From a phage: a stretch of DNA of 64,000 nucleotides. The position numbers and the translations under genes were made by a program. How positions within the stretch are numbered: the first letter of the stretch is position 1; the number at the start of each line of letters is the position of its first letter. The notes beneath the pieces were generated by a model. The model was given only the letters and a program-made list of their open reading frames with translations. It was not told the DNA's origin and did no database searches. Shown piece by piece: positions 1 through 64,000 of this stretch. The stretch lies in sequence record PZ386972.1, one strand, 5' to 3'.

Positions 1-2476
1 GCATCTTATGAAAGAATGCAGCTCTATCATTCGGTTTATCTTTGATATATTGTTCAACATGCTCAACCGTTACATCTTTAATAGACTCAAGATGATAATA
101 GCGAACAAGAAGTAGTTTAGCTTCATACGCATCTGCATGGCGGGGGGCACAATAATCAGGAGTTGAGTACAAAATGGCTTTGATTCGCTCTTCTGTATAC
201 TCTTTACCTGCACCTTCGATAGTTCCCCAGCTTTCACTGAAAATATCAATAGTTGCACCCTGATCAAGCAAGTAATAACGTAAAGTACTAGTATAGTTCC
301 TAGACTCCAGCTCCCTGCGACGTGCGTATAATTGCTGTGCTAACTCCAGCCAACCCTCATCAATGTTATATTGTTCAGAACCTGCGGAAAATCCACTCGT
401 AGATTTATCAATAAAATAATAAATGTTCTGAGCGCCACGGTCGCGCCTGATTGCTTGAAAACGCATGTTTGGCGCTTGGTTACTAGTTCTAGTAATAACG
501 AATACGTTATCAAAATAGTTGAAGTCAACACCACTCGTTACGGATGGACTACATAATAAGCAATCAATTTGTTGGTCAATTAGCTCATTAGTTGTGTAAT
601 CCAGAATACGTCGAATATCCACATCAGACGTAGAGTTTGAGTGGATTTCCTTAACTAACGCACCCGTATTACGACGCAATGCCATGCCCTTCTCATTCAG
701 TTCATCCGGACCACAGTCAGATACTAGGATAGATTTCTCACCCATCTCTAGGGAAGTCTGAAGTGCAACCCAAATACTGGATTCATCAGGGAACTCATAA
801 GCATGAGCTTTTGACAGCATTTTACGATGATGATTATAAAATGCAACCGGTTTATCAAACTCAATCAAAGAACCATATGCTTCAATTGTTTCTGCACTAA
901 TATCCCCATCAGATAATATAATGATTTTTGCAGTTGCAAGAATATCCCGAAGAACCTGAATGCACTCGCGACGTTGTTTAACAACCGGGGCGAATAATAG
1001 GTCATTCATTACTGCATCACATTCATCAATAAAGATTGCATCAATTTGACCAATAAAACTCTTGAACTTATGCAAAGAGTGAATAGTTGTGGACATACGG
1101 TCAATAGCACCACGCTTAAAATTAAGCATATCTACAGACTTATCATATTGTCCTGCGCTAAATTTCTTAGCGTTTGAAGATACCAGCGCTCTAGTATTTG
1201 TAACTGCTAAGAAATTACCTTTAATAACTCCTGAATCTAACCAACGCACAACCGCCGTGGTTTTACCTGTACCTAGACTTGCTTTTACAAAAGTCATATA
1301 ACCTTCTGGCGGTACAGTATTTAATTTCAAAAAGTTATCAGTTTCTAGGGAATTAGTTTCTAGCTTTTTAAGTGGAATACCTTTTAAAACATCAGGTATA
1401 TCACGTTTAGAATTATTAACAAACGCTTTCAGAGCCTGTTTACGACCGTTATTAAAGTAATCTTGAATATTACGACTATTATCTTTAGTTGCAATATATT
1501 CTGATAAGGCTGGACGGATTTCTTTTTCTAGCCATGCAAAATCAACACCATCCTCTAAAGCTCTGTGATAGAGTTTAGGTATGATACGTAGATACACTCC
1601 ATCCTCAGCTTCTTCTAGTTCGCTGATAGTTTCCTCTACTTTATCAGAGGCAGCTTTTTTACCTTTAATTTGATCGAGTAAAGAGTAAAACTCCTCCTTA
1701 AACTCACCTCTAGTTGTTTCATAGTCAACCAGATTATTAGGTAAATTTACTTTAGAACCCTTAACAAATACCAGACGTGAAGCACCCTCCGCCTTAAACG
1801 GATCTACTATACCATCAGTAAATAACGGATCTGCAAAATAATGGAGCTGTACGGAAGAGTAATAAGCTAAGTCGGCAATATCAAAGCCATACTTTTGTCT
1901 ACTACTTTCGTTGATAGATGTAAATAAGAATTTGATTTGACCCTGAGTTACTTTAACATTAGATTCTAGTATTAGGTGCATTCGGATACCTGGTTTTAGC
2001 CCAGCCGAAGACGATGCATGAGCGATAAACCCTGCATCGAGAGGAAACATGTCCTCACTAATACTATTTAACATTCTAATAATATGTCGAGCCATGCCAA
2101 CAAGATCAAACTTGTTACAACCACCTGTATCTACAATACCATCCACGTCCATTGCAATTATATGACTTGGATTAGATACATTAAAGTTGCCCTTCTTACG
2201 CCGCACATTATTTTTAGGTGCAAGACATCGACCTCGTACCGCAACGATATGAGGATCAGACGTTAAACGTCTCATAAGAGGGAGCATTTCTACTAGGGTT
2301 TGAGGATCAACTTCATCAATTACATCAAACTTGAAGGGCATTGAAGCTGGTTTACCTTCAGAATGCTTTGAGGAAAATCTTTTAGCAAAAAGATAGTCTT
2401 CTGCTTTAACTTCTCGCCAAATGCCTGTGGCTAAATCGCGATGAAATCCTGCATGACCTTGTAGGATTGAGAACAC
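1..2476 (-). CDS. SF2-type helicase/ATPase with large N-terminal domain (possible replication initiator or origin-binding helicase); 3' end runs past window start
   Basis: Uninterrupted minus-strand frame from GTG at about 2474-2476 (AGGAG 7 nt upstream) to position 1; translation shows Walker A GTGKTT and Walker B FIDECD; absent from ORF track because no stop lies inside the window. Confidence 0.55.
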   Translation of the reverse strand, partial: MFSILQGHAGFHRDLATGIWREVKAEDYLFAKRFSSKHSEGKPASMPFKFDVIDEVDPQTLVEMLPLMRRLTSDPHIVAVRGRCLAPKNNVRRKKGNFNVSNPSHIIAMDVDGIVDTGGCNKFDLVGMARHIIRMLNSISEDMFPLDAGFIAHASSSAGLKPGIRMHLILESNVKVTQGQIKFLFTSINESSRQKYGFDIADLAYYSSVQLHYFADPLFTDGIVDPFKAEGASRLVFVKGSKVNLPNNLVDYETTRGEFKEEFYSLLDQIKGKKAASDKVEETISELEEAEDGVYLRIIPKLYHRALEDGVDFAWLEKEIRPALSEYIATKDNSRNIQDYFNNGRKQALKAFVNNSKRDIPDVLKGIPLKKLETNSLETDNFLKLNTVPPEGYMTFVKASLGTGKTTAVVRWLDSGVIKGNFLAVTNTRALVSSNAKKFSAGQYDKSVDMLNFKRGAIDRMSTTIHSLHKFKSFIGQIDAIFIDECDAVMNDLLFAPVVKQRRECIQVLRDILATAKIIILSDGDISAETIEAYGSLIEFDKPVAFYNHHRKMLSKAHAYEFPDESSIWVALQTSLEMGEKSILVSDCGPDELNEKGMALRRNTGALVKEIHSNSTSDVDIRRILDYTTNELIDQQIDCLLCSPSVTSGVDFNYFDNVFVITRTSNQAPNMRFQAIRRDRGAQNIYYFIDKSTSGFSAGSEQYNIDEGWLELAQQLYARRRELESRNYTSTLRYYLLDQGATIDIFSESWGTIEGAGKEYTEERIKAILYSTPDYCAPRHADAYEAKLLLVRYYHLESIKDVTVEHVEQYIKDKPNDRAAFFHKM

Positions 2477-3095
2477 AACAATACTCCTGTGTTGGAAATG
2501 AAATAAGTTTTCTTTAGGACTATTCAGAAAGAATAGAACAACTGTTACTGTCAATTTCTCAACAAATTAATTGCAAATACTGAAGTGGGGTGGCAACTTC
2601 CACTTTCACGCTGCGCTGCTGCTTTGCTATATCGCACAAATCCTTGAGGATGGCCGCTAAGCCAGATTTGCTCACCTAATGCTTCATATACTAGCTCATA
2701 CTAGATGCAATATAACTTACAGAATCACGTCTCGGAGTTTTTCACTCCTCCCGTCTCACTTCACAACCACCTCTATCTAGGTTGCTTCGAGGCCTTACCA
2801 GGGTTCCTACGGGACGCAGATCGCTAAGTATTCTATTAACTATTTGTTTAAAAACTAACACGTAACAGTTAAAACAACCCTTAATGTGGCAGCCTAACTG
2901 TTCCGTATCGCGGATTGTAAACAAGAAAAATTAGCAAAATCAATTTTTACTAATGTCTCTCAATTCAATATAAATATTATACCAAGATTTTGGGCATCAT
3001 GCAAGTAAAATTTTCCGGATGGTGCTATCATTGGTCTTAAGTACGGATAAAACCGAGCCAAAATGACTCGGTAATCAGAGTTCAGCTAATAAAAA
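2477..3095. other. about 620 nt non-coding spacer, GC-richer than flanks, no ORF of 60 aa or more
   Basis: Only short ORFs in six-frame track; several local inverted repeats visible. Confidence 0.4.
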
Positions 3096-3488
3096 TCATT
3101 CATCATTTAATCCTGGAACATAGATCCCAACACGATTTAATTGTTCTTTAGCTTCTGCGAGAATATCTGGAGTGTACTCCCAAATATCGTCTTCCACCTG
3201 TAAAAGATGGGAAGAACAACCATCATGCGGCACACGACATATGGCCAAACCACGTGGATGGAACAAAGAGAAATTTAGGGCAACAATTAAACCCATAGCA
3301 GACAACTCATTCCAATCCAACTCCCATTCCCCCGCGTAGCCGGATAGGAAAACACCAACACAGGGATCATCTATTTGCTGCTCCGGAAAAGTGAAGGAGG
3401 CTTGTCTTACCCCCAACCAACGTTGTAGCAGCTTCTCCGCACGTTTCACCAAACTAGGATCAATCTGACGCCAATATACTTGTTCCAT
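3096..3488 (-). CDS. hypothetical protein, paralog of the adjacent 3498..3926 gene
   Basis: ORF track; shares DDP/EAPC-G, MGL-ALN-LF-P and PGL motifs with neighbour. Confidence 0.5.
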   Translation of the reverse strand: MEQVYWRQIDPSLVKRAEKLLQRWLGVRQASFTFPEQQIDDPCVGVFLSGYAGEWELDWNELSAMGLIVALNFSLFHPRGLAICRVPHDGCSSHLLQVEDDIWEYTPDILAEAKEQLNRVGIYVPGLNDE

Positions 3489-3497
3489 TCTGCCTCC

Positions 3498-3926
3498 TTA
3501 AGCAGTTAAACCTGGGATCATATACCCGAAACGTCGAAGTTTCTGAATCCCATCATTTACTTCTTCCGGTGAGTAAGACCAACCGTAACGTTCATTAACC
3601 TGAAAACCAGGAGATTCACTAGTTTTATAGTTAACAACAAGGCGATGCTTAGCAGGCATAAACAGCTTATAGTTTAACGCAAAAACTAAGCCCATTTCAT
3701 CTAACTCTTTCCAGCCGACAATTTCTTCAAGACCCTCCTCTACCTGAACAATTAAACCAATACAGGGAGCCTCATCAATATCATCTTTAAAAGCAAAGGA
3801 GATTTCGTTATTCTCACACCATATTTTCAAAGAGTTAATAGCCTCATTATATAGGCTAGCTGGGAGAGTACGCCAAAAGTTAACCAAAATTGGGTTAGCT
3901 TCTTTAGAGAATACATTATTGAACAT
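3498..3926 (-). CDS. hypothetical protein, paralog of 3096..3488
   Basis: ORF track; tandem arrangement with 10 nt spacing; shared motifs with neighbour. Confidence 0.5.
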   Translation of the reverse strand: MFNNVFSKEANPILVNFWRTLPASLYNEAINSLKIWCENNEISFAFKDDIDEAPCIGLIVQVEEGLEEIVGWKELDEMGLVFALNYKLFMPAKHRLVVNYKTSESPGFQVNERYGWSYSPEEVNDGIQKLRRFGYMIPGLTA

Positions 3927-3928
3927 AT

Positions 3929-4435
3929 TTACACCTTAAATTGCTGTAAGGATTTACACATTTCAAGATCCGGACTAAATTCTAGCATATAGCTAACAGC
4001 TTTTAAATCTTGAAGATTTATCCCAGTCCTACCGTTGACTATAACCGTTGGATACTGATACATCATAGCACCCGCATCATCAAGCACACACCAATGTTTG
4101 AGCTTATGCTTTTCAACGAAGCGAAGAACAGAATTACCCCTAGATAATCCACCTCCAGTAAAATCCGTTGTACCAAGAAAGCGATCGATAAGACCTAATC
4201 CGGTCATAATCTGAACGTTCTCCATCTCATTTCTAACAGAGAACCAAGATGATACCCCAACAATCATTATTGGGGAAGGACGAATAAAGTCCTGAAAAGC
4301 CTTGAGAAGTGGTTTGAAAACCCAGTCACTTCCAAAGAAAATCTTTTCATCATCAGGTGCATGATGGTGGGAGATGCTCGAATTGAGCACCCCATCAATA
4401 TCTAGAAAAATAATTGGAGTATTACTTATTTCCAT
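3929..4435 (-). CDS. HAD-superfamily phosphatase (nucleotidase-like)
   Basis: N-terminal FLDIDGVL motif (DxDxV/T) typical of HAD hydrolases. Confidence 0.5.
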   Translation of the reverse strand: MEISNTPIIFLDIDGVLNSSISHHHAPDDEKIFFGSDWVFKPLLKAFQDFIRPSPIMIVGVSSWFSVRNEMENVQIMTGLGLIDRFLGTTDFTGGGLSRGNSVLRFVEKHKLKHWCVLDDAGAMMYQYPTVIVNGRTGINLQDLKAVSYMLEFSPDLEMCKSLQQFKV

Positions 4436-4604
4436 TTTTGTTCCTTTCTAAGAACGTATCATACTCAACCGTATCAACATATATAACACCATAGTCATCG
4501 GATTTATAGTCCATTTCCCACAGCTCACAGCGATAGCACCAACTACCATCAGCCCATACAAATATATCATCGGGATGTGTATAAACAGATTTAACTATGG
4601 ACAT
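4422..4604 (-). CDS. small hypothetical protein with WCYR motif
   Basis: ORF track; motif DIFVWADGSWCYR shared with next ORF. Confidence 0.35.
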   Translation of the reverse strand: MSIVKSVYTHPDDIFVWADGSWCYRCELWEMDYKSDDYGVIYVDTVEYDTFLERNKNGNK

Positions 4605-4780
4605 ACCTGTTTCTCCTCATCTCCAGAGGAGAACCACATATTATCCGTAGTATAGATAATTTTATATGTGTATCCCAACCGTTTTCTTACACTAGGAAAC
4701 CTGTAGGCAAACCTATAACACCAAGTGCCAGACTCAGTTATAAAAATATCCCATTCATTATTTCTTGCTTCTCGACACAT
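4595..4780 (-). CDS. small hypothetical protein with WCYR motif (paralog of 4422..4604)
   Basis: ORF track; motif DIFITESGTWCYR. Confidence 0.35.
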   Translation of the reverse strand: MCREARNNEWDIFITESGTWCYRFAYRFPSVRKRLGYTYKIIYTTDNMWFSSGDEEKQVCP

Positions 4781-5576
4781 AAGGTCTACCCTCTAAATGA
4801 GCTTCTACACGAGCAATAAAATCAGGATCACTGAAAGCATCTACCGCACCCTTACTCCAATAAGGGATACTACGTTCTTCCAGCTGGTACATCTCACTAC
4901 GAGTCATACCCTGATAGCCTGGCTCCGCTGCTAGGGCACTATCATAGTAGTTAACTACCATAAATTTCGCAGCAGTCCTATTAAGAACAGGAAATAATTC
5001 CCAGTAGAAGTTAATTACTTGGTTAGAGCAACCAACCACAACGATCATATCTTGGCTGGTAATACCATCAAAAACATTGTACATTTCTGCATATGCTGGA
5101 GCATGCTCTCCAAAGAAGATTACATTAGGTTTAACCCATTTATAATCATCTGGATCAATAGAAGTATATCCTACATCAATAACCAGTTTATTGCTACTAT
5201 TGTAGCTATCAGCTACAACAACCTCTTTTAAATATCCGTGAATGTGCAGAATGTCACTATGTGGAACGCCAGCACGCTCAATAAGGTCATCGACGTTGGT
5301 AGTCAAGTTTACTACTTGACCTGGATATTGTTTATACCATTCACCAATACGCAAATGCGCAAGATTGGGTTCAACAGTTTTTAGCTCTTCACGACGCTTG
5401 TTGTAAAACATATGGGTTTTATGATAAAAATTACCACGAAAGGCATGAATATTACATACTTCTTCTAGATCATAATCATCCCACAATGCTTTACCACTAG
5501 CAGTATCAGTACGAAAAGCTCGTACACCACTTTCAACACTCAAACCTGCACCGCTAATAATAATTAATCTACGCAT
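4758..5576 (-). CDS. Sir2-family NAD-dependent deacylase/ADP-ribosyltransferase-like protein
   Basis: N-terminal IISGAGLSVESGVRAFR matches the sirtuin GAGxSxxSGIxxFR NAD-binding signature. Confidence 0.65.
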   Translation of the reverse strand: MRRLIIISGAGLSVESGVRAFRTDTASGKALWDDYDLEEVCNIHAFRGNFYHKTHMFYNKRREELKTVEPNLAHLRIGEWYKQYPGQVVNLTTNVDDLIERAGVPHSDILHIHGYLKEVVVADSYNSSNKLVIDVGYTSIDPDDYKWVKPNVIFFGEHAPAYAEMYNVFDGITSQDMIVVVGCSNQVINFYWELFPVLNRTAAKFMVVNYYDSALAAEPGYQGMTRSEMYQLEERSIPYWSKGAVDAFSDPDFIARVEAHLEGRPYVSRSKK

Positions 5577-5790
5577 TTTTCACCTGTTCTCTGAAGTTTT
5601 GCCCAATACTGTCTAATAGCTCAGCTAATTCTTTATTGCCTTTCTCCGTTAAGGTATTAGCAATAACTTCTAGCATAGTAGCGCAGGATTCAACACCGTC
5701 CTTATAGCCAGCTTCCCATTGCTGCATTAATGCGTTTTCCAAAGCAGCGTTTAAACCCTTATCTGGTAGCATCGGCTTCGAGAATGCCAT
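5569..5790 (-). CDS. hypothetical protein
   Basis: ORF track, overlaps start of Sir2 gene by 8 nt (operon-like). Confidence 0.35.
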   Translation of the reverse strand: MAFSKPMLPDKGLNAALENALMQQWEAGYKDGVESCATMLEVIANTLTEKGNKELAELLDSIGQNFREQVKNA

Positions 5791-5977
5791 AAAGTTTCTC
5801 CTCTAGTTCCATAACACGATTTTCATAAGAGGCACGCAACTTTTCAATTGCCAGCGCACGCACTGTAACCTCATTAGAGTTAATAGCTAATTGGGCCAGA
5901 TCTTCTGTTTCCATACGTCCGTTGTAAATTAAGCGATATTTAAGATGTTTTACATTCTTCATAGTTTCTCCTCTCAA
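5759..5977 (-). CDS. hypothetical protein
   Basis: ORF track, RBS-like GGAGA upstream. Confidence 0.35.
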   Translation of the reverse strand: MRGETMKNVKHLKYRLIYNGRMETEDLAQLAINSNEVTVRALAIEKLRASYENRVMELEEKLYGILEADATR

Positions 5978-6060
5978 ATTTATAAATCAATTATACATAA
6001 GTTTTAGCTCGAAAGCAAATAAAATAAAAGCCAGGTCGACTAGCAACCCGGCTGATTAGC

Positions 6061-7935
6061 TTATTTAGCTCGAATATCCTGATGTTTCACCCTACCCATA
6101 ACTTCATGTTGTTTGCCGGGGTTAAATGGACGAGCACCCGGATTTCCAAGATACCCACAAACTCGACGAGTTACTTCAAGAGTTTCTGGGTCATGATTAC
6201 CACAGATAGGGCACTTAAATCCATCTTCGGATGCTATTGTTTCACCTAAGAATCCACATTTACCACAAGAATCTACTGGAGTATTAATACCGAAGTAATG
6301 AACCTTACTAGCAGCATAATTAATAACCCATTCGAGTGCATCTGGGAATCGTTTCATATCCGGTAGTTCTACATAGGAAATACACCCACCAGAAGCAATC
6401 GGAGTAAAGTTAGATTCATAATCAAATTTCACGTTAGGAGCAACTTTACGTTCTACATCAAGGTGATGCGAGTTAGTATAGTATCCTTTGGACAGAATAT
6501 CTTCATGCTCCGGGAAATATTCACGATCTAGACGACAAAAACGGTCACATAGGGACTCTGATGGTGTAGCATACAGGCTATAACCTAACTTAGTTTCTTC
6601 CTTCTTCTGATCTACCCTATCCCGCATGTACTGCAGTACACGCTGAACAAACTTGATGCAGGTCTCGGACATTGTGTCTATATCTTTGCCAAACATGAAC
6701 TGTAGCATTTCATGGCAACCAATATACCCTAGAGATACAGAAGCACGGTTATAGAAATGATCGAATACGTATTCATCAGGCTCCAAGCGCAGTCCAAAGG
6801 CTCCTGACATATAGAGGATGGGTGCAGCTTTAGCTTGAATGTATTTTAAGCGATCAACTCTCCACTCCAATGCTTTTAACGCTGTATCCACACGTAGCTC
6901 AAGCAAATCAAAGAATAGGTCAATATTTCCTTCAGCTTCGATAGCAATTCTAGGCAAGTTTACAGAAACAACACCTAAGTTATTACGACCGGCAGTTTCA
7001 CCATCTTCTGTAGCAGCTAGGAATGAACGGCAGCCCATAGAAACTTTGTAGTCTCCAGTAACTTCTACAACTTTGTCATAGCTGATATAATCTGGATACA
7101 TACGTTCAGCAGTACATTTCATAGCTAACTTCTTGATGTCATAATTAACATCTCCTGGTTTCATATTTACGCCATCACGAAGCACAAATACCAGTTTCGG
7201 GAAGATAGCTGTACGTTTATTGATACCTAAACCATCCATGCGTACTTTCAGTATTGCTTTCTGTACTAGACGTGCTTCCCAAGAAGTTCCTAGACCAAAA
7301 CCAAAGGTAATAAATGGACTCTGACCATTAGAGTTGAACATCGTATTGATTTCATACTCTAGACCCTGACAAGCATCATAGACTTCTTTTTCAGTCATCT
7401 CCGTAGCCATTACTGATGCTTTGGCTTCATCCTTAGTCCAACGTTTTGCAAAGGCATGATTTTTGTCATAGGATTTACGAACATAAGGAGCTAATACCTC
7501 ATCTAATCGGTCTACAGAAGTACCACCATACTGATGGGAGCTAACCTGTGTGATAATCTGAGCTGTAATAGCCGCCGCAGTAGTAATAGAGTTTGGAGTA
7601 CTAATTTCAGCATTACCAACCTTCATACCATTCTTCAACATATCTTCCAGAGCTACCAGACAACAATTAGTCATGCCTAATGCAGCATAATCAGCATCAT
7701 GGAAATGAATATCCCCAATCATATGAGCATTTCGAATCTGAATTGGCATTTCTTCTAGAATCAGATACTTACTCAATTCACCTGCAAGCATATCCCTCTG
7801 TGTAGGGAAACGTTCTGAGGGTTTATTGGCATTATTAAACAGCAGCTCTTCATCTGCTGACCCTTCGATAATCTCTTTGCAGTTTCTAATTAACGCCTGC
7901 ATTTCTTTATACTTTAGTTCTTCATTGCGATTCAT
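6061..7935 (-). CDS. nrdD: anaerobic ribonucleoside-triphosphate reductase (class III RNR)
   Basis: 624 aa; C-terminal glycyl-radical motif RVCGYLG and Cys-rich CxxC...CxxC zinc ribbon; overall NrdD-like sequence. Confidence 0.85.
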   Translation of the reverse strand: MNRNEELKYKEMQALIRNCKEIIEGSADEELLFNNANKPSERFPTQRDMLAGELSKYLILEEMPIQIRNAHMIGDIHFHDADYAALGMTNCCLVALEDMLKNGMKVGNAEISTPNSITTAAAITAQIITQVSSHQYGGTSVDRLDEVLAPYVRKSYDKNHAFAKRWTKDEAKASVMATEMTEKEVYDACQGLEYEINTMFNSNGQSPFITFGFGLGTSWEARLVQKAILKVRMDGLGINKRTAIFPKLVFVLRDGVNMKPGDVNYDIKKLAMKCTAERMYPDYISYDKVVEVTGDYKVSMGCRSFLAATEDGETAGRNNLGVVSVNLPRIAIEAEGNIDLFFDLLELRVDTALKALEWRVDRLKYIQAKAAPILYMSGAFGLRLEPDEYVFDHFYNRASVSLGYIGCHEMLQFMFGKDIDTMSETCIKFVQRVLQYMRDRVDQKKEETKLGYSLYATPSESLCDRFCRLDREYFPEHEDILSKGYYTNSHHLDVERKVAPNVKFDYESNFTPIASGGCISYVELPDMKRFPDALEWVINYAASKVHYFGINTPVDSCGKCGFLGETIASEDGFKCPICGNHDPETLEVTRRVCGYLGNPGARPFNPGKQHEVMGRVKHQDIRAK

Positions 7936-7964
7936 TATACTCTCCTTCTCTAACTAAGACTACT

Positions 7965-7993
7965 ATTATAACTCATTCGAGGGCGGATGTCAA
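7965..7993 (-). promoter_or_regulatory. sigma70 consensus promoter (TTGACA-17-TATAAT on minus strand) driving nrdD
   Basis: Reverse complement of the plus strand reads TTGACA, 17 nt spacer, TATAAT. Confidence 0.6.
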
Positions 7994-8044
7994 CAATATT
8001 TTACTATAAAGTTCTGTAACATGATCTGAGTCAAAAAATTTTAT

Positions 8045-8073
8045 TTGCCAATTTCTATTAAAAATTGTATAAT
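8045..8073 (+). promoter_or_regulatory. promoter TTGCCA-17-TATAAT followed by palindrome CACGCACTCGTGCACGCG
   Basis: Seen in sequence upstream of phoH. Confidence 0.5.
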
Positions 8074-8186
8074 CACGCACTCGTGCACGCGATATAAAAT
8101 GATTATCTAGTATCACACATCTCACGTTAAAAGCAAGCAAATTTTTTATTTAAATGCAATATCATAGGCTTATTTAAAATTGTAGT

Positions 8187-8214
8187 TGCTTTTTACTGTA
8201 TATATTGGTATAAT
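8187..8214 (+). promoter_or_regulatory. T5-type early promoter (TTGCTT-16-TATAAT)
   Basis: Member of the dispersed promoter module family. Confidence 0.55.
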
Positions 8215-8287
8215 ATATTTGTAAGTTGATAAACAAGATCTTTTTGTTGATCCTCTGTTAGCGAAGTACACTATAGGAGTGTTATTT

Positions 8288-9040
8288 ATGGGAAAAGCAC
8301 GTCAAAAAAGAGAGAACCGCAATGGTTCAAGAAAGCGTGGCAACAAATATGAGAATAACGTAATTCAGGCTGATTTTTCTAATGATTACGCTAACCCAGT
8401 TGCTAAATCCCTAGTAGGTAAAAACCGCGAGCAAAAATCATATATCAATATGATCAAGAACAACACAGTGACTGTGGGTATCGGTGAGCCAGGTACTGGT
8501 AAAACCTTTATTCCGTCCGTTCTTGCAGCTCAGGAACTCGTAGACATTCACTCAGATATTGAGCAAGTGATCCTCGTACGTCCTAATGAACCTCTAGGTA
8601 AGTCTCTTGGTATGCTTCCTGGTGATCTAGCAGAAAAGCTAGAGCCTTGGTTGGAGCCAATAGCTGATGGTATGAAATGGGCCATCGGCGAACATGCCTA
8701 TAAGGGATATGTCGAACGTCAGAAAATTAAATTTTTGGCTATCGAACATGCTCGTGGCAGAACTTTCAACAACTCCTATGTAATTGTCGATGAAGCTCAG
8801 AATATTTCCGTTGAGGCAATGATTTGTCTCCTAACTCGTGTAGGACAAGACTGCCGTTTAATTATCTGCGGAGATATAGCTCAGAAAGACATTAAAGGTG
8901 ACTCAGGTCTAGCACTCCTTATGGAAGTCTATGAGAAATACGAAAATGCCCCATTCTCAATGATCGAATTGATTGATAACGTTCGTTCTGTTGAGTCTAA
9001 AGCATTCTATGACATCTTTAAAGACATGGGGAAGGTGTAA
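8288..9040 (+). CDS. phoH: PhoH-like ATPase
   Basis: Walker A GEPGTGKTF and PhoH-like body; start moved to ATG 8288 with AGGAG RBS (track gives GTG 8279). Confidence 0.8.
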   Translation: MGKARQKRENRNGSRKRGNKYENNVIQADFSNDYANPVAKSLVGKNREQKSYINMIKNNTVTVGIGEPGTGKTFIPSVLAAQELVDIHSDIEQVILVRPNEPLGKSLGMLPGDLAEKLEPWLEPIADGMKWAIGEHAYKGYVERQKIKFLAIEHARGRTFNNSYVIVDEAQNISVEAMICLLTRVGQDCRLIICGDIAQKDIKGDSGLALLMEVYEKYENAPFSMIELIDNVRSVESKAFYDIFKDMGKV

Positions 9041-9041
9041 T

Positions 9042-9263
9042 ATGGGAAACGTCGTTCATCTGAGCCGTAAAACTAAAATACATCGTACTTCACTGAGTGC
9101 TGCTAATATGATTACACGTAAGGAAGGGGAAGAAAGTCCTAAGACAACCCTAGCGTGGAAAATTGTAACCTCAAATCCAAATAAACCATTCAATTATAAC
9201 GAGCTGAGCACCTCCATAGATATTCTATTAAAAGAAGTAGCTAGAGCTAAAGTAATTGAATAA
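9042..9263 (+). CDS. hypothetical protein
   Basis: ORF track 8973..9263; internal ATG 9042 preferred because it avoids overlap with phoH. Confidence 0.35.
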   Translation: MGNVVHLSRKTKIHRTSLSAANMITRKEGEESPKTTLAWKIVTSNPNKPFNYNELSTSIDILLKEVARAKVIE

Positions 9264-9405
9264 GCTAAAAAGCTAGACTGGTAATATACAGGGCCTGGGT
9301 ATGAAAATACTCGGGCCTTTTCTATCAGAAAATTTTATTTGCCTAATGACCGATAATAAAGTAGAATATTCCTTAAATCCTGATAACTATAAAAAGGAAA
9401 GCCAA

Positions 9406-11736
9406 ATGAGCCATCGCATTGAAAAAGTAATTAAACGTGACGGTACTGTAGAAGACTTTGCTCCTGAAAAACTCAATGGTTGGGCAGAGTATGGTTGCAA
9501 AACAGTTGATGTAAGTTGGTCCGCCATTACTATGGCTGCTCAAAAAACGCTACCTAAAGGGGTTGTAGATTCCGACACTCTGATGGACGCATTAATTAAA
9601 GCTGCTGAAAGTCTTATCAAAGATAACCCAGCATACGATGTGCCAGCAAAGGAATTACGTCTTGCGCAAATGCGTAAACGCCTTTATGACTCTTTCGAAC
9701 CGCCTTCTCTACGCTTCTTCCATGACCACATGGTTAGCGTAGGTGCATGGGAAGACATGAGTGCATGGATTACCGATGAGCAATTTGAAGCTCTGAATCA
9801 GGTTATCGACCATGATCGTGACCGTCTTTTTACTAGTGGTGGGCTGAAGCAGTTCTTTGATAAGTATTCCCGTCGTAACATAGCCACTGGTGAAATTTAC
9901 GAAACTCCGCAGTTTGCCTACATGGGTATGGCAATGGCGATGCTATCTCAACCTAACTGGACAATTCTAGATGCAATCGACCTCTACAACGCAATGTCAC
10001 TCCACAAAATCAACGTTCCTACGCCGCCACTGGTTGGTCTGCGCTCTAGTGACCGTGGATTTGCTAGTTGCTGCCTCGTGGATTCCACTGACACGTTGGA
10101 TTCAATCGACACCGCCGAGCACATCGTCTTCAAAATGGTCGCAGCCAGAGCGGGAATCGGGTATCATCTTGAAAGCCGATCAATTGCTGATCCGGTGCGA
10201 AATGGGGCATTCCCGCATTCCGGAAAACTGCCATATTATCGACACATTGACCGCTCAGTAAAGGCCAATACTCAGCAAACTCGTGGTGGTTCTGCTACAG
10301 TATCTTATCCATACTTCGACCCTGAAATCATTCAATTGATGCAGGTTAAGCAACAACGTGCTACAGATGAGAATAAAATCGATAAGATGGATTATTCTCT
10401 GAGCTTTAACAACCTTTTGTTAAAACGTTATCTTAAAAACGAAGATATTACGCTAATGTCATACTTCTATGCTCCAGAAGTTCATGAAGCGTTTTATAGT
10501 GATGACGAGGCTAAATTTGAAGAAATCTACGTGGCAGCGGAGAAACGTGTGGCATCTCTTACAAAGATCGACCACGAAGGAAAAACAGTTCCTGCAGCTC
10601 CTAAAGTCTCTGCAAAAGAAATCCTAGATACTTGGCTACGTATCCGAATGGAAACAGGACGTATGTATGCTCACCACATTGGAGAATCTAATCGTCACGG
10701 TAACTTCCTTGATCCGATCCGTATGACAAACCTTTGTGTTGAAATTACTCAGCCTACACGCCCGTTCCATCACATTACAGAGCTGTACAAGACAAAAGAG
10801 CAGCTTGATCAAATGAAGCCGGAGGATATTGGTGAAGTATCTCTGTGTAACTTAGGTGGTGTTGTACTTGGACGCATGGAATCTCTGGCTGAGTGGGAAA
10901 AAACTTGCTACATCCTTCTGAAATTTGTTGACACAATTATTGAAATTCAGGATTATCCGTTCCCAACTATGGAATATACGGCTAAGAAACGTCGTAATGT
11001 TGGTATTGGCCTGATGAACGCAGCGGGTGCAATGGCAGCAGAAGGTCTGGCTTACGAAGGTATTGAAGCCCGTAACTGGATTCACCGTGAGGCTGAAAAA
11101 CTGTCTTACTTCCTGCATAAAGCCTCTGTACGCCTGGCTAAAGAACAGGGTGCATGTGAGTGGTTTGATCGTACTAAACCATCTAAAGGAATTCTAGTAA
11201 TCGACACGTATAAGAAAACTGTTGATGAACTGGTATCCGTAGGTCTAGAAATGGATTGGGAGTCTCTACGTGCAGATATTCTGAAATATGGTATGCGTAA
11301 CTCTGTTCTGACTGCTCAGATGCCGGGAGAAAGTTCTTCTGTTCTGCTAGGAGTTACTAACTCTATTGAACCGCCTCGTAAGATTGTATCTATCAAGGGT
11401 AGTGCAGTGAATAAAGTAATTGCAATTGCTCCGGGTGCAACCGATTGGGAAACGTTAATGAGCTATAAACTGGCTTATGATGTAGATCGTATCGAGTGGA
11501 TCAAATGGGTAGCAACTATGCAAAAATTCTTCAGTCAGTCTATCAGTACGAATATGTACTATGACTACACCAAGTTTGAGAATGAAATCATTCCTGGCCC
11601 AGTAGTAGTTCGTGATTTCATGACTGCTGTTAAGTATGGGTGGAAAACTTTCTACTATGCAAACTTCAATACCGCAAATGGTGGAGGTGCTGGAGAAGAA
11701 GCAGCCGGTTGTGCATCCGGTGGTTGTACTATTTAA
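9406..11736 (+). CDS. nrdA: ribonucleoside-diphosphate reductase alpha subunit (class Ia)
   Basis: ATP-cone N-terminus, NLCVEI active-site region, C-terminal CASGGC; start at ATG 9406 with AAGGAAAG RBS (track start 9301 probably too early). Confidence 0.9.
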   Translation: MSHRIEKVIKRDGTVEDFAPEKLNGWAEYGCKTVDVSWSAITMAAQKTLPKGVVDSDTLMDALIKAAESLIKDNPAYDVPAKELRLAQMRKRLYDSFEPPSLRFFHDHMVSVGAWEDMSAWITDEQFEALNQVIDHDRDRLFTSGGLKQFFDKYSRRNIATGEIYETPQFAYMGMAMAMLSQPNWTILDAIDLYNAMSLHKINVPTPPLVGLRSSDRGFASCCLVDSTDTLDSIDTAEHIVFKMVAARAGIGYHLESRSIADPVRNGAFPHSGKLPYYRHIDRSVKANTQQTRGGSATVSYPYFDPEIIQLMQVKQQRATDENKIDKMDYSLSFNNLLLKRYLKNEDITLMSYFYAPEVHEAFYSDDEAKFEEIYVAAEKRVASLTKIDHEGKTVPAAPKVSAKEILDTWLRIRMETGRMYAHHIGESNRHGNFLDPIRMTNLCVEITQPTRPFHHITELYKTKEQLDQMKPEDIGEVSLCNLGGVVLGRMESLAEWEKTCYILLKFVDTIIEIQDYPFPTMEYTAKKRRNVGIGLMNAAGAMAAEGLAYEGIEARNWIHREAEKLSYFLHKASVRLAKEQGACEWFDRTKPSKGILVIDTYKKTVDELVSVGLEMDWESLRADILKYGMRNSVLTAQMPGESSSVLLGVTNSIEPPRKIVSIKGSAVNKVIAIAPGATDWETLMSYKLAYDVDRIEWIKWVATMQKFFSQSISTNMYYDYTKFENEIIPGPVVVRDFMTAVKYGWKTFYYANFNTANGGGAGEEAAGCASGGCTI

Positions 11737-11745
11737 TAAAAACAA

Positions 11746-11769
11746 GGAGATCTTCGGGTCTCCTTTTTC
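11746..11769 (+). terminator. rho-independent terminator after nrdA
   Basis: GGAGATC-TTCG-GGTCTCC hairpin followed by TTTTTC. Confidence 0.6.
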
Positions 11770-11782
11770 TTTGAAATTTTAC

Positions 11783-11811
11783 TTGCTAATCGCTACCAGA
11801 TTTGCTATAAT
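11783..11811 (+). promoter_or_regulatory. T5-type promoter (TTGCTA-17-TATAAT) immediately upstream of HNH gene
   Basis: Seen in sequence. Confidence 0.5.
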
Positions 11812-11817
11812 ATTTAT

Positions 11818-12315
11818 ATGAAATTAACACAGAGTAGATTAAAAGAGCTAATCTCCTATGATCCTGAAACTGGTGAATTTACCTGGCTTCCAAGAAAAAA
11901 TTTAGCAAAGCATTTATGGAACGCTAAAGCAGGAACCTACGATAAGCTAGGGTATCTTCGTATAAAAGTGGAAGGAGTTCAATACTTAGCTCATCGCCTA
12001 GCCTTCTTGTATATGACTGGAGAAATACCAGAAGGAAAAATTGACCATAAAGATACTAATCCGTCCAATTGTGCCTGGAATAATCTACGTGAAGCCACGA
12101 GTTCCCAAAATTCTATGAACTCATGCGCAAGAGTGGATAACCAGCTTGGAATGAAAAATATTCGTGTAAAAGGCAATTCATTTCAGGTTAGGATAGGCAA
12201 AGACGGTAAATCTTATACAAAAACTTTAAAAACCATAGAAGAAGCTATAGAGTGGAGAGATACCAAACTACTAGAACTTCATGGGGACTTTGCAAACAAC
12301 GGAGAAGCTAAATGA
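11818..12315 (+). CDS. HNH homing endonuclease inserted between nrdA and nrdB
   Basis: 165 aa; HNH-like KDTNPSNCAWNNLREATSSQNSMN region; overlaps nrdB start by 4 nt. Confidence 0.7.
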   Translation: MKLTQSRLKELISYDPETGEFTWLPRKNLAKHLWNAKAGTYDKLGYLRIKVEGVQYLAHRLAFLYMTGEIPEGKIDHKDTNPSNCAWNNLREATSSQNSMNSCARVDNQLGMKNIRVKGNSFQVRIGKDGKSYTKTLKTIEEAIEWRDTKLLELHGDFANNGEAK

Positions 12316-13457
12316 CTACTTTACTTAACTTAGAATGGGATCATACTAACGCTGATCTTTTCCTCGGTGATTCTTTGGGTATCGCAGATTATGTGCGTGT
12401 GGCACATCCCGAACTGGAGCGATTAGCTCTGTTGCAGCGTTCCCAATTCTGGACTGAAACTGAAATTAGTCTTGAAGCTGATAAAAAGCAGTGGGGTAAT
12501 CTCCCGCGTGAAATTCAGGAAATTACACTCCTGAACTTAGCATGGCAAACTCAAACTGATTCCTTTATCAGTCGTGCCCCTGAAGCAGCTATTATGCCGC
12601 TTGTAAGTCGTCCAGAATTGGAAGGTATGCTCAAGCAGTGGAGCTACTTCGAAGATCTGCATAGCCGTGCATATAGTAATATTATTCGTAATGTGCTGAC
12701 TGATCCAGCAGAATTTATTGATTCTGTAACCAAAAACCAGGAAGCATTCGCACGCATCGCTGATTCTGTTGAACTATTCGATGAACTGTATCAGTTAGGT
12801 CAGTATTTCATCGCAGTACGCGATCATCGTGGTGACAATACATATCCAGAAACTGAGTTCCCTGAAGTTAAACGTGAAACTCAGGCTAAACTATTAGACG
12901 CTTACTTTGCGATCTATGGTCTGGAAGCAATGCAGTTTTACGCATCCTTTGCATGTACCTTTGCATTAGCAGAGAACGATATTCTGCAAGGTATTGCTAA
13001 AAATCTGCAATTAATCGCTAAAGATGAAGCTCTGCACACTCAGATGTCCAAAGCAATCATCCAGATTATGTTCCAGCAGTTTGACAAAGATCTGGTGAAT
13101 GAAGCAGTGGCTAAAGCACCAGCACAGCTCCTGAAAACTCTGAAAACTGAAATTGAATGGGGTCATTTCATTTTCAAAGGTCGTAGTCTGATTGGCTTGA
13201 ATGCAGAACTTCTAGAAGAATATCTGTACTTTGTGGGGCGTAATGCATTTATGCACATCGGTGTAGAATGGCCTAGTCATTTACCAGTAATCACCAAGAA
13301 CCCCATTCCGTGGATCATGAACTGGCTGGATACCACTTCTTTACAGCCTGCTCCACAAGAAATCCAGATTGGTGCAGCATATCGTGTAGGTCAGGTAACT
13401 GAGACCTCTACTGATACTCTGAAAGATCTGGGTAATGAATTTGGAGATTTCTTATGA
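12312..13457 (+). CDS. nrdB: ribonucleoside-diphosphate reductase beta subunit
   Basis: 381 aa ferritin-like R2 protein, position directly after nrdA. Confidence 0.85.
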   Translation: MTTLLNLEWDHTNADLFLGDSLGIADYVRVAHPELERLALLQRSQFWTETEISLEADKKQWGNLPREIQEITLLNLAWQTQTDSFISRAPEAAIMPLVSRPELEGMLKQWSYFEDLHSRAYSNIIRNVLTDPAEFIDSVTKNQEAFARIADSVELFDELYQLGQYFIAVRDHRGDNTYPETEFPEVKRETQAKLLDAYFAIYGLEAMQFYASFACTFALAENDILQGIAKNLQLIAKDEALHTQMSKAIIQIMFQQFDKDLVNEAVAKAPAQLLKTLKTEIEWGHFIFKGRSLIGLNAELLEEYLYFVGRNAFMHIGVEWPSHLPVITKNPIPWIMNWLDTTSLQPAPQEIQIGAAYRVGQVTETSTDTLKDLGNEFGDFL

Positions 13458-13987
13458 TTACAGCAATGTATGCAGTTGGGCCGAATGGAGAGTTCGGCCT
13501 CCGCGGTAAACTTCCCTGGGGTTCCTTCAAAGAAGAACTAGATGCCTTCTATTCTCAACTGGACGTGTTGAATCCAGATAACATCATCATTGGTGCTGGT
13601 ACTTATTTAGCTCTTCCATACGCCGTTAGGGAACGTATGATTGGAGCTTCTGATCTATTTATTCGTGCTGATCGTCCACTGCCAGACGATATTACGCATG
13701 ATATTTACACCCCAATTTCAAAGATTGGGGATACATTACCTACTTTTCTAAAAGATCAGCAAACAGTAGTTCTAGGTGGAGCTAATCTTCTTCTAGAAAT
13801 GTACCAACATGGGCATATAGAAAGTGCTTTTGTATCTACAATCTTTAGCGAACAGAAGCTAGAGGCAGATATACACCTAGATAGTATGATACTGGATTAT
13901 AACTATGAATCCACCCGATTAGTCTATGCAGTTGGCGCAAACAGTGATAACAGCCTGCGATTTGTACAGGAATTGGTTACTTATTAA
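13454..13987 (+). CDS. dihydrofolate reductase
   Basis: 177 aa; N-terminal AVGPNGEFGLRGKLPW matches the DHFR NADPH/folate-binding region. Confidence 0.75.
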   Translation: MITAMYAVGPNGEFGLRGKLPWGSFKEELDAFYSQLDVLNPDNIIIGAGTYLALPYAVRERMIGASDLFIRADRPLPDDITHDIYTPISKIGDTLPTFLKDQQTVVLGGANLLLEMYQHGHIESAFVSTIFSEQKLEADIHLDSMILDYNYESTRLVYAVGANSDNSLRFVQELVTY

Positions 13988-14826
13988 TGCAACAATATTT
14001 AAAAATTTTGACAGATGTAATTTTACTAGGTGAACCCCGTAATGACCGTACAGGAACAGGCACAGTTTCAATTTTTGATTCCTATGCTAAGTTCGACCTA
14101 CGTGAAGGGTTCCCGGCTGTAACTACCAAACGCCTGGCCTGGAAATCAGTAGTAGGAGAACTTTTATGGTTCTTGTCTGGTTCCACAAATCTTCATGATC
14201 TACGTGTATTCACATTCGGTCGTGACGAAGGACAGTGGACCATCTGGACTCCAAATTATGAAGACCAAGCCATAAGTATGGGGTATGATAAGGGTAATCT
14301 AGGACCAGTATATGGTAAACAGTGGCGTAACTTTGGTGGGCGAGATCAGATTCTAGAACTTATTGAAGGACTCAAGAATAATCCTCATGGCCGCAGACAT
14401 CTAGTTTCTGCATGGAACGTAGCTGAACTTGATAAAATGGCATTACCACCCTGTCACTACGGCTTCCAGTGCTATGTAAGTAACGAGGGATACCTAGACC
14501 TTAAATGGACACAACGTTCTGTAGATTGTTTCCTCGGTTTACCTTTCAATATTGCTAGTTATGCTTTATTAACGCATATATTAGCAAAACTGACAGGGTT
14601 AAAACCTCGTTATCTTATCTTTAGTGGCGGTGATACTCATATCTATAATGACCACATGGAACAGGTAGAAGAACAGGTAAAACGTAAACCTCGTGCTTTA
14701 CCTACTCTAGTAATGCCAGAGTTTGTAGATCTTTACGATTTATTAGAAAATAATACAGCAGCTTGGTCCTTCCAGCTTGAAGGATATGATCCGCATCCGG
14801 CTCTTAAAGCTAAAATGTCCTCTTAA
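13987..14826 (+). CDS. thyA: thymidylate synthase
   Basis: 279 aa; ThyA motifs WFLSG and active-site PCHYGFQCYV. Confidence 0.9.
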   Translation: MQQYLKILTDVILLGEPRNDRTGTGTVSIFDSYAKFDLREGFPAVTTKRLAWKSVVGELLWFLSGSTNLHDLRVFTFGRDEGQWTIWTPNYEDQAISMGYDKGNLGPVYGKQWRNFGGRDQILELIEGLKNNPHGRRHLVSAWNVAELDKMALPPCHYGFQCYVSNEGYLDLKWTQRSVDCFLGLPFNIASYALLTHILAKLTGLKPRYLIFSGGDTHIYNDHMEQVEEQVKRKPRALPTLVMPEFVDLYDLLENNTAAWSFQLEGYDPHPALKAKMSS

Positions 14827-14832
14827 CTTAAA

Positions 14833-14856
14833 TAGCCCTTCGGGGCTATTATATTT
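14833..14856 (+). terminator. rho-independent terminator after thyA
   Basis: AGCCC-TTCG-GGGCT hairpin followed by AT-rich run. Confidence 0.55.
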
Positions 14857-14865
14857 AAATTTCAT

Positions 14866-14894
14866 TTGCTTATTTAGTGAAATCTAAATATAAT
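14866..14894 (+). promoter_or_regulatory. T5-type early promoter
   Basis: TTGCTT-17-TATAAT inside conserved module. Confidence 0.6.
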
Positions 14895-14919
14895 ATATTT
14901 TATAAATTGGAGGTATACA

Positions 14920-15201
14920 ATGATTTCAGCCAAAGAAGCTCAAGAACTTGCAGGATTAACAGAAGTACCCGCATTTCTAAAGTTTATAGAAGAAAAGATT
15001 GTAGAAGCTGCTAAGTCTGGAAATACAGAAGTAATTATTCGAGATAATCCTTACGCTAGGTGGCTATATAATCCTAGAGAAATGCCAGGAGCAGCTAAAT
15101 CGGTACTAAAAACCTTATCGGATAAGGGGTATCATCTCTCACAATACTACCGAGAAGCCGCCTTTGTAGACATGGGTCTTAAAATTAGTTGGGAGGTATA
15201 A
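14920..15201 (+). CDS. hypothetical protein
   Basis: ORF track, RBS GGAGG upstream. Confidence 0.45.
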   Translation: MISAKEAQELAGLTEVPAFLKFIEEKIVEAAKSGNTEVIIRDNPYARWLYNPREMPGAAKSVLKTLSDKGYHLSQYYREAAFVDMGLKISWEV

Positions 15202-15677
15202 TGTCGGTTTTCCACATTTATACAGATGGTGCTTGTAAGTCTAATCCAGGTCCAGGTGCTTGGGGTTTTATTGTCTATGATGATAACGACGATCGTTTAG
15301 GTTCTAAATCTGGATATAGTCCTAAAACTACAAATAATGAGATGGAACTCACGGCTATTGTAGAAGCTCTACGTTGGTCTGTTAAAAAAGATAATAGACC
15401 AATTGCTATCTATACTGACTCTGCTTATTGCAAAAATGGCATGGAAAGTTGGATGTTTTCTTGGCAAAGGAAAGGCTGGAAGAAAGCAGATGGTGAAGTC
15501 CCTCTTAATCTAGAACTTTGGCAGGAAGCATTTAAATTAACACAGCAGTATATCAACTTTCACAATACTAATCCTACCTTTATTAAGGTTAAAGGACATT
15601 CTGGTATTAGTGGTAATGAAGCTGTAGATGCATTGTGTAACACAGTTATTACTGAGGCTGAAATGGCCGAGATGTGA
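15201..15677 (+). CDS. rnh: ribonuclease H
   Basis: HIYTDGACKSNPGPGAWGF and later DSAYC/HSG motifs typical of RNase HI; start taken at ATG 15201 with GGAGG RBS. Confidence 0.8.
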   Translation: MSVFHIYTDGACKSNPGPGAWGFIVYDDNDDRLGSKSGYSPKTTNNEMELTAIVEALRWSVKKDNRPIAIYTDSAYCKNGMESWMFSWQRKGWKKADGEVPLNLELWQEAFKLTQQYINFHNTNPTFIKVKGHSGISGNEAVDALCNTVITEAEMAEM

Positions 15678-15697
15678 TAAATAAATTAAAAATTTTC

Positions 15698-15726
15698 TTG
15701 CTTAAAGCCACCTAATTTAGTATAAT
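15698..15726 (+). promoter_or_regulatory. T5-type early promoter
   Basis: TTGCTT-17-TATAAT. Confidence 0.6.
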
Positions 15727-15753
15727 ATTCGTATTGAAAGTGAGGAGGGCTTT

Positions 15754-16038
15754 ATGCGAATTTATAACTCAAATTCATTAGGATTTAAACCATTGAGAAA
15801 ACGTGCACAATCACCTCGTCAAATAAGAAAGGCTAATATTGGTGAGCCAGAAACACGTCTTCCACCTCCTCCAGAACAACGTTTAGTTTATCTGGACGAA
15901 GAATTAGCTGAACGCGAAAGAAAAGCTCAAGAAGAGATTGAGCGTAAGAAAATGTGTACTGCCCCAGCCTACTCCAAAGGGGCTTATCAGTATATCTATA
16001 CAGCCGAAGAGGCCAAAGATGCGGGGCGTAAAAAATGA
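15754..16038 (+). CDS. hypothetical protein
   Basis: ORF track, RBS GAGGAGGG upstream. Confidence 0.45.
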   Translation: MRIYNSNSLGFKPLRKRAQSPRQIRKANIGEPETRLPPPPEQRLVYLDEELAERERKAQEEIERKKMCTAPAYSKGAYQYIYTAEEAKDAGRKK

Positions 16039-16484
16039 AGATTACTGAATTTAAAGGTGCTTATAGTTTCTTATCTAACTTTTATTTATCACCAATTACT
16101 TTCGAATATCTGAATGAAATATGGCATGCTGATACTGTAGAACATGCTTTTCAGGCTATGAAATCCGACCAAAAAGATGATGTAGCTCATGTACTACGCT
16201 CCCTAAATGCAGGAGTTGCTAAACGTAGAGGACGTAAATTAATTCTACGCTCTGACTGGGATAAGGTAAAAGATGATGTAATGTTAGAGCTTTTACGGTT
16301 AAAGTTTGCAATCCCTGATTTGAGAGACAAACTGTTAGCAACAGAAAATGCAACTTTGATTGAAGGAAATACCTGGGGGGATACATATTGGGGTGTTTGC
16401 CGAGGCATCGGGGATAATACTTTAGGAGTTCTTTTGATGCAGGTAAGGTCTGAAATTAAAAGAAGCTTACAGTTAATAAATTAA
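16035..16484 (+). CDS. NADAR-domain (YbiA-like) protein
   Basis: FLSNFY...EHAFQAMK motifs characteristic of the NADAR/DUF1768 fold. Confidence 0.55.
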   Translation: MKITEFKGAYSFLSNFYLSPITFEYLNEIWHADTVEHAFQAMKSDQKDDVAHVLRSLNAGVAKRRGRKLILRSDWDKVKDDVMLELLRLKFAIPDLRDKLLATENATLIEGNTWGDTYWGVCRGIGDNTLGVLLMQVRSEIKRSLQLIN

Positions 16485-16492
16485 AAATTCAT

Positions 16493-16521
16493 TTGCTAAA
16501 CGCTTCAAATTCTCGTATAAT
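16493..16521 (+). promoter_or_regulatory. T5-type early promoter
   Basis: AAAAATTCATTTGCTAAA...TATAAT...CATAAATTGA module. Confidence 0.65.
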
Positions 16522-16559
16522 ATACTTCATAAATTGATAAACAAAAAGGAAAATAAATA

Positions 16560-17075
16560 ATGGCTAAGCAGAAAAACGCAAAAACTCAAGCAGCTCCGGC
16601 AGTTAAAACTTTCCCCCAGACTGAGGCTAACCGCAAAGCTCGTCTGGAACGCCACCTGCGTAAGCATCCTACCGATGCTCAGGCTGCGCAAGCACTGAAT
16701 AATCCGGCTCCGATTCGTCAAAAGCCGAAGGCTAAGAACGCTACTCGTTCTGTAGCCCGCCTTGTGACCTATGTACAGGGTTACGGTCACAAATCTGTTC
16801 CCGTAGCACTGAGTTTCAATGCTGGAGCAGAATTGTTCCCTCGTAATGGCATGGCCATGAAAGATTATGAGAAAGCAGTTAACCAGAAACGCAAACCAAC
16901 GGCAGATGTATTGCGTGATACTCGTGGACAGTTTGGTTCTGTTAAGCCAAATATCTTTGGCGTAGAGTATAGTAAAGATAATGTTCGTGCTCTGTGTTAC
17001 GGTGTAGGCATTAAGTTCACGGGTGATTCTGCTCGTAAATCTGCTAAACCAGCTCGTAAACGTAAAGAGAAGTAA
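16560..17075 (+). CDS. basic hypothetical protein (possible nucleic-acid binding)
   Basis: 171 aa, Lys/Arg-rich termini. Confidence 0.45.
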   Translation: MAKQKNAKTQAAPAVKTFPQTEANRKARLERHLRKHPTDAQAAQALNNPAPIRQKPKAKNATRSVARLVTYVQGYGHKSVPVALSFNAGAELFPRNGMAMKDYEKAVNQKRKPTADVLRDTRGQFGSVKPNIFGVEYSKDNVRALCYGVGIKFTGDSARKSAKPARKRKEK

Positions 17076-17138
17076 TAGATAAATAGGGGCTTCTGCCCCT
17101 AGAATCTACTAATTCTCTAACTAATCAAGGATATTTTT

Positions 17139-17354
17139 ATGTTCTCTAAGAAACCACGTTCTGTTACTGAAATCGTTGCTTCCTTTACCACTATCACTGA
17201 TGAGCTTCAAGCTCGTATTGAGGCTGATCAAAAAATTGCTGCGGATATTCAGAAACAGCAGGAAGAACTCGCTTTAAAGTTGGCTGAAACCAACAAGAGT
17301 GAAAAATCTGCCCAAACTATTATGGAAAATATCCTTAAACTGCTGGGCAAGTGA
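17139..17354 (+). CDS. hypothetical protein
   Basis: ORF track. Confidence 0.4.
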   Translation: MFSKKPRSVTEIVASFTTITDELQARIEADQKIAADIQKQQEELALKLAETNKSEKSAQTIMENILKLLGK

Positions 17355-17363
17355 TTTAAATCA

Positions 17364-17388
17364 GGGGGCGAAAGCCCCTCTTATTTGG
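17364..17388 (+). terminator. rho-independent terminator
   Basis: AGGGGGC-GAAA-GCCCCT hairpin then CTTATTTGG. Confidence 0.55.
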
Positions 17389-17395
17389 AGAAACT

Positions 17396-17632
17396 ATGCG
17401 TAATTTTGTAGCAAAGAATGATTTTAACCGTGCTAGCACCCATAAGTCAGCTAGGGATTATACACGACTTTCTAGTCATGAGGTAATGGATGCCTGTTAT
17501 GAAGAGCTGGAAGGTAGCTGGAATGAATGGCCCGACTTCTCTATGGAAGAGAACTGGGATGTCAGTGAGGATATGCTTCCTGGTTTTAAAGACCCCAAGA
17601 AGTGGGAGTCTATTAAAGAGACAGCTCTTTAA
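17396..17632 (+). CDS. hypothetical acidic protein
   Basis: ORF track. Confidence 0.4.
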   Translation: MRNFVAKNDFNRASTHKSARDYTRLSSHEVMDACYEELEGSWNEWPDFSMEENWDVSEDMLPGFKDPKKWESIKETAL

Positions 17633-17660
17633 TAGTTTTCTACACAATAAAGGATAGATT

Positions 17661-18362
17661 ATGAAAGTAAAACCATTTGGTATGCTAGATATTGAATCTC
17701 TAGGAACTCCAGGAGATTGTGGTACTACTCATATCGCAATGCCTTCTTTCGCTTTTGTGGCTATGCATGGGATTGATAAAGACCCTGACTTAGTATTTGT
17801 TACTTTGGATGTGCAGGATCAGCTTAATTCTGGTGCCAAAGTTACAGCATCTACTCTAGCATTCTGGATGGATCAAGCTAAAAATAGCCCCTCTGCTATT
17901 CACATAATGGAAGCTATGAAGGAACGTAATCCAAAACTGATTGCCTTCCAAAATGGTAAACATCATTGCACTAATAAATTAGGCTCAAACTATGCTGCCT
18001 TCTCTATGGCGCAAAATATTATGGAGTTGGCTCTAGGCGAAAATGCTTTGTATTATGGCAATGGCCCAGAGTTTGATATGACTATCTACTCTGCAAACAC
18101 GTTCCATGCTGGAACCAATGAAGAGGTAGTTCCGTGGAAATTCTGGAATTTAGGCAATGTTCGATCTCTTCGTAATCTCTGGATGCAAGCTGGTTATAGT
18201 TACAAAGATCTAGAGGCTGAAGGTATTAGCTGGGCAAAAGCTAAAATGGAAAAGATGGACACCATTCGTTATGGGATCTATCCGGTTAAGCACGACCCAG
18301 CATTCGATGCCCTAGTTGAGGGCTATTGTGTTGCAGCTATGATCGAAAAAATGAAAATTTGA
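17661..18362 (+). CDS. DEDDh-type 3'-5' exonuclease (DnaQ-like)
   Basis: N-terminal MLDIESLG (DxE) and C-terminal HDPAFDA (H-x4-D) motifs. Confidence 0.5.
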   Translation: MKVKPFGMLDIESLGTPGDCGTTHIAMPSFAFVAMHGIDKDPDLVFVTLDVQDQLNSGAKVTASTLAFWMDQAKNSPSAIHIMEAMKERNPKLIAFQNGKHHCTNKLGSNYAAFSMAQNIMELALGENALYYGNGPEFDMTIYSANTFHAGTNEEVVPWKFWNLGNVRSLRNLWMQAGYSYKDLEAEGISWAKAKMEKMDTIRYGIYPVKHDPAFDALVEGYCVAAMIEKMKI

Positions 18363-18363
18363 T

Positions 18364-18392
18364 TTGCTTCCGGCTCCAAAATTCTGTATAAT
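18364..18392 (+). promoter_or_regulatory. T5-type early promoter
   Basis: TTGCTT-17-TATAAT. Confidence 0.6.
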
Positions 18393-18432
18393 ATATTCAT
18401 AAATTTGAGAAAACAATAAAAGGAAAACAAAT

Positions 18433-18615
18433 ATGCCAGTATCTAAAAATGTTCGTAAAAATGGTAAGAAAGCTACTCGTAATCTTGGTATCCGTCGTAT
18501 GGCTGAACGTCAATCAGGTATCCAGAAAATCTTTGATCTGCTAAATCGTGCTAATCCTAAAATTGATAACAGTAACGATACTGTTCTGCGCACTCTGCTG
18601 GCAATTGGTCTGTAA
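18433..18615 (+). CDS. small basic hypothetical protein
   Basis: ORF track, RBS AAGGAAA. Confidence 0.4.
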   Translation: MPVSKNVRKNGKKATRNLGIRRMAERQSGIQKIFDLLNRANPKIDNSNDTVLRTLLAIGL

Positions 18616-18668
18616 TAGACCAAGTTTAAACAAATTCAAATCTCAAACTTCATATAAGGAAGCAAATA

Positions 18669-19307
18669 ATGACTACTCGTATTTCTAAAACTCGTGCTCT
18701 GGCAACCATCAAATCTCTGGAAGCTAAAATCCGTAAAGCTACTGAACAACAGCTCCTGATCGCTGTTGGTGAAGGTAAGGATAAAAATAAGGTTGTAGTT
18801 GGCGCTGCAATCGAAGTAGACGATCTATCTGCTCGTATTAAGGCAGATTTCCAATCTCTCCTAGATATGATGTCCCAGCGTGATCGTATAAAAGCTGCTC
18901 TGATTAAGAGCAATGCGGAAACAGTAGTTGAGATTGGTTCTCGTAAGATGACTGTTGCGGAAGCAATTGAAGCTAAGCGTTCTATGGAACTTAAAGCTCA
19001 ACTGCTGGCTAACATGCGTAAACAGTTCCATGCCGCTACGGTTAAGTTTAATACGCAGAAAGCACAGTTTGATGCTAAATATGAGCGTCTGCAGGATAGC
19101 ATGGCTACCCGCGATAAGAAAACTTCCGAAGATGAAGTTAAAATGCAGCTCAACCTGCTGGAACTCAAGAATACTCCATTCTTGATTGATCCGCTGGAAC
19201 TGGAAAAGCTGATTAAGCAGCATGACGAGGAATATCAGGACTTTGCAACAAATGTTGACTTTGTTCTGTCCGAGTCTAACGCCTCTACCTTCATTGAAGT
19301 AGAGTAA
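18669..19307 (+). CDS. coiled-coil hypothetical protein
   Basis: ORF track; heptad-rich sequence. Confidence 0.45.
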   Translation: MTTRISKTRALATIKSLEAKIRKATEQQLLIAVGEGKDKNKVVVGAAIEVDDLSARIKADFQSLLDMMSQRDRIKAALIKSNAETVVEIGSRKMTVAEAIEAKRSMELKAQLLANMRKQFHAATVKFNTQKAQFDAKYERLQDSMATRDKKTSEDEVKMQLNLLELKNTPFLIDPLELEKLIKQHDEEYQDFATNVDFVLSESNASTFIEVE

Positions 19308-19690
19308 TAATTTAAAAGCTAGTAAATCGGTAGACGAAAGCCCAAGCATCTTACCTCGCAGCAGCGGTTGAAATACGAGGTTAAATAAGACCGCTGACCA
19401 TACTATAAAGTATAATCTATTGGAGATTATGTTTATTACACCAGCCTTTTAAGCTGACACGTAAGAACAAAGCGTCGTTGATATTACCGACACAACTTCA
19501 AAGATCAACATTTAAGTATGAAAGCTGAAAAGTTTAAAGAACTCAAACTTCTAAACTTCTAAAGCTAAAAGATGCAAAGTATTCGTTGATGATTCAAACC
19601 CTAGATCAAAGGTACATGGCTTATAAGATATGGCCTGTGGCGCCTCTAGGCTGTTTATCGGTTTACTAGTTTCACAATTTAAAAATGTAT

Positions 19691-19719
19691 TTGCTAATTT
19701 ACTAAGTTATTTGTATAAT
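19691..19719 (+). promoter_or_regulatory. T5-type early promoter
   Basis: TTGCTA-17-TATAAT. Confidence 0.6.
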
Positions 19720-19749
19720 ATATTTTTAAATTGATGAAACGAGGCTATT

Positions 19750-20067
19750 ATGACTTTTCATATTTTGATTGATGATGTGCGTAATCTTCACGGAATGGAC
19801 ATTATCATTCGAACCCCAGAAGCCGCTGTAGAGTTTCTGAATAAAACTGATACCACAGGCCACTTCGTTTATATGGATAATGACTTGGCTGTAGATGGTA
19901 TGGAAGGTTATCAAATTCTTCGTTTACTATTAGAATTTGGGCAGAGACCAAAGAAAGTGGTACTAGTAACCTCGAACCCAGTAGCTAAGCAAAATATGCG
20001 TAATGATTTGCTTGACTTAGGGTATAAAGAAAATCCCAATCGTGTTGAATATGATTGGCAGGAGTAA
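19750..20067 (+). CDS. hypothetical protein
   Basis: ORF track. Confidence 0.45.
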   Translation: MTFHILIDDVRNLHGMDIIIRTPEAAVEFLNKTDTTGHFVYMDNDLAVDGMEGYQILRLLLEFGQRPKKVVLVTSNPVAKQNMRNDLLDLGYKENPNRVEYDWQE

Positions 20068-20072
20068 AAAGA

Positions 20073-20522
20073 ATGAAGGCAGCTTTGCTTTTAGTAGCTG
20101 CCCTTACCTTCAGCTTTAGTAGTCAGGCATCGCACGATGCAAAAGAAATAGATTGCATTGCTAAAAATATCTATTTCGAGAGTCGTGGTGAGGGCATAAA
20201 GGGAATGACGGCGATAGCACATGTTACTAAAAACCGTGTAAACTCCGGTAAATTCCCAGATTCCTACTGTAAAGTAGTATATCAGTCTAACCAGTTCTCT
20301 TGGGTATCTAAGAGACCAAAAGTTGATAAAACTGATGAGGCTTGGCAAACCGCTAAGAATTTAGCTAGAGTGATATACTACGTTGATTTACCACAAGATC
20401 CTACACATGGAGCACTATACTTCCATAGTGGTAAAGATAAACCTTACTGGACAAAGAAGTTTAAGAAAACAACTAAGATTAAGGGACATACGTTTTATAA
20501 ACCTGTTGTCACTAAAACTTAA
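20073..20522 (+). CDS. secreted SleB-like cell-wall hydrolase
   Basis: Signal peptide MKAALLLVAALTFSFSSQA and NIYFESRGEG...AIAHVTKNRV resembling the SleB/Hydrolase_2 family. Confidence 0.55.
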   Translation: MKAALLLVAALTFSFSSQASHDAKEIDCIAKNIYFESRGEGIKGMTAIAHVTKNRVNSGKFPDSYCKVVYQSNQFSWVSKRPKVDKTDEAWQTAKNLARVIYYVDLPQDPTHGALYFHSGKDKPYWTKKFKKTTKIKGHTFYKPVVTKT

Positions 20523-20530
20523 AAATTTAC

Positions 20531-20559
20531 TTGCTTAAATACTTAAATTTCTGTATAAT
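20531..20559 (+). promoter_or_regulatory. T5-type early promoter
   Basis: TTGCTT-17-TATAAT. Confidence 0.6.
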
Positions 20560-20590
20560 ACTTTCATAAATTAATGAGAGGAAGCGAATT

Positions 20591-20760
20591 ATGAAATCAG
20601 TTGTAATTATTGGTGTTAACACTCGCGGTATTCGTACTACGAAAACTGTTAAAACTTCTAACGTTGCTGAAATCACTACGAACCCTAAAAAGTTTGATTT
20701 CGCCAAAGTCTCAGCAGTTATGACAGAACAATCTTTTAACCAAGCATTGGGGATGAAATA
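20591..20760 (+). CDS. small hypothetical protein (56 aa)
   Basis: ATG 20591 with GAGGAAG RBS; below ORF-track length cutoff. Confidence 0.3.
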
Positions 20761-21195
20761 ATGGGTACGAATATGCTTCGTGTGCTGCGAGAATTAATTG
20801 AAAAAGCTCGCAAACACGGTGATACTGTGTCAGTCAAGCACCTTAGTACGATTTTAGGCGACTTACAACGAATTGATAAAGATTGCGTATCTAGACTAGA
20901 GTTTACTAACTGGGTTAAATCACAGTTCAAAGCAATTGAGAATACAATGACTTCTGCTGCAAAAGCAAATATCGAATATACTCCAGATGCTGAATATCTC
21001 GACTTGTTAGCAGGTCTAGAGCATGAATATGCTCTGGAGCAGTTAACTGAAGTTCAGATTCGTGAGTATTTTGCAGAACTGGTTAAATTAAACCCAGGTA
21101 TTACCAAAGCTCTATTAATGAAAACTATTAAGGCAGAATTTCCTGGACGTTATGATGGTAAAACAACTGCTTTGATTGCTAGTGAATTTTTCTAA
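20761..21195 (+). CDS. hypothetical protein
   Basis: ORF track. Confidence 0.45.
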   Translation: MGTNMLRVLRELIEKARKHGDTVSVKHLSTILGDLQRIDKDCVSRLEFTNWVKSQFKAIENTMTSAAKANIEYTPDAEYLDLLAGLEHEYALEQLTEVQIREYFAELVKLNPGITKALLMKTIKAEFPGRYDGKTTALIASEFF

Positions 21196-21203
21196 AAATT
21201 CAT

Positions 21204-21232
21204 TTGCTAAATACTTATAAATTCTGTATAAT
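21204..21232 (+). promoter_or_regulatory. T5-type early promoter at head of tRNA region
   Basis: AAAAATTCATTTGCTAAA...TATAAT. Confidence 0.6.
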
Positions 21233-21239
21233 ATATTCA

Positions 21240-22029
21240 TAAATTAGGGAACAGCGAGCCGATTACGCTGAGTGCAGAATCCCAACCGGAGCGCATTGAA
21301 TAGAGTCGGTGGGTTAGTTGTAAAACTAGTACACAGGGGGCGGCAATCCCGGTTAGTGGCTAGAACGTGTAAAATGAGGCGTCTGAAACCTCTCCCCTAA
21401 ACTCTTCTCTGATTTATAAATAGTGGGGTGTGGAAATCACTTATGTAGTAACACTGCCGTCCTAGTATAATTGGTATTATCAAGCCGTAACTGGTGGAAG
21501 ATGTAGGTTCGAATCCTACGGTCGGTAAGAACTGGATAACTGATGCTTTTAACGTAAAAGCTTCCTAGGTTAGTTGCGCACTGCCTAAACCACGCGGTAG
21601 TTGGTTCCAGACTAACCAACCAGTCTGCTGAATAGTTTTATTACGATTTAACTATGTCCAGGCTAAAGAAGAACTTTAGAAGGTATTCTAGGATAGTGAA
21701 GTTCTTTCTCCATATCGGAGTAGTTTTTCAAGCTATCCACAAAGTGGGAAATGCTGACATGAGAGATGTCACTAATGGTGCACAATAGCACAGGTAATTC
21801 GCGATAACTCCTGTTGAGTAGCAGCAAAAGGTGGGAAGTCATGACCCCAAGCCTAACCGAGTCCTCAATATACCGCAGGACATAACCACTAAGTCACCCT
21901 GACTTAAACTGGAAAATAATAGACGTTACTGTATTTTGTCTTGAAATACTTAATGAGTGAGACTTATGACTCTCCCGGTATCGTCTGTATTTTTAAGAGT
22001 TTTTACGAGAGTTCTTAAAAATACTTAAA
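21240..22029 (+). ncRNA. about 790 nt structured non-coding transcript region (candidate stable RNAs)
   Basis: No ORF of 60 aa or more on plus strand; multiple hairpins such as AAGAACTT/AAGTTCTT and TTTTTAAGAGT/GAGTTCTTAAAAA; lies between promoter and first tRNA. Confidence 0.3.
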
Positions 22030-22101
22030 CGGGGTGTAGTCTAAGGGAGAGGCAGGAGTCTTCTAAATTCCTTTATGCAGGTTCGAATCCTGTCACCTCG
22101 G
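22030..22101 (+). tRNA. tRNA-Arg (anticodon TCT)
   Basis: Acceptor CGGGGTG/CACCTCG, anticodon loop CTTCTAA, T-arm GCAGG-TTCGAAT-CCTGT, encoded CCA. Confidence 0.7.
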
Positions 22102-22138
22102 CCAATTTTATTAACTGTAACTAAAACAAAGGAAATAT

Positions 22139-23086
22139 ATGTTTAATACTAAAAATATGAAAGAACTGACTTCTGAGCAGAAAGTAATTCGTACTATTAA
22201 ACGTTGGGGTATTGGTGCTGTAGTTGGTTTAGCAGGCTTGATTCTAGCCTTTAATTCATATACTATTGTTTCTGATGGTACGGTTAAAACTCAAACATTC
22301 CTGGGTAAAGTAGATCCTAATCCAGTATTGCCGGGTTTCCATCTTGTAAACCCGTTTGCATCTTTCGATACTTTTAGTACAAAAGATATTGCTGTAAAAT
22401 TAGATAAACTTCAGGTTCCTAGTCAGGATAAGTTTAAATCCACTGTTGACCTGACTGTTATGTTGCAATTTGATGGTTCTAAGGCACCGATTAACCGTAT
22501 TAACGCAGGTACTCAGGATCAGGCACTAGACAAGTATGTAACTGAAAAATTACTGTCTACTATTCGTGAGTTTGGTAAGTCTGTACCTAAAGCACAAGAT
22601 TTGTTTGATGCTAAAATTCAGGCTCAATTGCAAACTGCAATTCAACAGGAAGTTGAAGAGTATGCGCGCCCATATGGTTACACAGTTAAGCAGGTATTCC
22701 TTCAGGATATTACCTTGCCGCCAGTAATCATGGAACAGGTACAGAATACCAAAGTTCGTGAAGAGCAAGTTAATGCTGCGAAAGCTGAACTTGCTCGCGT
22801 TGAACAGGAAGCACAGCAAAAAGTTAAACAAGCAGAAGCAGATCGTGAAGCTCGTAACAACCAAGCTATTGCTAATGAACGTGACGCAGATGCTAAACTG
22901 TACGCAGCTAAGAAAGAAGCTGAAGCTAACGCCGCATTGCAACGTACCATTACTCCTGAAATGATTCGTTGGAAACAACTGGAAGTTGAAATGATCCGTG
23001 CTCAGAAGTATCAAGGTGGTGTACCTCAGACTGTGGTAGGTACTGGCTACGATGGTCAAATGATCATGGATATGCGTAATAAATAA
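22139..23086 (+). CDS. SPFH/band-7 (HflC/prohibitin-like) membrane protein
   Basis: N-terminal TM helix, SPFH-like core, C-terminal Ala/Glu-rich coiled coil. Confidence 0.55.
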   Translation: MFNTKNMKELTSEQKVIRTIKRWGIGAVVGLAGLILAFNSYTIVSDGTVKTQTFLGKVDPNPVLPGFHLVNPFASFDTFSTKDIAVKLDKLQVPSQDKFKSTVDLTVMLQFDGSKAPINRINAGTQDQALDKYVTEKLLSTIREFGKSVPKAQDLFDAKIQAQLQTAIQQEVEEYARPYGYTVKQVFLQDITLPPVIMEQVQNTKVREEQVNAAKAELARVEQEAQQKVKQAEADREARNNQAIANERDADAKLYAAKKEAEANAALQRTITPEMIRWKQLEVEMIRAQKYQGGVPQTVVGTGYDGQMIMDMRNK

Positions 23087-23110
23087 TACCCGCATGTAAC
23101 ATCTGAAGTA

Positions 23111-23146
23111 AGCCCTGCGTTTCCTGGAGAGCGCAGGGCTTTTCTA
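23111..23146 (+). terminator. rho-independent terminator
   Basis: AGCCCTGCG...CGCAGGGCT hairpin followed by TTTTC. Confidence 0.6.
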
Positions 23147-23182
23147 TATAATGTAATTATAAAACTAACTAGGAGATTAAAC

Positions 23183-23701
23183 ATGGGTGTTGATGAATTA
23201 ACACAGCATCTTCTATCTAGAGGATTTGATGCGGATAAATATCATTGCTGGTTAAGTCCGGAAGGATGGCTAACAGTCCCGTTGTATGATTTCTCTGGGA
23301 TGTTGAGGGGCTATCAAACTTATAATCCTTCTGCTCCAAAAGGTCATGGTAAGTGTCCCTTTGAAGCTAAATATTTTACCTATTCTACTACCCAGTGTGT
23401 ATGGGGATTAGAAACTCTCAATGGAGATGAAAAAGTAGTATTGATCGCTGAATCTGTATTTAAGGCAGTTGCGTTACATAATGCTGGTTATCCAGCCCTA
23501 GCAATGTTGGGTTCTTCTCCAGGAAAAGCGTTATTAAAGCAACTGAAATTATTACCTTTTAAATTGGTAGCTGTCGGGGATAACGATCCTGCGGGTGAAA
23601 AATTTGCTAGAAAATTAAACGGCTTTGTTTCTCCTGTAGATGTGGATGAGATGTCTACAGAAAACTTGAAAAATTTTCTTGCTATGAAGCTAAATTTCTA
23701 A
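23183..23701 (+). CDS. Toprim-domain protein
   Basis: Conserved acidic residues LIAESVFKA and VGDNDPAGEKFA resemble the Toprim E and DxD motifs. Confidence 0.4.
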   Translation: MGVDELTQHLLSRGFDADKYHCWLSPEGWLTVPLYDFSGMLRGYQTYNPSAPKGHGKCPFEAKYFTYSTTQCVWGLETLNGDEKVVLIAESVFKAVALHNAGYPALAMLGSSPGKALLKQLKLLPFKLVAVGDNDPAGEKFARKLNGFVSPVDVDEMSTENLKNFLAMKLNF

Positions 23702-23707
23702 TATAAT
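23679..23707 (+). promoter_or_regulatory. T5-type promoter overlapping the 3' end of the upstream CDS
   Basis: TTGCTA-17-TATAAT ending about 15 nt before tRNA-Ser. Confidence 0.5.
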
Positions 23708-23722
23708 ATATCTTATAAATTC

Positions 23723-23808
23723 GGAAGAATAGCATAACGGTATTGCAGCAGATTGCTAATCTGTCGGTTTGAAATATAGCCTTGTGGGTTCGATTCCCAC
23801 TTCTTCCA
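23723..23808 (+). tRNA. tRNA-Ser (anticodon GCT), class II
   Basis: Acceptor GGAAGAA/TTCTTCC, anticodon loop TTGCTAA, long variable arm, T-arm GTGGG-TTCGATT-CCCAC, CCA encoded. Confidence 0.8.
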
Positions 23809-23817
23809 CCAAATTCT

Positions 23818-23892
23818 GGTTCTCAAGCTCATATGGTATGAGCACCCGGCTCATAACCGGAAGGTACGTAGGTTCGAATCCTCGGGGAGCCA
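23818..23892 (+). tRNA. tRNA with CAT anticodon (Met or Ile2)
   Basis: Acceptor GGTTCTC/GGGAGCC with wobbles, D-arm GCTC...GAGC, anticodon loop CTCATAA, TTCGAAT T-loop (imperfect T stem), CCA encoded. Confidence 0.6.
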
Positions 23893-23914
23893 CCAAATTA
23901 AATAAGGACAACTA

Positions 23915-24103
23915 ATGGAATTATTCATAGTTTCTGTTAAATTTGCACAAGATAGAGAACGTTCGGATGAGTTTAAACAAGGGTACAGACTAGTAAAGGC
24001 TACATCTGAACTCCATGCTATGGACAAAGTAGTAGACTATATGTATAATGTAGAAGATGTTTACTACGTCAATGCTTTAGAAGCCTCAAAAGTAATTAAC
24101 TAG
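23915..24103 (+). CDS. hypothetical protein
   Basis: ORF track. Confidence 0.4.
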   Translation: MELFIVSVKFAQDRERSDEFKQGYRLVKATSELHAMDKVVDYMYNVEDVYYVNALEASKVIN

Positions 24104-24112
24104 GGAGACTAT

Positions 24113-24289
24113 ATGTCTAAGTTTCAAGAACTCAAGCAAGAGCTAGAAGAGTGTGCCTGCCCTGAGTGTAGGGGAATTGGTGAAAGTTCTGATGCAGAAG
24201 CAGGAGATACTTTTTGCAATATCTGGGTTTGCCCAAATTGCAGTGGTACAGGTATTAATCCTAACTGCGGTATTTCCCCTAGATATTGA
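24113..24289 (+). CDS. small Cys-rich (zinc-ribbon-like) protein, 58 aa
   Basis: ATG 24113; CxxC...CxxC pairs (CPECRG, CPNCSG); below track cutoff. Confidence 0.35.
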   Translation: MSKFQELKQELEECACPECRGIGESSDAEAGDTFCNIWVCPNCSGTGINPNCGISPRY

Positions 24290-24400
24290 ACGAGGGTAAC
24301 ACCTGTGAAACTAAAAGATTATTATATTGGTTGGTTTGTGGGACTAGTAGTAGGATTTTCACTAGGCTATAATATGTATCAACTAATAAACTGATTACAT

Positions 24401-24474
24401 GGGGGTGTAATCGAATTGGCATAGGTACTGGACTTAAAATTCAGGTTTTGTGGGTTCGAATCCCACCACCCCTA
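24401..24474 (+). tRNA. tRNA with TAA anticodon (Leu by anticodon) but class I architecture
   Basis: Acceptor GGGGGTG/CACCCCT, anticodon stem CTGGA/TTCAG, loop CTTAAAA, 5-nt variable loop, T-arm GTGGG-TTCGAAT-CCCAC, CCA encoded; weak D stem. Confidence 0.5.
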
Positions 24475-24652
24475 CCAACTTAAGGAAATAAGATGTATAG
24501 ACATCCACCTCCGCCAACACGTCGTTCTAGAGAAGTTATCCTCATGGAATTGACGAAAAACTTCAAGGCAACTCTTGAAGATAGAGATCTAGGCACGGAT
24601 GAAGACATTGATTTTATTTGTAGACTATTAAAGATGAAACTGGAGAAACAAC

Positions 24653-24859
24653 ATGGCTAATCCTGAAATTACCGCACAACGTTTCATGCTTAAAGGCATG
24701 ATTGCTGAGGCAGGTATGACCCAAGAGGTTGCAGACTTTCATAAGCAATTTCTTGATATTATAACTCTAGCTAAAGAGACAGGAGAAAGAGAACACGGAG
24801 CAGCAATTATGGCTATATCTCTTATTAGCCTAGACTTAGCTGAAGAATCTGGAGTTTAG
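24653..24859 (+). CDS. hypothetical protein
   Basis: ORF track. Confidence 0.4.
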   Translation: MANPEITAQRFMLKGMIAEAGMTQEVADFHKQFLDIITLAKETGEREHGAAIMAISLISLDLAEESGV

Positions 24860-24889
24860 CTCCTCCAAACAGAATTTTTAAAAATGTAC

Positions 24890-24919
24890 TTGCCTTTTGC
24901 TTTAAATTTCTGGTATAAT
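24890..24919 (+). promoter_or_regulatory. T5-type early promoter
   Basis: TTGCCT-18-TATAAT. Confidence 0.55.
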
Positions 24920-24949
24920 AGTTATATAAATTGATGAAGGAGTTAACGA

Positions 24950-25225
24950 ATGCAAAATCGTGTTATAGCAACTGGTATTGAAAGTGCAATCTGTAAATCC
25001 TGGGAAGGCTGGGAAGGTGAGATTGAATGGCTTTATTTCTACGATGTAGAACTTCTGCCGGAAGTTAAAGCTAAATGTGTTGAAGCTGGCATGGCTCCAG
25101 ATGCAAAAGCTGATATTGATATTTCAATGTCTGAACTTAAAGGTCGTGTAATTACTGTTAGTGATGAGGGCGAAGAAGTTTTCGAACTTCCATTCTCCTT
25201 AACTGTCGCTCCTAAGTTCGACTAA
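24950..25225 (+). CDS. hypothetical acidic protein
   Basis: ORF track. Confidence 0.4.
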   Translation: MQNRVIATGIESAICKSWEGWEGEIEWLYFYDVELLPEVKAKCVEAGMAPDAKADIDISMSELKGRVITVSDEGEEVFELPFSLTVAPKFD

Positions 25226-25261
25226 CTAATACAGCACTGAGCAAGTTCTTTAAAATTTGAC

Positions 25262-25290
25262 TTGCTCAGTGCCATAAAACTTGATATAAT
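25262..25290 (+). promoter_or_regulatory. T5-type promoter; its -35 lies in the 3' arm of a long terminator-like inverted repeat
   Basis: CAGCACTGAGCAAG...CTTGCTCAGTGC inverted repeat at about 25232-25273, then TTGCTC-17-TATAAT. Confidence 0.55.
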
Positions 25291-25353
25291 AGTTATCTAA
25301 TTTGGAAACATATCTAAAAGTGTTTAAACTAGTATTTGAATACTTTTAAATAT

Positions 25354-25438
25354 GGGCGTTTATTCCGTAGATGGTAGCGGAGGGGATTGTAAATCCCTGG
25401 TCATTGCGACTCGAGTGGTTCGACTCCATTAACGCCCA
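25354..25438 (+). tRNA. tRNA-Tyr (anticodon GTA), class II
   Basis: Acceptor GGGCGTT/AACGCCC, anticodon loop TTGTAAA, long variable arm, T-arm GTGG-TTCGACT-CCAT, CCA encoded. Confidence 0.8.
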
Positions 25439-25459
25439 CCAAATTTAAAGGTAAAATAT

Positions 25460-25942
25460 ATGTACACTGATAGAATTGTTCAAGAAGCTGCAAACAGAGG
25501 TCTTATTGATCTGGGATCACCAGTTGATATAACTAAAGAGCTAATAACAGAGAGCCTTACGTTTGGCACAGCTAACTTTGGCCGAGATAGTAACCGTCGG
25601 TATAGCTTGAAACTATCAGCATTATCTTTTATTAAGTACAATAAGAGTATTGGAGAAAAATCAAGTTGTGGTTTTATCTACGCGATAACTAATCCAGCTT
25701 GGACTGATTATGTAAAAATTGGCATGTCTTCTGACCCAAAAACAAGATTAGCCAATTACCAGACATATTCTCCACTACGTGACTATAAGTTAATACATTG
25801 GTCATTTTGGTTTAATGCTAGAGAAGCAGAGAAAATGCTTCATAATAGCTTTCCAAAAAGAATTAATGAATGGGTAGTTTTGGACAGAAGTGTAGATGAA
25901 ACACTTGCTGATTTTAATAAACTATCTAATAAACAATTTTAA
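25460..25942 (+). CDS. T5orf172/GIY-YIG-like domain protein (homing-endonuclease-like) embedded in tRNA cluster
   Basis: GFIYAITNPAWTDYVKIGMSSDPKTRLANYQT matches the GIY-YIG-related T5orf172 signature. Confidence 0.5.
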   Translation: MYTDRIVQEAANRGLIDLGSPVDITKELITESLTFGTANFGRDSNRRYSLKLSALSFIKYNKSIGEKSSCGFIYAITNPAWTDYVKIGMSSDPKTRLANYQTYSPLRDYKLIHWSFWFNAREAEKMLHNSFPKRINEWVVLDRSVDETLADFNKLSNKQF

Positions 25943-25943
25943 T

Positions 25944-26015
25944 GCACCTATCATCTATCGGTTAGGACATCAGGTTTTCAACCTGAGAAGCTTGGTTCGA
26001 TTCCGTGTGGGTGTA
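25944..26015 (+). tRNA. tRNA-Glu (anticodon TTC)
   Basis: Acceptor GCACCTA/TGGGTGT, anticodon stem TCAGG/CCTGA, loop TTTTCAA, TTCGATT T-loop, CCA encoded. Confidence 0.7.
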
Positions 26016-26026
26016 CCAAATTCTGC

Positions 26027-26100
26027 ATTCCTAGAGTGTTACTGGACAGCATGTCGGTCTCCAAAACCGTACGGTCTAGGTTCGAGTCCTAGTAGGTTTG
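26027..26100 (+). tRNA. tRNA-Trp (anticodon CCA)
   Basis: Anticodon loop CTCCAAA, T-arm CTAGG-TTCGAGT-CCTAG, CCA encoded; acceptor stem has two U-U mismatches. Confidence 0.55.
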
Positions 26101-26109
26101 CCAAAATTT

Positions 26110-26181
26110 GCACCTTTAGCTGAGATGGATTAGCGCTTGCCTGAAGAGCTTGAGAGGTTCGTTCGATACGAACAGGGTGCA
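26110..26181 (+). tRNA. tRNA-Phe (anticodon GAA), tentative
   Basis: Acceptor GCACCTT/AGGGTGC, loop CTGAAGA, T-arm GTTCG-TTCGATA-CGAAC, CCA encoded; anticodon stem weak. Confidence 0.5.
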
Positions 26182-26201
26182 CCAAATTGAGGGAGCTGCT
26201 G

Positions 26202-26474
26202 ATGCATCCTGAAAACTTCTTTATTTACTGCGCGGATAAGTTGCTGAAACGTAGAATTAACAAAGTCTATCATTATCGTGCTAGTCAACAGCCTTATGTA
26301 TACGCTTTTGACGGTGATCACATCCCATTAGAACAACTATCTTGTGATTACATGATATTGAAGAACTTTGACGAGACAAAGATCTCAAGCGTTCATAATC
26401 GACAGAATCCCTTAACGTGGAAATATAAGAAGAAAAAGAAAGGCATCAAATTCTTAAAAAATGTAGTTGCTTAG
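26202..26474 (+). CDS. hypothetical protein
   Basis: ORF track (TTG 26187); ATG 26202 with GAGGGAG RBS preferred. Confidence 0.4.
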   Translation: MHPENFFIYCADKLLKRRINKVYHYRASQQPYVYAFDGDHIPLEQLSCDYMILKNFDETKISSVHNRQNPLTWKYKKKKKGIKFLKNVVA

Positions 26475-26495
26475 TTTCCAAAAGTTCTGTATAAT
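26467..26495 (+). promoter_or_regulatory. T5-type early promoter
   Basis: TTGCTT-17-TATAAT. Confidence 0.6.
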
Positions 26496-26523
26496 AATTA
26501 CATAAATTGAACTGGAGAAGCAA

Positions 26524-26811
26524 ATGAAACGATTAGTTAGATTTAAGTGTTGTGGTTCTGAACATATTTTCACACATCTTCGTGAATTTAAAATGTGTGA
26601 TTGTGGTAAATCAGGCTATGACTCAGGAGATGGGTTCTACACCCGTACTCTAGGGAACTTCAATGATCTAGAATTTGAAGATCTCGAAAAACAAGAAAAA
26701 GAATTATGTATCTGTTATGAATGTGGTGATCAAGATTACTACTCTAAAACAGGTAAGAAAGTGTGTAGCAATTGTGGTTCCGATCATGTAGCTACACATT
26801 ATGAAAGATAA
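26524..26811 (+). CDS. zinc-ribbon protein with four CxxC pairs
   Basis: CCGSEH, CDCG, CICYECG, CSNCG motifs. Confidence 0.45.
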   Translation: MKRLVRFKCCGSEHIFTHLREFKMCDCGKSGYDSGDGFYTRTLGNFNDLEFEDLEKQEKELCICYECGDQDYYSKTGKKVCSNCGSDHVATHYER

Positions 26812-26816
26812 TAAAC

Positions 26817-26889
26817 CGACCGTTGGCTGAATGGCTTAGGCGAAGGATTGCAAATCCTTTTTATGTGAGTTCAAATCTCATGCGGTCGT
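26817..26889 (+). tRNA. tRNA-Cys (anticodon GCA)
   Basis: Acceptor CGACCGT/GCGGTCG, anticodon stem AAGGA/TCCTT, loop TTGCAAA, T-arm GTGAG-TTCAAAT-CTCAT, CCA encoded. Confidence 0.75.
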
Positions 26890-26892
26890 CCA

Positions 26893-27044
26893 ATTTGCTG
26901 AAAGAATTGTTAAATCAATTCAGGCACGCGTAGGAACACTGTCTCCGTAATTGAAAGATGAGACACGGTTTGGAGAGGTATGCCGCTACACGCTACGGTG
27001 CTAACTCCGTCTAGGTGAAAATCCTAGTCAGCAATATAAATTTA
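26893..27044 (+). ncRNA. about 150 nt structured spacer between tRNA-Cys and tRNA-Asn (candidate small RNA)
   Basis: Hairpins such as GTCTC...GAGAC; no ORF. Confidence 0.25.
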
Positions 27045-27124
27045 GGGTCGTTAGCCAAGCGGTTTGGCGGTGGACTGTTAATCCATGTCGAAAGACAACG
27101 TAGGTTCGAATCCTACACGGCCCG
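27045..27124 (+). tRNA. tRNA with GTT anticodon (Asn) and unusually long 13-nt variable arm
   Basis: Acceptor GGGTCGT/ACGGCCC, D-arm GCCA...TGGC, anticodon stem GTGGA/TCCAT, loop CTGTTAA, variable GTCGAAAGACAAC, TTCGAAT T-loop, CCA encoded. Confidence 0.65.
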
Positions 27125-27229
27125 CCAAATTCTGTGTAGAGTTAAGTAAACCGGTAGCCAACCAGCTATCATTGCTGACATCGAATTCAGCCACAGATAC
27201 CATTTTCATTAATAACTGAGGAAACAAGC

Positions 27230-27415
27230 ATGTCCAAGAATGTAATTGCACAGTTAGAAGTTCATCGTGATAACACAGCTAATAACATTAAGTGCCGACA
27301 AAAAGATATTGAAGCTCAAAAGGCTGATCTTTTAATGAGTATTCGAGAGCTTAATGTACGAAAAGAGTTTCTTAAAGAACTTAATGCAGCTATTGAAAAA
27401 CTCAAAGCTGAGTAA
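27230..27415 (+). CDS. small coiled-coil protein
   Basis: ORF track. Confidence 0.35.
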   Translation: MSKNVIAQLEVHRDNTANNIKCRQKDIEAQKADLLMSIRELNVRKEFLKELNAAIEKLKAE

Positions 27416-27424
27416 ATGAATTAT

Positions 27425-27498
27425 GCGACCGGGGCTGGCTTGGTAATGGTACTCCCCTGTCACGGGAGGGAATGTGGGTTCGAATCCCATCGGTCGCG
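27425..27498 (+). tRNA. tRNA-Asp (anticodon GTC)
   Basis: Acceptor GCGACCG/CGGTCGC, anticodon stem CTCCC/GGGAG, loop CTGTCAC, T-arm GTGGG-TTCGAAT-CCCAT, CCA encoded. Confidence 0.8.
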
Positions 27499-27678
27499 CC
27501 AAATAAGGTAGGTTAGCTATGGAACGTAGGGAGTTTACTCCGGAAGAGATAGAGCAGATAAAAGAATCTGCTATGAAAAATGCTAGAATATCTCTGTCAC
27601 TGGAAGGTATCATTATAAGTGATGTAAACTTTGAAAAAATCAAAGCCATAGCTGATGAACTGGAAAAAGTAATTTAAT

Positions 27679-27751
27679 ACATCCATAGCTCAATGGTTAG
27701 AGCTACCGCCTCTTAAGCGGAGGGTTCTAGGTTCAAGTCCTAGTGGGTGTA
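27679..27751 (+). tRNA. tRNA-Lys (anticodon CTT)
   Basis: Acceptor ACATCCA/TGGGTGT, D-arm GCTC...GAGC, loop CTCTTAA, T-arm CTAGG-TTCAAGT-CCTAG, CCA encoded. Confidence 0.65.
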
Positions 27752-27780
27752 CCAAACTAAACTAGCACGAGAAATATGCT

Positions 27781-28128
27781 ATGATTAATGCTAAAGAAGA
27801 GTTGTTACTTGCCCTAAAGAATACTAAGTCTGAAGTTAAGTGTATTAAGATAGAATTCGGTTATTATGGGAACAAAGAAGTTTGGATATTACCCGTAGGT
27901 TATACAGAAAAAGATATTGAAGATTTTCTAAATAATCTAGACTTCAAATATGATTCTGGTTTCGGTGGACAATTGCTTTACGGTAACGTATGGTTTACTG
28001 ATGGAACTTGGTTAGAGCGTGGTGAATATGATGGTTCTGAATGGTGGGAGTATAAGACTACACCAGCAATCCCAGAAGAATGCCGAACAATTAATGGTGA
28101 AGTAGATCGTACTTTACTATTAAATTAA
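27781..28128 (+). CDS. hypothetical protein
   Basis: ORF track. Confidence 0.45.
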   Translation: MINAKEELLLALKNTKSEVKCIKIEFGYYGNKEVWILPVGYTEKDIEDFLNNLDFKYDSGFGGQLLYGNVWFTDGTWLERGEYDGSEWWEYKTTPAIPEECRTINGEVDRTLLLN

Positions 28129-28250
28129 CAAAATTTCAGTGCAGAACACGGAGCTAGCAATTCGGAAGTGCTGACTCATGATAGGCTGCCTATGTACTTG
28201 CGAAGCGGTCGTGTCCAAGACTCGGACTCTTGCACTGAAAACAATCAAAC

Positions 28251-28368
28251 ATTCTAGCGTGGTTGATGGGGAAACCAGCTTGGCTAGGGCAGAAGCTCGT
28301 TCGATTCGAGTGAAAGAATGGTTCTCGTAAGTCCGCACAAGTGATAACAGGTTCGAGTCCTGTCTAGA
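28251..28368 (+). ncRNA. 118-nt tRNA-like RNA: perfect 7-bp acceptor-like stem and canonical T-arm, no encoded CCA
   Basis: 5' ATTCTAG pairs with 3' CTAGAAT; T-arm ACAGG-TTCGAGT-CCTGT; internal second TTCGATT hairpin. Confidence 0.35.
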
Positions 28369-28383
28369 ATGACACTATAAAGT

Positions 28384-28494
28384 TTACTTATTATGTAGGT
28401 TCCGATAGATCGGCGGGTCTATTCTGGCATTTAAGAGAGGTCTCGCAAACTTCTTTGTCAGCCGTGGGGTTGATAGCCTCCAGGTGGCCTACAC
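28384..28494 (+). ncRNA. about 110-nt structured RNA closed by terminal helix
   Basis: 5' TGTAGGT pairs with 3' GCCTACA; internal hairpins; no ORF. Confidence 0.3.
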
Positions 28495-28520
28495 AATAAG
28501 TAAATTTATTAAAAATTCAT

Positions 28521-28549
28521 TTGCTATTCTGCTTAATTATCTGTATAAT
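28521..28549 (+). promoter_or_regulatory. T5-type early promoter
   Basis: TTGCTA-17-TATAAT. Confidence 0.6.
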
Positions 28550-28579
28550 ATATTTTATAAAGTGAGTTAACAAAATTAA

Positions 28580-28652
28580 CAGTGCGTAGCGCAGTTGGTA
28601 GCGTGGGAGCCTTGGATGCTTCGGGTCGCAGGTTCGAGTCCTGCCGCACTGA
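28580..28652 (+). tRNA. tRNA-Pro (anticodon TGG)
   Basis: Acceptor CAGTGCG/CGCACTG, D-arm GCGC...GCGT, loop CTTGGAT, T-arm GCAGG-TTCGAGT-CCTGC, CCA encoded. Confidence 0.75.
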
Positions 28653-28661
28653 CCAAACAAT

Positions 28662-28736
28662 TGCGGGTTAGATCTCTGGTAGAGATCGCTAGTCTCATAA
28701 GCTAGAAAGAGGTAGGTTCGATTCCTGCACCCGCTT
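28662..28736 (+). tRNA. tRNA with CAT anticodon (Met or Ile2)
   Basis: D-arm GATC...GATC, anticodon stem CTAGT/GCTAG, loop CTCATAA, TTCGATT T-loop, CCA encoded; 1-72 U-U mismatch. Confidence 0.6.
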
Positions 28737-28759
28737 CCATTTTAATAGAGGATTTCGAA

Positions 28760-28927
28760 ATGAAAGTATTTCGATTAGTAGTAAGTGACAAACGTTTAGG
28801 TAAGAATACCTCAAAATCCTTACTTGCTCATTATGGAAAAGATGAGAAAGAAGTAATGGCGGAGTTTGGGATTAATCACCCTTACTTGAAAGTTCACTCT
28901 ATTAAAGAAGTATATAATGGTTACTAA
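28760..28927 (+). CDS. small hypothetical protein (55 aa)
   Basis: ATG with GAGGA RBS between two tRNAs; below track cutoff. Confidence 0.3.
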   Translation: MKVFRLVVSDKRLGKNTSKSLLAHYGKDEKEVMAEFGINHPYLKVHSIKEVYNGY

Positions 28928-28928
28928 T

Positions 28929-29004
28929 AGATCGCTAGCTCAATAGGTTTAGTAGCATCCGACTTTTAATCGGAAGGTTCTGGGTTCGAGTCCCAGGCGA
29001 TCTA
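28929..29004 (+). tRNA. tRNA-Lys (anticodon TTT)
   Basis: Acceptor AGATCGC/GCGATCT, anticodon stem TCCGA/TCGGA, loop CTTTTAA, T-arm CTGGG-TTCGAGT-CCCAG, CCA encoded. Confidence 0.8.
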
Positions 29005-29026
29005 CCAATTTCAAGAAAAACGCAGT

Positions 29027-29054
29027 TGCTTGATGCTTAATTTCTTGTTATAAT
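29027..29054 (+). promoter_or_regulatory. T5-type early promoter
   Basis: TTGCTT-16-TATAAT. Confidence 0.55.
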
Positions 29055-29104
29055 ATTTATATAAATTGATGAGGATTTCTCCTCATCATAGTTCACTAAG
29101 GTAT

Positions 29105-29268
29105 TAGCTCGACCTAGGACTGGCTGCCAAAAAGCACGATCCCTACGATTCGGGAGAAGTTCTAGATTAGTCCACTAGATTCAGCGGCAACTGAATAGTG
29201 TATCGGGTTTGCGAGATGACGCGGTTCCTTCCGCTCGAAGCGAAGGTGCTGTAGTTACGCCGAGCTAA
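29105..29268 (+). ncRNA. about 165-nt structured RNA closed by TAGCTCG/CGAGCTA helix
   Basis: Long-range complementary 7-mers plus internal hairpins; no ORF. Confidence 0.3.
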
Positions 29269-29292
29269 TAGCCTTAGTAAACTAAAGAATTT

Positions 29293-29368
29293 GGGGAATG
29301 GGTCTGCATGGAGTGGACACCTCGCTTGCACCGAGGACATCAGAACGGTTCGATTCCGTTATTCTCCA
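29293..29368 (+). tRNA. tRNA-Ala (anticodon TGC)
   Basis: Acceptor GGGGAAT/ATTCTCC with G3-U70 wobble, anticodon stem CCTCG/CGAGG, loop CTTGCAC, T-arm AACGG-TTCGATT-CCGTT, CCA encoded. Confidence 0.75.
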
Positions 29369-29376
29369 CCAAATAC

Positions 29377-29450
29377 GCGTGATTGATGGAATTGGCATAC
29401 ATACCGTCCTTAGAAGTCGGGTTTTGAGGGTTCGAATCCCTTGTCACGCA
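29377..29450 (+). tRNA. tRNA with TAG anticodon (Leu by anticodon) but class I architecture
   Basis: Acceptor GCGTGAT/GTCACGC, loop CTTAGAA, 5-nt variable loop, T-arm GAGGG-TTCGAAT-CCCTT, discriminator A, CCA encoded; weak D stem. Confidence 0.5.
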
Positions 29451-29453
29451 CCA

Positions 29454-29565
29454 AATTTGATGGTCAGAGTAAATTAAACCTACTATCTCGGTTGAGCTGT
29501 TTTAATGGGTTCGAATCCCAGCGAGGCGTAACTGCCTGGCGTGATAGAGGCATCATCTTATTATT
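29454..29565 (+). ncRNA. about 110-nt segment containing an orphan T-arm-like hairpin (tRNA-like fragment or small RNA)
   Basis: TGGG-TTCGAAT-CCCA hairpin with no matching acceptor stem or CCA; AGGCGTAACTGCCT hairpin. Confidence 0.25.
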
Positions 29566-29653
29566 GGAAGAGCAAATCGAATTGGCGACGAAAACCGCTT
29601 GGAAAGTGGCTGACTGGTAAAACGGCTTGAGAGTTCAAATCTCTCCTCTTCCG
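29566..29653 (+). tRNA. tRNA-Ser (anticodon GGA), class II
   Basis: Acceptor GGAAGAG/CTCTTCC, loop TTGGAAA, long variable arm, T-arm GAGAG-TTCAAAT-CTCTC, CCA encoded. Confidence 0.7.
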
Positions 29654-29668
29654 CCAAACAATTTATAT

Positions 29669-29760
29669 GGTAGGTCAATCCAATGGCTGGCGCTGGACTC
29701 CGACTTGAAATCGGTTGATCGTAGTGATACGGTGTAAGGGTTCGATCCCCTTACCTACCT
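29669..29760 (+). tRNA. tRNA-Ser (anticodon TGA), class II
   Basis: Acceptor GGTAGGT/ACCTACC, loop CTTGAAA, long variable arm, T-arm AAGGG-TTCGATC-CCCTT, CCA encoded. Confidence 0.7.
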
Positions 29761-29764
29761 CCAA

Positions 29765-29910
29765 GTCTTGAAGTATGCCGGAATCGGTAGACGGGGCTGC
29801 CTAAAAGGTTTATAGGGAACATCCACTCCCTACAACATACCTCATAAAGCGGCTGAGATAAATGGTCTATCTCGTGAAGGTTCAAGTCCTTCTGCTTCTT
29901 GATACATCTA
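29765..29910 (+). ncRNA. about 145-nt structured segment with D-arm-like and T-arm-like hairpins but no complete cloverleaf
   Basis: GAGATA-AATGGTC-TATCTC and GAAGG-TTCAAGT-CCTTC hairpins; no CCA. Confidence 0.25.
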
Positions 29911-30014
29911 TGGCTCAAAGTGTAACGGTGCTATTTGATGCTCTTAGTAAGACTTTCCCGACATGCGTTCGGGAGTAAGCTGCTAAGGCTAGAATAGAAG
30001 AGTTTCTGAGAGCC

Positions 30015-30134
30015 GCCACAATTGAAAATTCGTACTCGTCTTGAGCTGCGTGCAATAGGAGATAACTTGATTAGTATTCTAGAACATGCTAATTGAGGAT
30101 GGTTTCGCTAACCCTGCGAGTTTTCAATTGTGGC
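30015..30134 (+). ncRNA. structured element closed by a perfect 14-bp helix whose 3' strand overlaps the 5' end of tRNA-His
   Basis: GCCACAATTGAAAA at about 30015-30028 is the exact reverse complement of TTTTCAATTGTGGC at about 30121-30134. Confidence 0.4.
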
Positions 30135-30203
30135 TATATCATAATTGGTTAATGATCCTGATTGTGAATCAGGCCTATGTGGATTCGAATTCCACTAGCC
30201 ACC
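30130..30203 (+). tRNA. tRNA-His (anticodon GTG)
   Basis: Acceptor GTGGCTA/TAGCCAC, anticodon stem CCTGA/TCAGG, loop TTGTGAA, T-arm GTGGA-TTCGAAT-TCCAC, discriminator C, CCA encoded. Confidence 0.8.
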
Positions 30204-30231
30204 CCAAATTAACTTAAATAGGAAATAAAAT

Positions 30232-30429
30232 ATGGCTGATTTCTGCAAACAATGCTCCATTGATATGTGGGGCAGAGATACTGGTGATCTTTCTGGTTTG
30301 ATTACAGAAGCTGAGGTCAAAGAAGGTTATGGTGCAGTTGTGATTTGCGAAGGATGCGGAGTTATTCGAGTAGATCATGAAGGCAAACGTTTAGAAGAAC
30401 AGGAAAACTTAGGAGAAACAAATGAGTAA
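30232..30429 (+). CDS. small Cys-containing protein
   Basis: ORF track. Confidence 0.4.
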   Translation: MADFCKQCSIDMWGRDTGDLSGLITEAEVKEGYGAVVICEGCGVIRVDHEGKRLEEQENLGETNE

Positions 30430-30658
30430 TGCTTTAATTAGTGAAATTATGTTAACACGTCTTGCAGAACTGCAAACTCTTCGAGATGAATCTCAGAATA
30501 ACTTAGCCTACCATAAACAGATGGTAGATACTCTTACTACTCGTATTGATACTTACGAGCGTGATATTGCAGCATTACAAGCTCTTTTCTCTGTATCAGC
30601 ACCAGATACGTTAGAACAGCCTGCTGTATCTCAGCCAGTAGAAACAGCATCTAGCTAA
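30422..30658 (+). CDS. hypothetical coiled-coil protein
   Basis: ORF track; overlaps upstream stop. Confidence 0.4.
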   Translation: MSNALISEIMLTRLAELQTLRDESQNNLAYHKQMVDTLTTRIDTYERDIAALQALFSVSAPDTLEQPAVSQPVETASS

Positions 30659-30667
30659 TAGCATTCT

Positions 30668-30740
30668 TGGGATGTAGATCAATTGGCAGATCGTCGGCCT
30701 CTGACTCCGAAGGTTCCACGTTCGATCCGTGGCATCCCAG
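30668..30740 (+). tRNA. tRNA-Gln (anticodon CTG)
   Basis: Acceptor TGGGATG/CATCCCA, D-arm GATC...GATC, loop CTCTGAC, T-arm CCACG-TTCGATC-CGTGG, discriminator G, CCA encoded. Confidence 0.7.
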
Positions 30741-30749
30741 CCAAACAAT

Positions 30750-30822
30750 TGGAGAGTAGTGTAACGGTTAGCACAACGGCCTTTGACTCCGTTAATGGTA
30801 GGTTCGATTCCTCCTTCTCCAG
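30750..30822 (+). tRNA. tRNA-Gln (anticodon TTG)
   Basis: Acceptor TGGAGAG/TTCTCCA, loop CTTTGAC, TTCGATT T-loop, discriminator G, CCA encoded. Confidence 0.65.
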
Positions 30823-30833
30823 CCAAGTAATAA

Positions 30834-30906
30834 GCGGTTAAGCACACGGGTTGTGTCGCAGGCCTTCCAAGCCTCGCTGAGTAGGGTTCGATTCCCTCTA
30901 GCCGCT
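30834..30906 (+). tRNA. tRNA-Gly (anticodon TCC)
   Basis: Acceptor GCGGTTA/TAGCCGC, loop CTTCCAA, TTCGATT T-loop, CCA encoded. Confidence 0.6.
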
Positions 30907-30925
30907 CCAACTTTAAGGAAACATT

Positions 30926-31177
30926 ATGCACGTTTTTGAGTTTCGTAATAAAAGTACCGATAAACGAGTTATTGTTATTGGAGAAACATACCGAGCATAC
31001 GAACAAACTGACGGCTCTGTTATCCTAAACGATGAGAAAGGAGGTTTTAGCTTTTATCCAGAAGAACCTTATGAAGAGTTTCGAAAACAATTTAACCTAG
31101 ACTGGAGAAAGCATTTAAACACTGTTGCTTCATCTGTAGTATTGCCAACTACCAGTACTGTACTCTCTAATGGCTGA
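30926..31177 (+). CDS. hypothetical protein
   Basis: ORF track. Confidence 0.4.
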   Translation: MHVFEFRNKSTDKRVIVIGETYRAYEQTDGSVILNDEKGGFSFYPEEPYEEFRKQFNLDWRKHLNTVASSVVLPTTSTVLSNG

Positions 31178-31342
31178 TAACCTAAAAGTCAAGATCGATA
31201 AACAAAAGAAACGTGTAGAAGTAGAGATTGGTGAAGAACGTGTAGCCTTCACCTTTGAATTTCTACAACAAATGGCAATGGCGGTTATGACTGATAAGTC
31301 TCCTGTTATTGAAAAAGAAATCCCGTTGAAATAACGGGTTCT

Positions 31343-31426
31343 GCTGGGTTGGCAGAATGGTTGAATGCACCTGATTTGTAATCAGGAGGAGTAATCCCGT
31401 TGCAGGTTCGAATCCTGTGCCCAGCA
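31343..31426 (+). tRNA. tRNA with TGT anticodon (Thr) and long 15-nt variable arm
   Basis: Acceptor GCTGGGT/GCCCAGC, anticodon stem CCTGA/TCAGG, loop TTTGTAA, T-arm GCAGG-TTCGAAT-CCTGT, CCA encoded. Confidence 0.55.
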
Positions 31427-31611
31427 CCAACTTAAGGACTATTATGTTTAAATTATTAGTAGTTATCTGGTATAGTCAATCAAATAGAGCGAATACCTCC
31501 CACGTTATAGACTTTAATACTAAAAATGAAGCTGAAAAAGCATATTCTAATTTAATAGAACGTAATAAAGAATCTCGTAGTATAGTTTATGAAGTGACTA
31601 AACTTTATTAA
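31417..31611 (+). CDS. small hypothetical protein (track start overlaps tRNA 3' end; true start probably the internal ATG)
   Basis: ORF track. Confidence 0.3.
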   Translation: MPSTNLRTIMFKLLVVIWYSQSNRANTSHVIDFNTKNEAEKAYSNLIERNKESRSIVYEVTKLY

Positions 31612-31619
31612 AAATTCAT

Positions 31620-31648
31620 TTGCTTTCTCTCTTATTTATTGTTATAAT
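31620..31648 (+). promoter_or_regulatory. T5-type early promoter
   Basis: TTGCTT-17-TATAAT. Confidence 0.6.
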
Positions 31649-31678
31649 ATTTATATAAATTAATGAGAGGGAAGCCAA

Positions 31679-31972
31679 ATGAAACGTTATCTTTCTGTTG
31701 TGTTCCAAACTGGTGGTCAACGCTATACCTATGAATTTCCTGGCTCTTGGAAGATCAAAGAGGGTGATCAAGTAGTAGTGTTAACACCGCGTGAGGGTTT
31801 CAAGGTAGTAACGGTTAAGCAAGTATTTCCAAAAGAGCATGAACCAGCTAAAGGCATTCGCTATAAGATGATTCATGGTGTAGTTCGTCAAGTACCACGA
31901 GCGGAAGTCGAAATCAAAGTAGATAAAGATGGTAGACTTAAATATACCTCTTGCTTAGATGAGCTGCTATAA
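31679..31972 (+). CDS. hypothetical protein
   Basis: ORF track, GAGGGAAG RBS. Confidence 0.45.
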   Translation: MKRYLSVVFQTGGQRYTYEFPGSWKIKEGDQVVVLTPREGFKVVTVKQVFPKEHEPAKGIRYKMIHGVVRQVPRAEVEIKVDKDGRLKYTSCLDELL

Positions 31973-32178
31973 TGAGGATTACTTTCACAGAAAAGATCAT
32001 GAGTAATGGTGTTATGATCATTACTGCATGGGATGGCAATCAGTGGTGTAGTGTTTCAGGTATTAAGCCTGAAGAACAAACACTAGAAAATATCTCAAAG
32101 ATTAAGCGAAGAATGGCAGAACGTGCACGACTTCCAGGTGCACCTAGAAATGGCAAACGTTCTGCTGCAAAATGTTAA
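31972..32178 (+). CDS. hypothetical protein
   Basis: ORF track, ATGA start-stop overlap with upstream gene. Confidence 0.4.
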   Translation: MRITFTEKIMSNGVMIITAWDGNQWCSVSGIKPEEQTLENISKIKRRMAERARLPGAPRNGKRSAAKC

Positions 32179-32179
32179 T

Positions 32180-32253
32180 GCTTCGGTAGCTTAGCGATCT
32201 AAAGCACTCGGCTGATAACCGAGAGATCGGGGGTTTAAATCCCTCCCGGAGTA
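32180..32253 (+). tRNA. tRNA-Ile (anticodon GAT) with atypical TTTAAAT T-loop
   Basis: Acceptor GCTTCGG/CCGGAGT, anticodon stem CTCGG/CCGAG, loop CTGATAA, T-arm GGGGG-TTTAAAT-CCCTC, CCA encoded. Confidence 0.7.
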
Positions 32254-32352
32254 CCAAATTTAGGAATTAAGACTATGCGTCCAGGAAAGTTTAAAAAAGC
32301 TAATTGGTCTAAAGAGTATAAAGAATACTTACTTAGTCTAGTAAAACATAAC

Positions 32353-32425
32353 AGTTAGTTGGCAGAGTGGTTATGCACCTCCTTCATACGGAGCGACTAC
32401 AGTGGTTCAAATCCACTACTAACTA
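32353..32425 (+). tRNA. tRNA with CAT anticodon (Met or Ile2)
   Basis: Acceptor AGTTAGT/ACTAACT, loop TTCATAC, T-arm AGTGG-TTCAAAT-CCACT, CCA encoded. Confidence 0.65.
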
Positions 32426-32465
32426 CCATTAAAAGAGCTAGAGATAGCTAAATTTAGGAGCAGCT

Positions 32466-32660
32466 ATGTTAACAATTAAAATAATGTCAGCCAAGAATGG
32501 TGAACATATCCATACAGGCAAAAGTGTGAGCTTTAATCCTAGAAATAAAAGATTGGCTATAGTTGGAGTAGACCAAGCCATCTTTTTAAAAGAAGATGAA
32601 GTAGCATATGTCATGAACCAAACTGGTAAGACAGTTTCCGTATACTATGGAAAAGTATAA
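32466..32660 (+). CDS. hypothetical protein
   Basis: ORF track. Confidence 0.4.
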   Translation: MLTIKIMSAKNGEHIHTGKSVSFNPRNKRLAIVGVDQAIFLKEDEVAYVMNQTGKTVSVYYGKV

Positions 32661-32702
32661 AGAATAAATAGCTGAGCCAAATTCTAACATCTGGGAGATC
32701 TA

Positions 32703-33071
32703 ATGAAAGCATATCAAAATCTTAAATCTGGCGTAATTAACCTTGTTCATGAAAATCAGATTATTCAGCTATACTCCGACAACGGTGAACTTAAACAGAA
32801 AGTTCTAGTTGAAGATCTAGAAGGTATCACACCACAATTCGATCCCGAAGCCTTCCGTGAAGTCAAAGTGGAAGTCGCCCCTCAAATCGAAGGTGGTCAG
32901 CACCTAAATGTCAATGTGTTAAGCCGTGATCAGCTTTTGGATGCGCAGAAACATCCTGAAAAATATCCTCAGTTGACCATCCGTGTCTCTGGCTACGCTG
33001 TTCGATTTAACGCACTGACTCGTGAACAACAGAACGACGTTATTAGTCGTACATTTACTCAGGCGATGTAA
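32703..33071 (+). CDS. autonomous glycyl-radical cofactor protein (GrcA/YfiD-like)
   Basis: C-terminal [27 protein letters not shown] matches the glycyl-radical domain signature of PFL/GrcA. Confidence 0.6.
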
Positions 33072-33152
33072 TGGGGTTTGGGTACGATTTCTCCGAACTA
33101 CGTGAGGTAGTCGAGCAAACTCCATTTATCTCCCAAGTTTTAGGAGAAATGT

Positions 33153-33467
33153 GTGGATCGAGCATTAAGACGCCATCACCGGCAACGTGTGAAGAACAAC
33201 CGCAGGAAGTATTGGACAGTCTTCCCACATGAAGAAAGCCCTAAGCGGTTAGGTATTATCACTACTACTCCTTGCATCTGTTCTTGTTGGATGTGTGGGA
33301 ACCCTCGCAAATACTATAAGAATAGTAAAGCAGGCATGAAAATTTCGGAGATTAGAAAAATGGAAGCAATGATTATGGGCATCTCAAATGATGAATTTGA
33401 TGGCTTTGTAGGATTCGGAGAAGGAATCAGCTCAAGCTGTTTCGAAGATGAACGCCCCGATCTGTGA
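33153..33467 (+). CDS. hypothetical Arg-rich/Cys-rich protein (alternative overlapping small ORFs exist in the other two frames)
   Basis: ORF track (GTG start); see findings for the overlapping coupled ORFs. Confidence 0.3.
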   Translation: MDRALRRHHRQRVKNNRRKYWTVFPHEESPKRLGIITTTPCICSCWMCGNPRKYYKNSKAGMKISEIRKMEAMIMGISNDEFDGFVGFGEGISSSCFEDERPDL

Positions 33468-33476
33468 TTAATAACA

Positions 33477-33512
33477 AACCCCAGCTATTGAATAAGTAGT
33501 CTGGGGTTTTTC
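33477..33512 (+). terminator. rho-independent terminator
   Basis: AAACCCCAG...CTGGGGTTTTT hairpin. Confidence 0.65.
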
Positions 33513-33588
33513 TGTATATAGGTAAATAATTTATGTATAACAAAATTCATCCACATTAGGTTAATTTAAAAGACTTAATGGAGGTAAT

Positions 33589-33936
33589 ATGAGCCGTACT
33601 TATCGTAAACAATCTGGTGATCAGTGGTGGAAGTCTAAAGAACAATTCTCTCAAGAATATTCTTTCTTCAAAGAAAATGGCTACTGGATTCGTGTTATTT
33701 ATGCTAAATCCTGGGATGATATAAGACAGGAAATGAAGGAAGCAACCATTCGTAATGAGAAAAAGGATGGTTATAACTGGAATTCTATTAGTAAGAATGT
33801 TAAGTGGCATTCTAATAAAATGGTTCGTCAAGGGAATCGTCAAGAACTCCACCGCGTGATGAAAGATCCAGAAAATTACGACTATAATCGCGATCATGAC
33901 ATGCGTAAGCGTGGATTATGGTGGTGCTATGACTAA
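33589..33936 (+). CDS. hypothetical protein
   Basis: ORF track, GGAGG RBS. Confidence 0.45.
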   Translation: MSRTYRKQSGDQWWKSKEQFSQEYSFFKENGYWIRVIYAKSWDDIRQEMKEATIRNEKKDGYNWNSISKNVKWHSNKMVRQGNRQELHRVMKDPENYDYNRDHDMRKRGLWWCYD

Positions 33937-33953
33937 ATTCTGAAATAATTCAT

Positions 33954-33982
33954 TTGCTAAACCTCTCTTTTCTTGATATAAT
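33954..33982 (+). promoter_or_regulatory. T5-type early promoter
   Basis: TTGCTA-17-TATAAT. Confidence 0.6.
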
Positions 33983-34012
33983 ATATTTATAAATTGATGA
34001 GAGAGGTTTGAA

Positions 34013-34294
34013 ATGAAAAATCGCCTAGACTGTGCTGTTCATGTTCTTGAACATGATGTTGTGGGAACCTGTATGTCTTACCATGAAGCAGGTCGTTTAA
34101 TTAAAGAACGTGTGGCAGATGTGTGCGGGTTGAAGATTACTGCTGAGGAAGCTGATGATCTCTTAGGTCAAGCACTGGAGAAAACCGAAATGTTCCTCTG
34201 CGATTCTTGTTCTTGGTGGTGTGAAGCTCACGAACGTTCTTTCAACGATTATGATGTATGTCGTGATTGTAGCGGGGAGGATGAAGATGAATAA
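34013..34294 (+). CDS. Cys-rich hypothetical protein
   Basis: ORF track. Confidence 0.45.
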   Translation: MKNRLDCAVHVLEHDVVGTCMSYHEAGRLIKERVADVCGLKITAEEADDLLGQALEKTEMFLCDSCSWWCEAHERSFNDYDVCRDCSGEDEDE

Positions 34295-34586
34295 GTTTAT
34301 TATTGCACTGATGATCTCCGCAGTTAGTTTCGGTTCTCTGGCATCTACCAAAGTTTCTATGAAAAATGGTAATGTTAAAGTCCAACAGAACGGCATTATT
34401 ACTGAATATGGTAAAGTTCGTGATGTTAAGGAACGTAATGGTAAAGTAGAAATATATACTAATAAAAACTTCTCTACTCCAGCCGTTACTATTAGCAAAC
34501 GCGGTGAAATAACCACTCAACGTACTAATAGCTCTAGTTCTTTTACTTGTCGTTATGATTGCGACTTTGAAGGTGAAGATGAATAA
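34287..34586 (+). CDS. secreted small protein with signal peptide
   Basis: MNKFIIALMISAVSFGSLAST signal sequence; ATG 34287 with GGAGG RBS preferred over track start 34221. Confidence 0.45.
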   Translation: MNKFIIALMISAVSFGSLASTKVSMKNGNVKVQQNGIITEYGKVRDVKERNGKVEIYTNKNFSTPAVTISKRGEITTQRTNSSSSFTCRYDCDFEGEDE

Positions 34587-34998
34587 TTTAGACCCTAGAA
34601 TTAAATTTGCAATTACAGAAATCCAAGATCAAATTGATGAGGACTTCACTGTTTGGTCAAGGTCTGGTAATGGAGAATATTGCCAGCTTTATAGCATGAA
34701 AATGGGTATCTCAATTGAGCTTAATATCAACTCTGAAGGTAGAGTAGAAGCCCAACCCATGTTCAGTGTTCCAGGCTTCTCTGGATTTGTTTCAGGTATA
34801 AAATTGTGTCTACCAAATAACCATCTTCATCGAGTTATTTGTCAGCTAGAGACTATCAAGCATTTCTTGCCAGAAGATAACATTAATGACTACTACCACG
34901 AAGTTATAGCAGCTCATATGATGAAAGAATGTAAACGTCGGAGAGAAGAACGTGAAAAGGCTAAACATCAACAGCACGGTGCAGATTCCAGCAACTAA
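34555..34998 (+). CDS. hypothetical protein
   Basis: ORF track. Confidence 0.45.
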   Translation: MIATLKVKMNNLDPRIKFAITEIQDQIDEDFTVWSRSGNGEYCQLYSMKMGISIELNINSEGRVEAQPMFSVPGFSGFVSGIKLCLPNNHLHRVICQLETIKHFLPEDNINDYYHEVIAAHMMKECKRRREEREKAKHQQHGADSSN

Positions 34999-35248
34999 GG
35001 ATATTTTAACATTCCTACGTAGTGAGAATACCCAGTTTTGGCATGACTATATTCAGGAAAATAAAAATAATCCAGATATAGTTGCTTTTGCCAAGAAACG
35101 TATTGGGGAGTATAAAGATCCAGAGATTAAAGATGGGATGATTACTATGCAGTTATGGATAGCTATGAAAACCTTTGGACCCACTATGAGTCTAGGATTT
35201 ACTCCACTGTTTACTGATATTCTAATTAATGAAAAGGATCTGAAATGA
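34952..35248 (+). CDS. hypothetical protein
   Basis: ORF track. Confidence 0.4.
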   Translation: MKRLNINSTVQIPATKDILTFLRSENTQFWHDYIQENKNNPDIVAFAKKRIGEYKDPEIKDGMITMQLWIAMKTFGPTMSLGFTPLFTDILINEKDLK

Positions 35249-35529
35249 TTATCTCTCCCTTTGCTCTTTGGTTCGTCATCGGGTCTGTGGTTGCTATTTA
35301 CAGCTTGATTGATGATCTATATATTTCTAAGAATAAAGATGTAATATTATACGTTATACATAAAACCCGACCATTAGACCTACCACCTCTTGATGATAAA
35401 ACATTACTCAGGTGTGCTAGATCTATGATATTTATTATGGATATTCTTTTAGGGCCAGCATCTGTACTTTTCTTTTATAGAAAAACTCGTAATATGAAAA
35501 AGTTTAAAGCTGAAATGCGGAATATTTAA
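35245..35529 (+). CDS. small membrane protein
   Basis: ORF track; hydrophobic N-terminal helix. Confidence 0.4.
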   Translation: MIISPFALWFVIGSVVAIYSLIDDLYISKNKDVILYVIHKTRPLDLPPLDDKTLLRCARSMIFIMDILLGPASVLFFYRKTRNMKKFKAEMRNI

Positions 35530-35603
35530 AGAACTCGCGTAGGACCGAGTTGCGTCACCTGCAACTGTTACGGATAAGGGAGTCGTGCCCCTTAGTGCGG
35601 TAA

Positions 35604-35984
35604 GTGGTGAGGTGGCTGCTAGCCATAACTGGAGATGATATGACTATATTACTAATTCTTGTTACAACTTGGTTTTTAATTGGTGCTGGATATGCGATAG
35701 CTATTATTAGACATTTGGACGAATATTCTGCTGAATGGTTTGTTAAGTATCTACGTATTGATGATCAGGAACATGAATTTAAGGATGAAAAGCAGAAAAA
35801 GGCAGTAGAGAAAATGACAGGCAAAGAATGTTTATTCTACATGCGTATTGTAGGATTCTTTGGGTTATTAATTGCTGGCCCAATTGGTTCTACTATTGCT
35901 CCGTACAAAGAAACAGTTGCTGACATCAAATTATGGAGAAATGCAGGGGTACTACGCAAAGCTAGAGAAACTAATATCACATAA
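35604..35984 (+). CDS. membrane protein (2-3 TM helices)
   Basis: ORF track; hydrophobic segments. Confidence 0.4.
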   Translation: MVRWLLAITGDDMTILLILVTTWFLIGAGYAIAIIRHLDEYSAEWFVKYLRIDDQEHEFKDEKQKKAVEKMTGKECLFYMRIVGFFGLLIAGPIGSTIAPYKETVADIKLWRNAGVLRKARETNIT

Positions 35985-36028
35985 GATTGACACTAAGTCA
36001 ACTTACTAGCAAAAGCAAATAATGACAA

Positions 36029-36064
36029 AGCCCAGCCTGCACTTTTGCGACTGGGCTATTTTTG
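36029..36064 (+). terminator. rho-independent terminator
   Basis: AAGCCCAG...CTGGGCT hairpin then ATTTTTG. Confidence 0.6.
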
Positions 36065-36078
36065 TAATAAAATTTTAG

Positions 36079-36107
36079 TTGCATAGATGCCCGAACTTTT
36101 GTATAAT
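36079..36107 (+). promoter_or_regulatory. T5-type early promoter
   Basis: TTGCAT-17-TATAAT. Confidence 0.55.
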
Positions 36108-36138
36108 ATATTCATAGATTGAGGCAAGAGGATTAAAT

Positions 36139-36837
36139 ATGAGGATTATTTCTAAATTCGCAGATGTATATGATTTGCAGAACAGTTTGTTTGATCCCGA
36201 TCGTGTTTGGGAGCGTAAAACTGAAGAGTTACTGGTTAAAGTAACTGATGATGCAGAAAAGAACATCGTGCATAGTCGCCAGGTATTTCGTGAAGATTCA
36301 CTATCTTTCCGTGGAGACTTCGAATACTTTGTAAATCCATTGTTCGTTGCAGGTGAAGTTTACTGGTTACACGAGCTGTACTGCTGGCATCCAGAGTTTA
36401 GCTTCAAAACGTTCGACCTCGACACTATGTTCGATAAAATGGAAGAGATGGGATTGCATGCTCGCTCTTACTTAATGGATAAGAGTCGTGGAGATGTTCG
36501 TGAAACAATGCGTGATTTGCTCGTTGAAGCAAAACCTAAAGCAGAACGTATCTTGTCCGAACTGCGTGTACCGATTGCATATGTGAAAGGTATCAAGAAG
36601 AACGATAACGATGATGTTCGTAACTTCGTGATTCAGACTAACATTCGTTTCCATCAGTCAGGTATTCCGTGGCAGGAAATTGAAAGTAACTTATACCGTT
36701 TACACCAAGTTCTCGAACAGTATATCTTCGGTGTACTAGGAACTGGTGAGCCTGATATGATTAAAGTATCAGATAAAGATAGGTTAGCAGCGCATGGATT
36801 TGATACAAAAACTTCTTTCAGGAATATGGCATGGTAA
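36139..36837 (+). CDS. hypothetical protein
   Basis: ORF track. Confidence 0.5.
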   Translation: MRIISKFADVYDLQNSLFDPDRVWERKTEELLVKVTDDAEKNIVHSRQVFREDSLSFRGDFEYFVNPLFVAGEVYWLHELYCWHPEFSFKTFDLDTMFDKMEEMGLHARSYLMDKSRGDVRETMRDLLVEAKPKAERILSELRVPIAYVKGIKKNDNDDVRNFVIQTNIRFHQSGIPWQEIESNLYRLHQVLEQYIFGVLGTGEPDMIKVSDKDRLAAHGFDTKTSFRNMAW

Positions 36838-37243
36838 GTGGTATATCCTGGGAGCAGGTCTAGCGATAGGCATCGGATTCGGTGCTTATCACTTAGTAGA
36901 TAAAGTGGAGACTTTAGCGGGAGATCTTGCAGTAGCTACTAAAAAGATCTCTTCTCTAGAGACTTCCCTTAATAAGGTGAAAGCTGAAAGCGAACTTCGT
37001 GAGACTAGAATGAATCAGTATTTCACGATGAATAATATTTCTCAAGCAGATCTAGACAAAAAGATTAAGCAGCTAGATAAAGCTCTTAGTCGTCAAGATG
37101 TTATCGCTGCAAAACCTGGATTGGTAACATTAATTGCTAAAAAGCAGAATAAAGAGTTCGAGGAAAGATTAGCGTGTTTAACTGGAAACTTGGAGTACTG
37201 CTCGCAGCCACAATCACAATCACAGGCTGTGCAGAAGAAATAA
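36794..37243 (+). CDS. i-spanin-like protein (N-terminal TM helix plus periplasmic coiled coil)
   Basis: TM segment WYILGAGLAIGIGFGAY followed by heptad-rich region; 3' end overlapped by lipoprotein gene in another frame. Confidence 0.4.
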   Translation: MDLIQKLLSGIWHGKWYILGAGLAIGIGFGAYHLVDKVETLAGDLAVATKKISSLETSLNKVKAESELRETRMNQYFTMNNISQADLDKKIKQLDKALSRQDVIAAKPGLVTLIAKKQNKEFEERLACLTGNLEYCSQPQSQSQAVQKK

Positions 37244-37527
37244 AACCAGAGCCATCTCATGAGTTAAAGCAAGCTCATGTAGATTGGCCTAAAGGACTTC
37301 AACCTTGTAGCTTTGACTTTAAATTTGAAAAGAAATTAGCTACAAATGGGGAAGATGGCGTAGTAGTTGTTATACCATACAAAGATTGGAATGCAAAAGC
37401 AAAATGTGAGGAAGCAGTTTACTCTTACATTTCACGACTGACTGGTATGGTCTGCTTTTATCGTCAAGATTTACAAGAAAAACGTTGCTTAGTTTACTAT
37501 CCACCAATTAACAATAGGAAAGATTAA
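37174..37527 (+). CDS. outer-membrane lipoprotein (o-spanin-like), start embedded in the previous gene
   Basis: Signal peptide with lipobox LLAATITITGC; embedded/overlapping arrangement typical of Rz/Rz1 pairs. Confidence 0.4.
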   Translation: MFNWKLGVLLAATITITGCAEEIKPEPSHELKQAHVDWPKGLQPCSFDFKFEKKLATNGEDGVVVVIPYKDWNAKAKCEEAVYSYISRLTGMVCFYRQDLQEKRCLVYYPPINNRKD

Positions 37528-38279
37528 TGTCAGTATTAGTCGGTTTACATGGTGAAGCTGGTTCGGGAAAAGATACCGTTGCAAAATTAATTATCGATTG
37601 GTGTAATGACACGTATCCAACGTGTTTATCTCGTCGTTATAGTTTTGCTAAGCCCGTTTATGAACTTGCATCCGTAATCCTCGGTGTAACTCCAGAGTTT
37701 CTAGGAGAGCGCAGGGGGAAAGAGATTGACCAATGGTTTACGGTCACACAATCTCAGTTGGAACGAGCCAGGGATGTGTGGTTTAAGTACGGTATCGATA
37801 AGTTTGAAGACTTCTCGTACGTTTGGCCTATTTTTGAGGAAAAATATCTTAATCCTCAACAACTTATCTCAGAGAATAAAGAAGACGGACTTTATAGTTT
37901 ATTTATTTCTCCGAGAAAAATGTTACAGCTCGTAGGGACAGAGCTAGGAAGGCAGCTGGTGCATGAACGCATTTGGCTCATAATTCTGGAGCAATCCATC
38001 GCTAAAGACGACCCAGACGTCGCCGTAATAACAGATGTTAGATTCCCCAATGAAGGAGAGCTACTCAGAGAAACAAACCATTTAGATATGGATTCTTTGA
38101 TAGTAAATGTAGTACCCGCTGAGCAGAAGTTTACTATTAAATCAGATCATCCATCTGAAAGTGGTATTCCTGCAAAATATATTACCCACGAATTAGTTAA
38201 TAAATTCGATGGTATCAATAACCTTAAACTAGAAGTTTATAACTTCTGTGACTTAGAGCTAGAACCACTAGTTGAATAA
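37527..38279 (+). CDS. deoxynucleoside monophosphate kinase
   Basis: 250 aa; P-loop GLHGEAGSGKDT at N-terminus; T5-type dNMP kinase size and position. Confidence 0.6.
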   Translation: MSVLVGLHGEAGSGKDTVAKLIIDWCNDTYPTCLSRRYSFAKPVYELASVILGVTPEFLGERRGKEIDQWFTVTQSQLERARDVWFKYGIDKFEDFSYVWPIFEEKYLNPQQLISENKEDGLYSLFISPRKMLQLVGTELGRQLVHERIWLIILEQSIAKDDPDVAVITDVRFPNEGELLRETNHLDMDSLIVNVVPAEQKFTIKSDHPSESGIPAKYITHELVNKFDGINNLKLEVYNFCDLELEPLVE

Positions 38280-38291
38280 TCAAGGATCGCT

Positions 38292-38891
38292 ATGACTAAT
38301 AAAAAAGAAGAAAAGACTAACCTGTTTCACTCCATTCGCCAATCTAATGAGTATACCTTTTTCTTTGATGAAGAATTAGGCCCGCCGGATGAATACCGTG
38401 ATTTATCAATGGTACTTATGCAGGCAAATGAGGACGACGAAATTAATCTGATGATTAATGGCCCGGGTGGTTATGTTGATACTGCTGCACAGTTATCTAA
38501 CTTAATTGCTAATTGCCGTGGAACAGTTATAGGACATCTGGTTGGTCCTAGTGCTTCTGCTTACTGCACAATTTTCCTATCCTGTCATGGATGGGTGGTA
38601 CATCCACATGCTACGCTAATGGGACACACGTTCTCTGGCGGATTCTGTGAGAAAGGTCAAGAAATCAAGAAAGCCTATGAATCTTACAACAAGTTCGTAG
38701 AAGATATGATGCTAGATGTCTACTATCCGTTCTTCTCAATAGATGAAATCGACGAGATGGTAAAAGACAACAAAAATATCTATCTAGATAGCAAGGAAAT
38801 CCATAAGCGTATTGAAATCTTGGCAAAATATCGATCTGAGCAATATAATAAAGCCCATTTACCTAAATCCGAGAAGCACAACGAAGAGTAA
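38292..38891 (+). CDS. ClpP-like serine peptidase
   Basis: MINGPGGYVDTAAQL resembles the ClpP INSPGG motif; GPSASAY and MGHTFSGG around candidate Ser/His. Confidence 0.5.
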   Translation: MTNKKEEKTNLFHSIRQSNEYTFFFDEELGPPDEYRDLSMVLMQANEDDEINLMINGPGGYVDTAAQLSNLIANCRGTVIGHLVGPSASAYCTIFLSCHGWVVHPHATLMGHTFSGGFCEKGQEIKKAYESYNKFVEDMMLDVYYPFFSIDEIDEMVKDNKNIYLDSKEIHKRIEILAKYRSEQYNKAHLPKSEKHNEE

Positions 38892-38900
38892 GTAATTTTA

Positions 38901-38934
38901 AGCCAGGGTTTAACGACCCTGGCTTTTCTTTTAT
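38901..38934 (+). terminator. rho-independent terminator
   Basis: AGCCAGGG...CCCTGGCT hairpin then TTTCTTTT. Confidence 0.65.
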
Positions 38935-38994
38935 CTAAAATTCTTCTTGACAACGACAAAATTTTATGCTCCAGAAGTGATCTTTAAAAACACA

Positions 38995-39023
38995 TTGTAA
39001 TTTTCCTCCAAAATTAGTATAAT
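38995..39023 (+). promoter_or_regulatory. candidate promoter upstream of holin (TTGTAA-17-TATAAT)
   Basis: Seen in sequence; weaker -35. Confidence 0.35.
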
Positions 39024-39047
39024 GGTAATGGTTAGAGGAGGTTACAA

Positions 39048-39704
39048 TTGGAAAAGTTCTTACAATTATTAACAGTACTGCTCCAAGAAGCGAAAGATCC
39101 AGCATCGCTTCTTAAACGTCTGCTAACTATCTTAGTTGCTGTCATTATTTTCTTATTTGTTAGTAATACTAGCGAGGTGATGTCATTCTTAAAGACTTTC
39201 TCCACGTCTGCGGTTCTACAGGATGTTCAAACTCAAAGGATAGATAACTTTCCCAATGTAGCTAGAGAAAAGAGCATGGTACTCTTTTCTCAAACGGGTG
39301 CGGATGCTGTTTTTGTCGTCAAGTATAAACCCGATGCCATTAATGATTATTCTAACATTATTGCATGGGAAAGCAATGCGCAATTAGATAGGGCTGACTT
39401 GGCCGATAAAGCGGTAAATAAAACGTCTGAGCTATATAGACGTCACTTGGAAGGCTTTAACTACGCATCGGATTTAAGTGTAAAAGTAAATAAATACATG
39501 GGGTTAAATATACCTGCGTTTAAGAACGTTACTTTTAATTACATATACACTTGTCCGTATTTCAATCTAAACAATATCTATGCTGGATATATTGGTATTG
39601 CTTGGAAAGATAATCCTGTAGATGCGGCCGATTCTGAGAAATTTAACGAGTATTTAACAAAGCTCTGTTCTCCACAACAGAGATCTTTAGGTAGATCAAT
39701 ATGA
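39048..39704 (+). CDS. putative holin
   Basis: TTG start with GAGGAGG RBS; TM segment LLTILVAVIIFLFV; immediately upstream of and overlapping the endolysin start. Confidence 0.5.
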   Translation: MEKFLQLLTVLLQEAKDPASLLKRLLTILVAVIIFLFVSNTSEVMSFLKTFSTSAVLQDVQTQRIDNFPNVAREKSMVLFSQTGADAVFVVKYKPDAINDYSNIIAWESNAQLDRADLADKAVNKTSELYRRHLEGFNYASDLSVKVNKYMGLNIPAFKNVTFNYIYTCPYFNLNNIYAGYIGIAWKDNPVDAADSEKFNEYLTKLCSPQQRSLGRSI

Positions 39705-40114
39705 GTTTTAAATTTGGTAAAAATAGCGAAAAACAATTAGCTACCGTTAAGCCAGAGCTACAAAAAGTAGCTCGTAGAGCTTTAGAATTATCTCCATATG
39801 ATTTCACGATCGTACAGGGTATTCGTACAGTAGCACAAAGTGCCCAGAATATTGCTAATGGTACTTCATTTTTAAAAGATCCTAGTAAAAGCAAGCATAT
39901 TACTGGGGATGCCCTTGATTTTGCTCCATACATTAATGGCAAAATTGATTGGAATGATTTAGAAGCATTTTGGGCAGTTAAAAAGGCTTTTGAACAAGCT
40001 GGTAAAGAACTGGGCATTAAACTTCGTTTTGGTGCTGATTGGAATGCTTCGGGAGATTATCACGACGAAATAAAACGTGGTACCTATGATGGTGGTCATG
40101 TCGAACTAGTTTAA
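39701..40114 (+). CDS. lys: endolysin, M15-family L-alanyl-D-glutamate peptidase
   Basis: 137 aa; VanY/M15-like H...D...H zinc-binding pattern (SKHITGDALDF, DGGHVE); matches T5-type endolysin size. Confidence 0.75.
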   Translation: MSFKFGKNSEKQLATVKPELQKVARRALELSPYDFTIVQGIRTVAQSAQNIANGTSFLKDPSKSKHITGDALDFAPYINGKIDWNDLEAFWAVKKAFEQAGKELGIKLRFGADWNASGDYHDEIKRGTYDGGHVELV

Positions 40115-40124
40115 TTAATAACTG

Positions 40125-40148
40125 AGGCGGGGATATTCCCGCCTTTTT
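40125..40148 (+). terminator. rho-independent terminator after endolysin
   Basis: AGGCGGGG...CCCGCCT hairpin then TTTTT. Confidence 0.65.
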
Positions 40149-40191
40149 AGGCAAAGGGGGCTTTAATAATTTTTGAAGATAGGAGAAAGCC

Positions 40192-40608
40192 ATGTTTGCA
40201 GAACTATTCACTATGATGCTGCTAGGTATCTGGAAAATAAGTCTAGTAGTATTCGTTTTAATGATAGTCTTTACTATCATTGCATTAACTACCCGAAATA
40301 GCTTATTAATAAAGGTTATTCACGGACTAGAGTATATAATTATGGGTTCATTCGGCGTTTGTAAATGCAATTGCCATAGAGATACGAAATATTGTTGGTT
40401 ATGGATGGAACTAGAGAATCCTATATCCATAGCTTTGGCTGTTTCATTCGGTATGATTCTTATGGCCCTTACTCTAGCATTAATACCTTTGATGTTAGCT
40501 GGGGGAGTTACAGCGTATTTCACCCTTTTCTCCCCGATACTTATGTACTCAATTTACCCAATAACTATGTATCTAGTTAGGAAAAAATTTATACATACAG
40601 TAGATTAA
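40192..40608 (+). CDS. multi-pass membrane protein
   Basis: ORF track; 3-4 hydrophobic helices. Confidence 0.45.
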   Translation: MFAELFTMMLLGIWKISLVVFVLMIVFTIIALTTRNSLLIKVIHGLEYIIMGSFGVCKCNCHRDTKYCWLWMELENPISIALAVSFGMILMALTLALIPLMLAGGVTAYFTLFSPILMYSIYPITMYLVRKKFIHTVD

Positions 40609-40621
40609 GATAAAAAAGTAG

Positions 40622-40650
40622 TTGACTTTTAGCCCTAGTTATTATATAAT
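40622..40650 (+). promoter_or_regulatory. promoter TTGACT-17-TATAAT
   Basis: Seen in sequence. Confidence 0.55.
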
Positions 40651-40683
40651 ATATACATAAATTAGTTAAGAGAGGTATATATT

Positions 40684-41115
40684 ATGTCTGATCGTTTCTA
40701 TACTCAAATGGCGGAACATTTTCGTATACCACATTACGAGCTAAACATTGCACTCCGTGATCATGACTCTCCTGAGTACAAAAAGCTCGAAAAGAAAGCG
40801 GAAAAATCTATTGATACAAAGGTAGGTGCATCTATGTCTAAGGGCAAAAAGTTAACTCGTCTTGATCTTAATAAAATTTTAACTGAACTTTTGGGTACTG
40901 ATATTGAAGGTGCTAAATTACCGCTTCTTGTATTAGAGACTATGATTAAAAAGGTCAAAAATAAAGAATATAAGAAGGTAGAAGTGCCAGAAGGCAGATT
41001 AAAGGCTCCTTATCAGGAAGCATTAACCGAGTGTTTGGGTGTAAATCTTGATCTGAGCACCGCAACCGTAAAAACTATGAAAAACTTCTTAGAGGCCATT
41101 AATAACTATGAGTAA
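40684..41115 (+). CDS. hypothetical protein
   Basis: ORF track. Confidence 0.45.
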   Translation: MSDRFYTQMAEHFRIPHYELNIALRDHDSPEYKKLEKKAEKSIDTKVGASMSKGKKLTRLDLNKILTELLGTDIEGAKLPLLVLETMIKKVKNKEYKKVEVPEGRLKAPYQEALTECLGVNLDLSTATVKTMKNFLEAINNYE

Positions 41116-41398
41116 ACTAGTATATCTATTGAAAGGTTCCACTTGCAATCCTTGCAAAATGTTTGAGCCAGTATTTGATAAAGTAGTCAATGACTATAAT
41201 TTGGAAATCCATAAAGAGACTGATAACACAGAATTAATGCAGAAATTTGGTGTGCGCCAAGTTCCTGTAGTAGTTCTGGCGGATCGCTTACCTAATGGTC
41301 GAGTAGAAGCTAATCATATTCTGATTGGACGTCAGCTTCGTAAAGAAACTATGCACGAAGCTATTAAAAATTTCCTGGATGATAATCCAGAGGACTAA
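41108..41398 (+). CDS. thioredoxin/glutaredoxin-like redoxin
   Basis: CNPC active-site-like CxxC motif near N-terminus, about 96 aa. Confidence 0.5.
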   Translation: MSKLVYLLKGSTCNPCKMFEPVFDKVVNDYNLEIHKETDNTELMQKFGVRQVPVVVLADRLPNGRVEANHILIGRQLRKETMHEAIKNFLDDNPED

Positions 41399-41403
41399 TA
41401 AAC

Positions 41404-41437
41404 AAAGCCTGATCTTAGCGGATCAGGCTTTTATTTT
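41404..41437 (+). terminator. rho-independent terminator
   Basis: AAGCCTGATC...GATCAGGCTT hairpin then TTATTTT. Confidence 0.65.
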
Positions 41438-41439
41438 AC

Positions 41440-41468
41440 TTGCTTTTTGCTAAAAATTTTGGTATAAT
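41440..41468 (+). promoter_or_regulatory. T5-type early promoter
   Basis: TTGCTT-17-TATAAT. Confidence 0.6.
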
Positions 41469-41495
41469 ATTTATATAAATTGACCGGAGGATTAA

Positions 41496-41741
41496 ATGTT
41501 AGCGGAACAGGCAAAACGTTTAGCCAGAATAAATAGAGCTGCACTTCTTAAAAGCAGAAAGAAACAATATAAGTATGTTAAAAAGAGAATAGTTTCTTCT
41601 GTGGGGATTGGAGGTTCTTTTGTACAGTTTAATCGTGATGAAATTAGTTATGAAGCTATAAAAGCCCTCTATAAAGAGGGTTATACCCTCCAACTATCTA
41701 ATGATTATGGTACAACTATTTTAACTGTTATTTGGGAATAA
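41496..41741 (+). CDS. hypothetical protein
   Basis: ORF track. Confidence 0.4.
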   Translation: MLAEQAKRLARINRAALLKSRKKQYKYVKKRIVSSVGIGGSFVQFNRDEISYEAIKALYKEGYTLQLSNDYGTTILTVIWE

Positions 41742-42607
41742 TTATGAAAAAAGAATTTAATGTACATAAAACTCTAGTAGTGCCGGATGATGCCAACTTG
41801 TTTTTCGTTGGTGATATTCATGGATGCAACGATTTGCTAGAAGATGCGTTGAAATTAGCTGGGTATAATAGCAAAAAAGATTGCGTAGTATGTGTTGGTG
41901 ATTTAATTGACCGAGGCACGCAAAACCTACAAGTTTTAGCCAAATTCCTGTATAATCCACGCTTTATCAGTGTCCGTGGTAATCATGACCAATTTATGAT
42001 TGTGGGAGATTGGGCTAATTGGATGTATAATGGCGGTATGTGGGCCATGAATGAACTAGATGCAGACACCATTAAAAATATTGCCGAAGATATGGCTGAA
42101 AAAATGCCAGTATTCCTAACTGTTAGACATCGTGGTAAGAAGTTTGGTGTTGTTCATGGTGGTGTACCTTTTACATACAAAGAATGTGGTAATGAAGTAG
42201 AAACCCCAGTATGGGATAATCTTATTGCACAAGTAGAAGCAACTAAGGAAGACCCACATGACCATCCGGGATACCATGTTGAACCATATTTATGGGATCG
42301 AGATGTAATCCAAGAAATAGGCTTCTACTTGTCCAAAAATGGTGAGGAACACCCATATTTCCAGCGTTATGCAGGATTTAAAGAAAAATACATGGTAGAA
42401 GTGCCAGAAGTTAAAGGGGTAGATTTCGTATTTCACGGGCATACTGGGGTCCCTTACCCGCTTCTTTATAAAAACCGTGTTTATCTTGATACTGGCGGTG
42501 TTTTCAACGGGCAGTTGACGGTTGCGCAGGTTAATGATGAAACGGGCAAAATCACCACATTTACTACACTCCGGGAAGATAGCTGTGGTGTACAGAGGAT
42601 TCTTTAA
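41732..42607 (+). CDS. Ser/Thr protein phosphatase-like metallophosphoesterase
   Basis: GDIHG, GDLIDRG and GNHD motifs of the calcineurin-like phosphoesterase fold. Confidence 0.65.
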   Translation: MGIIMKKEFNVHKTLVVPDDANLFFVGDIHGCNDLLEDALKLAGYNSKKDCVVCVGDLIDRGTQNLQVLAKFLYNPRFISVRGNHDQFMIVGDWANWMYNGGMWAMNELDADTIKNIAEDMAEKMPVFLTVRHRGKKFGVVHGGVPFTYKECGNEVETPVWDNLIAQVEATKEDPHDHPGYHVEPYLWDRDVIQEIGFYLSKNGEEHPYFQRYAGFKEKYMVEVPEVKGVDFVFHGHTGVPYPLLYKNRVYLDTGGVFNGQLTVAQVNDETGKITTFTTLREDSCGVQRIL

Positions 42608-42906
42608 TGAATGATAGAATGAAAGAAGTACGAGAAGAATTACGAGCAATGCGTATTGATGCCCTTCGTTGGAGGGCATTAGTTAATGCTTTCGTCAAAG
42701 GAGATACTGGGGTAATATATTCTGGGATAGCAGTCAATTTTTGTTTTAATTCTCCTACTGAAATAGAGGTAGAAACAAGGCTTACTACCTATCTTAATGA
42801 GGTAGACCTTAAGGAAGGAGAGACTTCCGAGGAGTTTAAAACCAAAGTGTTAACCTCTTGGGTTGATAGTTTAATACAGAATAAGGAAAAGAGTAATGAA
42901 AGTTAA
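42607..42906 (+). CDS. hypothetical protein
   Basis: ORF track. Confidence 0.4.
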   Translation: MNDRMKEVREELRAMRIDALRWRALVNAFVKGDTGVIYSGIAVNFCFNSPTEIEVETRLTTYLNEVDLKEGETSEEFKTKVLTSWVDSLIQNKEKSNES

Positions 42907-43486
42907 ATTCTGGTCAGACTTGCACCTAGACCACCCTGGAGCGTTACGTTTCCGTCCGTGGTTTAAGAACATGAAGGAGCACGATGAGTATATTCTAGAC
43001 ACTTTGTCCAAGCATATTGGTAAACGAACAAAACTTATTTTGCTAGGGGATATTGCAGTAGGTCGTGAAGGTCTGGCCAAATTAAAGTCGGTTATCCACA
43101 ATGTTCCTAACCAACTTATAATGGGCAACCACGATGCGGAACGTCAAGGACTGAGTATTAGGGACTTAGCAGAAGTTTATGACGATATTCAGGCTCTAGG
43201 TAAACAGACTGGAGGCGGCAAAAAGTTTTGGCTATCTCACTGCCCTTTGCACCATAATGAACTTCGTGGCAAACTAAATATTCACGGACACGTACATACT
43301 ACTTCTCTACGTGATCCACGTTATATCAATGTCTCATTTGAAATGAGTAAAACTCCAATTCCACTAGAAGATATTGTGTCTGGTAAGTTTACTAGTTATG
43401 ATAGAGTAGTTAATTGTACTACCGGCGAGGTATTACAAATAGGGGAAGACGTAGCTGCTGTATTGCGTGGTGATATAAATGTCTGA
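42896..43486 (+). CDS. second calcineurin-like metallophosphoesterase
   Basis: SDLHLD, GDIAVG, GNHD and GHVH motifs. Confidence 0.55.
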   Translation: MKVKFWSDLHLDHPGALRFRPWFKNMKEHDEYILDTLSKHIGKRTKLILLGDIAVGREGLAKLKSVIHNVPNQLIMGNHDAERQGLSIRDLAEVYDDIQALGKQTGGGKKFWLSHCPLHHNELRGKLNIHGHVHTTSLRDPRYINVSFEMSKTPIPLEDIVSGKFTSYDRVVNCTTGEVLQIGEDVAAVLRGDINV

Positions 43487-43594
43487 GTATATAGCTGAGG
43501 CTATTATTAAACGAATTATACAAGCGGTAGCAATACTTATAATCATTTGTATTGCTATTGGCACAGGATTAGGCATTTTAATTAAAAGTTTTAT

Positions 43595-43623
43595 TTGCTA
43601 AAATGCTTAAGTTTCTGTATAAT
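43595..43623 (+). promoter_or_regulatory. T5-type early promoter
   Basis: TTGCTA-17-TATAAT. Confidence 0.6.
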
Positions 43624-43653
43624 TACTTTATAAATTGATGAGAAGGAATCAAA

Positions 43654-44082
43654 ATGAACAAAGTTGATAAAGCTCTAGTTTTCGCAGCAGCAGATAAGTT
43701 TGAACAAGTTAAGGCAACTTTCCGAACCTTGTTCCAGTCTTACGTTCAGGATAAGTCTAACCCTATCTCTGAACGTTTGATGGTCTGGGAATGTTACGCA
43801 ACTGATGCCCTATTAATGGCAGATTACAGAGGTGAGGCAGACGAAGAGATCGAAGAACTCTTTGCTGAAGAAGCACCACGTTACCAGGCAGTTTATTTCC
43901 AGGATCTAGCTGAACGCATCATTCCTGATGATCTTTGGGACAAATACTATGGCAATCCTGAAGATGATGGAATGACACCAGAAGCGTGTATTGAGCTGAT
44001 CTGCAAAGATCATCCTGAAATCGCAGAAAAATTTGAGCAAGTATTGGCTTCTGAGTTTTCAGGTTTCGTTAACGATTGGTAA
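43654..44082 (+). CDS. acidic hypothetical protein
   Basis: ORF track. Confidence 0.45.
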   Translation: MNKVDKALVFAAADKFEQVKATFRTLFQSYVQDKSNPISERLMVWECYATDALLMADYRGEADEEIEELFAEEAPRYQAVYFQDLAERIIPDDLWDKYYGNPEDDGMTPEACIELICKDHPEIAEKFEQVLASEFSGFVNDW

Positions 44083-44099
44083 GTAATTAAAAAATTCAG

Positions 44100-44128
44100 T
44101 TGCTTTAAGCCTTAAAATTCTGTATAAT
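44100..44128 (+). promoter_or_regulatory. T5-type early promoter
   Basis: TTGCTT-17-TATAAT. Confidence 0.6.
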
Positions 44129-44142
44129 AAGTTCATAAATTA

Positions 44143-44412
44143 ATGAGAGAGGAAATTCTAATGGAAAACATGACTAAAAATGAAATGGCTAACGTTCTGG
44201 CAATTCTCCTCGACATGCAGGGTTTTGAGGGCCAGCTCATGAAGATGTCTATTCCGGCAATGAAAAAGATGTATGATTCCCTGAATAAGAATGCTATGGC
44301 GTTCAACCTCGCAAAACAGGAAGCACGTTTTGCGAAAGAACATCAGGCGACTGCCGAACGCCGTGCAGCATCTTTTGAGCGTGAAGTTAAGCAACTGAAA
44401 GGTAAGAAATAA
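44143..44412 (+). CDS. hypothetical protein
   Basis: ORF track. Confidence 0.4.
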   Translation: MREEILMENMTKNEMANVLAILLDMQGFEGQLMKMSIPAMKKMYDSLNKNAMAFNLAKQEARFAKEHQATAERRAASFEREVKQLKGKK

Positions 44413-44575
44413 TGGAAAGAGTATCAATTTCAATACTGTCATTCCTTATAGGAGTACTAATATATAATATGGTTGCTCTTAACATACACTTAACTGAAGT
44501 AGACAAGTCTCTTCATGAGCTAAATGTAGAGATTTGCAAAGTAACTCCAAATAACGAAAAATGTAAGGGTATTTA

Positions 44576-44857
44576 ATGTTAATTGAAATTCTTATTGGAC
44601 TGCTAGTGCTTATGACACTAGCAGCGATTGGTGGAATTATTGGTATTGTAAGCATACGAAAAAATATGGAAGGTATGCTCATTACTAACAGCGGATTGCA
44701 CCACCGTTTACTAGAGCAAGAACAAGATATTGAACTGGCCCAAAGACGCTCAGATATTCTTAAAGAAAAGTTAAATAATATTGAAGTAATAGTTGGAAAT
44801 AATAAATTACCTGCTAAAGTAATGCGTGCGCAGATAATTACGGAGATTAAAAAATGA
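44576..44857 (+). CDS. membrane-anchored coiled-coil protein
   Basis: ORF track; N-terminal TM helix. Confidence 0.4.
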   Translation: MLIEILIGLLVLMTLAAIGGIIGIVSIRKNMEGMLITNSGLHHRLLEQEQDIELAQRRSDILKEKLNNIEVIVGNNKLPAKVMRAQIITEIKK

Positions 44858-45099
44858 TGATGTTTATTCTCGCATTTTATTTAGTTGTGGTTGGTGTACT
44901 AGTTACTAAATACCACACATGGACACCAAAGAATGTAGCTAAGGTAGCTTTATTTGTTATTCCAGTACCTTTTATTATCTTCTCTATGTTACTGGTAATG
45001 CTAATTGGTAAAGTAACAAAAACCGATGTTAAACGTATTGCTGATGAATTGCAACAGTCTTGTGATATGGTAGAGGATATTATTAAAGATGAAGCTTAA
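44854..45099 (+). CDS. small membrane protein (2 TM)
   Basis: ORF track. Confidence 0.4.
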   Translation: MMMFILAFYLVVVGVLVTKYHTWTPKNVAKVALFVIPVPFIIFSMLLVMLIGKVTKTDVKRIADELQQSCDMVEDIIKDEA

Positions 45100-45415
45100 T
45101 TTTAATGAATTAAATACCTTACATGAGATATTACAGTTTGTGAATAATAATATTAGTATTCCGGATGATACAGTAGAAGTTCTCAAGATAATTGAGAAAA
45201 AAGTAGGAATTGAGATTGAGGACTCCTGGAAGCCACTTTCTGTATTAACACCTCTTAATATGAAAGTGATAGTTAAAAATATTGATACTGGTGAAGAATG
45301 TGAAATGATTCGTAAAGAACTAGCTGATAGCTATTCACCAAAGTCTGTAGTAATGTACCATGATGATACCGCTAAGATTCTACAGACAGCTAATTACGTA
45401 TGGCGTCTCCCATGA
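45089..45415 (+). CDS. hypothetical protein
   Basis: ORF track. Confidence 0.4.
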   Translation: MKLNFNELNTLHEILQFVNNNISIPDDTVEVLKIIEKKVGIEIEDSWKPLSVLTPLNMKVIVKNIDTGEECEMIRKELADSYSPKSVVMYHDDTAKILQTANYVWRLP

Positions 45416-45514
45416 TTGATTTAGTACCAATTACTGCGGGGCTAATAGCACTATTAGTGCTCGCAGTTTTTATTATTGTGGAGCAGGCCAAAGTAATAAG
45501 GAGACTTAAAAACA

Positions 45515-45715
45515 ATGATTGATTTTTATAACCCTAACATTCCCACAGCAGCAACAGAGTATTGTGTATTGCTCCCTTTTGCCGCTCTGTTAGCAGCACT
45601 CTTTAATATAGTTTTTAAAACAATAGGTCTAGATGTTCCTCCATATTATATTTCTGACCTCATTCCTTATATGTATGAGATGCTTCCAGTAGCGTTTAAT
45701 GGAGTTCGTAAATGA
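45515..45715 (+). CDS. small membrane protein
   Basis: ORF track. Confidence 0.35.
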   Translation: MIDFYNPNIPTAATEYCVLLPFAALLAALFNIVFKTIGLDVPPYYISDLIPYMYEMLPVAFNGVRK

Positions 45716-46173
45716 CAGCACTACAACAACTACAGAATTACTGGTTTGATAATCAATTTAACGATCTCTTTATCCAGTTATTTGTCGAAACGAACGGACG
45801 CTTCAACTACCGATTCTTTAATAAGTTTCACGAAACAAAATTCTCTCATACAGAAATTAATGCAGCGATCCAAGACCTAACGGGTTCTAAAGTAATTCAG
45901 TATCGTGAAGTAGACTTCACACCAGATTGTTTTGGGTTTGAATTGTTTAAGAAAGCGTATAAATTTGGTAAGTTTGAGGATGCTCGTCAATGGGTTCACG
46001 ATTTCTGGTACAACACTGATATTGTTCCTAGTCGTGTACTGATTCTTAACTGGATTGCTAAACAACATCCACCTAAAATGCAGTCATCCTTCTTACCAAC
46101 TGACACAGGAAACCTCTACCATGACAGAAAAGAAAAATCCATTGCTGGAGCAGATGAAGGAATGGGAGAGTAA
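45712..46173 (+). CDS. hypothetical protein
   Basis: ORF track. Confidence 0.45.
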   Translation: MTALQQLQNYWFDNQFNDLFIQLFVETNGRFNYRFFNKFHETKFSHTEINAAIQDLTGSKVIQYREVDFTPDCFGFELFKKAYKFGKFEDARQWVHDFWYNTDIVPSRVLILNWIAKQHPPKMQSSFLPTDTGNLYHDRKEKSIAGADEGMGE

Positions 46174-46492
46174 TATTGAATCTGGTCTAGTAGACGGAGA
46201 AGATATTGTTAACTCTATGCTAGAAATAACAATAGATAATGTTAACCCTATCTTGGCCAGTGAAACCTCAGATCTTATAGGACTTTCTAGTACTTTCGAT
46301 TCTTTAGCTAAATTAGCTTTAGATAATGAAGAGATAACCAAAGAAGATCTCGCCTCAGCTATGAATATGGCTATTAACGCTTACATTGGCAAACGTACCG
46401 ATGAACTTGACAAACAAATCAAAAAGCGTGATACAACGTTAAATCTTATGGAAACGGCCACTATTTTAAGAAGTGGTAAACAACTTCATTAA
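46121..46492 (+). CDS. acidic hypothetical protein
   Basis: ORF track 46055..46492; internal ATG 46121 preferred. Confidence 0.4.
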   Translation: MTEKKNPLLEQMKEWESNIESGLVDGEDIVNSMLEITIDNVNPILASETSDLIGLSSTFDSLAKLALDNEEITKEDLASAMNMAINAYIGKRTDELDKQIKKRDTTLNLMETATILRSGKQLH

Positions 46493-46498
46493 TTTTAG

Positions 46499-46530
46499 AG
46501 GCCAGGACTTAATTGTTCTGGCCTTTTGTG
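46499..46530 (+). terminator. rho-independent terminator
   Basis: AGGCCAGGA...TCTGGCC hairpin then TTTTGTG. Confidence 0.6.
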
Positions 46531-46750
46531 TTTCAAGGAACTTCAAATGCAAGTATATGTCCTTACTAGAGATATAAATGAGTATAATCAGGATGGTGAG
46601 TATTTTGTAAAAGTATTCGCTGAAAAGCCAAGTAAACAACAATTATTAGATGCTGGAGTACCAGAAGACCAGGCTAAGTGTATACTACAAGATAAAGAGT
46701 TTACTGGTGATGCTTACGAATGTTTCTACCTTAGCTGTGAGAATATCTAA
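46526..46750 (+). CDS. hypothetical protein
   Basis: ORF track. Confidence 0.4.
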   Translation: MCFKELQMQVYVLTRDINEYNQDGEYFVKVFAEKPSKQQLLDAGVPEDQAKCILQDKEFTGDAYECFYLSCENI

Positions 46751-47192
46751 TATGAGAGAAAAAGTAAATGAATTACTAATCAAGGAAGCTAACAACTTTC
46801 CAATAAATAGATTCATCAAATCGGATGGATCTATTAATAGAACTAAGATTAAGCAGCTACATCCCGACTTTCAACAAGAAGCACTAAACCTTATATTTAT
46901 CAAGAAAGCTGTTGCAGCTCATGGAGCTTTCTTTGGGTATGAGCGTGTAAATTACAAAACAATGCAACAGCAAGTAGAAATCTATTGTCCAGATCATGAA
47001 GGATATTACTGGCAAACTGCTAGATCTCATTTAGAAGGGCACGGTTGTCGACTGTGTGCACACAAGGTTGTGCAGCGTGTCACGGATTATGGAACTTATA
47101 CCGTACCAGCATGTTATCATAAATTTGTAATTGACGATAATCACATAGTTTGGTATAATAAGTTTTCAAAGTTAAGAATGGAGATAAAATAA
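46751..47192 (+). CDS. hypothetical Cys/His-rich protein (possible nuclease or DNA-binding)
   Basis: Internal start of track ORF 46650..47192; CPDHEG...HGCRLCAH cluster. Confidence 0.35.
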
Positions 47193-47377
47193 TGGAAACT
47201 CTTTTTATTTTAATGCTAGTAGGTTCCTTGCTAGTTATACTAGCACTTCTATTTATTTGCAGTCTTCTTAATAAAGAGAACCTAGAGTTAAAGTGTGAGA
47301 ACCAAATCCTTAATCGTGAACTTGAACAATATAACCTAGCAGCCCATAAACTGTTAGACAAACTGGAGAATAAATAA
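47192..47377 (+). CDS. small membrane protein
   Basis: ORF track. Confidence 0.4.
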   Translation: METLFILMLVGSLLVILALLFICSLLNKENLELKCENQILNRELEQYNLAAHKLLDKLENK

Positions 47378-47982
47378 TGACTTTTAATGCACAACAATCT
47401 ATTCAAGTAGTACCGGATCATGAATTGAATACGTGGGATTATAGCTTTAAAGATTTAACTGCTACTGTACAATTCAAATCTATGAAGCTAACATTTGCAC
47501 ACGCTGACATTAGCGCCTGTAAAGATCTTGAAAGTAAGCTCGAAGATGCTCGTAAGATTTTTGGTACGGCTCGCATCCCCGCTGATAACCTGATTAATGC
47601 ACTGATCGATGCAGGGTACAAACTCGTGAAGACCGAGGTGAACCGCCCTAGTACTCCAGTGACTATTAGAGATCCGTGGCAATCAGGGTCAATCGCACTG
47701 TTAAATAAATCATCGGATTTGCACAATATTCCATGCGGTGGTACGCTGTCATCTAACCAATCCTATCGAGTTGGGGAAGATTATGGCCCTTCTGTACAGT
47801 TGAAACATACTCAAGAAGCTTTTGAATCTGATATGCGAAGCGTAGCACCTGCGGATGCTGGAGTTTCTAGGAGTTCTGTTTGTACTATTCATTTTAATAA
47901 TCCTGGTAAACATGGAAGTTTAGAGGATGCTATTATGGAGGCGTTGGGAGCTGCTATTAACGAGAGTAAAAAAGATCAATAA
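47377..47982 (+). CDS. hypothetical protein
   Basis: ORF track. Confidence 0.45.
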   Translation: MTFNAQQSIQVVPDHELNTWDYSFKDLTATVQFKSMKLTFAHADISACKDLESKLEDARKIFGTARIPADNLINALIDAGYKLVKTEVNRPSTPVTIRDPWQSGSIALLNKSSDLHNIPCGGTLSSNQSYRVGEDYGPSVQLKHTQEAFESDMRSVAPADAGVSRSSVCTIHFNNPGKHGSLEDAIMEALGAAINESKKDQ

Positions 47983-48054
47983 AGATCGTTAACTAATTTA
48001 TAGGTCTACGCCTCTCCAGACCTTTTATTAGGGGAGGCACATTAGGAGAATAAT

Positions 48055-48438
48055 ATGTTACATTACACAATCGCATTAAATCGTCAAATAACTAGTCAAA
48101 CTCGTGTTATCATTCGTGAGCTGGATGCAAATAGAGTCCATCCAGAAGAGGAGGGAATAATCATAGAAGTATCTTTAGTTACTAATGGAGTGGATGAAGT
48201 AATCTATGAATCTCAAGCCTTAGCTGTACATCAGGTTGAAGATGCAAAAAAGATCCTAGAGATTTTGGTAGAAGAAATCATAAAGCTCAAACCTAATCGT
48301 AAGATCTTCAAAGAGTCTTTTATTAATGAACTGCGTTATATCCAGAATACTGCTGATTACTTAAGTTTTGAGTTCTTTACTGCTCACTACAATTCACTAG
48401 AAGATTTCTATCCGGCAGACAAAGTTCAGGAGGCTTAA
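48055..48438 (+). CDS. hypothetical protein
   Basis: ORF track. Confidence 0.45.
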   Translation: MLHYTIALNRQITSQTRVIIRELDANRVHPEEEGIIIEVSLVTNGVDEVIYESQALAVHQVEDAKKILEILVEEIIKLKPNRKIFKESFINELRYIQNTADYLSFEFFTAHYNSLEDFYPADKVQEA

Positions 48439-48439
48439 T

Positions 48440-49171
48440 ATGAGTATTAGTGAGAATTTAAAGACTATTATTAAGCTGGCTAAGAATGCAGACGGCAAAT
48501 GTGTTTCTGAACTAACTCCTGATGAAGCTCATGCAGTAGCATTCTGTTCTGAGTTTCATCCCGCAGCTTATACAGAAGCTGGAATTGTTAAATATAATAA
48601 AGAAGAAAAATTCGTAACTCTATCTCCTTCTTATATTGCAATGAGAAAGATCATCAATTCTGTTGGTGATAAGATTGTAGGGTTCAAGGCAGATTCATAT
48701 CATGTCTTTGCAGATCAGGAACTTCCAGTATTTAAAGAAGGAAATGTTAGAGTTGCACTAGAATTATATCCCGAGGAAAAGTTCATTCCACCTAAACGTT
48801 GTGAATATGATCATCTTCCTAGACTCCAAAGAAAAGATACTGGATTCCCTTATACAAAAGATGAAGTGTTGCTAGGGATTGCTTCTACGATTGCGCAGGT
48901 TCATCTATGTCTCGAAAAGAACCTAGAGATGCCATTAATCTTACAGTCTGCACATAAAGCAATGTTAAATGACTGGGATCAATTCTTTAAGATTATAGGA
49001 GCTGTCGGATTAGCACGTTTACTTCCTGCATTTGAGAACTCTGAAGTATTTGGCGAAGGTTCTTTCGGAACTGTAGATTATGATGCGCTAAAATCCCCAC
49101 ACTCCTATCTTGCAACTTTTCTCTTCATGGTCTCGAAGGGTATCGTTCTCAAATACAAGCGGAAGGAATAA
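48440..49171 (+). CDS. hypothetical protein
   Basis: ORF track. Confidence 0.45.
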   Translation: MSISENLKTIIKLAKNADGKCVSELTPDEAHAVAFCSEFHPAAYTEAGIVKYNKEEKFVTLSPSYIAMRKIINSVGDKIVGFKADSYHVFADQELPVFKEGNVRVALELYPEEKFIPPKRCEYDHLPRLQRKDTGFPYTKDEVLLGIASTIAQVHLCLEKNLEMPLILQSAHKAMLNDWDQFFKIIGAVGLARLLPAFENSEVFGEGSFGTVDYDALKSPHSYLATFLFMVSKGIVLKYKRKE

Positions 49172-49188
49172 ACGTTAACAAAATCTTC

Positions 49189-49218
49189 TTGACAACTCAT
49201 TAAGGTACATGTTATAAT
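49189..49218 (+). promoter_or_regulatory. promoter TTGACA-18-TATAAT directed into the gene-poor repeat locus
   Basis: Consensus hexamers; downstream 1.3 kb has no convincing plus-strand ORF. Confidence 0.5.
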
Positions 49219-49254
49219 AATCTCATAGATTAAAAACAACTTCTGTTTTTAGCT

Positions 49255-49536
49255 CTAGGCAACAAGATTATTGCTATCCCAACTCGAAGAGTACACCAGA
49301 GCCCCTGGCGCTAGGATGTATTCTGCAGCAGTTTTCACGGGATTAGCATACAGATCTTGAACGCCTAGAGCAGCAGACTTACGAGATTGGGGGATCTTAT
49401 ATTTAAAATAAAAGTAAAACTTTTGACCACATAATTTACATTCAAGATGATACACCTGTTGCCGCTCATCTGCTAGGATGGCACAACACTTTCCTAGAAA
49501 CTCCAGAGTTCTCACGAAATAATCACGAGATACCAC
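49255..49536 (-). CDS. small hypothetical protein (possible Zn-binding regulator), doubtful
   Basis: ORF track; CKLCGQKF motif; sits antisense to a promoter-driven region, so may be spurious. Confidence 0.3.
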   Translation of the reverse strand: MVSRDYFVRTLEFLGKCCAILADERQQVYHLECKLCGQKFYFYFKYKIPQSRKSAALGVQDLYANPVKTAAEYILAPGALVYSSSWDSNNLVA

Positions 49537-49544
49537 TCTTTCTA

Positions 49545-49625
49545 GGGCGGTTCTCCTAAGTTTCTAGGAACATATACTAGGCGGTTTAATACAGGGCGGT
49601 TATTGGGAGGGCGGTTATTTCTAGG
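49545..49625 (+). repeat. short direct repeats GGGCGGTT (x4) interleaved with TTTCTAGG(A) (x3)
   Basis: Seen in sequence. Confidence 0.6.
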
Positions 49626-49660
49626 AGACATTTTTTGAAAACACATTTCCAGAAATTACT

Positions 49661-50260
49661 GTCGGATTTGCACATTGTGTTTCTAGAAATTTATGGTCGG
49701 ATTTGCACAATCGCCTAAGTTTTTAGGAACATATAATCTCTTGAAAATGGCAGCATTATTTCGGGCCGAAGGCCCATGATTGCCTGAGTTTTTAGAGCCA
49801 CAAGAATTTTCACTTGTCAAGCTATTTTGCCCCATTTTGCTAATAAAATTTTACTTTATCTGCACTTATCTCAAATTAACCCAAATCTTCTCAACTCTTC
49901 TCCAAAATCCCCGCAAATCAGGTGCTCCGCACCAAACATGCGCCCCTCCCGCAGTTCCCCCAAATTTCTCTCGCTCTCTCAACTTCTCCCCAAACTCACA
50001 CAATCACACACCCTCTAATCGAAGTCACAAAAATCTTGTCGGATTCGCACATCTTAATCCTAGAAAAACCATGTCGGATTTGCACATACCCCACAGGATT
50101 CGAACGCAGTTCGTGATTGCTGGAGTTTTTAGGAAAATTCATTGTCGGATTTGCACACTATAAAAATTTTTCGGGTCGGATTTGCACACTACCAAAAATT
50201 GTCGGATTTGCACATACACGCCCCCGCGTAATCCATGGGGGCAAATGTCGGTTTTGCACA
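49661..50260 (+). repeat. array of 8 direct copies of the 14-mer GTCGGATTTGCACA (two with single substitutions), irregular spacing
   Basis: Copies at about 49661, 49696, 50038, 50073, 50144, 50175, 50201, 50247. Confidence 0.8.
49800..50035 (+). other. G-depleted, C/A-rich low-complexity tract on the plus strand
   Basis: About 235 nt with almost no G on the plus strand. Confidence 0.6.
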
Positions 50261-50285
50261 AAAGCGCAGGGCAATTGCCCTGCCC

Positions 50286-50450
50286 ACCTGAATGCAAATA
50301 AAAATGAGAATCGTTTGCATTTAAAAAGTGAAATGAGAATGATAATGATTCGCATTTAGAAAGTGAAATGATTCTCATTTAGAAAGTGGAATGATTCTCA
50401 TTTAGATAGTGAAATACAAATGATAATGATTCGCATTTAAGAACGGAAGT
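50286..50450 (+). repeat. iteron-like repeat cluster (ATGATTCTCATTTAGAAAGTG and GATAATGATTCGCATTTA units)
   Basis: Three to four tandem or inverted copies of about 20-bp units rich in AATGAGAAT/ATTCTCATT. Confidence 0.7.
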
Positions 50451-50470
50451 GAGAAACACTATTATTTAAG

Positions 50471-50479
50471 TTATCCACA
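50471..50479 (+). promoter_or_regulatory. DnaA box TTATCCACA
   Basis: Exact consensus 9-mer. Confidence 0.6.
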
Positions 50480-50543
50480 GACTTATTAACAGCACGATTT
50501 GACTTGACAGAATCCTAGCCATTTTGAGGCGTTATTAACAGAC

Positions 50544-50552
50544 TTATCCACA
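50544..50552 (+). promoter_or_regulatory. DnaA box TTATCCACA
   Basis: Exact consensus 9-mer; adjacent CTTATCCTA variant. Confidence 0.6.
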
Positions 50553-50945
50553 GCTTATCCTACTGTATAAATATACAGTATTCCTACGCAGTGAATAATT
50601 CTAATATAGCGTTAAAACGTCCTAGATCGCATTCTAACGCGTTTAATTTTGGTGGGGATACTAAAACAAGGGCAAAATTGGAGGAGGCTTGAAAATTAGT
50701 TAGCTCGCTAACGATCACACAAGGCGACACGTAACATCCTAATCATTAGCAGGCTAACCATCGCGGGCGCGGTCAAATAAGAATGATTCTCATTTGAGAA
50801 TTGGGGCACTTCCTGATAGTTGCGCCCCGTGATTATTACAGTAGTGGGCAACCGTTACGCTTTGCCCATTCCCGCCACTCATCTTGATGTCTAGACTTGC
50901 GACGGCGTACTAAAAACCGTTTATACCAGTGATTAAACCATCGTT

Positions 50946-51179
50946 TCATAAATCCTCCTCCGGTAGTCGATGCGTGATTTTTTCCTCCTCCCCATAGGAA
51001 TCCGCCAAATGCTGATAATAACCCTCGTGATCATAAATCACTTTATCATACTCGCCACGCTCGACCGCTTGCCGATTCTCTGGCGTATCGGGCACGTAAA
51101 AAACGTCTACCATCGTAGTAGTTTTGGTCACAATAATTTTATTGCTCATAGTAACTCCTAGTAAATATATTTTTGCCAA
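50946..51179 (-). CDS. hypothetical acidic protein
   Basis: ORF track; GGAGG RBS. Confidence 0.4.
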   Translation of the reverse strand: MAKIYLLGVTMSNKIIVTKTTTMVDVFYVPDTPENRQAVERGEYDKVIYDHEGYYQHLADSYGEEEKITHRLPEEDL

Positions 51180-51249
51180 TAGTGGCGAACGTTATCGCCA
51201 CCAGCGGAATCATTAGCTGCCTCAACATTACCAACGAAAATATATAATT

Positions 51250-51609
51250 TCATTGCGCCACCTTTCGAAACGCTGTTTCAATACTATCAGCCGTGGATTG
51301 AATATACGCGCCTTTCATTATCAGGCGCTCGGTGCATACCTTGCGGAAAATATTAATAAAATCCTCTTCATTTTCTGCAATCAATGCTTCCCCCATGACC
51401 TGAATATCACAAGATGCAAAGGTCAAAAATTGAAATGCTAGTTCACGGGCAACGACCGCATTGATTTTATAATGCGCCTTGCCCTCATAAATATTAATAA
51501 CGCCCTTGTAAGCTGGGGAAAGCTGATTTAAGTAATTTGCTAGTAATGCCGGACGGCAATTAGCAACAAAGCGATTGCCTTCATAAATTATCATTTGCAT
51601 AGCTCCCAA
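51250..51609 (-). CDS. hypothetical protein
   Basis: ORF track. Confidence 0.4.
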   Translation of the reverse strand: MGAMQMIIYEGNRFVANCRPALLANYLNQLSPAYKGVINIYEGKAHYKINAVVARELAFQFLTFASCDIQVMGEALIAENEEDFINIFRKVCTERLIMKGAYIQSTADSIETAFRKVAQ

Positions 51610-51836
51610 ATAGTTCCGCCGATGATCATTAGCTGACTAATAATTATCAGAATAAAACCAATTGAAGGCAGGACGCCCCAATATTGGAACGCCCTTTTAA
51701 TTTGTTGAATCATTTGTTAGCCTCCCAATCAGATAGCCAGATAAAAGCATAAAAATCCCCAATGAAAGGGGATCATTTTTAAATAAGGTGGCGGTAAAAC
51801 CGCCAACCATTGCAAGGATAATAATAATAACGCTTT

Positions 51837-52049
51837 TCATAGTACCCCACGAAAGGCCGCGTAAAAGGTGGCAAAGTGTTTAACCGTTTCAGCGATAACG
51901 TTGCCGCGCTTATCAAATTTCTTTTCTGTAACACGGAAGGCGTTTTTATTCCGCGCTACATATTCGATTTTACAATCAGGACGCTCAAACGTGTTTACAT
52001 CCACCAGCTTAAAGCCTTTCGAACGTGCAAGGGAAACGTTGCGAATCAT
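51837..52049 (-). CDS. hypothetical basic protein
   Basis: ORF track. Confidence 0.35.
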   Translation of the reverse strand: MIRNVSLARSKGFKLVDVNTFERPDCKIEYVARNKNAFRVTEKKFDKRGNVIAETVKHFATFYAAFRGVL

Positions 52050-52248
52050 TTTTTATTCTCCTTTACTAGTCATGCAGCCCAGCAGATAAGAAAATGCAGC
52101 GATACCCGCGCCAATAATAACCGCGTGGACACCGAAAGCTATTGCAAAAAGGGATAAAATAGCGCCCAAGATACCTGCTAGAATAGCTCGAAAAATAACC
52201 ATTTTCATTCTCCTAGTTAGTGGGGCGAAAGTAACGCCCCGTTATTAA

Positions 52249-52557
52249 TTACATTAAAACAATTTTAGCGGCTTGTTTTTTAGTACAGTGTTCCGCTTTC
52301 AGGGTATCCAGCAAAAAGCCCGCCGTTTGCTGATCGATTTTATCGGCATTATATAGTTCCTGAATGGTGTTATAGGTTTTAGCAATGCCGAACTCCTGCA
52401 CCATTTCATGAATGATGACGCGATTAGATACCCAACCTTGCGCGGTGAACAGATGACTAGCAGAAGAATAAGCAACCATTTTAAGCCTCCAAATTTTTGG
52501 GAAAATTTTTAATCCACCGTTTTGGTGTAAAGGCATTATAACAAAAAAGGCCACCAT
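52249..52557 (-). CDS. hypothetical protein (start uncertain, may be an internal ATG)
   Basis: ORF track; hairpin GGGGCG...CGCCCC just downstream. Confidence 0.35.
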   Translation of the reverse strand: MVAFFVIMPLHQNGGLKIFPKIWRLKMVAYSSASHLFTAQGWVSNRVIIHEMVQEFGIAKTYNTIQELYNADKIDQQTAGFLLDTLKAEHCTKKQAAKIVLM

Positions 52558-52584
52558 AAAAGGCGACCTTTACAAAACTTTACA

Positions 52585-53079
52585 TTAAACTACCTGTAAG
52601 GATTCAATATTGAAACATCGTTTCAATTCGTCATGCAAAACAGCATATTCCTCCCATCGGGTACTATCAGGAATATAAACAAGCTGTTTTAATCGGTTTG
52701 CATATATTACCGCTTTGTTATCGACTATCTCGACGCCGCCATATTTAATAATTAATTTCATGACGGAATTAATAGGATCTCCGCCGTTTACATATGTGCC
52801 GGATTTACTTAGCTGATAATGATAAAGGCTTGCATATACGTTTTCATTTTCATACCATTCGCCAGTTTCTTCGTCTTCATAGCCATCGCTACCAAAACGA
52901 GAAGCATTATCAACAGCCATTTCATGAGCAAAAGCGTCCAGATCCGTACCAGCAGGAACAAAATATTCCTCGGTATTCCCTTCCCCGCAATAGCCAGTAT
53001 GACAATCGACCAAAATGATCATATCATGTTTTGCCGTGCTCACTTCCCCTAGCGAGAAGCCGTATTTTTCCTCAGCCAT
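52585..53079 (-). CDS. hypothetical acidic protein
   Basis: ORF track, AGGAGG RBS. Confidence 0.45.
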   Translation of the reverse strand: MAEEKYGFSLGEVSTAKHDMIILVDCHTGYCGEGNTEEYFVPAGTDLDAFAHEMAVDNASRFGSDGYEDEETGEWYENENVYASLYHYQLSKSGTYVNGGDPINSVMKLIIKYGGVEIVDNKAVIYANRLKQLVYIPDSTRWEEYAVLHDELKRCFNIESLQVV

Positions 53080-53144
53080 TTATTAGCCTCCTATTAGTTA
53101 ACAAGGGAATAGTAGAGCGGGGAAATAATCCCCGCTAGTTATTA

Positions 53145-54155
53145 TTACTCGCTTTCGGTGCTAGTGGTAAAAGTAGAAATATCAATACCTTTTACCATTT
53201 CATCAATCATTTCAGCGATGTTAAAACTTTGCACCATTTCTAGCATTGCCGCCTCCATAGCTGCACCTGCCACCGCTTTCGCCTTTTGGTTAGTCGGGGC
53301 GTACTGGTCAACCGCTACACTTAGCAGGTTAGCGATCACTACACGACCAATCGGCGTATCAATATAACCTTTAATCATGAACGGCGCTTTTTTAGCCGCT
53401 ACTTTCGTGATTTGAGTCAGTGCAATTTTACCCGCTTCCAGTTTTGCAGCATTTACAACAGCGGATTTATTGGCGGCAACGATGTTAGCAATCTTGGTCA
53501 TGGTATTTTTTCCTTTGTTTTCAGTAGTTTGAGTGTTAACGCTTTGAGTGTTAGAATTTACATCATGTTTTTCTATATTGTCAATAGGCTGATTTTCATC
53601 TTTCCAGAAAGAAAAACCAGCGCTTTCAATATCTCCGTCATAAATATACGAGTATAGTTCCGAGGGTAACAAAAAATTACCATCGCCATCAAAAGCCATT
53701 ACAGCGGTATATTGAGATCCGTCATCATCCGGCTTATGCCACCCAGCGGGTAAATACTTCCAGATAACATTTAAAAATCCCTCAATACTAGAAAGTCCAT
53801 TTATCAGATCAAGTCCAATAAGCTCAAAACCATTTATATTAAATGATTGACGGCCTGAATTGCTATGATACGCAACAATATTATTGCCCTGCGCAATAAT
53901 AAAATCGGCATCCGGCCCCGCTCCCCTGCCTGTAAAGATATGGCAATCCCGATTATATAAAACTAACGTTGCCCCTTGCTTATATAGTGGTAGAAAACTA
54001 TCAATATCATAAGCGTCATAATCATCAAAAAAGTTTTGATGAATAGTTTCAGCCTTGTTAATAAAATGTTTAATACTGGTTGTCCTGCTACCGTCCAGCA
54101 GGTTGCGCAATGCACCTTTTAAAACGGTGGCATTATCAGGTTTATAAAGCCTCAT
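53145..54155 (-). CDS. hypothetical protein (336 aa), first gene of the minus-strand pre-early block
   Basis: ORF track, GAGGGAGG RBS; terminator-like hairpin GCGGGGA...TCCCCGC downstream. Confidence 0.5.
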   Translation of the reverse strand: MRLYKPDNATVLKGALRNLLDGSRTTSIKHFINKAETIHQNFFDDYDAYDIDSFLPLYKQGATLVLYNRDCHIFTGRGAGPDADFIIAQGNNIVAYHSNSGRQSFNINGFELIGLDLINGLSSIEGFLNVIWKYLPAGWHKPDDDGSQYTAVMAFDGDGNFLLPSELYSYIYDGDIESAGFSFWKDENQPIDNIEKHDVNSNTQSVNTQTTENKGKNTMTKIANIVAANKSAVVNAAKLEAGKIALTQITKVAAKKAPFMIKGYIDTPIGRVVIANLLSVAVDQYAPTNQKAKAVAGAAMEAAMLEMVQSFNIAEMIDEMVKGIDISTFTTSTESE

Positions 54156-54456
54156 TTGTTCGGCCTCCCTCGTTAATCGGTGAGTGAATGATATAGATAT
54201 TTTCTTTCTAGGGGCAAATATTATTTTACCTTTTTACCTTTTTATTTTCCTTGCCTAGCGCCTAGTTTTATGCTAACCGCGCAGCGGTGCAATAAAGAGC
54301 AAAACACGGCGAAGCCACCAGGGCGACGGGTGAAGGCTTTACTTTAATATTACTCCACCGCATTTAGCTCGTTAGAAAGCGTTTTAGGCCGCTTAAAATT
54401 GATTGCAGTTGTTAACACTACCTTTCTACCCTGTATATTTATACAGTAGAATAACC

Positions 54457-54465
54457 TGTGGATAA
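54457..54465 (-). promoter_or_regulatory. DnaA box (TGTGGATAA on plus strand)
   Basis: Exact consensus. Confidence 0.6.
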
Positions 54466-54468
54466 GTC

Positions 54469-54477
54469 TGTGGATAA
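54469..54477 (-). promoter_or_regulatory. DnaA box (TGTGGATAA on plus strand)
   Basis: Exact consensus, 12 nt from the previous box. Confidence 0.6.
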
Positions 54478-54529
54478 GTCTTTATATCGCCGCCTATCGT
54501 GTCAAATCATTTTGTGCTGTTAATAAACT

Positions 54530-54538
54530 TGTGGATAA
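54530..54538 (-). promoter_or_regulatory. DnaA box (TGTGGATAA on plus strand)
   Basis: Exact consensus. Confidence 0.6.
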
Positions 54539-54649
54539 CTTAAATGATAGTGGTTCTCACTTAGGCCGATAGTTTCTTATAGTTATTATTTCTCATTAAT
54601 TTATATGTATATTATATATCATGAAATAGTTAGTTGGCTAATGAGATTT

Positions 54650-54830
54650 TCCGTGATTAATAGTCTGCTAATAGTTTAAGCCGTTACAATCCACCAGCAT
54701 GATTATCATCCTAGCAATTATTAGTCTGCTATCTTTCCGATGCATACTAACAAATAAAAGTCAATTAATTTATTTCATAAAATAAGTAGTTATCCACTGG
54801 AAAATAAAAGTCAAGTGGATAACTAGGAAA
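54650..54830 (+). repeat. AT-rich control region with direct repeats (ATTAnTAGTCTGCTA x2, AATAAAAGTCAA x2) and two convergent DnaA-like boxes
   Basis: TTATCCACT at about 54790 and its inverse AGTGGATAA at about 54814. Confidence 0.55.
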
Positions 54831-55280
54831 ATTTCATTTTTGCTTTTGGGGATAAGTTATCAACAAGGCTAGAATGCGCCTAAAACGCCCTAGAATGCGA
54901 TGAAAGTTTTAGTCATGCCATTGCATTGCCTACCCTCGTTTATCGCTACCACGAGCTTTTTAGGTTTTGTCAAGTAGGGCAAAGCAAATATAAATGAAAA
55001 AATTACTTGCCTATCTGCTATGTTTTGTGGTATTCGCGCGCCCGTTTCTTTTAATTTTAGTGCGCCGCGCCCAGGTCGCCGCACGCCGTCCGGTGGATCG
55101 TGTCTTTACATTTCTTTACAAAATTAAGGTTGCGCCCTTTTCGGGAATCCCCTATTATTTATCACGTAGGGCGGCAATGACGAACTACACGGCGGGAAGT
55201 TTACCGCCGCGCTCTTTAAAAATTGGGTACATCTTAAAGCCTATCGGCGGTAAACTTATACATTATAAGGAATCGACGAT

Positions 55281-55484
55281 ATGAAACAAACTTTATTGAT
55301 CACTGGTAAACCTAGCAAGGCACTGGACAGCAAAACAAAAAATTTGTTGACAGTAGCGCAAAGATCGGTAAAATATCGATTTAAGCAGTACAAGAAAGGT
55401 CGCCAGCAAGGTCTGGAAATGATCTGGCGAAATATTATGATTGACCTGAAAGAAAATCATAAAAAATCTCAAAAAATTGTTTGA
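55281..55484 (+). CDS. small basic protein
   Basis: ORF track. Confidence 0.4.
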   Translation: MKQTLLITGKPSKALDSKTKNLLTVAQRSVKYRFKQYKKGRQQGLEMIWRNIMIDLKENHKKSQKIV

Positions 55485-55711
55485 CAACCTAGCCGATAGG
55501 TTTTAAGATGTACTCAGTTCGATAAGAGCGATAACTTGATAAAATTTGACGGTCGGTGCTTACCATAATGCATCCCGCCCCCTAACTGGGATATAGCGGC
55601 CTACGTGGAGTTCTTTAAATTGAATATACTGGCGAGCGGATTGTTACTTATTACCTGCTACTTTCTAGCAGGTAATGCGGAACAATCCCCAAATAACTAG
55701 GAGTTTATATT

Positions 55712-55963
55712 ATGCAAAACGTTATCACCGCGCCGAAAGTTGGTCAGTCTGTTTTTATTCCTTTCGTTACTAAAACGGATGAACTAACCGGAAAAGCCGA
55801 ACGTATTAAAGGTGCGGCGCTTATGCCGTTTGATACAATCGACGCGGTATATGCTGAAAATGAACGCAGTAACAACGGCAAAACCGTTTTTAGCGTTCGG
55901 GTTAAATCCGGCGATGTTGTAAAGGTTGTTCAACGCAACGAAAAATGGGAAGCTGTTTTATAA
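55712..55963 (+). CDS. hypothetical protein
   Basis: ORF track, AGGAG RBS. Confidence 0.45.
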   Translation: MQNVITAPKVGQSVFIPFVTKTDELTGKAERIKGAALMPFDTIDAVYAENERSNNGKTVFSVRVKSGDVVKVVQRNEKWEAVL

Positions 55964-56061
55964 TTTAGTGTTAACTTTATATACCCCAGTAGTTAGGGGT
56001 ATATAACGATTAACATTATGTTAATCTTATCCCTTAAATTAAACTAATAGGAGTTTTTACC

Positions 56062-56469
56062 ATGACTAACGTTAAAACCGCAAAATTCGCTTGGAATGAA
56101 GAAAACACCCAGAAAGCTGTTTCTATGTACCAGCAGTTAATCAATGAAAACGGTTTAGATTTCGCAAATAGTGACGGGCTGAAAGAGATTGCAAAAGCAG
56201 TAGGCGCGGCTTCTCCCGTGTCAGTTCGCTCAAAATTGACCAGTGCAAAAGCCTACCAAAAAAGCGATAAGCCTCGTAAAGTTGGCGGCGGTAGTTCTGT
56301 ACGCAAGGCGCATTATGTGCGCGTTATCGCTAAACACGCCATTGATTCCGGCATTATCAAAGACGCTGATGATCTGGCAAGTCTGGAAAGTGCAAAACTT
56401 GAAACGCTGGATGCGGTAGCGCAACTGTTAGGCGTTGCTGATGAAGTGAAACAAGCCGCAGGAGAATAA
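56062..56469 (+). CDS. hypothetical protein
   Basis: ORF track, AGGAG RBS. Confidence 0.45.
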   Translation: MTNVKTAKFAWNEENTQKAVSMYQQLINENGLDFANSDGLKEIAKAVGAASPVSVRSKLTSAKAYQKSDKPRKVGGGSSVRKAHYVRVIAKHAIDSGIIKDADDLASLESAKLETLDAVAQLLGVADEVKQAAGE

Positions 56470-56477
56470 TTATATAC

Positions 56478-56508
56478 CTTGCCCCCTTCTAGTGAGGGGG
56501 CAATAATA
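56478..56508 (+). terminator. rho-independent terminator
   Basis: CTTGCCCCC...GGGGGCAA hairpin. Confidence 0.55.
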
Positions 56509-56558
56509 TAACTGTTTAGCGATAGTTATTTTCTTCCCTTAAATCAGGAGTTTTAAAA

Positions 56559-56756
56559 ATGATTTTCTTTCCTACTGAATCCTTAATTCTAGGCTTGTTT
56601 ATTATGGCGGCCTCGTTATTGTTCGCTTATTTTCAAAATGATTTAGATTCGTATTATTTTAAACGTAAATCTAAGTTAGCAAAACGTTTGGGCTTGCTTT
56701 GTTTTATCGCTGCCGTTGCTTGTGGTGTTAGTTCTAGCCTTATGCCTTTAAATTAA
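56559..56756 (+). CDS. small membrane protein (2 TM)
   Basis: ORF track. Confidence 0.4.
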   Translation: MIFFPTESLILGLFIMAASLLFAYFQNDLDSYYFKRKSKLAKRLGLLCFIAAVACGVSSSLMPLN

Positions 56757-56846
56757 TGTTGCAAATTATAACGCCTATTATTCGAGGCGTTATATTTGGC
56801 AATATTGCCGTTATTAATCTAATCCCTTTAATGGAGTTTTATTATT

Positions 56847-58511
56847 ATGATTATTTCCGCAGAAAAACAAACCGTTATCCTGAAAATGGCCGCTGACTTT
56901 AATTTCTATGGTAAACGTCTGCGCGCCACTAAACTGGAGGTCTGCGACGATATATCAAAAGCGGTATATGATACTACAAAACACTCGACCGCTATCTGCG
57001 ACTGGCTGGAAGCAAATAAACCAGTTAAACCGAAAGCGGCGAAAGTAGCAAAAGCCATTAAAAACGATGAGCGTCCAGAAGCGGCGGGGATTGTTTCTAG
57101 CACGGTTGAACAGTGGGAAGTAAAACAAGGCAAACGCTTTATTATTACGTCGATTCAGAATAATACTTTCCCGCATAAAAACTTTTTAGCCTCATTGGAA
57201 AAATTCGCTGAATATATCGGTGCTGATTTGCTTGTTTCTAAGTATATTTATAATAAAAACGGCTTCCAAAATGGCGAGGGTGCGGATGGAATCAAATATG
57301 ATTCCGCGTTCGATAAATATATTTGCAGCAAAAACGTGTTTTTAAATAACCGCCGTTTTGCTTTCATGGCTGAAATTAACGTGTTACCAACCGCAGACTA
57401 TCCGCTTTCTGGATTCGCTGAAACTGCAACGGCGCTTAATCTGGAAGGTCTGGCAATCGGTCACGCTAAAATCACCGCTGAAAGCGTGCCAGCTCTCAAA
57501 GGTGAAGTAGTACGCCGTATGTATTCAACGGGCACGGCAACGCTCAAAAACTACATTCAGCAAAAAGCAGGGCAAAAAGCGGAGGCGCTTCATAACTTTG
57601 GTGCGCTGATTGTCGAGTTCGATGATGATGGTGAGTTTTTTGTGCGCCAGCTTGAAACAATGGATGAAAGCGGGGTGTTTTATGATCTGAATGTTTGCGC
57701 TACTCCCGCAGGATGCTATGAAACATCGGGGCATGTGCTAGGCTTGCAATATGGTGACATACACGCCGAAAAACTGGATGATGATTGTGCCGTTGCGTCA
57801 TGGGCTGGCGAAAATAGCTTGCTTGATATTCTTAAACCAAAATATCAGTTTATCCATGACGTGCATGATTTTACATCCCGCAATCATCATAATCGTGCAT
57901 CCGGTGTATTCCTAGCTAAACAATACGCCGCCGGACGTGATAAAGTTCTGGATGATCTTATCGATACTGGTCGCGTGCTGGAATCGATGGAACGTGATTT
58001 TAGTCAAACGATTATTGTGGAATCTAACCATGATTTAGCGTTATCCCGCTGGTTGGATGATCGTAATGCTAACATTAAAGACGATCCAGCAAACGCGGAA
58101 CTATATCACCGCCTGAATGCCGCGATTTACGGAGCTATTGCAGAAAAAGACGATACTTTCAACGTGCTAGATTATGCATTGCGCAAGGTTGCAGGTTGTG
58201 AGTTTAACGCCATTTTCCTAACAACTGACCAATCATTTAAAATTGCAGGCATCGAGTGTGGCGTACACGGTCACAACGGCATTAACGGCAGCCGTGGCAA
58301 TCCTAAACAATTTAAGAAATTGGGCAAATTGAACACCGGACACACTCACACCGCCAGCATTTACGGCGGGGTATATACCGCTGGCGTTGCTGGTAGTCTC
58401 GATATGGGTTACAACGTTGGCGCGTCAAGCTGGACGCAAACGCATTTAATTACCTATGCAAACGGGCAGCGCACTTTGATCGATTTTAAGAATGGTAAAT
58501 TCTTTGCGTAA
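56847..58511 (+). CDS. A1: A1-like pre-early protein, metallophosphoesterase-fold nuclease
   Basis: 554 aa; calcineurin-like motifs GDIHAE, ESNHD, GHTHT; size and placement beside dmp-like gene match T5 A1 (from memory). Confidence 0.6.
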   Translation: MIISAEKQTVILKMAADFNFYGKRLRATKLEVCDDISKAVYDTTKHSTAICDWLEANKPVKPKAAKVAKAIKNDERPEAAGIVSSTVEQWEVKQGKRFIITSIQNNTFPHKNFLASLEKFAEYIGADLLVSKYIYNKNGFQNGEGADGIKYDSAFDKYICSKNVFLNNRRFAFMAEINVLPTADYPLSGFAETATALNLEGLAIGHAKITAESVPALKGEVVRRMYSTGTATLKNYIQQKAGQKAEALHNFGALIVEFDDDGEFFVRQLETMDESGVFYDLNVCATPAGCYETSGHVLGLQYGDIHAEKLDDDCAVASWAGENSLLDILKPKYQFIHDVHDFTSRNHHNRASGVFLAKQYAAGRDKVLDDLIDTGRVLESMERDFSQTIIVESNHDLALSRWLDDRNANIKDDPANAELYHRLNAAIYGAIAEKDDTFNVLDYALRKVAGCEFNAIFLTTDQSFKIAGIECGVHGHNGINGSRGNPKQFKKLGKLNTGHTHTASIYGGVYTAGVAGSLDMGYNVGASSWTQTHLITYANGQRTLIDFKNGKFFA

Positions 58512-58564
58512 TTAAATTATTCCCTAGCGGCTTGAAATATAGCCGCTATCACAGGAGTCAAAAA

Positions 58565-58822
58565 ATGAAAGTTACATTACCCAAAACATTGGACGAAAAA
58601 GTATTCATTTCACCGGATGAAATGGAATCTGATAAAGTTTACAGCTTCGGGCCTATCCTAGCCGCCAAAACTAATACGGATGGTATTATTTCCGTCGATT
58701 CCCGTGATAACGATATTGTCCCTTTTGATGATGATGGTGCTTTTTATGAGTGGCTAAGCGATAATAATTTACCCGTAAACGGTGAATTAACGCCATACCA
58801 GATGCAGATTATTATCAAATAA
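58565..58822 (+). CDS. hypothetical acidic protein
   Basis: Internal ATG of track ORF 58532..58822 with GGAG RBS. Confidence 0.4.
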   Translation: MKVTLPKTLDEKVFISPDEMESDKVYSFGPILAAKTNTDGIISVDSRDNDIVPFDDDGAFYEWLSDNNLPVNGELTPYQMQIIIK

Positions 58823-58860
58823 ATTAAATCCATTATCAAACTAACTGGAGTTTTATAAAT

Positions 58861-59259
58861 ATGAAAAAGCAAAATATCCCATTCGATCGCGCTCAGTCCT
58901 CAATTGTTCTGGTTTATTCTAATGGCGAACGTTACCACGTCGAGGCGGGGCACGTTATTGATGACCTATTAGATTTCAATGACGCTTTGCAGGTTACTAC
59001 CTTTGCCTATACGCAAGGCAAACTAACCAGCCATATTAAGGCAAAAGGCGTTTATGTTGACACGGTGAAACAAGAAACGGTTATCATCGATGCCGTAAAA
59101 TCCGGCCTAGCCTTTGCAGTTGTCGCGCCTTGCCTCGCTTGCCTTGATGATCAATTGATTAGTGCAAAGGTCTACACATGTGCGGGGATTCGTTCTAGCG
59201 TATCCGGTGAGGATGTTAGTTTTATCGCTGATGCTCTCGCTTTTGGTCTGGCGTTCTAA
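58861..59259 (+). CDS. hypothetical protein (132 aa; possibly A2-like)
   Basis: ORF track; position between A1-like and dmp-like genes. Confidence 0.35.
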   Translation: MKKQNIPFDRAQSSIVLVYSNGERYHVEAGHVIDDLLDFNDALQVTTFAYTQGKLTSHIKAKGVYVDTVKQETVIIDAVKSGLAFAVVAPCLACLDDQLISAKVYTCAGIRSSVSGEDVSFIADALAFGLAF

Positions 59260-59273
59260 TAGTTAATTGAACA

Positions 59274-59306
59274 TAGCCCACTAATAAAATATAATTAGTG
59301 GGCTAG
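59274..59306 (+). terminator. hairpin, possible terminator
   Basis: AGCCCACTAAT...ATTAGTGGGCT inverted repeat, no clear U-run. Confidence 0.35.
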
Positions 59307-59346
59307 ATTGAATTAATCTAATCCCTTAAATGGAGAACGTAACAAA

Positions 59347-60081
59347 ATGAATCAAGTTAAAACGAATATTACCCGTAATTTCCCGCATATTTCCCGCGTC
59401 ATGATTTGGGATTTAGACGGCACTATCGTTAATTCCTTCCATCGTGTAGCGCCTTGCTTTGATAGCGAGGGCAATTTAGATTTAAATAAGTATAAAAATG
59501 AAGCCTGCAAACATCATTTAATAATGCAAGATACTTTATTGCCATTAGTTGAATATATGCGCCAGTGCATGAATGACGCAAATACTTTAAACATTATTTG
59601 CACCGCTCGACTAATGAGCAAGTCGGACTATTATTATTTGCGCAAACAAGGCTTGCGCGGTCGTGGTAATAGTAATATTCGCGTGTTTTCCCGTGATACA
59701 CTGCATAAATATTTTGAGGCTGATAAAGTTAGCGAAATATACCACAGCAAGGACGCAGTATATAAATCTTATTATTTTGAATTATTTAAACAACTATATC
59801 CGAACGCTGATTTTACAATGATTGATGATCATAAAGGCGTGCTATCAGCGGCAGCATCATACGGATTTAAAACGCTGGACGCGCAAGCCGTTAACGATAT
59901 TCTATCAATCGGCGTGACATTAATAGGTGAAACCTTTATTGATGAATCTCTCGACGATGATAATGATTATCAATTCCTAGCTGACCGCTTAAAGCTATGC
60001 TGGGAAGGTATGACCGAGGAAGAACGCGCAGAATATAGTTGCAGCCCGCAACAATATATCGAGAAATTAAAAGTTGCGTAA
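59347..60081 (+). CDS. dmp: HAD-type 5'-deoxyribonucleotidase (dmp-like)
   Basis: 244 aa with WDLDGTI HAD motif; size matches T5 dmp (from memory). Confidence 0.6.
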   Translation: MNQVKTNITRNFPHISRVMIWDLDGTIVNSFHRVAPCFDSEGNLDLNKYKNEACKHHLIMQDTLLPLVEYMRQCMNDANTLNIICTARLMSKSDYYYLRKQGLRGRGNSNIRVFSRDTLHKYFEADKVSEIYHSKDAVYKSYYFELFKQLYPNADFTMIDDHKGVLSAAASYGFKTLDAQAVNDILSIGVTLIGETFIDESLDDDNDYQFLADRLKLCWEGMTEEERAEYSCSPQQYIEKLKVA

Positions 60082-60099
60082 TAATTAAAGTTGAAATAG

Positions 60100-60136
60100 T
60101 TTCATCCTGCAATTAAAATGATTGCAGGATGAAACA
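60100..60136. terminator. bidirectional terminator hairpin between convergent gene blocks
   Basis: GTTTCATCCTGCAAT...ATTGCAGGATGAAAC perfect 15-bp inverted repeat. Confidence 0.65.
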
Positions 60137-60245
60137 ATTACCCTGCTAATAGTAACGGGGGTGGCGGTTAGCAGACTAAGTATTTTCGCCGGAGGCAGTG
60201 GACACACCTCCATGTGTAATCTTATGAAATTTGGCAAAAGTCAGA

Positions 60246-60491
60246 TTAGCGCATAGAAGGGTCATCAAACCGATGTTCAGGTCTAAACTCACGAAATCTC
60301 TTCCGCGACGCCCGAGATCCATCCGACCACTCCCGCTCAAACTCCACACGTTTCTCGTCAAACTTCCGCTCCCTTTCCGCAATCTCCCGCGTCACTCCCG
60401 CAATATATTCCCGATGTTTATTGATTGCCGCAGTTGTCCCGAAAACTCCCGCGAGTATCCCGATAATAAAAGCAATTATAATACTAAACAT
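60246..60491 (-). CDS. small single-pass membrane protein
   Basis: ORF track; N-terminal TM helix. Confidence 0.4.
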   Translation of the reverse strand: MFSIIIAFIIGILAGVFGTTAAINKHREYIAGVTREIAERERKFDEKRVEFEREWSDGSRASRKRFREFRPEHRFDDPSMR

Positions 60492-60681
60492 CTAATTCCT
60501 TCTCAATTTGCAGAATACGGGTGCTATCACAACGTTGCAGTAGTACTAGCTTTTCTAGAATAACTTGTTGTTGTTGTTTCACCTGAGCTTCTAGAGTTTT
60601 TAGGCGGAGATACACGACACGAGAGACAATGAGGATTACCCATACTAATATTACTATTAGTGTAACTGCCGCTTCCATCAT
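60484..60681 (-). CDS. small single-pass membrane protein (paralog family)
   Basis: ORF track; TM helix plus coiled-coil tail. Confidence 0.4.
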   Translation of the reverse strand: MMEAAVTLIVILVWVILIVSRVVYLRLKTLEAQVKQQQQVILEKLVLLQRCDSTRILQIEKELDV

Positions 60682-60784
60682 TTACGTTTCCCCGATAGTA
60701 AGGTTTCGATTCTAGCTAAGTGATTATCTAAAATACACTGCCCAATAATCACAATCCCCAGTAGTGCAATAATTACCCATTCCA

Positions 60785-60970
60785 TTATTTACGCTCCTCT
60801 AATAAAGTTTCAATTCTAGATAGTCTATTGCTCAACTGCATTAATTTAATTTCTGTTTGGGTTACAGAGGTATCTATTACACGTAAGCCTATAAAGAGAA
60901 GTATCAATAAGACGAATATGCCAATAATTACCCATTCCATTAAATCCACCCCGCCATAGCTGCTAACCAA
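60785..60970 (-). CDS. small single-pass membrane protein (paralog family, MEWVII N-terminus)
   Basis: ORF track; an unlisted 34-aa sibling MEWVIIALLGIVIIG... lies at about 60690-60790. Confidence 0.4.
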   Translation of the reverse strand: MVSSYGGVDLMEWVIIGIFVLLILLFIGLRVIDTSVTQTEIKLMQLSNRLSRIETLLEERK

Positions 60971-61015
60971 AAACCTACGAAAATTAGGAATAATACAAAA
61001 CCAAATCCGTAAATA

Positions 61016-61348
61016 TTAATCCACGCTTCGTACACTTCTCCGCGCCTGTTCTTTCTTTTGTTTGACATATCTTTCATGCTCCCGTAAATGTGGTATTTGG
61101 AATATTCTAGCAATTGCACGAACCATTATAACTGTTCCTATGAGATCCATCATTTCATCAAATCCAGATTCTTCTAGAAGAAATGATGTTCCCATTACAT
61201 CTTCCATAGTGTCTTGTATGACGTCCTGAATGATTTCATTAACTGCATTGTGAACCGCTTTTGCTCTAGGAGTCATCTCAAGTGGCATAGGTTCCTGGAA
61301 GGGCTTCTCATTTTCTTGCATAGTGTTTTCTGCCAGTACACCATCCAA
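61016..61348 (-). CDS. hypothetical protein
   Basis: ORF track. Confidence 0.4.
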   Translation of the reverse strand: MDGVLAENTMQENEKPFQEPMPLEMTPRAKAVHNAVNEIIQDVIQDTMEDVMGTSFLLEESGFDEMMDLIGTVIMVRAIARIFQIPHLREHERYVKQKKEQARRSVRSVD

Positions 61349-61395
61349 GAAATAAAAAATTTAGTTTACTTGGATGTCTTTTTGTTTTATACTAA

Positions 61396-61662
61396 TTACA
61401 GGTAATTAGATTGTTCTAGTTTAAATTTACAATTACCATATTTAAGGTCAAACTGACTGAGATCCCACCATCCAAACTTAGTACGGAGCTGTACTACTGG
61501 AAAGCGATCTCCCTTAATACGAACTTTTTGAACCTTGAGACCGTAATGTTCTTCTCCCGCACCACCAAAAGATTTTACAAATCCCGTACAAAATGGTTTG
61601 GGAGCAGGTGCACAACCAGATAACATAACTGCGGCAACTAGTGCAATCACAAACTTTTTCAT
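61396..61662 (-). CDS. llp: Llp-like lipoprotein (candidate receptor-blocking superinfection-exclusion protein)
   Basis: Signal peptide with lipobox LSGC; small size; divergent from the adjacent receptor-binding-protein-like gene, as for T5 llp/oad. Confidence 0.5.
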   Translation of the reverse strand: MKKFVIALVAAVMLSGCAPAPKPFCTGFVKSFGGAGEEHYGLKVQKVRIKGDRFPVVQLRTKFGWWDLSQFDLKYGNCKFKLEQSNYL

Positions 61663-61747
61663 ATTTATCTCTCCATTTCTAATTTATGAATCTATTATAG
61701 CAAAATAGAGGGATGAAAGCAAATACATTTTTATAATAGGAGATTAT

Positions 61748-63508
61748 ATGGGTTTTTTCGCTGGAAAATATAGTGATGGTAAAACTGTATTATCACTAAA
61801 TACTGCTAGTGGTGGAGATATTAATGCTCATAAAAACCCTAGTACTAATACTATTTTTCATTCTGATATGCCCTTCGTATTAGTAGAAAGCACTTATGAG
61901 AGTGCATTAAGTAGTGCTGGGAATGGTTTCTATGTATGCCAGATGCCTTCTGCAATAGCTAACTTAAAGAGTAATGATCCTGGTAGAGTTATACTAACAG
62001 CTATAGAAGTTAATGGTACTCATCGTGGTTTTTTGAATGGTACTCAATCTCAAGTTGGGCAGTTTCTTTCTTCTACTCAGGCCGATCCTTTTAGATCATT
62101 TGCTAGCTTAAGTCAAACTGCTGGATTTGCTTTTGGTAATAGTCTAGCTTCAGGTACTTATTCCTATAATAGTTCTCTAGGGCATGAAGAATCTATAGCT
62201 AGAAGTGGTACTGGCGGTACTGTACTACATAGTACTTATCATGGTGTTGTAAGACCAGGTGGTGGTGCACCTGTAGGTGCTACTGTAGCTGAAACTTTCA
62301 AACAACTAGGGTATCCTATAGGAAGTACTTCTGTTCCTATATCTTCAGGTGATACGTACTATTGGGATCCTAACTGGATGGCTCCAATGGGGGCTGGTAA
62401 ACGTGGCCATAACTGGTTTTATGTATGTAATTCTAATATTAGGGGGTATGCTGGATACAAACAAACAATCCCTAGCAATATAGTACAGCACTTTAGTGAT
62501 GGGGGGTATAGATATGTTTGTAGAGGTTCTACTACTAAGTTAGTAAGTCAATCAGCTAATACAAAAATAGTTCAAGATGGCTACGGAGTAACCCCTACAA
62601 AAGTTATATGGTATGTACTAAACCTAAGGTATTCTAATGGTGGTATGTCTGTTTCTAGCAATCCCTTTACAGGTTCTGACATAATAATTTCTCCGTCCAA
62701 CTTTACTATTAAGGGAGTTAAGTTATCTACTACTGGTTGGAAGTTTATTAATCAGAATGCTCTAGGGAATCTAAGTTCTCGTGCTGATATGGAGTATATT
62801 GGAGTAAACGCTGCGCATGGTGGAGTGTTTGGGGATACTACTGGAAGATGTGAATTTGTATGCTCTAACAAAGGATCTATATGGGCACCAGTCAACTATA
62901 GTGGTACAAGAGCACAACTTAGTATTTATAAGTTCTCTGCTAGTAAGACCTGGTATGTAAACTCTAATAATAATACTATTGGTAATGAGAATGGTGTTGT
63001 CTGGGGACCTTCATCAATACCTTTACGCCTATTATCCGGTAATGTGGCTAGTGCCTATATTGGTAATGATATTACTCCGACCTATCCGGGCACTGGTAAT
63101 GTTTATAAATCCCTAGCAACAGTTGGATTAGGCCTACCCAATAATAACTCTACTGTTATACTAACTAGTGAAATATTATCGGGTAACCTTAATGTTGCTG
63201 GGTTACCAGTAAATACGTGGAATGGTAGTGTTTTTCAGGTGCAAGGAAGAAAATCACAAAGTTATACAGGAGGAGATGCTATATTTCACCAAATTTTAGT
63301 TCTTCCTCCCGGAAAGTTAGTACCTTTCCACACTACCTCCGCCTATAAATATACTCCAGATAGCGGAGCTTTTAGTAGAAACAGTTTTATATATACAATA
63401 AAAAATCTTGGTAATGGTAATGCAGAATTAGGTGTTATACTACACGTTAGTTTAGGTTCCGCAGTTTTCTTACCGAGACTACGAGTAACAGTTCAACGCC
63501 TTACCTAA
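61748..63508 (+). CDS. receptor-binding tail protein (pb5/Oad-like), by synteny
   Basis: 586 aa, Gly/Ser/Thr/Asn-rich; adjacent and divergent to llp-like gene. Confidence 0.45.
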
Positions 63509-63518
63509 AGGAGGAAAT

Positions 63519-64000
63519 ATGGCAAATGATGTATTAGTACCAGATCTTATGTCCCCTGAAGGGATGGATGTGATTGAAGCTTATTTACAGTGTGGCAGCG
63601 ATGTGCCTTCTGCCGCACGTAGTCTTGGAATGTCCGAAATTGCTTTCCGAGATATTATGAATCGTAGTGAAGTTAAGAACTACTTAAACGATATTTTTAT
63701 GGAAAGTGGTTTCCGTAACAGAGACCGTTTGTTCGGTGTTCTAGATGAAGTTATTAAACGTAAGCTGGAGGAACTGGAAGAAACTGGCATGGGTTCTGAC
63801 CAGGATATTATGGATATTCTCTGGAAGGCACATAAAATGAAGATGGAAGAGATGAAAATGATGGTGGAGCTAGAAAAAGCTAAAGCTGCTGTCCGAGCTC
63901 CTGCTAGTCAGACCAATATCCAGAATAATATTATTGCTGGAGCTGGGGATCAAAACTACATGGACTTAATTACTTCCCTAGCTACTGGAGGTAAGAAGTA
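63519..64000 (+). CDS. HTH-containing protein (possible terminase small subunit or DNA-binding protein), 3' end beyond window
   Basis: Reading frame from ATG 63519 with GGAGG RBS runs to window end; [16 protein letters not shown] helix-turn-helix-like segment. Confidence 0.35.

What the first reader, a model, noticed from the sequence alone, without database searches (positions are those of the whole stretch)
2477..3095. 620-nt ORF-free, GC-richer segment between the helicase-like gene and the paralog pair
Coding density elsewhere is very high, so a 0.6 kb gap stands out. It lies upstream of the minus-strand helicase-like gene and contains several inverted repeats, so it could hold that gene's promoter/leader, an origin-like element, or a small RNA.
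Basis: seen in the sequence. Interest (0 to 1): 0.4.

Follow-up and report, generated by a model that had tools for sequence, protein, structure and literature searches.

The report
Conserved structured RNA before T5 initiator-helicase gene
The 0.6-kb "empty" stretch in this T5-like phage holds a terminator, a strong early promoter and a roughly 490-base leader that folds into a large, evolutionarily conserved RNA structure matching no Rfam 15 family, always sitting just in front of the phage's replication-initiator helicase gene.

Summary
The window is a T5-like phage (Tequintavirus). The ORF-free gap 2477-3095 is real. It lies between the GTG start (2476, minus strand) of the "replication origin binding" helicase gene (T5.108 homologue, obp) and the upstream DUF7415 gene. 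Only its 246-nt core is GC-rich (0.49); the whole gap is 0.38.

Read on the minus strand, the gap contains:
- an intrinsic terminator (3052-3072);
- a sigma-70 promoter (TTGCAT-17-TATAAT, 3004-2976);
- a ~490-nt leader with two 5' hairpins, a long-range closing helix of 30 bp or more (2835-2872 with 2539-2571), and a multi-helix core.

On a sequence-only alignment of five lineages, 92.7% of pair cells form, against 35-45% in slid controls. 46 of 61 pairs show compensatory double changes. Many G:U pairs fix the strand as obp-sense. The leader is more conserved than obp synonymous sites (93-96% vs 70%). It holds no conserved ORF, iterons or DnaA boxes, and has no Rfam match.

A 530-1,590-nt non-coding stretch precedes obp in every relative examined, including Vibrio and Aeromonas phages.

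Verdict: a real, apparently undescribed structured RNA tied to the initiator gene. Its function (cis-regulation or processing, origin priming, or a trans-acting RNA) is not settled.

The parts
3046..3073 (-). Intrinsic terminator of the upstream DUF7415/HAD/Sir2 operon (ACCGAG...CTCGGT hairpin followed by TTTTAT)
   Evidence: Inverted repeat I16, 3052-3060 with 3064-3072. Hairpin conserved, with compensatory loop and stem changes, in alignment A1. Annotated as a terminator in T5 NC_005859, BF23 and HASG4. The simple scanner did not call it.
2976..3014 (-). Sigma-70 early promoter: A/T tract 3005-3014, -35 TTGCAT 3004-2999, 17-nt spacer with TG, -10 TATAAT 2981-2976; inferred start site near 2969
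   Evidence: Read from the sequence. Hexamers invariant across five lineages. Promoter annotated at the homologous place in T5. The -10 lies 480-506 nt from the obp start in most relatives. The start site itself is inferred, not mapped.
2923..2961 (-). H1: 5'-terminal hairpin of the transcript (from about +9)
   Evidence: MFE folds of all lineages. Consensus fold A7 with compensatory changes at several pairs.
2875..2917 (-). H2 with motif M1 (GAUACGGAACAG-UUAGG-CUGCC), nearly invariant in sequence
   Evidence: The CAG/CUG stem becomes CGG/CCG in L055.
2835..2872 (-). P1, 5' strand of the long-range closing helix
   Evidence: Pairs with 2539-2571 (inverted repeats I8 and I2; MFE). The arm sequences differ completely between lineages but always pair.
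2582..2827 (-). GC-rich core: P2 (2815-2824 with 2608-2619), P3 (2809-2814 with 2749-2754), P3b hairpin 2763-2785, P4 hairpin 2734-2748, conserved GAGACGUG 2726-2733, M4 hairpin 2636-2671 (loop GGCUUAGCGGCC), M6 hairpin 2583-2605 (loop GUUGCCA)
   Evidence: Consensus structure and pair counts. Covariance model R1 matches only this site in the window (283.9 bits). Coordinates. GC 0.488.
2539..2571 (-). P1, 3' strand of the closing helix
2520..2536 (-). hp3: small hairpin (CUAUUC-UUUCU-GAAUAG) between P1 and the ribosome-binding site; no U-run follows it
   Evidence: MFE. Stem differs but pairs in other lineages: CUAUC/GAUAG in L034, CUUUCC/GGAAAG in L042, UACUAU/AUAGUA in L055 (sequences).
2474..2488 (-). 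Shine-Dalgarno AGGAG (2488-2484) and GTG start (2476-2474) of the obp helicase gene
   Evidence: Sequence. CDS boundaries in related records. Pfam Herpes_ori_bp match.

Best explanation
The gap is a transcription-unit boundary followed by a large structured RNA. Read on the minus strand, the upstream early operon ends at an intrinsic terminator. A strong sigma-70 promoter then starts a transcript near 2969 that runs without a recognisable terminator into the initiator-helicase gene (obp, T5.108 homologue).

The first ~490 nt of that transcript form a conserved fold:
- a 5'-terminal hairpin (H1);
- a nearly invariant hairpin (H2/M1);
- a long-range helix of 30 bp or more (P1) that closes a GC-rich multi-helix core (P2, P3, P3b, P4);
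- a hairpin presenting the loop GGCUUAGCGGCC (M4);
- a hairpin presenting GUUGCCA (M6).

Shown here: the promoter and terminator by sequence and conservation, the fold, its strand, its conservation, and its fixed position before obp.

Inferred: it acts on or with the initiator gene's transcript. My preferred mechanism has three steps. H1 protects the 5' end. The long, near-perfect P1 duplex is an RNase III-type processing stem that separates the core RNA from the obp message, and so sets the stability and translation of the message. The invariant loops (UUAG(C)G-type, GUUGCCA) are contact sites for a protein, possibly the initiator itself, or for tertiary folding.

In Vibrio D302 and Aeromonas TS3 relatives, terminator-like hairpins separate the non-coding stretch from obp. 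The RNA product, not only the leader context, may therefore be what matters.

Confidence is split. That this is a genuine conserved structured RNA on the obp-sense strand: about 0.9. That its main role is cis-regulation or processing of obp expression: about 0.4.
For: Identity of the locus: T5-like phage, 97.7% identical to Salmonella phage LmqsSP1 over 6 kb. In T5 the homologous gap carries an annotated terminator and promoter, followed by about 470 unannotated nt.

Fold: sense z = -3.56 against antisense -1.21; T5 z = -2.53.

Covariation on a MAFFT sequence alignment of 15 sequences from 5 lineages:
- 61 pairs, 92.7% of cells paired against 35-45% when partners are slid;
- 46 pairs with changes on both sides, against 11-17 slid and 19.3 +/- 2.9 shuffled (0 of 500 shuffles reach it);
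- covariation score 0.467 against about 0.10.

Compensatory doubles occur even among roughly 93%-identical phages: CTGCG/CGCAG to CTACA/TGTAG, CCCGT/ACGGG to CCCAT/ATGGG, AGTGG/CCACT to AGGGG/CCCCT.

11 of 61 pairs have G:U as the commonest pair, so the fold is specific to the obp-sense strand.

The T5-type variant was not used to derive the structure. It keeps P2, P3, M4 and M6. Within it there are 7 compensatory pairs and only 3 broken cells between Tequintavirus and Epseptimavirus.

Purifying selection: leader 92.8-95.9% identical where obp third codon positions are 69.5-71%. In Vibrio phages the figures are 95% and 69%.

No conserved ORF.

Linkage to obp: a gap of 533-886 nt in 34 IMG/VR loci; 713 and 712 nt between annotated genes in two Vibrio phages, about 730 nt holding only tiny called ORFs in a third, and 1,591 nt in an Aeromonas phage, although the upstream neighbours differ.

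P1 stays a duplex of dG -27 to -44 kcal/mol in every lineage despite unrelated arm sequences.
Against: No transcript data were available. The start site, read-through into obp, and any RNase III cut are all inferred.

No conserved expression platform was found. There is no terminator-like site between the core and the start codon. The small hairpin that places the SD in a loop is not conserved in L042 or L043.

L037, L042 and L043 carry a consensus-like promoter immediately upstream of obp, overlapping the 3' arm of P1 (sequences). There obp need not depend on the leader.

A 330-nt multi-helix core is far more elaborate than known autoregulatory operators.

The structure was derived by RNAalifold from the same alignment on which it was counted, which inflates the 'cells paired' measure.

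For Vibrio relatives the fold z-scores are not significant, and model R1 finds nothing in Vibrio, Aeromonas, L037 or L039. Homology across the whole family rests on position, conservation and short shared motifs only.
Confidence: 0.5

Rival explanations
1. Origin transcript. The structured RNA is a pre-primer or R-loop-forming RNA, in the manner of ColE1 RNA II or the phage T4 oriF/oriG and T7 primary-origin transcripts. Host RNA polymerase transcribes from the early promoter. The fold directs formation of a persistent RNA-DNA hybrid next to the initiator gene. The hybrid is processed to prime T5 DNA polymerase and to give the obp helicase an entry point.
For: The RNA sits immediately upstream of the gene matching Pfam Herpes_ori_bp (E 1.7e-7) and NCBIfam CyRepA1 plasmid Rep (E 8.7e-35, below the curated cutoff). 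This linkage persists at 25-34% obp identity. A promoter plus a ~490-nt structured transcript parallels RNA II in size. The gap lies at 58.9-59.5 kb of the 121.75-kb T5 genome (48.5%). T5 origins were mapped 'near the centre' of the molecule (bioRxiv 10.1101/866236).
Against: No antisense promoter for an RNA I-like regulator was found. There are no iterons, DnaA boxes or tandem repeats. The cumulative GC skew shows no inflection at the gap. In D302 and TS3 terminator-like hairpins end the RNA before obp. The electron-microscopy mapping is far too coarse to single out this site. The divergent-transcription point at 7936-8278 is an equally central candidate.
Confidence: 0.17
2. Free-standing trans-acting non-coding RNA. 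The core is excised at P1 (or terminated, in distant relatives) and accumulates as a stable RNA or RNP. Its job is not control of obp. It might instead sequester a host or phage protein through its repeated UUAG(C)G loops, for host take-over or anti-defence.
For: Size, multi-helix architecture and invariant loops resemble RNP-type RNAs more than attenuators. Distant relatives have terminator-like hairpins before obp (L046 1869-1887 and 1900-1916; TS3 hairpin plus T-run). L037, L042 and L043 have a separate promoter for obp. Loop motifs are repeated: two CUUAGCGG hairpins in TS3 and four GCCUUAG-type motifs in L037. The long P1 duplex is the kind of stem from which RNase III releases rRNAs (established knowledge; inference here).
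Against: The position directly before obp is invariant across family-level divergence while other neighbours change. A function unrelated to obp does not explain this. There is no accumulation or processing data. No similarity to a host RNA was found.
Confidence: 0.22
3. DNA-level element: a protein-binding or cruciform-forming replication origin, or another cis-acting DNA site, with the inverted repeats acting in duplex DNA.
For: Adjacent to the gene named 'origin binding'. The flanks are AT-rich (GC 0.29-0.33). Three AACWGTT palindrome-like sites lie in 618 bp, against 24 in the 64-kb window.
Against: The AACWGTT sites are simply the two arms of P1 plus H2. Helices span 230-330 nt. They tolerate G:U but not the A:C that the other strand would need. 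The antisense strand folds no better than shuffles. There are no iterons or DnaA boxes. Arm sequences are not conserved; only pairing is.
Confidence: 0.05
4. Evolutionary debris: a decayed gene or a remnant of a mobile element (for example a homing-endonuclease cassette or a MITE with terminal inverted repeats) with no function of its own.
For: T5-like genomes are rich in HNH endonuclease insertions. The inner part of the core differs as a block between the window type and the T5 type. Some relatives carry insertions of about 100 nt, or an extra small ORF, nearby.
Against: The leader is conserved well above synonymous sites. Substitutions are overwhelmingly compensatory. There are no ORF remnants shared between lineages. 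The element is present in all 906 records that encode obp only as far as sampled, but in every one examined.
Confidence: 0.03

Closest known systems
ColE1-type RNA II pre-primer (and the origin transcripts of phage T4 oriF/oriG and the T7 primary origin)
   Same: A host-RNA-polymerase promoter about 500 nt upstream of a replication function. A long transcript whose conserved stem-loops matter. Located in the replication module.
   Different: No antisense RNA I-type promoter. No evidence of an R-loop or of RNase H processing. The transcript here runs into a protein-coding initiator gene. No sequence or Rfam similarity.
RNase III processing stems flanking rRNAs and in T7 early mRNAs / the lambda N leader
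   Same: A long, nearly continuous duplex (32 bp in the window's MFE fold, 24 or more in every lineage) formed by sequences about 270 nt apart that encloses a structured RNA. It sits in a phage early transcript upstream of a gene.
   Different: Cleavage is untested. T7 R-sites are local hairpins with internal loops rather than domain-closing helices. What is enclosed here is not rRNA.
Large phage-associated 'ornate' RNAs GOLLD and ROOL
   Same: Hundreds of nucleotides, multi-helix, strong covariation, found in phage genomes that carry tRNA clusters, function unknown.
   Different: No match to their Rfam models. Smaller (about 330-490 nt). Fixed position before the initiator-helicase gene rather than next to tRNAs. 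Restricted, as far as seen, to T5-like phages (Demerecviridae).
Structured 5' leaders that autoregulate phage replication genes (T4 gene 43 and gene 32 operators) and plasmid rep-gene leaders (IncB/IncI, R1)
   Same: A structured RNA immediately upstream of a replication gene on the same transcript.
   Different: Those operators are hairpins or pseudoknots of 30-100 nt overlapping the ribosome-binding site, often with an antisense RNA. Here the conserved fold is about 330 nt, ends about 60 nt before the SD, and has no conserved SD-sequestering helix.
Bacterial RNase P RNA (CR-V/P4 strand ACAGAAnnCGGCUUAnCGG)
   Same: The T5-type sequence AUAGAAUCGGCUUAGCGG resembles the CR-V consensus as I recall it (a lead from memory, not a test). 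The phage carries 22 tRNA genes.
   Different: No RNase P model of Rfam matched even at E <= 10. The motif here is the loop of a local hairpin, not a P4 strand. No CR-I partner was found.

Membership tests
Any Rfam 15 family (4,227 covariance models) | Score at or above the family's gathering threshold, or at least a significant E-value | tested here: not met
   Whole window at gathering thresholds: only the tRNAs matched. Positions 2300-3300 at E <= 10: only chance snoRNA-type matches, E 2.8-9.6. Nine related loci at E <= 5: only terminator-like chance matches outside the core.
Bacterial RNase P RNA | P4 helix formed by CR-I and CR-V, and a match to the RF00010/RF00011 models | tested here: not met
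   No RNase P hit at E <= 10. GGCUUAGCGG lies in a hairpin loop whose stem covaries.
GOLLD / ROOL large phage RNAs | Match to the family covariance models | tested here: not met
   no hit.
ColE1 RNA II-type origin pre-primer | Promoter several hundred nt upstream and a structured transcript | tested here: met
   Promoter 3004-2976; leader of about 490 nt with a conserved fold.
ColE1 RNA II-type origin pre-primer | Antisense regulator RNA (RNA I) with its own promoter and terminator on the opposite strand | tested here: not met
   No plus-strand promoter-like or terminator-like site in 2300-3300. This was a simple consensus scan only.
ColE1 RNA II-type origin pre-primer | Persistent RNA-DNA hybrid at the origin, cut by RNase H to prime DNA synthesis | not testable with these tools
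   Needs R-loop mapping and nascent-strand mapping.
Classical iteron/DnaA-box replication origin | Clustered direct repeats (iterons) or DnaA boxes next to an AT-rich unwinding element | tested here: not met
   No tandem or multi-copy direct repeats. No TTATNCACA within one mismatch in 2477-3095, whereas perfect boxes cluster at 50.47-50.55 and 54.46-54.54 kb. The flanks are only moderately AT-rich.
Riboswitch / attenuator-type cis-regulatory leader | Located in the 5' UTR of the regulated gene | tested here: met
   Promoter, leader and obp lie on one strand with no intervening terminator-like site in the window.
Riboswitch / attenuator-type cis-regulatory leader | Conserved expression platform (terminator/antiterminator, or an SD-sequestering helix) | tested here: not met
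   No terminator-like site between the core and the start codon. The local CAACA/UGUUG hairpin around the SD is absent from L042 and L043.
RNase III processing stem | About 20 bp or more of nearly continuous double-stranded RNA | tested here: met
   P1 is 32 bp in the window's MFE fold and 24-29 bp in other lineages. Duplex dG -27 to -44 kcal/mol.
RNase III processing stem | Staggered cleavage in vivo that depends on rnc | not testable with these tools
   Needs end mapping in wild-type and rnc hosts.
T5 early sigma-70 promoter plus rho-independent terminator | Consensus hexamers with 17-nt spacing; GC hairpin followed by a U-run | tested here: met
   TTGCAT-17(TG)-TATAAT and ACCGAG...CTCGGT-TTTTAT. 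Conserved. Annotated in T5, BF23 and HASG4. Activity was not measured here.

The most novel reading that the evidence does not exclude
The RNA is the missing cis- or trans-determinant of T5 replication initiation. In this reading it is a structured origin RNA that forms the priming R-loop, or acts as a cofactor or loading platform for the obp initiator helicase encoded right after it. It would define the 'central' origin of T5-like phages at sequence resolution, and would represent an RNA-dependent initiation mechanism not described for this phage family.
Probability: 0.17. Interest if true: 0.85.

Novelty: new variant of a known kind. Interest (0 to 1): 0.62.

Why it matters
T5 is a classical model phage, and its relatives are widely isolated for biocontrol: 526 records in the phage collection carry this stretch. 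Yet I found no annotation of this 0.6-kb region beyond a predicted promoter and terminator. The T5 origin is reported, as far as I found, only as 'near the centre' of the genome.

A large RNA fold with unusually clear covariation, welded to the initiator-helicase gene across family-level divergence, provides:
- a new structured-RNA family to add to RNA databases;
- a concrete, mutable target for asking how T5 controls or starts DNA replication;
- a warning to annotators, because several records call spurious 30-60-aa 'hypothetical proteins' or 'DNA primase C' across it.

If it is merely a processing or stability leader, it is still a useful example of a domain-closing processing stem in a phage early transcript.

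Tried and rejected
- **Rfam at permissive thresholds**, on the window and nine relatives: nothing.
- **tRNA/tmRNA scan:** none in the gap.
- **Myb-like AACNGTT binding sites for obp.** The enrichment is explained by the arms of P1 and H2, so I dropped the idea.
- **RNase P-like CR-V resemblance:** rejected on Rfam and structural context.
- **Small protein gene:** ORFs of 25-73 aa differ in frame, strand and position between lineages.
The 246-position core model R1 was used instead.
- **R1 with default filters** missed the T5-type cores. With filters off it found them only weakly. It found nothing convincing in L037, L039, Vibrio or Aeromonas loci, so family-wide homology is not demonstrated by the model.
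- **Fold z-scores of Vibrio leaders:** not significant.
- **mafft-qinsi structural alignment:** unavailable.
- **The unassigned N-terminal 390 aa of obp.** Pfam, PDB profile and NCBIfam gave nothing. Single-sequence AlphaFold failed (pLDDT 34). The homologue search returned two fragments, and an MSA of locus translations was not accepted. My reading of DxD and SxH motifs as primase-polymerase-like remains an untested lead.
- **Metagenome and IMG/VR scans:** added few new lineages.
- **Literature:** no description of this region found. The supplement of the 2023 catalogue of about 10,000 viral structured-RNA candidates is not held, so prior listing there cannot be excluded.
- **E. coli genomes:** no similar sequence.
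Full report
**What the window is.** The first 6 kb are 96-98% identical to many T5-like phages (Tequintavirus), for example Salmonella phage LmqsSP1 and Escherichia phage APCEc03.

The minus-strand gene running off the left end is the homologue of T5.108, annotated 'replication origin binding protein'. It matches Pfam Herpes_ori_bp (E 1.7e-7) over residues 394-533. It also matches the NCBIfam plasmid Rep family CyRepA1 (E 8.7e-35, below the curated cutoff) over residues 393-723. Its N-terminal 390 residues match no family.

The genes on the other side of the gap are two DUF7415 paralogues, a HAD_SAK_2 protein and a Sir2 protein.

**Checking the observation.** The helicase gene starts with GTG at 2476, seven bases after an AGGAG at 2484-2488. 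The next gene occupies 3096-3488.
- It is one of the largest ORF-free stretches outside the tRNA cluster.
- Most sampled database records annotate nothing in it. A few-60-aa 'hypothetical proteins' or stretch a neighbouring annotation across it.
- 'GC-richer' is only partly right. The core 2582-2827 has GC 0.488 against a window mean of 0.391. The whole gap is 0.383 and its flanks are 0.29-0.33.
- The inverted repeats exist.

**Anatomy, read on the minus strand (the strand of the helicase gene).**
1. A GC hairpin followed by TTTTAT at 3052-3072 ends the upstream operon. It is annotated as a terminator in T5, BF23 and HASG4.
2. Next comes a promoter, TTGCAT-17 nt (with TG)-TATAAT, at 3004-2976, preceded by an A/T tract. 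The T5 reference annotates a promoter at the homologous place, and the hexamers are invariant in five lineages.
3. From an inferred start near 2969, about 490 nt precede the start codon. No terminator-like site intervenes.

In 34 IMG/VR loci the distance from the -10 to the obp start is 480-506 nt in most. It is about 600 nt in three loci with an insertion, and 621-773 nt in the most distant enterobacterial relatives.

**The leader is a structured RNA.** The sense strand folds much better than shuffled controls (z = -3.56). The antisense strand does not (z = -1.21). T5's leader gives z = -2.53.

Independent MFE folds of seven lineages share one architecture (window coordinates):
- a 5'-terminal hairpin H1 (2923-2961);
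- a nearly invariant hairpin H2/M1, GAUACGGAACAG-UUAGG-CUGCC (2875-2917);
- a long-range helix P1 (2835-2872 with 2539-2571);
- a GC-rich core closed by P1 (2582-2827);
- a small hairpin hp3 (2520-2536).

The P1 arm sequences are unrelated between lineages yet always pair. Examples are UUAACUGUUAC/GUAACAGUU in the window type, AUUAUUAUACAG/CUGUAUAAUAAU in L042 and GGUUAUUAUAUAAC/GUUAUAUAAUAACC in L043. Duplex energies are -27 to -44 kcal/mol.

**Covariation.** I used a plain MAFFT alignment, not fitted to any structure. It holds 15 sequences from five lineages: ten window-type, L042, L043, L055, and L034/L054. RNAalifold gave 61 pairs in 13 helices. Counting them gave:

| Measure | Observed | Partners slid by 1-3 columns | Shuffled |
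|---|---|---|---|
| Cells forming standard pairs | 92.7% | 35-45% | 78.7% |
| Pairs with changes on both sides | 46 | 11-17 | 19.3 +/- 2.9 (0 of 500 reach it) |
| Covariation score | 0.467 | 0.09-0.12 | 0.214 |

Caveat: the structure was derived from the same alignment, which inflates the 'paired' measure. Three further observations are free of that problem.
- First, compensatory doubles occur among phages only about 5-8% apart. P2 changes from CTGCG/CGCAG to CTACA/TGTAG. P3 changes from CCCGT/ACGGG to CCCAT/ATGGG. The M6 stem changes from AGTGG/CCACT to AGGGG/CCCCT.
- Second, the T5-type leaders were not used to derive the structure. With filters off, model R1 finds them as the top hit at the homologous position (E 9e-4 to 0.04). 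They keep P2, P3 and the M4 hairpin, and L030 also keeps the M6 hairpin.
- Third, the T5-type group alone (16 sequences) shows seven compensatory pairs between Tequintavirus and Epseptimavirus members and only three broken cells.

Eleven of the 61 pairs have G:U as their commonest form. On the opposite strand these would be A:C mismatches. With helices spanning 230-330 nt, this points to an obp-sense RNA rather than duplex DNA.

**Conserved loops.** The M4 hairpin presents GGCUUAGCGGCC. Its stem differs in every lineage:
- window type: CAAAUCU/AGGAUUUG;
- T5: AUAGAAUC/GGUUCUAU;
- L042: GUGCGGGU/ACCCUGCAC;
- L055: GUGGU/ACCAC;
- L034: CCACAUG.../...CAUG..GUGUGG.

The CUUAGCGG motif recurs in L039, in L037 (with related copies) and twice in the 1.6-kb gap of Aeromonas phage TS3. 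In both TS3 cases it lies in hairpins.

A second hairpin, M6, presents GUUGCCA. Its stems are AAGUGG/CCACUU, UAAGGG/CCCUUA or GAGG/CCUC.

H2's loop UUAGG resembles the UUAGCG at the tip of M4. Repeated loops of this kind suggest a protein-binding or tertiary-contact role (inference).

**Selection and coding potential.**

| Comparison | Leader identity | obp third codon positions | obp positions 1+2 |
|---|---|---|---|
| L026 vs L030 | 92.8% | 71% | 94% |
| L013 vs L018 | 95.9% | 69.5% | 94.5% |
| Vibrio VPG01 vs Luma | 95% | 69% | 96.7% |

In the Vibrio pair several visibly compensatory hairpin changes occur, for example CUAUAUAG...CUAUAUAG to CCGUAUGG...CUGUAUGG.

The longest ORFs (25-73 aa, mostly TTG/GTG starts) differ in frame, strand and position between lineages. 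No conserved small protein is encoded.

**Distribution.** 526 phage records match the gap by DNA, and 906 encode an obp homologue.

Every relative examined keeps a long non-coding stretch directly upstream of obp, on the same strand, although the upstream neighbours change:

| Relatives | Length of the stretch before obp |
|---|---|
| 34 IMG/VR loci | 533-886 nt |
| Vibrio phage VPG01 | 713 nt |
| Vibrio phage Luma | 712 nt |
| Vibrio phage D302 | about 730 nt, holding only tiny called ORFs |
| Aeromonas phage TS3 | 1,591 nt |

Model R1 does not detect the Vibrio, Aeromonas, L037 or L039 versions, and the Vibrio fold z-scores are unremarkable. Homology across the whole family therefore rests on position, conservation and short motifs, not on a statistical match.

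In D302, two terminator-like hairpins lie 85-130 nt before obp. In TS3, a hairpin plus T-run does the same. L037, L042 and L043 have a consensus-like promoter immediately before obp, overlapping the 3' arm of P1. In those phages the RNA looks like a unit of its own.

**What it is not.**
- No Rfam 15 family matches, at gathering thresholds or at E <= 10, in the window or in nine relatives. This covers RNase P, GOLLD, ROOL, riboswitches and ribozymes.
- No tRNA or tmRNA lies in the gap.
- There are no iterons or tandem repeats.
- There are no DnaA boxes in the gap, whereas perfect boxes cluster at 50.47-50.55 and 54.46-54.54 kb.
- The cumulative GC skew shows no inflection.
- No similar sequence exists in 5,426 E. 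coli genomes.
- The three AACWGTT sites that first looked like binding sites are the arms of P1 and H2.

**How it most likely works.** Shown: the terminator, promoter and leader layout; a conserved, strand-specific RNA fold; and tight linkage to the initiator-helicase gene. The rest is inference.

I favour a cis role on the early obp transcript:
- H1 at the 5' end would stabilise the message.
- P1, a duplex of 24-32 bp, is the kind of stem RNase III cuts in rRNA precursors and phage early mRNAs. A cut would release the core and leave obp with a short leader beginning near hp3.
- The invariant loops would bind a factor, possibly the initiator itself.

Two rivals remain live:
- **An origin transcript in the manner of ColE1 RNA II or T4/T7 origins.** The locus is at 48.5% of the T5 genome, and T5 origins were mapped 'near the centre' (bioRxiv 10.1101/866236). 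However, no antisense regulator and no ori hallmarks were found.
- **A free trans-acting RNA.** The terminators and separate obp promoters in some lineages support this.

A purely DNA-level element and evolutionary debris are both unlikely, given the covariation and conservation.

**Novelty.** I found no description of this region in the searchable literature. The T5 and BF23 annotations stop at the promoter and terminator. A 2023 catalogue of about 10,000 candidate viral structured RNAs could include it, but its tables are not available here.

I rate it a new structured-RNA family of a broadly known kind (a conserved phage leader or non-coding RNA). One unexcluded reading, an RNA-dependent step in T5 replication initiation, would be considerably more important.

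Noticed in passing
window 50379-50945 and 54156-54889: Two other large ORF-free stretches carry clusters of perfect DnaA boxes: TTATCCACA at 50471, 50544, 54457, 54469 and 54530, plus near-matches. This resembles the DnaA-box-rich 'injection stop signal' non-coding region described for T5-like terminal repeats (bioRxiv 10.1101/866236).
   Followed up: partly
window 7936-8278: A 343-nt gap where transcription diverges: the 624-aa minus-strand gene (NrdD homologue in related records) on one side, plus-strand genes from 8279 on the other. It is an alternative candidate position for a central replication origin. Not analysed.
   Followed up: no
window 21456-32428: Cluster of 22 tRNA genes on the plus strand, interspersed with small ORFs. 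ARAGORN and Rfam agree on most of them.
   Followed up: no
window 3929-4435 and 4758-5576 (minus strand): The operon that ends at the gap's terminator encodes a protein with the HAD domain of 'Swiss Army Knife' RNA-repair proteins (PF18143, E 4e-20) and a Sir2-family protein, next to two DUF7415 paralogues (3096-3488, 3498-3926). This is an RNA-repair or NAD-related flavour next to a tRNA-rich genome.
   Followed up: partly
L026/L030 2150-2398 versus window 2582-2827: Two structural variants of the core exist. The window type and the T5 type share H1, H2, P1, P2, P3, M4 and M6 but have unrelated inner subdomains (P3a/P3b/P4/P5 region). The leader is 74.5% identical between the two types while obp positions 1+2 are 92% identical. 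This looks like a cassette-like replacement, or very fast divergence, of part of the RNA.
   Followed up: partly
L009, L029, L036 (about 100 nt after H1); L001 3581-3775; L005 2104-2301: Some relatives carry an insertion of about 100 nt right after H1. Others have an extra 195-198-nt annotated ORF between the upstream gene and the terminator. The boundary is a hotspot for small insertions, while the core stays intact.
   Followed up: no
L037 1850-2425; L039 2063-2390; L044 1507-1823: Distant relatives show direct repeats spaced 293-315 nt apart inside their longer non-coding stretches. Examples are AAAGGGGTCCCGAGC / AAGGGGAACCCGAGC in L037 and TGATCTCTGTGGGAGT / TGATCTCTGAGGGAGT in Vibrio VPG01. 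L037 also has four GCCUUAG-type motifs. This may be a tandem duplication of an RNA module.
   Followed up: partly
window 1307-2476 (minus strand), N-terminal 390 aa of obp: This well-conserved domain has many invariant residues, including an A-x-D-V-D and an H-A-S-S-S-A-G...H stretch. It matches no Pfam, NCBIfam or PDB entry. Some records label the gene 'DNA primase C'. It could be a primase-polymerase-like domain, but this was not testable here.
   Followed up: partly
window 2954-3014, matched in Klebsiella T5-like phages (H82-H86): The promoter segment of the gap matches two places per genome in Klebsiella phages at about 84% identity, inside regions annotated 'DNA helicase'. This probably reflects a shared early-promoter consensus and over-extended gene calls.
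   Followed up: no

What the first reader, a model, noticed from the sequence alone, without database searches (positions are those of the whole stretch)
4422..5576. Phage Sir2-family gene in an operon with two WCYR-motif mini-protein paralogs
The sirtuin NAD-binding signature GAGLSVESGVRAFR is clear. The gene overlaps two tandem 60-aa paralogs sharing DIF-x-G-WCYR and sits beside a HAD phosphatase. Sir2 domains are also effector modules of bacterial NAD-depleting defence systems, so a phage copy could act in NAD/ADP-ribose metabolism, host protein modification or counter-defence. The small paralogs could be partners or regulators.
Basis: partly seen in the sequence, partly recalled or inferred. 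Interest (0 to 1): 0.6.

Follow-up and report, generated by a model that had tools for sequence, protein, structure and literature searches.

The report
Known T5 phage sirtuin–phosphatase early operon
This is the long-annotated Sir2-like gene of T5-type phages (T5.102); its conserved neighbour is a HAD phosphatase, not the two small proteins, and its function is still untested, the leading published prediction being NAD-dependent RNA repair.

Summary
A 272-aa Sir2 gene (4758-5576, minus strand) overlaps two 60-aa paralogues (4595-4780 and 4422-4604), and a HAD phosphatase follows (3929-4435).

The window is a Tequintavirus. These genes are the orthologues of T5 genes T5.102-T5.105, which are annotated in hundreds of phage genomes.

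The sirtuin keeps all its NAD-binding and catalytic residues, including the class III Tyr-x-x-Arg. It has lost the zinc-binding cysteines. It resembles CobB and SIRT5, not the Sir2 NADases of defence systems.

The small proteins are real genes under purifying selection, but they are not dedicated Sir2 partners:
- Their copy number between Sir2 and HAD is 0, 1 or 2 in close relatives.
- The family (PHROG 5116, about 232 clusters) also occurs in phages without Sir2.

The conserved partner in T5-like phages is the 'Swiss-army-knife' HAD phosphatase. In other phage lineages the same sirtuin clade sits beside RNA ligase, cREC and kinase genes. Iyer et al. 2022 already described this pattern and predicted a KptA/Tpt1-like role in RNA repair. 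I found no experimental test of it.

Verdict: already known, of modest interest. The open question is biochemical: RNA 2'-phosphate removal or protein deacylation.

The parts
6029..6053 (-). Rho-independent terminator of the upstream nrdD gene. It marks the 5' boundary of the operon.
   Evidence: Terminator scan: 10-bp stem with 6 GC pairs, followed by TTTATTTTAT. The homologous site is annotated as a terminator in T5.
5990..6018 (-). Probable early promoter of the operon: -35 TTGCTT (6018-6013), 17-nt spacer, -10 TATAAT (5995-5990).
   Evidence: Read from the sequence. T5 has an annotated promoter at the equivalent place upstream of T5.100. The consensus scan missed it because the -35 hexamer matches only 3 of 6. 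Inferred, not shown.
5759..5977 (-). Small early ORF (phrog_5236) of unknown function. The true start is probably the ATG at 5962, behind a GGAG.
   Evidence: The orthologue in APCEc03 is 204 nt.
5569..5790 (-). Small early ORF (73 aa, phrog_5827) of unknown function. Its stop overlaps the Sir2 start.
4758..5576 (-). Sir2-family protein, 272 aa, orthologue of T5.102. It is class III-like with an intact NAD and catalytic site, and the zinc ribbon is lost.
   Evidence: PF02146 at E=1.9e-24. CobB 1s5p at E=2.6e-17. AlphaFold2 pLDDT 90.6. Foldseek top hits are CobB, Sir2-Af and SIRT5. Invariant residues are G9-A-G11, S13, F21-R22, Y58, R61, T93-N94-x-D96, H113-G114, FFxE157, G182-x-S184 and N209; no Cys is conserved in 114-152.
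4595..4780 (-). Mini-protein 1, 61 aa, orthologue of T5.103. It is a divergent paralogue within phrog_5116.
   Evidence: phrog_5116 at E=1.8e-22. pN/pS 0.19. SD GAGGG 8 nt upstream of the start.
4422..4604 (-). Mini-protein 2, 60 aa, orthologue of T5.104. It is a canonical member of the widespread 'DDIxxWPDGTWCYR...MSDDY' small phage protein family.
   Evidence: phrog_5116 at E=6e-30. 232 representative clusters in 1.84 billion proteins. No Pfam model. AlphaFold2 pLDDT 69, three strands and a C-terminal helix. pN/pS 0.09.
3929..4435 (-). HAD-superfamily phosphatase, 168 aa, orthologue of T5.105. It is the conserved neighbour of Sir2 in T5-like phages.
   Evidence: PF18143 HAD_SAK_2 at E=4e-20. 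It follows Sir2 in 28 of 28 T5-like IMG/VR loci. It has no real similarity to Sir2, although RefSeq labels it 'Sir2'.
3498..3926 (-). DUF7415 protein a, 142 aa, orthologue of T5.106.
   Evidence: PF24187 at E=5e-36, two repeats. Conserved downstream of HAD in 27 of the 28 T5-like IMG/VR loci; L037 shows only the b paralogue.
3096..3488 (-). DUF7415 protein b, 130 aa, orthologue of T5.107. It is the last gene of the operon.
   Evidence: PF24187 at E=6e-31. About 32% identical to its neighbour.
3047..3072 (-). Operon terminator: hairpin ACCGAGTC-ATTTT-GGCTCGGT followed by TTTTAT.
   Evidence: Sequence. The hairpin is identical in T5, where it is annotated as a rho-independent terminator. The consensus scan did not report it.

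Best explanation
The locus is the T5-type early operon T5.102-T5.107. It is transcribed from its own promoter, between the nrdD terminator and a terminator after the second DUF7415 gene.

Its core is an NAD+-consuming sirtuin of a phage-specific, class III-derived clade. The NAD site, catalytic His113 and the Tyr58-x-x-Arg61 anion pocket are intact, and the zinc ribbon is lost. It is paired with a 'Swiss-army-knife' HAD phosphatase.

The most likely role is inferred from gene neighbourhoods, following Iyer et al. 2022, and has not been shown. It is healing of cleaved RNA, probably tRNA cut by host anticodon nucleases. By analogy with KptA/Tpt1:
- A 2'-phosphate oxygen, rather than an acyl oxygen, would attack C1'' of NAD+.
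- Nicotinamide would leave.
- The ADP-ribose 2''-OH, activated by His113, would then release the phosphate as ADP-ribose 1'',2''-cyclic phosphate.
- The HAD enzyme would remove remaining terminal phosphates or process the by-product.

T5-like phages have no RNA ligase of the types tested (RnlA/Rnl1). Sealing would therefore have to be done by a host ligase such as RtcB.

The two mini-proteins are not part of this machinery. They belong to a widespread family of small early phage proteins that occupies a variable insertion slot between Sir2 and HAD, where copies are gained and lost by recombination.
For: Identity and operon:
- The region is 98.6% identical to a Tequintavirus.
- Gene order is the same as T5.102-T5.107, with annotated promoter and terminators.

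Active sirtuin:
- Pfam match, CobB alignment, pLDDT 90.6 and class III structural hits.
- G-A-G-x-S, F-R, N94, D96, H113, FFxE, G-x-S and N209 are invariant across 34 homologues of 54-84% identity.
- Y58 and R61 align with the CobB 'YNAR' residues and are invariant.

Neighbourhood, using the 54 IMG/VR loci that encode this sirtuin clade:
- 28 loci have the HAD_SAK_2 gene next door.
- 11 loci have a metallophosphoesterase, RnlA-like RNA ligase and AAA_33 kinase, usually with cREC as well, immediately upstream.
- A 607-kb phage contig has a T4-type Rnl1 two genes upstream.
- The GenBank records of phages Mydo and Murica show the same arrangement.

Published and contextual support:
- PMC9503650 gives the same three neighbourhood types and the KptA-like prediction.
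- The phage carries 22 tRNA genes.

Mini-proteins as independent genes:
- Copy number is 0, 1 or 2.
- Deletion scars and hybrid proteins exist.
- Homologues occur in phages without Sir2.
- The family has 232 clusters, mostly stand-alone proteins of 45-100 aa.
Against: - No experiment on T5.102 or any member of this clade was found. The RNA-repair role rests only on gene neighbourhood.
- Phage gene order is inherited within lineages, so the 40 supporting loci amount to only three or four independent observations.
- A complete Tequintavirus genome has no homologue of the RnlA/Rnl1 ligases, cREC, kinase or phosphoesterase that accompany the sirtuin elsewhere. The pathway would be incomplete in exactly this phage group.
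- The closest relatives in sequence and fold are protein deacylases. The Tyr-x-x-Arg and FGE motifs are the ones that bind acidic acyl-lysine peptides in SIRT5 (my own knowledge of SIRT5/CobB).
- In T4-like phages the HAD homologue sits among DNA replication and nucleotide metabolism genes, without Sir2. It could be a nucleotide phosphatase.
- 12 of the 54 loci show none of the RNA-end enzymes tested.
Confidence: 0.45

Rival explanations
1. The sirtuin is a protein lysine deacylase, like CobB or SIRT5 (deacetylase, desuccinylase or lipoamidase). It would reset the acylation state of host or phage proteins early in infection. The HAD gene would be an unrelated nucleotide phosphatase that merely sits next to it.
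For: - The best sequence and structure matches are CobB, Sir2-Af and SIRT5.
- Catalytic His113, the FFGE loop and the class III Tyr58/Arg61 are invariant.
- HAD homologues occur without Sir2 in T4-like phages, among nucleotide metabolism genes.
- No RNA ligase of the tested types is present in Tequintavirus.
Against: - The Cys4 zinc module that shapes the peptide cleft in characterised deacylases is absent from the whole clade.
- The conserved Gln of TQNxD is replaced by Thr.
- Scores are far below the NCBIfam CobB cut-offs: 100 against 243 bits.
- Linkage to RNA-end enzymes recurs in several phage lineages.
Confidence: 0.3
2. The sirtuin is a protein or nucleic-acid ADP-ribosyltransferase that modifies a host target during takeover. 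This would resemble SirTM or the sirtuins proposed to modify DNA.
For: - Sirtuins can ADP-ribosylate, as reviewed in PMC9503650.
- The loss of the zinc module and the Gln-to-Thr change show a divergent substrate site.
- The gene is in an early operon.
Against: - No Macro or other ADP-ribose-removing partner is present in the operon.
- The protein is closest to class III deacylases.
- This reading explains neither the HAD nor the RNA-ligase neighbourhoods.
Confidence: 0.1
3. The phage Sir2 acts on NAD+ or ADP-ribose pools as an NADase, or as a counter-measure to Thoeris or DSR-type defence. The two mini-proteins would be its partners or regulators.
For: - Sir2 domains are NADase effectors in defence systems (general knowledge; PMC9503650).
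- The genes overlap and are probably co-translated.
Against: - No PADLOC defence Sir2 model matches.
- T5 encodes NAD-dependent DNA ligase genes, ligA and ligB. The T5-like phage TrudiRoth carries both the NARP3 NAD+ salvage pair (PMC13464706) and this Sir2. NAD+ depletion would therefore harm the phage.
- Mini-protein copy number varies from 0 to 2 among near-identical phages.
- The mini-protein family occurs in phages without Sir2.
Confidence: 0.07

Closest known systems
T5 genes T5.102-T5.107 (Escherichia phage T5, NC_005859) and their orthologues in Demerecviridae
   Same: Gene order, overlaps, promoter and terminators are the same. Protein identity is 95-99%. T5 itself has both mini-protein genes, T5.103 and T5.104.
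   Different: Only the small ORFs upstream of Sir2 differ. T5.100 is 126 aa in T5, whereas the window has ORFs of about 67 and 73 aa.
Phage 'RNA-repair' sirtuin clade of Iyer, Burroughs, Anand, de Souza and Aravind 2022 (Viruses 14:1977), neighbourhood type 3 (Escherichia phage SP15: sirtuin + SAK-like HAD)
   Same: It is the same clade and the same sirtuin-HAD pairing, with no Macro partner. I reproduced the type 2 neighbourhood (RNA ligase, cREC, kinase, phosphoesterase, MazG) independently.
   Different: The passages of the paper that I read do not mention the mini-proteins or the DUF7415 pair. The function is a prediction in both cases.
E. coli CobB / human SIRT5 (class III sirtuin deacylases)
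   Same: Shared features are the Rossmann NAD-binding motifs, the catalytic His, the Tyr-x-x-Arg pair and the FGE loop. Foldseek gives E about 1e-17 and TM 0.71-0.85.
   Different: About 24% identity. The Cys4 zinc site is absent, TQNID has become TTNVD, and there is an extra C-terminal segment of about 60 aa with two helices. Scores are below the NCBIfam cut-offs.
KptA/Tpt1 RNA 2'-phosphotransferase
   Same: This is only the proposed reaction logic. The enzyme uses NAD+, an oxygen nucleophile attacks C1'', and the ADP-ribose 2''-OH then resolves the intermediate (inference; PMC9503650).
   Different: The fold is unrelated (ART-like rather than a sirtuin Rossmann fold). There is no sequence relationship, and the activity has not been tested for any sirtuin.
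Defence-system Sir2 NADases (ThsA, DSR1/2, Sir2-HerA, SIR2-APAZ)
   Same: They share the Sir2 superfamily fold and use NAD+.
   Different: No PADLOC model matches. The protein is a single stand-alone domain with no sensor or partner domain. It is encoded by a lytic phage that has NAD-dependent DNA ligase genes.

Membership tests
Sir2/sirtuin superfamily (PF02146) | Rossmann NAD-binding motifs GAGxS, FR and (Q)NxD, plus the G-x-S and N that bind the adenosine ribose | tested here: met
   PF02146 at E=1.9e-24 over profile positions 1-178 of 180. G9-A-G11, S13, F21-R22, N94, D96, G182, S184 and N209 are invariant in 34 homologues. The usual Gln is Thr93.
Sir2/sirtuin superfamily (PF02146) | Catalytic histidine in the HG motif | tested here: met
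   H113-G114 aligns with the CobB 'HMHG' and is invariant.
Canonical sirtuin deacylases | Cys4 zinc-binding module in the small domain | tested here: not met
   There is no Cys between residues 114 and 152. No Cys is conserved there in any of the 34 homologues. The model shows three strands instead.
Class III sirtuins (CobB/SIRT5) | Tyr-x-x-Arg pair that binds an acidic acyl group | tested here: met
   Y58-N-K-R61 aligns with CobB Y-N-A-R. Both residues are invariant. That these are the SIRT5 Y102/R105 equivalents rests on my own knowledge.
Class III sirtuins (CobB/SIRT5) | Score above the curated family cut-off (equivalog) | tested here: not met
   The best NCBIfam match scores 100 bits against a cut-off of 243. 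prot_deacyl_CobB scores 89 against 320.
Class III sirtuins (CobB/SIRT5) | NAD-dependent lysine deacylase activity | not testable with these tools
   Needs enzyme assays.
Phage RNA-repair sirtuin clade (Iyer et al. 2022) | Phage-encoded stand-alone sirtuin without a Macro partner, in a conserved neighbourhood with RNA-end-processing enzymes (type 3: SAK-like HAD) | tested here: met
   HAD_SAK_2 lies two small genes downstream. It follows Sir2 in 28 of 28 T5-like loci. No Macro domain is in the operon. Sister lineages have Rnl, cREC and kinase next door.
Phage RNA-repair sirtuin clade (Iyer et al. 2022) | Removal of RNA 2'-phosphate with NAD+ | not testable with these tools
   Prediction only. 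No experimental paper was found.
Defence-associated Sir2 NADases | Match to ThsA, DSR, Sir2-HerA or SIR2-APAZ family models, or fusion or pairing with a sensor domain | tested here: not met
   No PADLOC hit at E<=0.01. All 120 listed homologues are single-domain proteins of 214-299 aa.
PHROG 5116 small phage proteins (the two mini-proteins) | Match to the family profile over its full length | tested here: met
   E=1.8e-22 (profile positions 2-55 of 56) and E=6e-30 (positions 1-56 of 56).
HAD phosphatases, HAD_SAK_2 (PF18143) | Profile match above cut-off, plus the catalytic DxD and DD motifs | tested here: met
   73 bits against a cut-off of 27.5, over profile positions 1-138 of 139. FLDIDGV and VLDDAG are present in the translation.

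The most novel reading that the evidence does not exclude
The T5-type sirtuin is the first sirtuin that works on nucleic acid. It would be a Tpt1/KptA-like NAD+-dependent RNA 2'-phosphotransferase, with the class III Tyr-x-x-Arg pocket re-used to hold a phosphate instead of a succinyl carboxylate. Together with the HAD phosphatase and a host ligase, it would let the phage repair tRNAs cut by host anticodon nucleases. Separately, the 'WPDGTWCYR' mini-proteins could be a large, unrecognised family of early phage host-takeover or anti-defence proteins.
Probability: 0.3. Interest if true: 0.7.

Novelty: already known. Interest (0 to 1): 0.3.

Why it matters
Sequence homologues of this sirtuin occur in about 1,000 sequenced phage genomes, and none has been characterised biochemically.

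If the RNA-repair prediction is right, it would add a new substrate class to sirtuin chemistry. It would also add a new counter-measure to the tRNA-cleaving defences that T5-like phages are known to face.

If instead the enzyme is a deacylase, it would be a case of a phage rewriting the host acyl-proteome.

Either way, T5 is a tractable model. The practical message from this check is that the gene to study alongside Sir2 is the HAD phosphatase, not the mini-proteins. The 'Sir2' label on the HAD gene in RefSeq is also an annotation error.

Tried and rejected
- The word-indexed protein search with mini-protein 2 gave only 5 hits, two of them recombinant chimeras. The exhaustive profile search and a profile-based search replaced it.
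- Pfam, NCBIfam and PADLOC have no model for the mini-proteins.
- The mini-protein model has only moderate confidence (pLDDT 69). The search against viral structures found only uncharacterised homologues and no informative fold. The afdb50 library was unavailable.
- PDB sequence searches for the HAD and DUF7415 proteins found nothing useful.
- I considered whether the RefSeq 'Sir2' label on the HAD gene reflects real homology. It does not: BLASTP gives E=0.18.
- I looked for an RNA ligase, cREC, kinase, phosphoesterase or MazG of the Vequintavirinae type, both in the window and in a whole Tequintavirus genome. None was found.
- I looked for experimental data on T5 Sir2 in essentiality and CRISPRi studies and in the general literature. 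None was found.
- The consensus scan detected neither the operon promoter nor the 3' terminator. Both were placed by reading the sequence and by homology to the T5 annotation.
- No co-folding of Sir2 with a mini-protein could be run.
Full report
**What is there**

On the minus strand, the ORF listing gives a run of overlapping genes:
- a 272-aa ORF at 4758-5576;
- two small ORFs at 4595-4780 (61 aa) and 4422-4604 (60 aa);
- a 168-aa ORF at 3929-4435;
- two further ORFs at 3498-3926 and 3096-3488.

The 272-aa protein begins MRRLIIISGAGLSVESGVRAFR. It matches Pfam SIR2 (PF02146) at E=1.9e-24 over almost the whole profile.

The two small proteins share DIF-x4-G-x-WCYR. Pairwise BLASTP sees only this motif (E=2e-5). 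Both match the same family profile, phrog_5116 (E=1.8e-22 and 6e-30), so they are true paralogues.

The 168-aa protein is a HAD phosphatase of the HAD_SAK_2 type (PF18143, E=4e-20). Its DxD and DD motifs are intact.

The overlaps are 23, 10 and 14 nt, and each downstream start has a Shine-Dalgarno sequence.

**Where it comes from**

The region is 98.6% identical to Salmonella phage vB_StyS-LmqsSP1, and 448 phage records match it, nearly all T5-like.

In phage T5 itself the same genes are T5.102 (annotated Sir2-like), T5.103, T5.104, T5.105, T5.106 and T5.107. They lie between a promoter just after the nrdD terminator and a rho-independent terminator. In the window:
- the nrdD terminator is at 6053-6029;
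- a TTGCTT-17-TATAAT promoter can be read at 6018-5990;
- the 3' hairpin at 3072-3047 is identical in T5.

The finding is therefore the orthologue of a gene that is annotated in the T5 reference record and carries a Sir2-type label in most related phage records.

**The sirtuin**

Sequence and structure:
- The closest solved structure by sequence is E. coli CobB (E=2.6e-17).
- A model built on 34 phage homologues is confident (pLDDT 90.6).
- Its best structural matches are CobB, Sir2-Af1 and SIRT5, which are class III sirtuins.

Conservation across 34 homologues of 54-84% identity:
- The NAD-binding and catalytic residues are invariant: G9-A-G11, S13, F21-R22, N94, D96, H113-G114, FFxE157, G182-x-S184 and N209.
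- Y58 and R61, which align with the Y-N-A-R of CobB, are also invariant. In SIRT5 these residues bind the carboxylate of succinyl-lysine (my own knowledge).

Three things set the clade apart:
- The Cys4 zinc site is absent from every member.
- The Gln of TQNxD is Thr93.
- Scores against the NCBIfam CobB models are far below their cut-offs (100 against 243 bits).

No PADLOC defence model matches. All 120 listed homologues are single-domain proteins from phage-sized contigs.

It is thus a divergent but apparently active sirtuin. It is not a relative of the Sir2 NADases of Thoeris, DSR or Sir2-HerA.

**The mini-proteins**

They are real genes. Among orthologues pN/pS is 0.19 and 0.09, the same range as Sir2 at 0.09.

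They are not dedicated Sir2 partners:
- Among 28 T5-like IMG/VR loci with Sir2 and HAD, 5 have no copy between them, so that Sir2 overlaps or directly precedes HAD. Nineteen have one copy and 4 have two, as do the window and T5.
- Some one-copy ORFs (L010, L019) start with the first codons of mini-1 fused to mini-2, which is a deletion scar.
- The database holds mini-1/mini-2 and p73/mini-2 hybrid proteins.
- Phage APCEc03 has an unrelated hydrophobic mini-ORF in the same slot.

An exhaustive profile search finds 232 representative clusters:
- Of the 148 whose sequences were inspected, 138 are 130 aa or shorter.
- The consensus is DDIxxWPDGTWCYRxELxEMxxMSDDYxV.
- One member is fused to an XRE-type HTH and one is a tandem duplication.
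- The few very long hits are repetitive proteins and are probably spurious.
- No Pfam model covers the family.

Homologues occur in phages without Sir2:
- Erwinia phage phiEa104 has one after its DNA polymerase gene. Its whole genome has no Sir2 or HAD.
- Three podophage-type contigs have one among strings of small early ORFs, with no Sir2 or HAD within 4 kb. One contig carries a PF00940 RNA polymerase and two carry SU10-type virion genes.
- The viral structure search adds Pseudomonas, Rhizobium and Salmonella phages.

The model of mini-2 is only moderately confident: three strands and a helix, pLDDT 69.

The most economical reading is a family of small early phage proteins that has landed in a variable slot. 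Their function is unknown.

**The conserved partners and the likely function**

In the 28 T5-like IMG/VR loci, HAD always follows Sir2. The DUF7415 pair then follows in 27 of them; L037 shows only one DUF7415 gene.

In Vequintavirinae and related phages the orthologous sirtuin (50-65% identical) sits immediately downstream of four genes, often with MazG nearby. This holds for 11 IMG/VR loci and for the GenBank records of phages Mydo and Murica. The four genes are:
- a metallophosphoesterase;
- an RnlA-like RNA ligase;
- a cREC domain protein (PF20274, 'cyclic-phosphate processing receiver domain');
- an AAA_33 kinase.

A 607-kb phage contig has a T4-type Rnl1 two genes upstream. In all, 40 of the 54 loci have an RNA-end-processing enzyme next to the sirtuin.

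Iyer et al. 2022 (PMC9503650) reported this pattern. They name the T5-like phage SP15 as the type of a 'sirtuin + Swiss-army-knife HAD' neighbourhood. They propose that this sirtuin clade removes RNA 2'-phosphates in the manner of KptA/Tpt1.

The chemistry is plausible by analogy (inference). In both reactions an oxygen nucleophile attacks C1'' of NAD+, and the ADP-ribose 2''-OH then attacks the acyl or phosphoryl centre. An anion pocket (Tyr/Arg) is conserved. The phage also carries 22 tRNA genes.

**Why this is not settled**

- I found no experimental work on any member.
- Gene order in phages is inherited, so the supporting loci represent only a few independent events.
- A complete Tequintavirus genome has no homologue of the ligases, cREC, kinase or phosphoesterase seen elsewhere. 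In T5-like phages the pathway would need a host ligase.
- HAD homologues occur without Sir2 in T4-like phages, among DNA and nucleotide metabolism genes.
- The nearest characterised relatives are protein deacylases.

I therefore rate RNA-end repair at about 0.45 and protein deacylation at about 0.3. Against the NADase idea, T5 encodes NAD-dependent DNA ligase genes. The T5-like phage TrudiRoth carries both an NAD+ salvage pair (PMC13464706) and this Sir2.

**Verdict**

This is a correct observation of an already known and already annotated module, with a published in-silico functional prediction.

The new points from this check are negative or corrective:
- The mini-proteins are not Sir2-specific.
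- The 'Sir2' label on the HAD gene in RefSeq is an error. The two proteins have no real similarity (BLASTP E=0.18), and the label appears to come from phrog_18062.
- T5-like phages lack their own RNA ligase of the tested types.

Interest is modest. It would rise sharply only if the sirtuin were shown to act on RNA.

Noticed in passing
window 3929-4435 (-); T5.105 in L061 17589-18095; L001 2430-2945: RefSeq and several GenBank records call this HAD phosphatase gene 'Sir2 (NAD-dependent deacetylase)'. The label appears to come from phrog_18062, a 92-position profile annotated Sir2 that matches the HAD C-terminus (E=6e-58). HAD and Sir2 have no real similarity (BLASTP E=0.18). A few depositors call it 'RNA repair protein'.
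   Followed up: yes
proteins P0004 and P0005; L010 6797-7006, L019 6797-7006: There are recombinant forms. P0005 is the mini-1 N-terminus joined to the mini-2 C-terminus at the WCY motif. P0004 is the N-terminus of the 73-aa upstream ORF joined to mini-2. Some one-copy ORFs (L010, L019) start with mini-1's 'MCRE' codons. This points to gain and loss of copies by recombination between the tandem paralogues.
   Followed up: partly
L001 2923-3108 (-), Escherichia phage APCEc03 gp030: A third, unrelated 61-aa ORF with a hydrophobic, membrane-like sequence occupies the same slot between the mini-proteins and HAD. The slot is therefore a hot spot for small-gene insertion.
   Followed up: no
window 3096-3926 (-): Two tandem paralogous DUF7415 proteins, about 32% identical and each with two copies of a 53-aa repeat, end the operon. 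They are conserved in T5-like phages. One relative annotates them as 'tail tube protein', which looks wrong. They have no PDB or NCBIfam match, and their function is unknown.
   Followed up: partly
window 22030-32428 (+): A cluster of 22 tRNA genes, typical of T5-like phages. It is relevant because it gives the phage RNA worth repairing.
   Followed up: no
window 5759-5977 (-): The mechanical ORF call starts at a TTG (5977). An ATG at 5962 preceded by GAGAGGAG is the more likely start, giving 67 aa as annotated in APCEc03. The small ORFs upstream of Sir2 differ between T5 (T5.100 is 126 aa) and this phage.
   Followed up: partly
L060 3582-6708 (607-kb IMG/VR contig): In a very large phage contig, an arginase-family gene (PF00491, E=9e-76) lies between a T4-type RNA ligase 1 gene and the sirtuin gene.
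   Followed up: no
L059 6713-7198: In a 279-kb jumbo phage contig, a nucleoside 2-deoxyribosyltransferase-like gene (PF15891, E=1e-33) directly follows the sirtuin. This is a different neighbourhood from the RNA-ligase and HAD types.
   Followed up: no
whole phage (not located in the window): A 2026 paper (PMC13464706) shows that the T5-like phage TrudiRoth (Bas30) carries a PnuC-like plus NadR-like NAD+ salvage pair, 'NARP3'. That phage also has the Sir2 and mini-protein genes. I did not check whether this window encodes NARP3.
   Followed up: no

Follow-up and report, generated by a model that had tools for sequence, protein, structure and literature searches.

The window, i.e., the whole 64,000-nucleotide stretch of sequence record PZ386972.1 analysed here, is DNA of a T5-like phage (Tequintavirus). 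It is 85–97% identical to T5 and T5-like phages and is reversed in orientation relative to the T5 reference. Dispersed through it are repeated units of 60–70 bp, which we list below together with one promoter-like site outside the family. Predicted +1 positions were carried over from the T5 annotation; the 75-nucleotide T5 features that were checked (P-N25 and P-H207) span −55 to +20, and +1 is the A of ATAAAT.

2949..3018, minus strand: family promoter; −10 at 2981..2976, predicted +1 at 2968; nhmmer E = 6.5e-10; ortholog of an unnamed T5 promoter, 58999–59073
5964..6033, minus strand: family promoter; −10 at 5995, predicted +1 at 5983; terminator hairpin directly upstream; ortholog T5 55708–55782
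8171..8241, plus strand: family promoter; −10 at 8209, predicted +1 at 8221; degenerate box, GTAAGTTGA; ortholog T5 53638–53712
11768..11838, plus strand: family promoter; −10 at 11806; 3′ of terminator hairpin 11744–11765
14851..14921, plus strand: family promoter; −10 at 14889, predicted +1 at 14902; hairpin upstream; ortholog T5 46937–47011
15683..15753, plus strand: family promoter; −10 at 15721; weak box; ortholog T5 46337–46411
16478..16548, plus strand: family promoter; −10 at 16516, predicted +1 at 16529; ortholog T5 P-H207, 99% over 113 nt
18349..18419, plus strand: family promoter; −10 at 18387; ortholog T5 44393–44467
19676..19746, plus strand: family promoter; −10 at 19714; ortholog T5 43067–43141
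20516..20586, plus strand: family promoter; −10 at 20554; ortholog T5 P-D/E33
21189..21259, plus strand: family promoter; −10 at 21227; ortholog T5 P16-17; ahead of an RNAX-like region and tRNA-Arg
23664..23734, plus strand: family promoter; −10 at 23702; ortholog T5 P15b; tRNA-Ser from +9
24875..24946, plus strand: family promoter; −10 at 24914; 18-bp spacer; ortholog T5 P15c
25247..25317, plus strand: family promoter; −10 at 25285; ortholog T5 P14a; tRNA-Tyr at +58
26452..26522, plus strand: family promoter; −10 at 26490; ortholog T5 P14b
28506..28576, plus strand: family promoter; −10 at 28544; ortholog T5 P13a; tRNA-Pro at +24
29011..29081, plus strand: family promoter; −10 at 29049; ortholog T5 P13b; stable-RNA region, then tRNA-Ala and tRNA-Leu
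31605..31675, plus strand: family promoter; −10 at 31643; ortholog T5 P11
33939..34009, plus strand: family promoter; −10 at 33977; ortholog T5 26722–26796
36064..36134, plus strand: family promoter; −10 at 36102; terminator hairpin upstream; ortholog T5 24443–24517
40607..40677, plus strand: family promoter; −10 at 40645; −35 TTGACT; lowest profile score; ortholog T5 19368–19442
41425..41495, plus strand: family promoter; −10 at 41463; T-run of hairpin 41404–41431 replaces the A-tract; ortholog T5 18550–18624
43580..43650, plus strand: family promoter; −10 at 43618; ortholog T5 P-F30
44085..44155, plus strand: family promoter; −10 at 44123; top profile score; ortholog T5 16245–16319
49188..49217, plus strand: promoter-like site, not a member; TTGACA-18-TATAAT; profile E = 1
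61668..61737, minus strand: family promoter; −10 at 61699, predicted +1 at 61687; ahead of an 88-amino-acid lipoprotein ORF, 61396–61662

The promoter at 8171..8241 heads the rightward early region as its first unit. In the copy with its −10 at 25285, the −35 hexamer is overlapped by an inverted repeat.

A motif count in the window with AAAAATTCATTTGCT, allowing at most three mismatches, gives 28 occurrences against 7.6 expected, and the composite pattern TTGCT-N16-18-TATAAT-N5-9-ATAAAT occurs 15 times where none is expected. Using these 15 composite-pattern sites as seeds, we iterated an nhmmer profile, which finds 25 matches in the window (E ≤ 2.8e-6); the next match has an E-value of 0.013. 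A generic sigma-70 scan of the window shows no excess over shuffled sequence (59 versus 54.6; 61 versus 62.7), and the generic consensus was therefore rejected as a definition of the family, which is distinguished by its extended consensus. The initial annotation had described about 25 near-identical modules between 8187 and 49218. Their number is borne out by the profile, but the near-identity is not: the 60-nucleotide cores average 55% pairwise identity (range 28–85%; random 60-mers, 26%). The range is right for the 22 plus-strand copies (8171–44155), whereas three minus-strand copies (−10 at 2981, 5995 and 61699) lie outside it, and the site at its far end (49188–49217) is a promoter of another type, without the A-tract. 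The modules were also said to follow often upon a terminator hairpin. This overstates the case, although an adjoining hairpin with a T-run is clear directly upstream of five of the 25 copies (5995 on the minus strand, 11806, 14889, 36102 and 41463); at the minus-strand copy 2981, a hairpin and T-run lie about 45 nucleotides upstream.

When aligned, the copies do yield an extended consensus, consisting of an A-tract, TTGC(T/A)(T/A), 17 bp, TATAAT, a discriminator and a downstream box, with little information upstream of −50. All 25 copies have an exact TATAAT. The −35 hexamer begins with TTGC in 24 of them (TTGACT at 40645), and the spacer is 17 bp in 24 (18 bp only at 24914); no copy combines a consensus −35 with its TATAAT. 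An A occupies each of the positions −45 to −42 in 21–23 of the 25 copies; in two exceptions these positions are taken by the T-run of a terminator. The first position after the −10 hexamer is A, and the fourth is T, in 92% of copies each, and the discriminator is exactly ATATT in eight of 25. The common downstream box, ATAAATTGA, lies at predicted +1 to +9: at least seven of its nine positions match in 21 of the 25 copies, and predicted +7 is T in every one. Degenerate boxes are found at 8209, 11806, 15721 and 25285. From predicted +1 to +20, purines make up 70% (background 53%) and C 5.4% (background 17.6%).

The proposed promoter function is well founded. By position, at least 23 of the 25 copies correspond to orthologous promoters annotated in the RefSeq T5 genome (NC_005859), and in the first 80 kb of T5 all 32 profile matches fall on annotated promoters, including P-N25, P-N26, P-K28a, P-H207 and P-D/E33. 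Beyond 80 kb in full-length T5, the sole match is the llp promoter. The copy at 61699 resembles the arrangement of this promoter, and the 88-amino-acid lipoprotein ORF behind it would, judging from layout and lipobox only, be llp-like. The T5 early promoters come from the same phage group, occupy the same genome positions, are 84–99% identical to the window copies and share their architecture (A-tract, TTGCT, 17 bp, TATAAT, ATATT-like discriminator, ATAAATT). The differences are at strain level only: T5's P15a, P12 and P10a are absent from the window, and different genes are inserted beside several promoters. The profile also finds about 19 module occurrences in Klebsiella phage Sugarland, which belongs to another genus. 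T5-like loci carry 0.53–0.76 profile matches per kb, all on the gene strand, and about 270 kb of unrelated phages yield none. In a scan of a sequence collection with the exact extended pattern, the contigs among the matches listed are mostly 90–128 kb long.

The early promoters of T5 were mapped and sequenced in the 1980s, and reportedly are the subject of Gentz and Bujard 1985; the T5/N25 promoters of expression vectors and promoter-escape studies derive from them. The 25 modules are thus the strong early promoters of a T5-like phage, and the observation is correct but already known. It carries little weight as a discovery, since the promoters are annotated in the T5 reference genome. One by-product is a profile that picks out the family cleanly, even in relatives without promoter annotation such as Sugarland.

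The downstream box had been noted as a conserved element of a shared 5′ leader, and it is indeed real. Judged by mismatch rates among orthologs from up to 28 relatives, it is as conserved as the −10 and −35 hexamers: the rate is 0.010 for +1 to +9, 0.001 for the −10 hexamer and 0.002 for TTGC, versus 0.086 in the spacer, 0.065 in the discriminator and 0.04–0.07 in the flanks. The box is therefore under purifying selection across natural variants and at tRNA promoters, and this constraint, equal to that of the two hexamers, is a second by-product of the analysis. The box lies 6–8 nucleotides 3′ of the −10 hexamer, while the start codons vary in position from +19 to +35. It is retained at the promoters of tRNA-Ser (+9), tRNA-Pro (+24), RNAX and a stable RNA. 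Because its register is fixed to the −10 hexamer and not to the start codons, and because promoters of tRNAs and stable RNAs retain it, we regard it as initially transcribed sequence (ITS). At protein genes it runs directly into the Shine-Dalgarno sequence (GAGAGG), so that these mRNAs have a common short leader.

We consider it highly probable (about 0.9) that the modules are T5-like early-class promoters used by the host sigma-70 RNA polymerase, and that the box is an initially transcribed sequence that aids escape. They would be read by the host's own enzyme with sigma-70. Each stacks an A-tract (AAAAAT at about −45 to −40) resembling a proximal UP element, a non-consensus −35 hexamer TTGC(T/A)(T/A), an A/T-rich spacer of 17 bp, a perfect TATAAT and an A/T-rich discriminator (consensus ATATT), and these upstream elements would bind polymerase very tightly. 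Transcription would then start with a purine-rich and C-poor sequence, A-T-A-A-A-T-T-G-A from +1, and the conserved box at +1 to +9 would allow the tightly bound enzyme to escape quickly with little abortive cycling, as at P-N25. With about one promoter per 1.9 kb, the early region is split into short units of one or several genes or tRNAs.

Several properties of known promoters bear on this reading. The box ATAAATTGA is nearly the same as the sequence at the same +1 to +9 positions of N25, ATAAATTTG, and the initially transcribed sequence of N25, reportedly studied by Kammerer et al. 1986 and the Hsu laboratory, is likewise purine-rich and C-poor (PMC12464699). In T5 N25 this region has been assigned to promoter escape (PMC12464699, PMC5961368); escape is the limiting step of this promoter and is accelerated by its native ITS, whose mutation slows escape and increases abortive synthesis (PMC12464699). 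Changes in the ITS shift in vivo strength more than 10-fold (Kammerer 1986, cited in PMC5961368). A function in escape has been measured for N25 and engineered variants only; for the 25 copies we infer it by analogy with P-N25, and the transcription starts likewise come from the literature. Initiation there by the E. coli holoenzyme, with early timing, is predicted from the T5 orthologs. As to the A-tract, its location at about −45 to −40 is that of the proximal UP subsite in sigma-70 promoters of the rrnB P1 type. Only the proximal part is conserved in the window copies, and an UP-like role is suggested by sequence. Canonical and spacer UP elements have been described for N25 (PMC12464699), and the early promoters of T5 have in common an A-rich block around −43, described as an UP element, and ATATT as discriminator (Klimuk 2020, PMC7472727, Fig. 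S5).

The conservation of the box, with an invariant T at +7 and persistence in a distant genus, exceeds what a merely A/T- and purine-rich start would need, and a second, sequence-specific role is therefore possible. One candidate is a class-specific address, formed by discriminator and box, by which a phage factor times or shuts off early transcription, escape being secondary. The factor might be gpT5.026, which binds RNA polymerase, or D5, which binds DNA. Such an address is compatible with the escape explanation, but we hold it to be unlikely. The box is limited to early-class promoters: annotated late (P-G25, P-J5, oad) and pre-early (P-H22) T5 promoters have a −35 of the TTGACA/TTGATA type and no box. 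It is base-exact across the 25 copies, between orthologs and in Sugarlandvirus. Moreover, gpT5.026 weakens the contact between polymerase and discriminator, and the early-specific ATATT has been proposed as the discriminating signal (Klimuk et al., PMC7472727). However, the effect reported for gpT5.026 in vitro does not exceed two-fold (PMC7472727), exact ATATT occurs in just eight of the 25 copies, no factor is known to bind ATAAATTGA, and P-N25 and P-H207 need no phage factor for strong activity, whether in uninfected E. coli or in other bacteria (PMC6127294, PMC12464699). That the two elements form an early-class code for a conserved factor, read in DNA or nascent RNA and setting timing or shut-off, is a reading that we also hold to be unlikely; if it is right, the box is more than a sequence that favors escape. 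The initial annotation had proposed a function in RNA, the box being an A/U-rich translation enhancer or processing site in the common leader. Seventeen copies do have leaders of 18–34 nucleotides in which the box is directly followed by a GAGAGG-type Shine-Dalgarno sequence, and folding is slightly less stable in start regions next to a promoter than in internal ones (−2.6 versus −3.8 kcal/mol, p = 0.054). Against this, the box keeps its distance from the −10 hexamer but not from the start codons, it is present where no protein is made, and its exact copies in the window are found at promoters only (seven of seven at predicted +1 to +9 of modules). Shine-Dalgarno strength does not differ between promoter-proximal and internal genes (p = 0.12), and no Rfam family overlaps a module at any copy. 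An RNA-level element was set aside, as neither the folding nor the Shine-Dalgarno comparison is significant; the register of the box and its retention at tRNA and stable-RNA promoters leave the enhancer or processing site unsupported, and we think it improbable.

The modules had further been suggested to serve as homology patches for recombinational shuffling of gene cassettes, for which T4-type phages offer a precedent (PMC2839356). To this we give very little credence. We took as junctions the breakpoints of indels and replacements between the window and 28 relatives. At module edges they are about twice as frequent as at random (18 of 185 versus 4.7% expected, p = 0.003; examples are 11814, 14905, 16483, 21250, 26527, 28565, 29016 and 31608), but the excess disappears once gene boundaries are controlled for (17 of 129 boundary junctions versus 16.4% expected, p = 0.87). 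Similarly, a breakpoint is found in 15 of the 20 gene junctions with a module and in 54 of the 77 without one (Fisher p = 0.79). Of 743 segments 150 bp or longer, 384 found in the window only and 359 in a relative only, none has its ends in two different modules, and no module-to-module deletion or insertion appears even under relaxed chaining that allows overlapping alignments. Junctions mediated by repeats were detected at tRNA pairs and at 21.9–22.2 kb, not at modules, and the longest exact run common to two modules is 27 bp (median 9.5 bp). Breakpoints in the 28 relatives thus do not favor modules over other gene boundaries and never join two of them. The PeSLs of T4-type phages (Arbiol et al. 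2010, PMC2839356) are likewise dispersed strong sigma-70 early promoters, some with adjoining stem-loop terminators, in a region where small non-essential genes are densely packed. However, PeSLs are found at both ends of indels and give rise to mini-circles, whereas no indel joins two modules here; and PeSL units couple promoter to stem-loop, whereas about five of the 25 window copies have an adjoining terminator. A third by-product is thus that shuffling of cassettes through promoters finds no support in T5-like phages, in contrast to T4-type PeSLs. One apparent junction inside P15a, at 23140–23149, was rejected: it arises from BLAST extension through a chance TATAAT, the window being without P15a and the P12 operon.

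Finally, at the promoter with its −10 at 11806, the ATG of an HNH endonuclease ORF coincides with the predicted +1 (11818). Homing HNH endonuclease genes with their ATG at the promoter +1 may be transcribed into leaderless mRNAs in two genera.

A megablast search with window positions 16000-24000 matches 465 phage records at up to 96-97% identity, every one from a T5-like phage of Escherichia or Salmonella. Window 1-60204 is collinear, in reverse, with positions 62020..1 of the T5 reference (NC_005859) at 82-97% identity; the region 8187-49218 is therefore the T5 leftward early region, here on the + strand, and it includes the tRNA cluster (22 tRNAs by ARAGORN). The promoter modules scattered through it are the T5 early promoter family with its conserved transcribed region, which is already known and was rediscovered here from sequence alone.

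With up to 3 mismatches allowed, an upstream 15-mer is found at 28 places in the window, compared to 7.6 expected; the composite pattern TTGCT-N16-18-TATAAT-N5-9-ATAAAT has 15 matches, compared to 0 in shuffles. With these 15 sites as seeds, an nhmmer profile (one iteration) finds 25 matches at E <= 2.8e-6, while the next match reaches only E = 0.013, in agreement with the roughly 25 modules of the initial annotation. Since a generic sigma-70 scan of the window shows no enrichment over shuffles, the family is defined by its extended consensus. TATAAT is exact in every copy; TTGC in the -35 hexamer and a 17-bp spacer are each found in 24 of 25. The copies had been described as near-identical, but their 60-nt cores average 55% identity (range 28-85%; random 60-mers, 26%). 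The proposed range, 8187-49218, suits the 22 + strand copies (8171 to 44155), but three lie outside it on the - strand and the site at its end is of a different promoter type:

2981, - strand: -10 hexamer of a family copy (nhmmer profile)
5995, - strand: -10 hexamer of a family copy (nhmmer profile)
61699, - strand: -10 hexamer of a family copy (nhmmer profile)
49188-49217, + strand: TTGACA-18-TATAAT site, a promoter type other than the family (sequence)

The near-consensus site at 49188-49217 lies 3' of the last early ORF and is directed at the terminal-repeat boundary, with no ORF on the + strand beyond it; the two ORFs 5' of it (48055-49171) match neither T5 DNA nor Pfam. A position just after a terminator hairpin, said to be frequent, holds for five copies, with a hairpin and T-run immediately 5'; for a sixth copy the hairpin is about 45 nt away, on the 5' side, and the description is thus overstated. 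Twelve of the 22 modules on the + strand have the preceding gene's stop codon inside the promoter (e.g., 16478-16484, 20516-20522, 21189-21195, 31605-31611). Four of these 12 have a TAA within the A-tract at about -44, so coding sequence and UP-like element overlap. Two promoter-like sites in the divergent region at 8.0-8.2 kb, 8035-8073 (+) and 8126-8148 (-), have the A-tract and TTGCC/TTGCT without the downstream box; thus box-less relatives of the family exist. Their T5 counterparts are annotated promoters (53776-53850 and 53884-53958).

Promoter features in the RefSeq T5 record are 75 nt long; those of P-N25 and P-H207 cover -55..+20, +1 being the A of ATAAAT. The window-derived profile has 32 matches in T5 1-80 kb, and all 32 fall on annotated promoters:

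T5 1-80 kb, matched among others: P-N25, P-N26, P-K28a, P-H207, P-D/E33, P16-17, P15a-c, P14a/b, P13a/b, P11, P-F30

At least 23 window copies can be placed on annotated T5 promoter features through flanking homology (copy 16516 is the P-H207 ortholog, at 99% identity), which bears out the promoter function first proposed. The sole family match beyond 80 kb in T5 is the llp promoter; an 88-aa lipoprotein ORF follows copy 61699. Among 28 T5-like loci there are 0.53-0.76 family matches per kb, every one on the gene strand; unrelated phages with a lipoprotein gene in common have none in approximately 270 kb. In a 43-kb stretch of Klebsiella phage Sugarland (Sugarlandvirus), about 19 copies share the A-tract, TTGC, TATAAT and ATAAATTGATGAGAGG of the window modules, so the family extends past the genus; the record has no annotated promoter features in that stretch. 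An exact-pattern scan of IMG/VR finds at least 120 matching stretches, with contigs mostly of 90-128 kb among the matches listed. Contigs of two sizes, about 176-180 kb and about 90 kb, carry homologs of the lipoprotein gene 22139-23086 (75-80% amino-acid identity) and lack promoter modules, which suggests that this gene spread by horizontal transfer.

What is the downstream box? Alignment of all 25 copies, the check originally proposed, yields A-T-A-A-A-T-T-G-A at +1..+9 from the predicted start, with T at +7 in all 25, followed by a looser GATGAGAGG. The sequence ATAAATTGA has seven exact copies in the window, each at +1..+9 of a module. The box stands 6-8 nt after the -10 hexamer, while start codons are scattered from +19 to +35, and it is present at promoters without a protein product: tRNA-Ser (start +9), tRNA-Pro (+24), RNAX-like and stable-RNA. 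Mismatch per position, measured among promoter orthologs from up to 28 relatives, is 0.002 in TTGC, 0.001 in the -10 hexamer and 0.010 in +1..+9; the spacer (0.086), the discriminator (0.065) and the flanks (0.04-0.07) vary more. Positions +1..+20 are 70% purine, with 5.4% C against a background of 17.6%. The fixed spacing, the retention at tRNA and stable-RNA promoters, the low mismatch and the composition all agree with a promoter element that acts at the DNA level, in register with the polymerase, and not with a translation signal. The box is thus conserved and real, as first noted, but a role as translation enhancer or processing site is unsupported: no Rfam family overlaps any module, Shine-Dalgarno matches near promoters are not stronger than at internal genes (p = 0.12), and start regions near promoters are only marginally less structured (p = 0.054).

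The box is best explained as an initially transcribed sequence that would govern promoter escape. T5 N25 has UP elements and extremely stable open complexes, with escape as the rate-limiting step; with its native A/T-rich initially transcribed sequence, escape is fast and abortive products are few (PMC12464699). According to Kammerer et al. 1986 (cited in PMC5961368), strength in vivo shifts by over 10-fold when that region is altered. In an alignment of early and late T5 promoters, Klimuk et al. indicated the -35, -10, UP and ATATT elements (PMC7472727, Fig. S5); they made a suggestion for ATATT and gpT5.026 similar to the idea that discriminator and box form a class-specific regulatory signal. 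The annotated pre-early P-H22 and late P-G25, P-J5 and oad promoters of T5, with a -35 of TTGACA/TTGATA type, lack the box, which leaves room for such a signal. We regard it as unlikely, though compatible with a role in escape.

The modules had also been proposed to promote shuffling of gene cassettes, and this failed when breakpoints were mapped. We chained BLAST alignments of the window with 28 T5-like genomes (two sets of 20-kb loci), taking at least 20 unaligned bases as a junction. Modules contain 18 of 185 unique junction coordinates (12.5-47 kb; 4.7% expected, p = 0.003), but this enrichment disappears among gene-boundary junctions (17/129; 16.4% expected, p = 0.87). Breakpoints occur at 15 of 20 gene junctions with a module and 54 of 77 without (Fisher p = 0.79), and no segment of at least 150 bp joins two different modules (0/384 window-only, 0/359 relative-only). 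Permitting overlapping alignments, the signature of repeat-mediated events, brought out junctions of this kind at two tRNA pairs, Asp/Lys and Thr/Met, and at 21.9-22.2 kb, and none at modules. The longest exact run common to two modules is 27 bp (median 9.5 bp). Edges of inserted or replaced genes do lie at promoters (11814, 14905, 16483, 21250, 26527, 28565, 29016, 31608), but no more frequently than at other intergenic sites; hence the PeSL mechanism of T4-type phages, based on promoter-terminator cassettes (PMC2839356), is not supported in this T5-like phage. Mosaicism in T5-like phages has been ascribed mainly to homing endonucleases (PMC10644984).

Deletions in some relatives at 27425-27754 and 31343-32428 have 25-27 nt overlaps between different tRNA genes (Asp/Lys, Thr/Met), the mark left by recombination of tRNA genes with each other and not of promoters. 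Rfam places tRNAs above the gathering threshold at 21456-21527 and 23818-23892, one of them within the RNAX-like region, that ARAGORN does not call; conversely, ARAGORN's tRNA-Tyr (25354) and tRNA-Ala (29293) are missing from the Rfam list.

In the stretch 11806-12315 (+), the ATG of an HNH endonuclease ORF (Pfam HNH_3) coincides with the predicted +1 of the promoter (TATAAT ATTTAT ATG), and the ORF has no Shine-Dalgarno sequence, making its mRNA a candidate leaderless transcript. Sugarland has the same layout (L074 6669-7206), an HNH gene between nrdA and nrdB (TATAAT ATTCAC ATG) with no ribosome-binding site annotated immediately upstream, whereas T5 hegH, at the same site as the window gene, has a normal leader. 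At 23100-23200 the window lacks the T5 divergent P12 operon (T5 37841-39727) and promoter P15a; a TOPRIM/Rad-like gene (23183-23701) directly follows the lipoprotein terminator hairpin (23110-23141), and the sole promoter-like site 5' of it is a weak TGGAGA-16-TATAAT. Small genes missing from T5 are inserted at promoter/terminator edges (14920-15201, 16035-16484, 17139-17354); that at 16035-16484, for a NADAR-domain protein, lies just 5' of the P-H207 ortholog.
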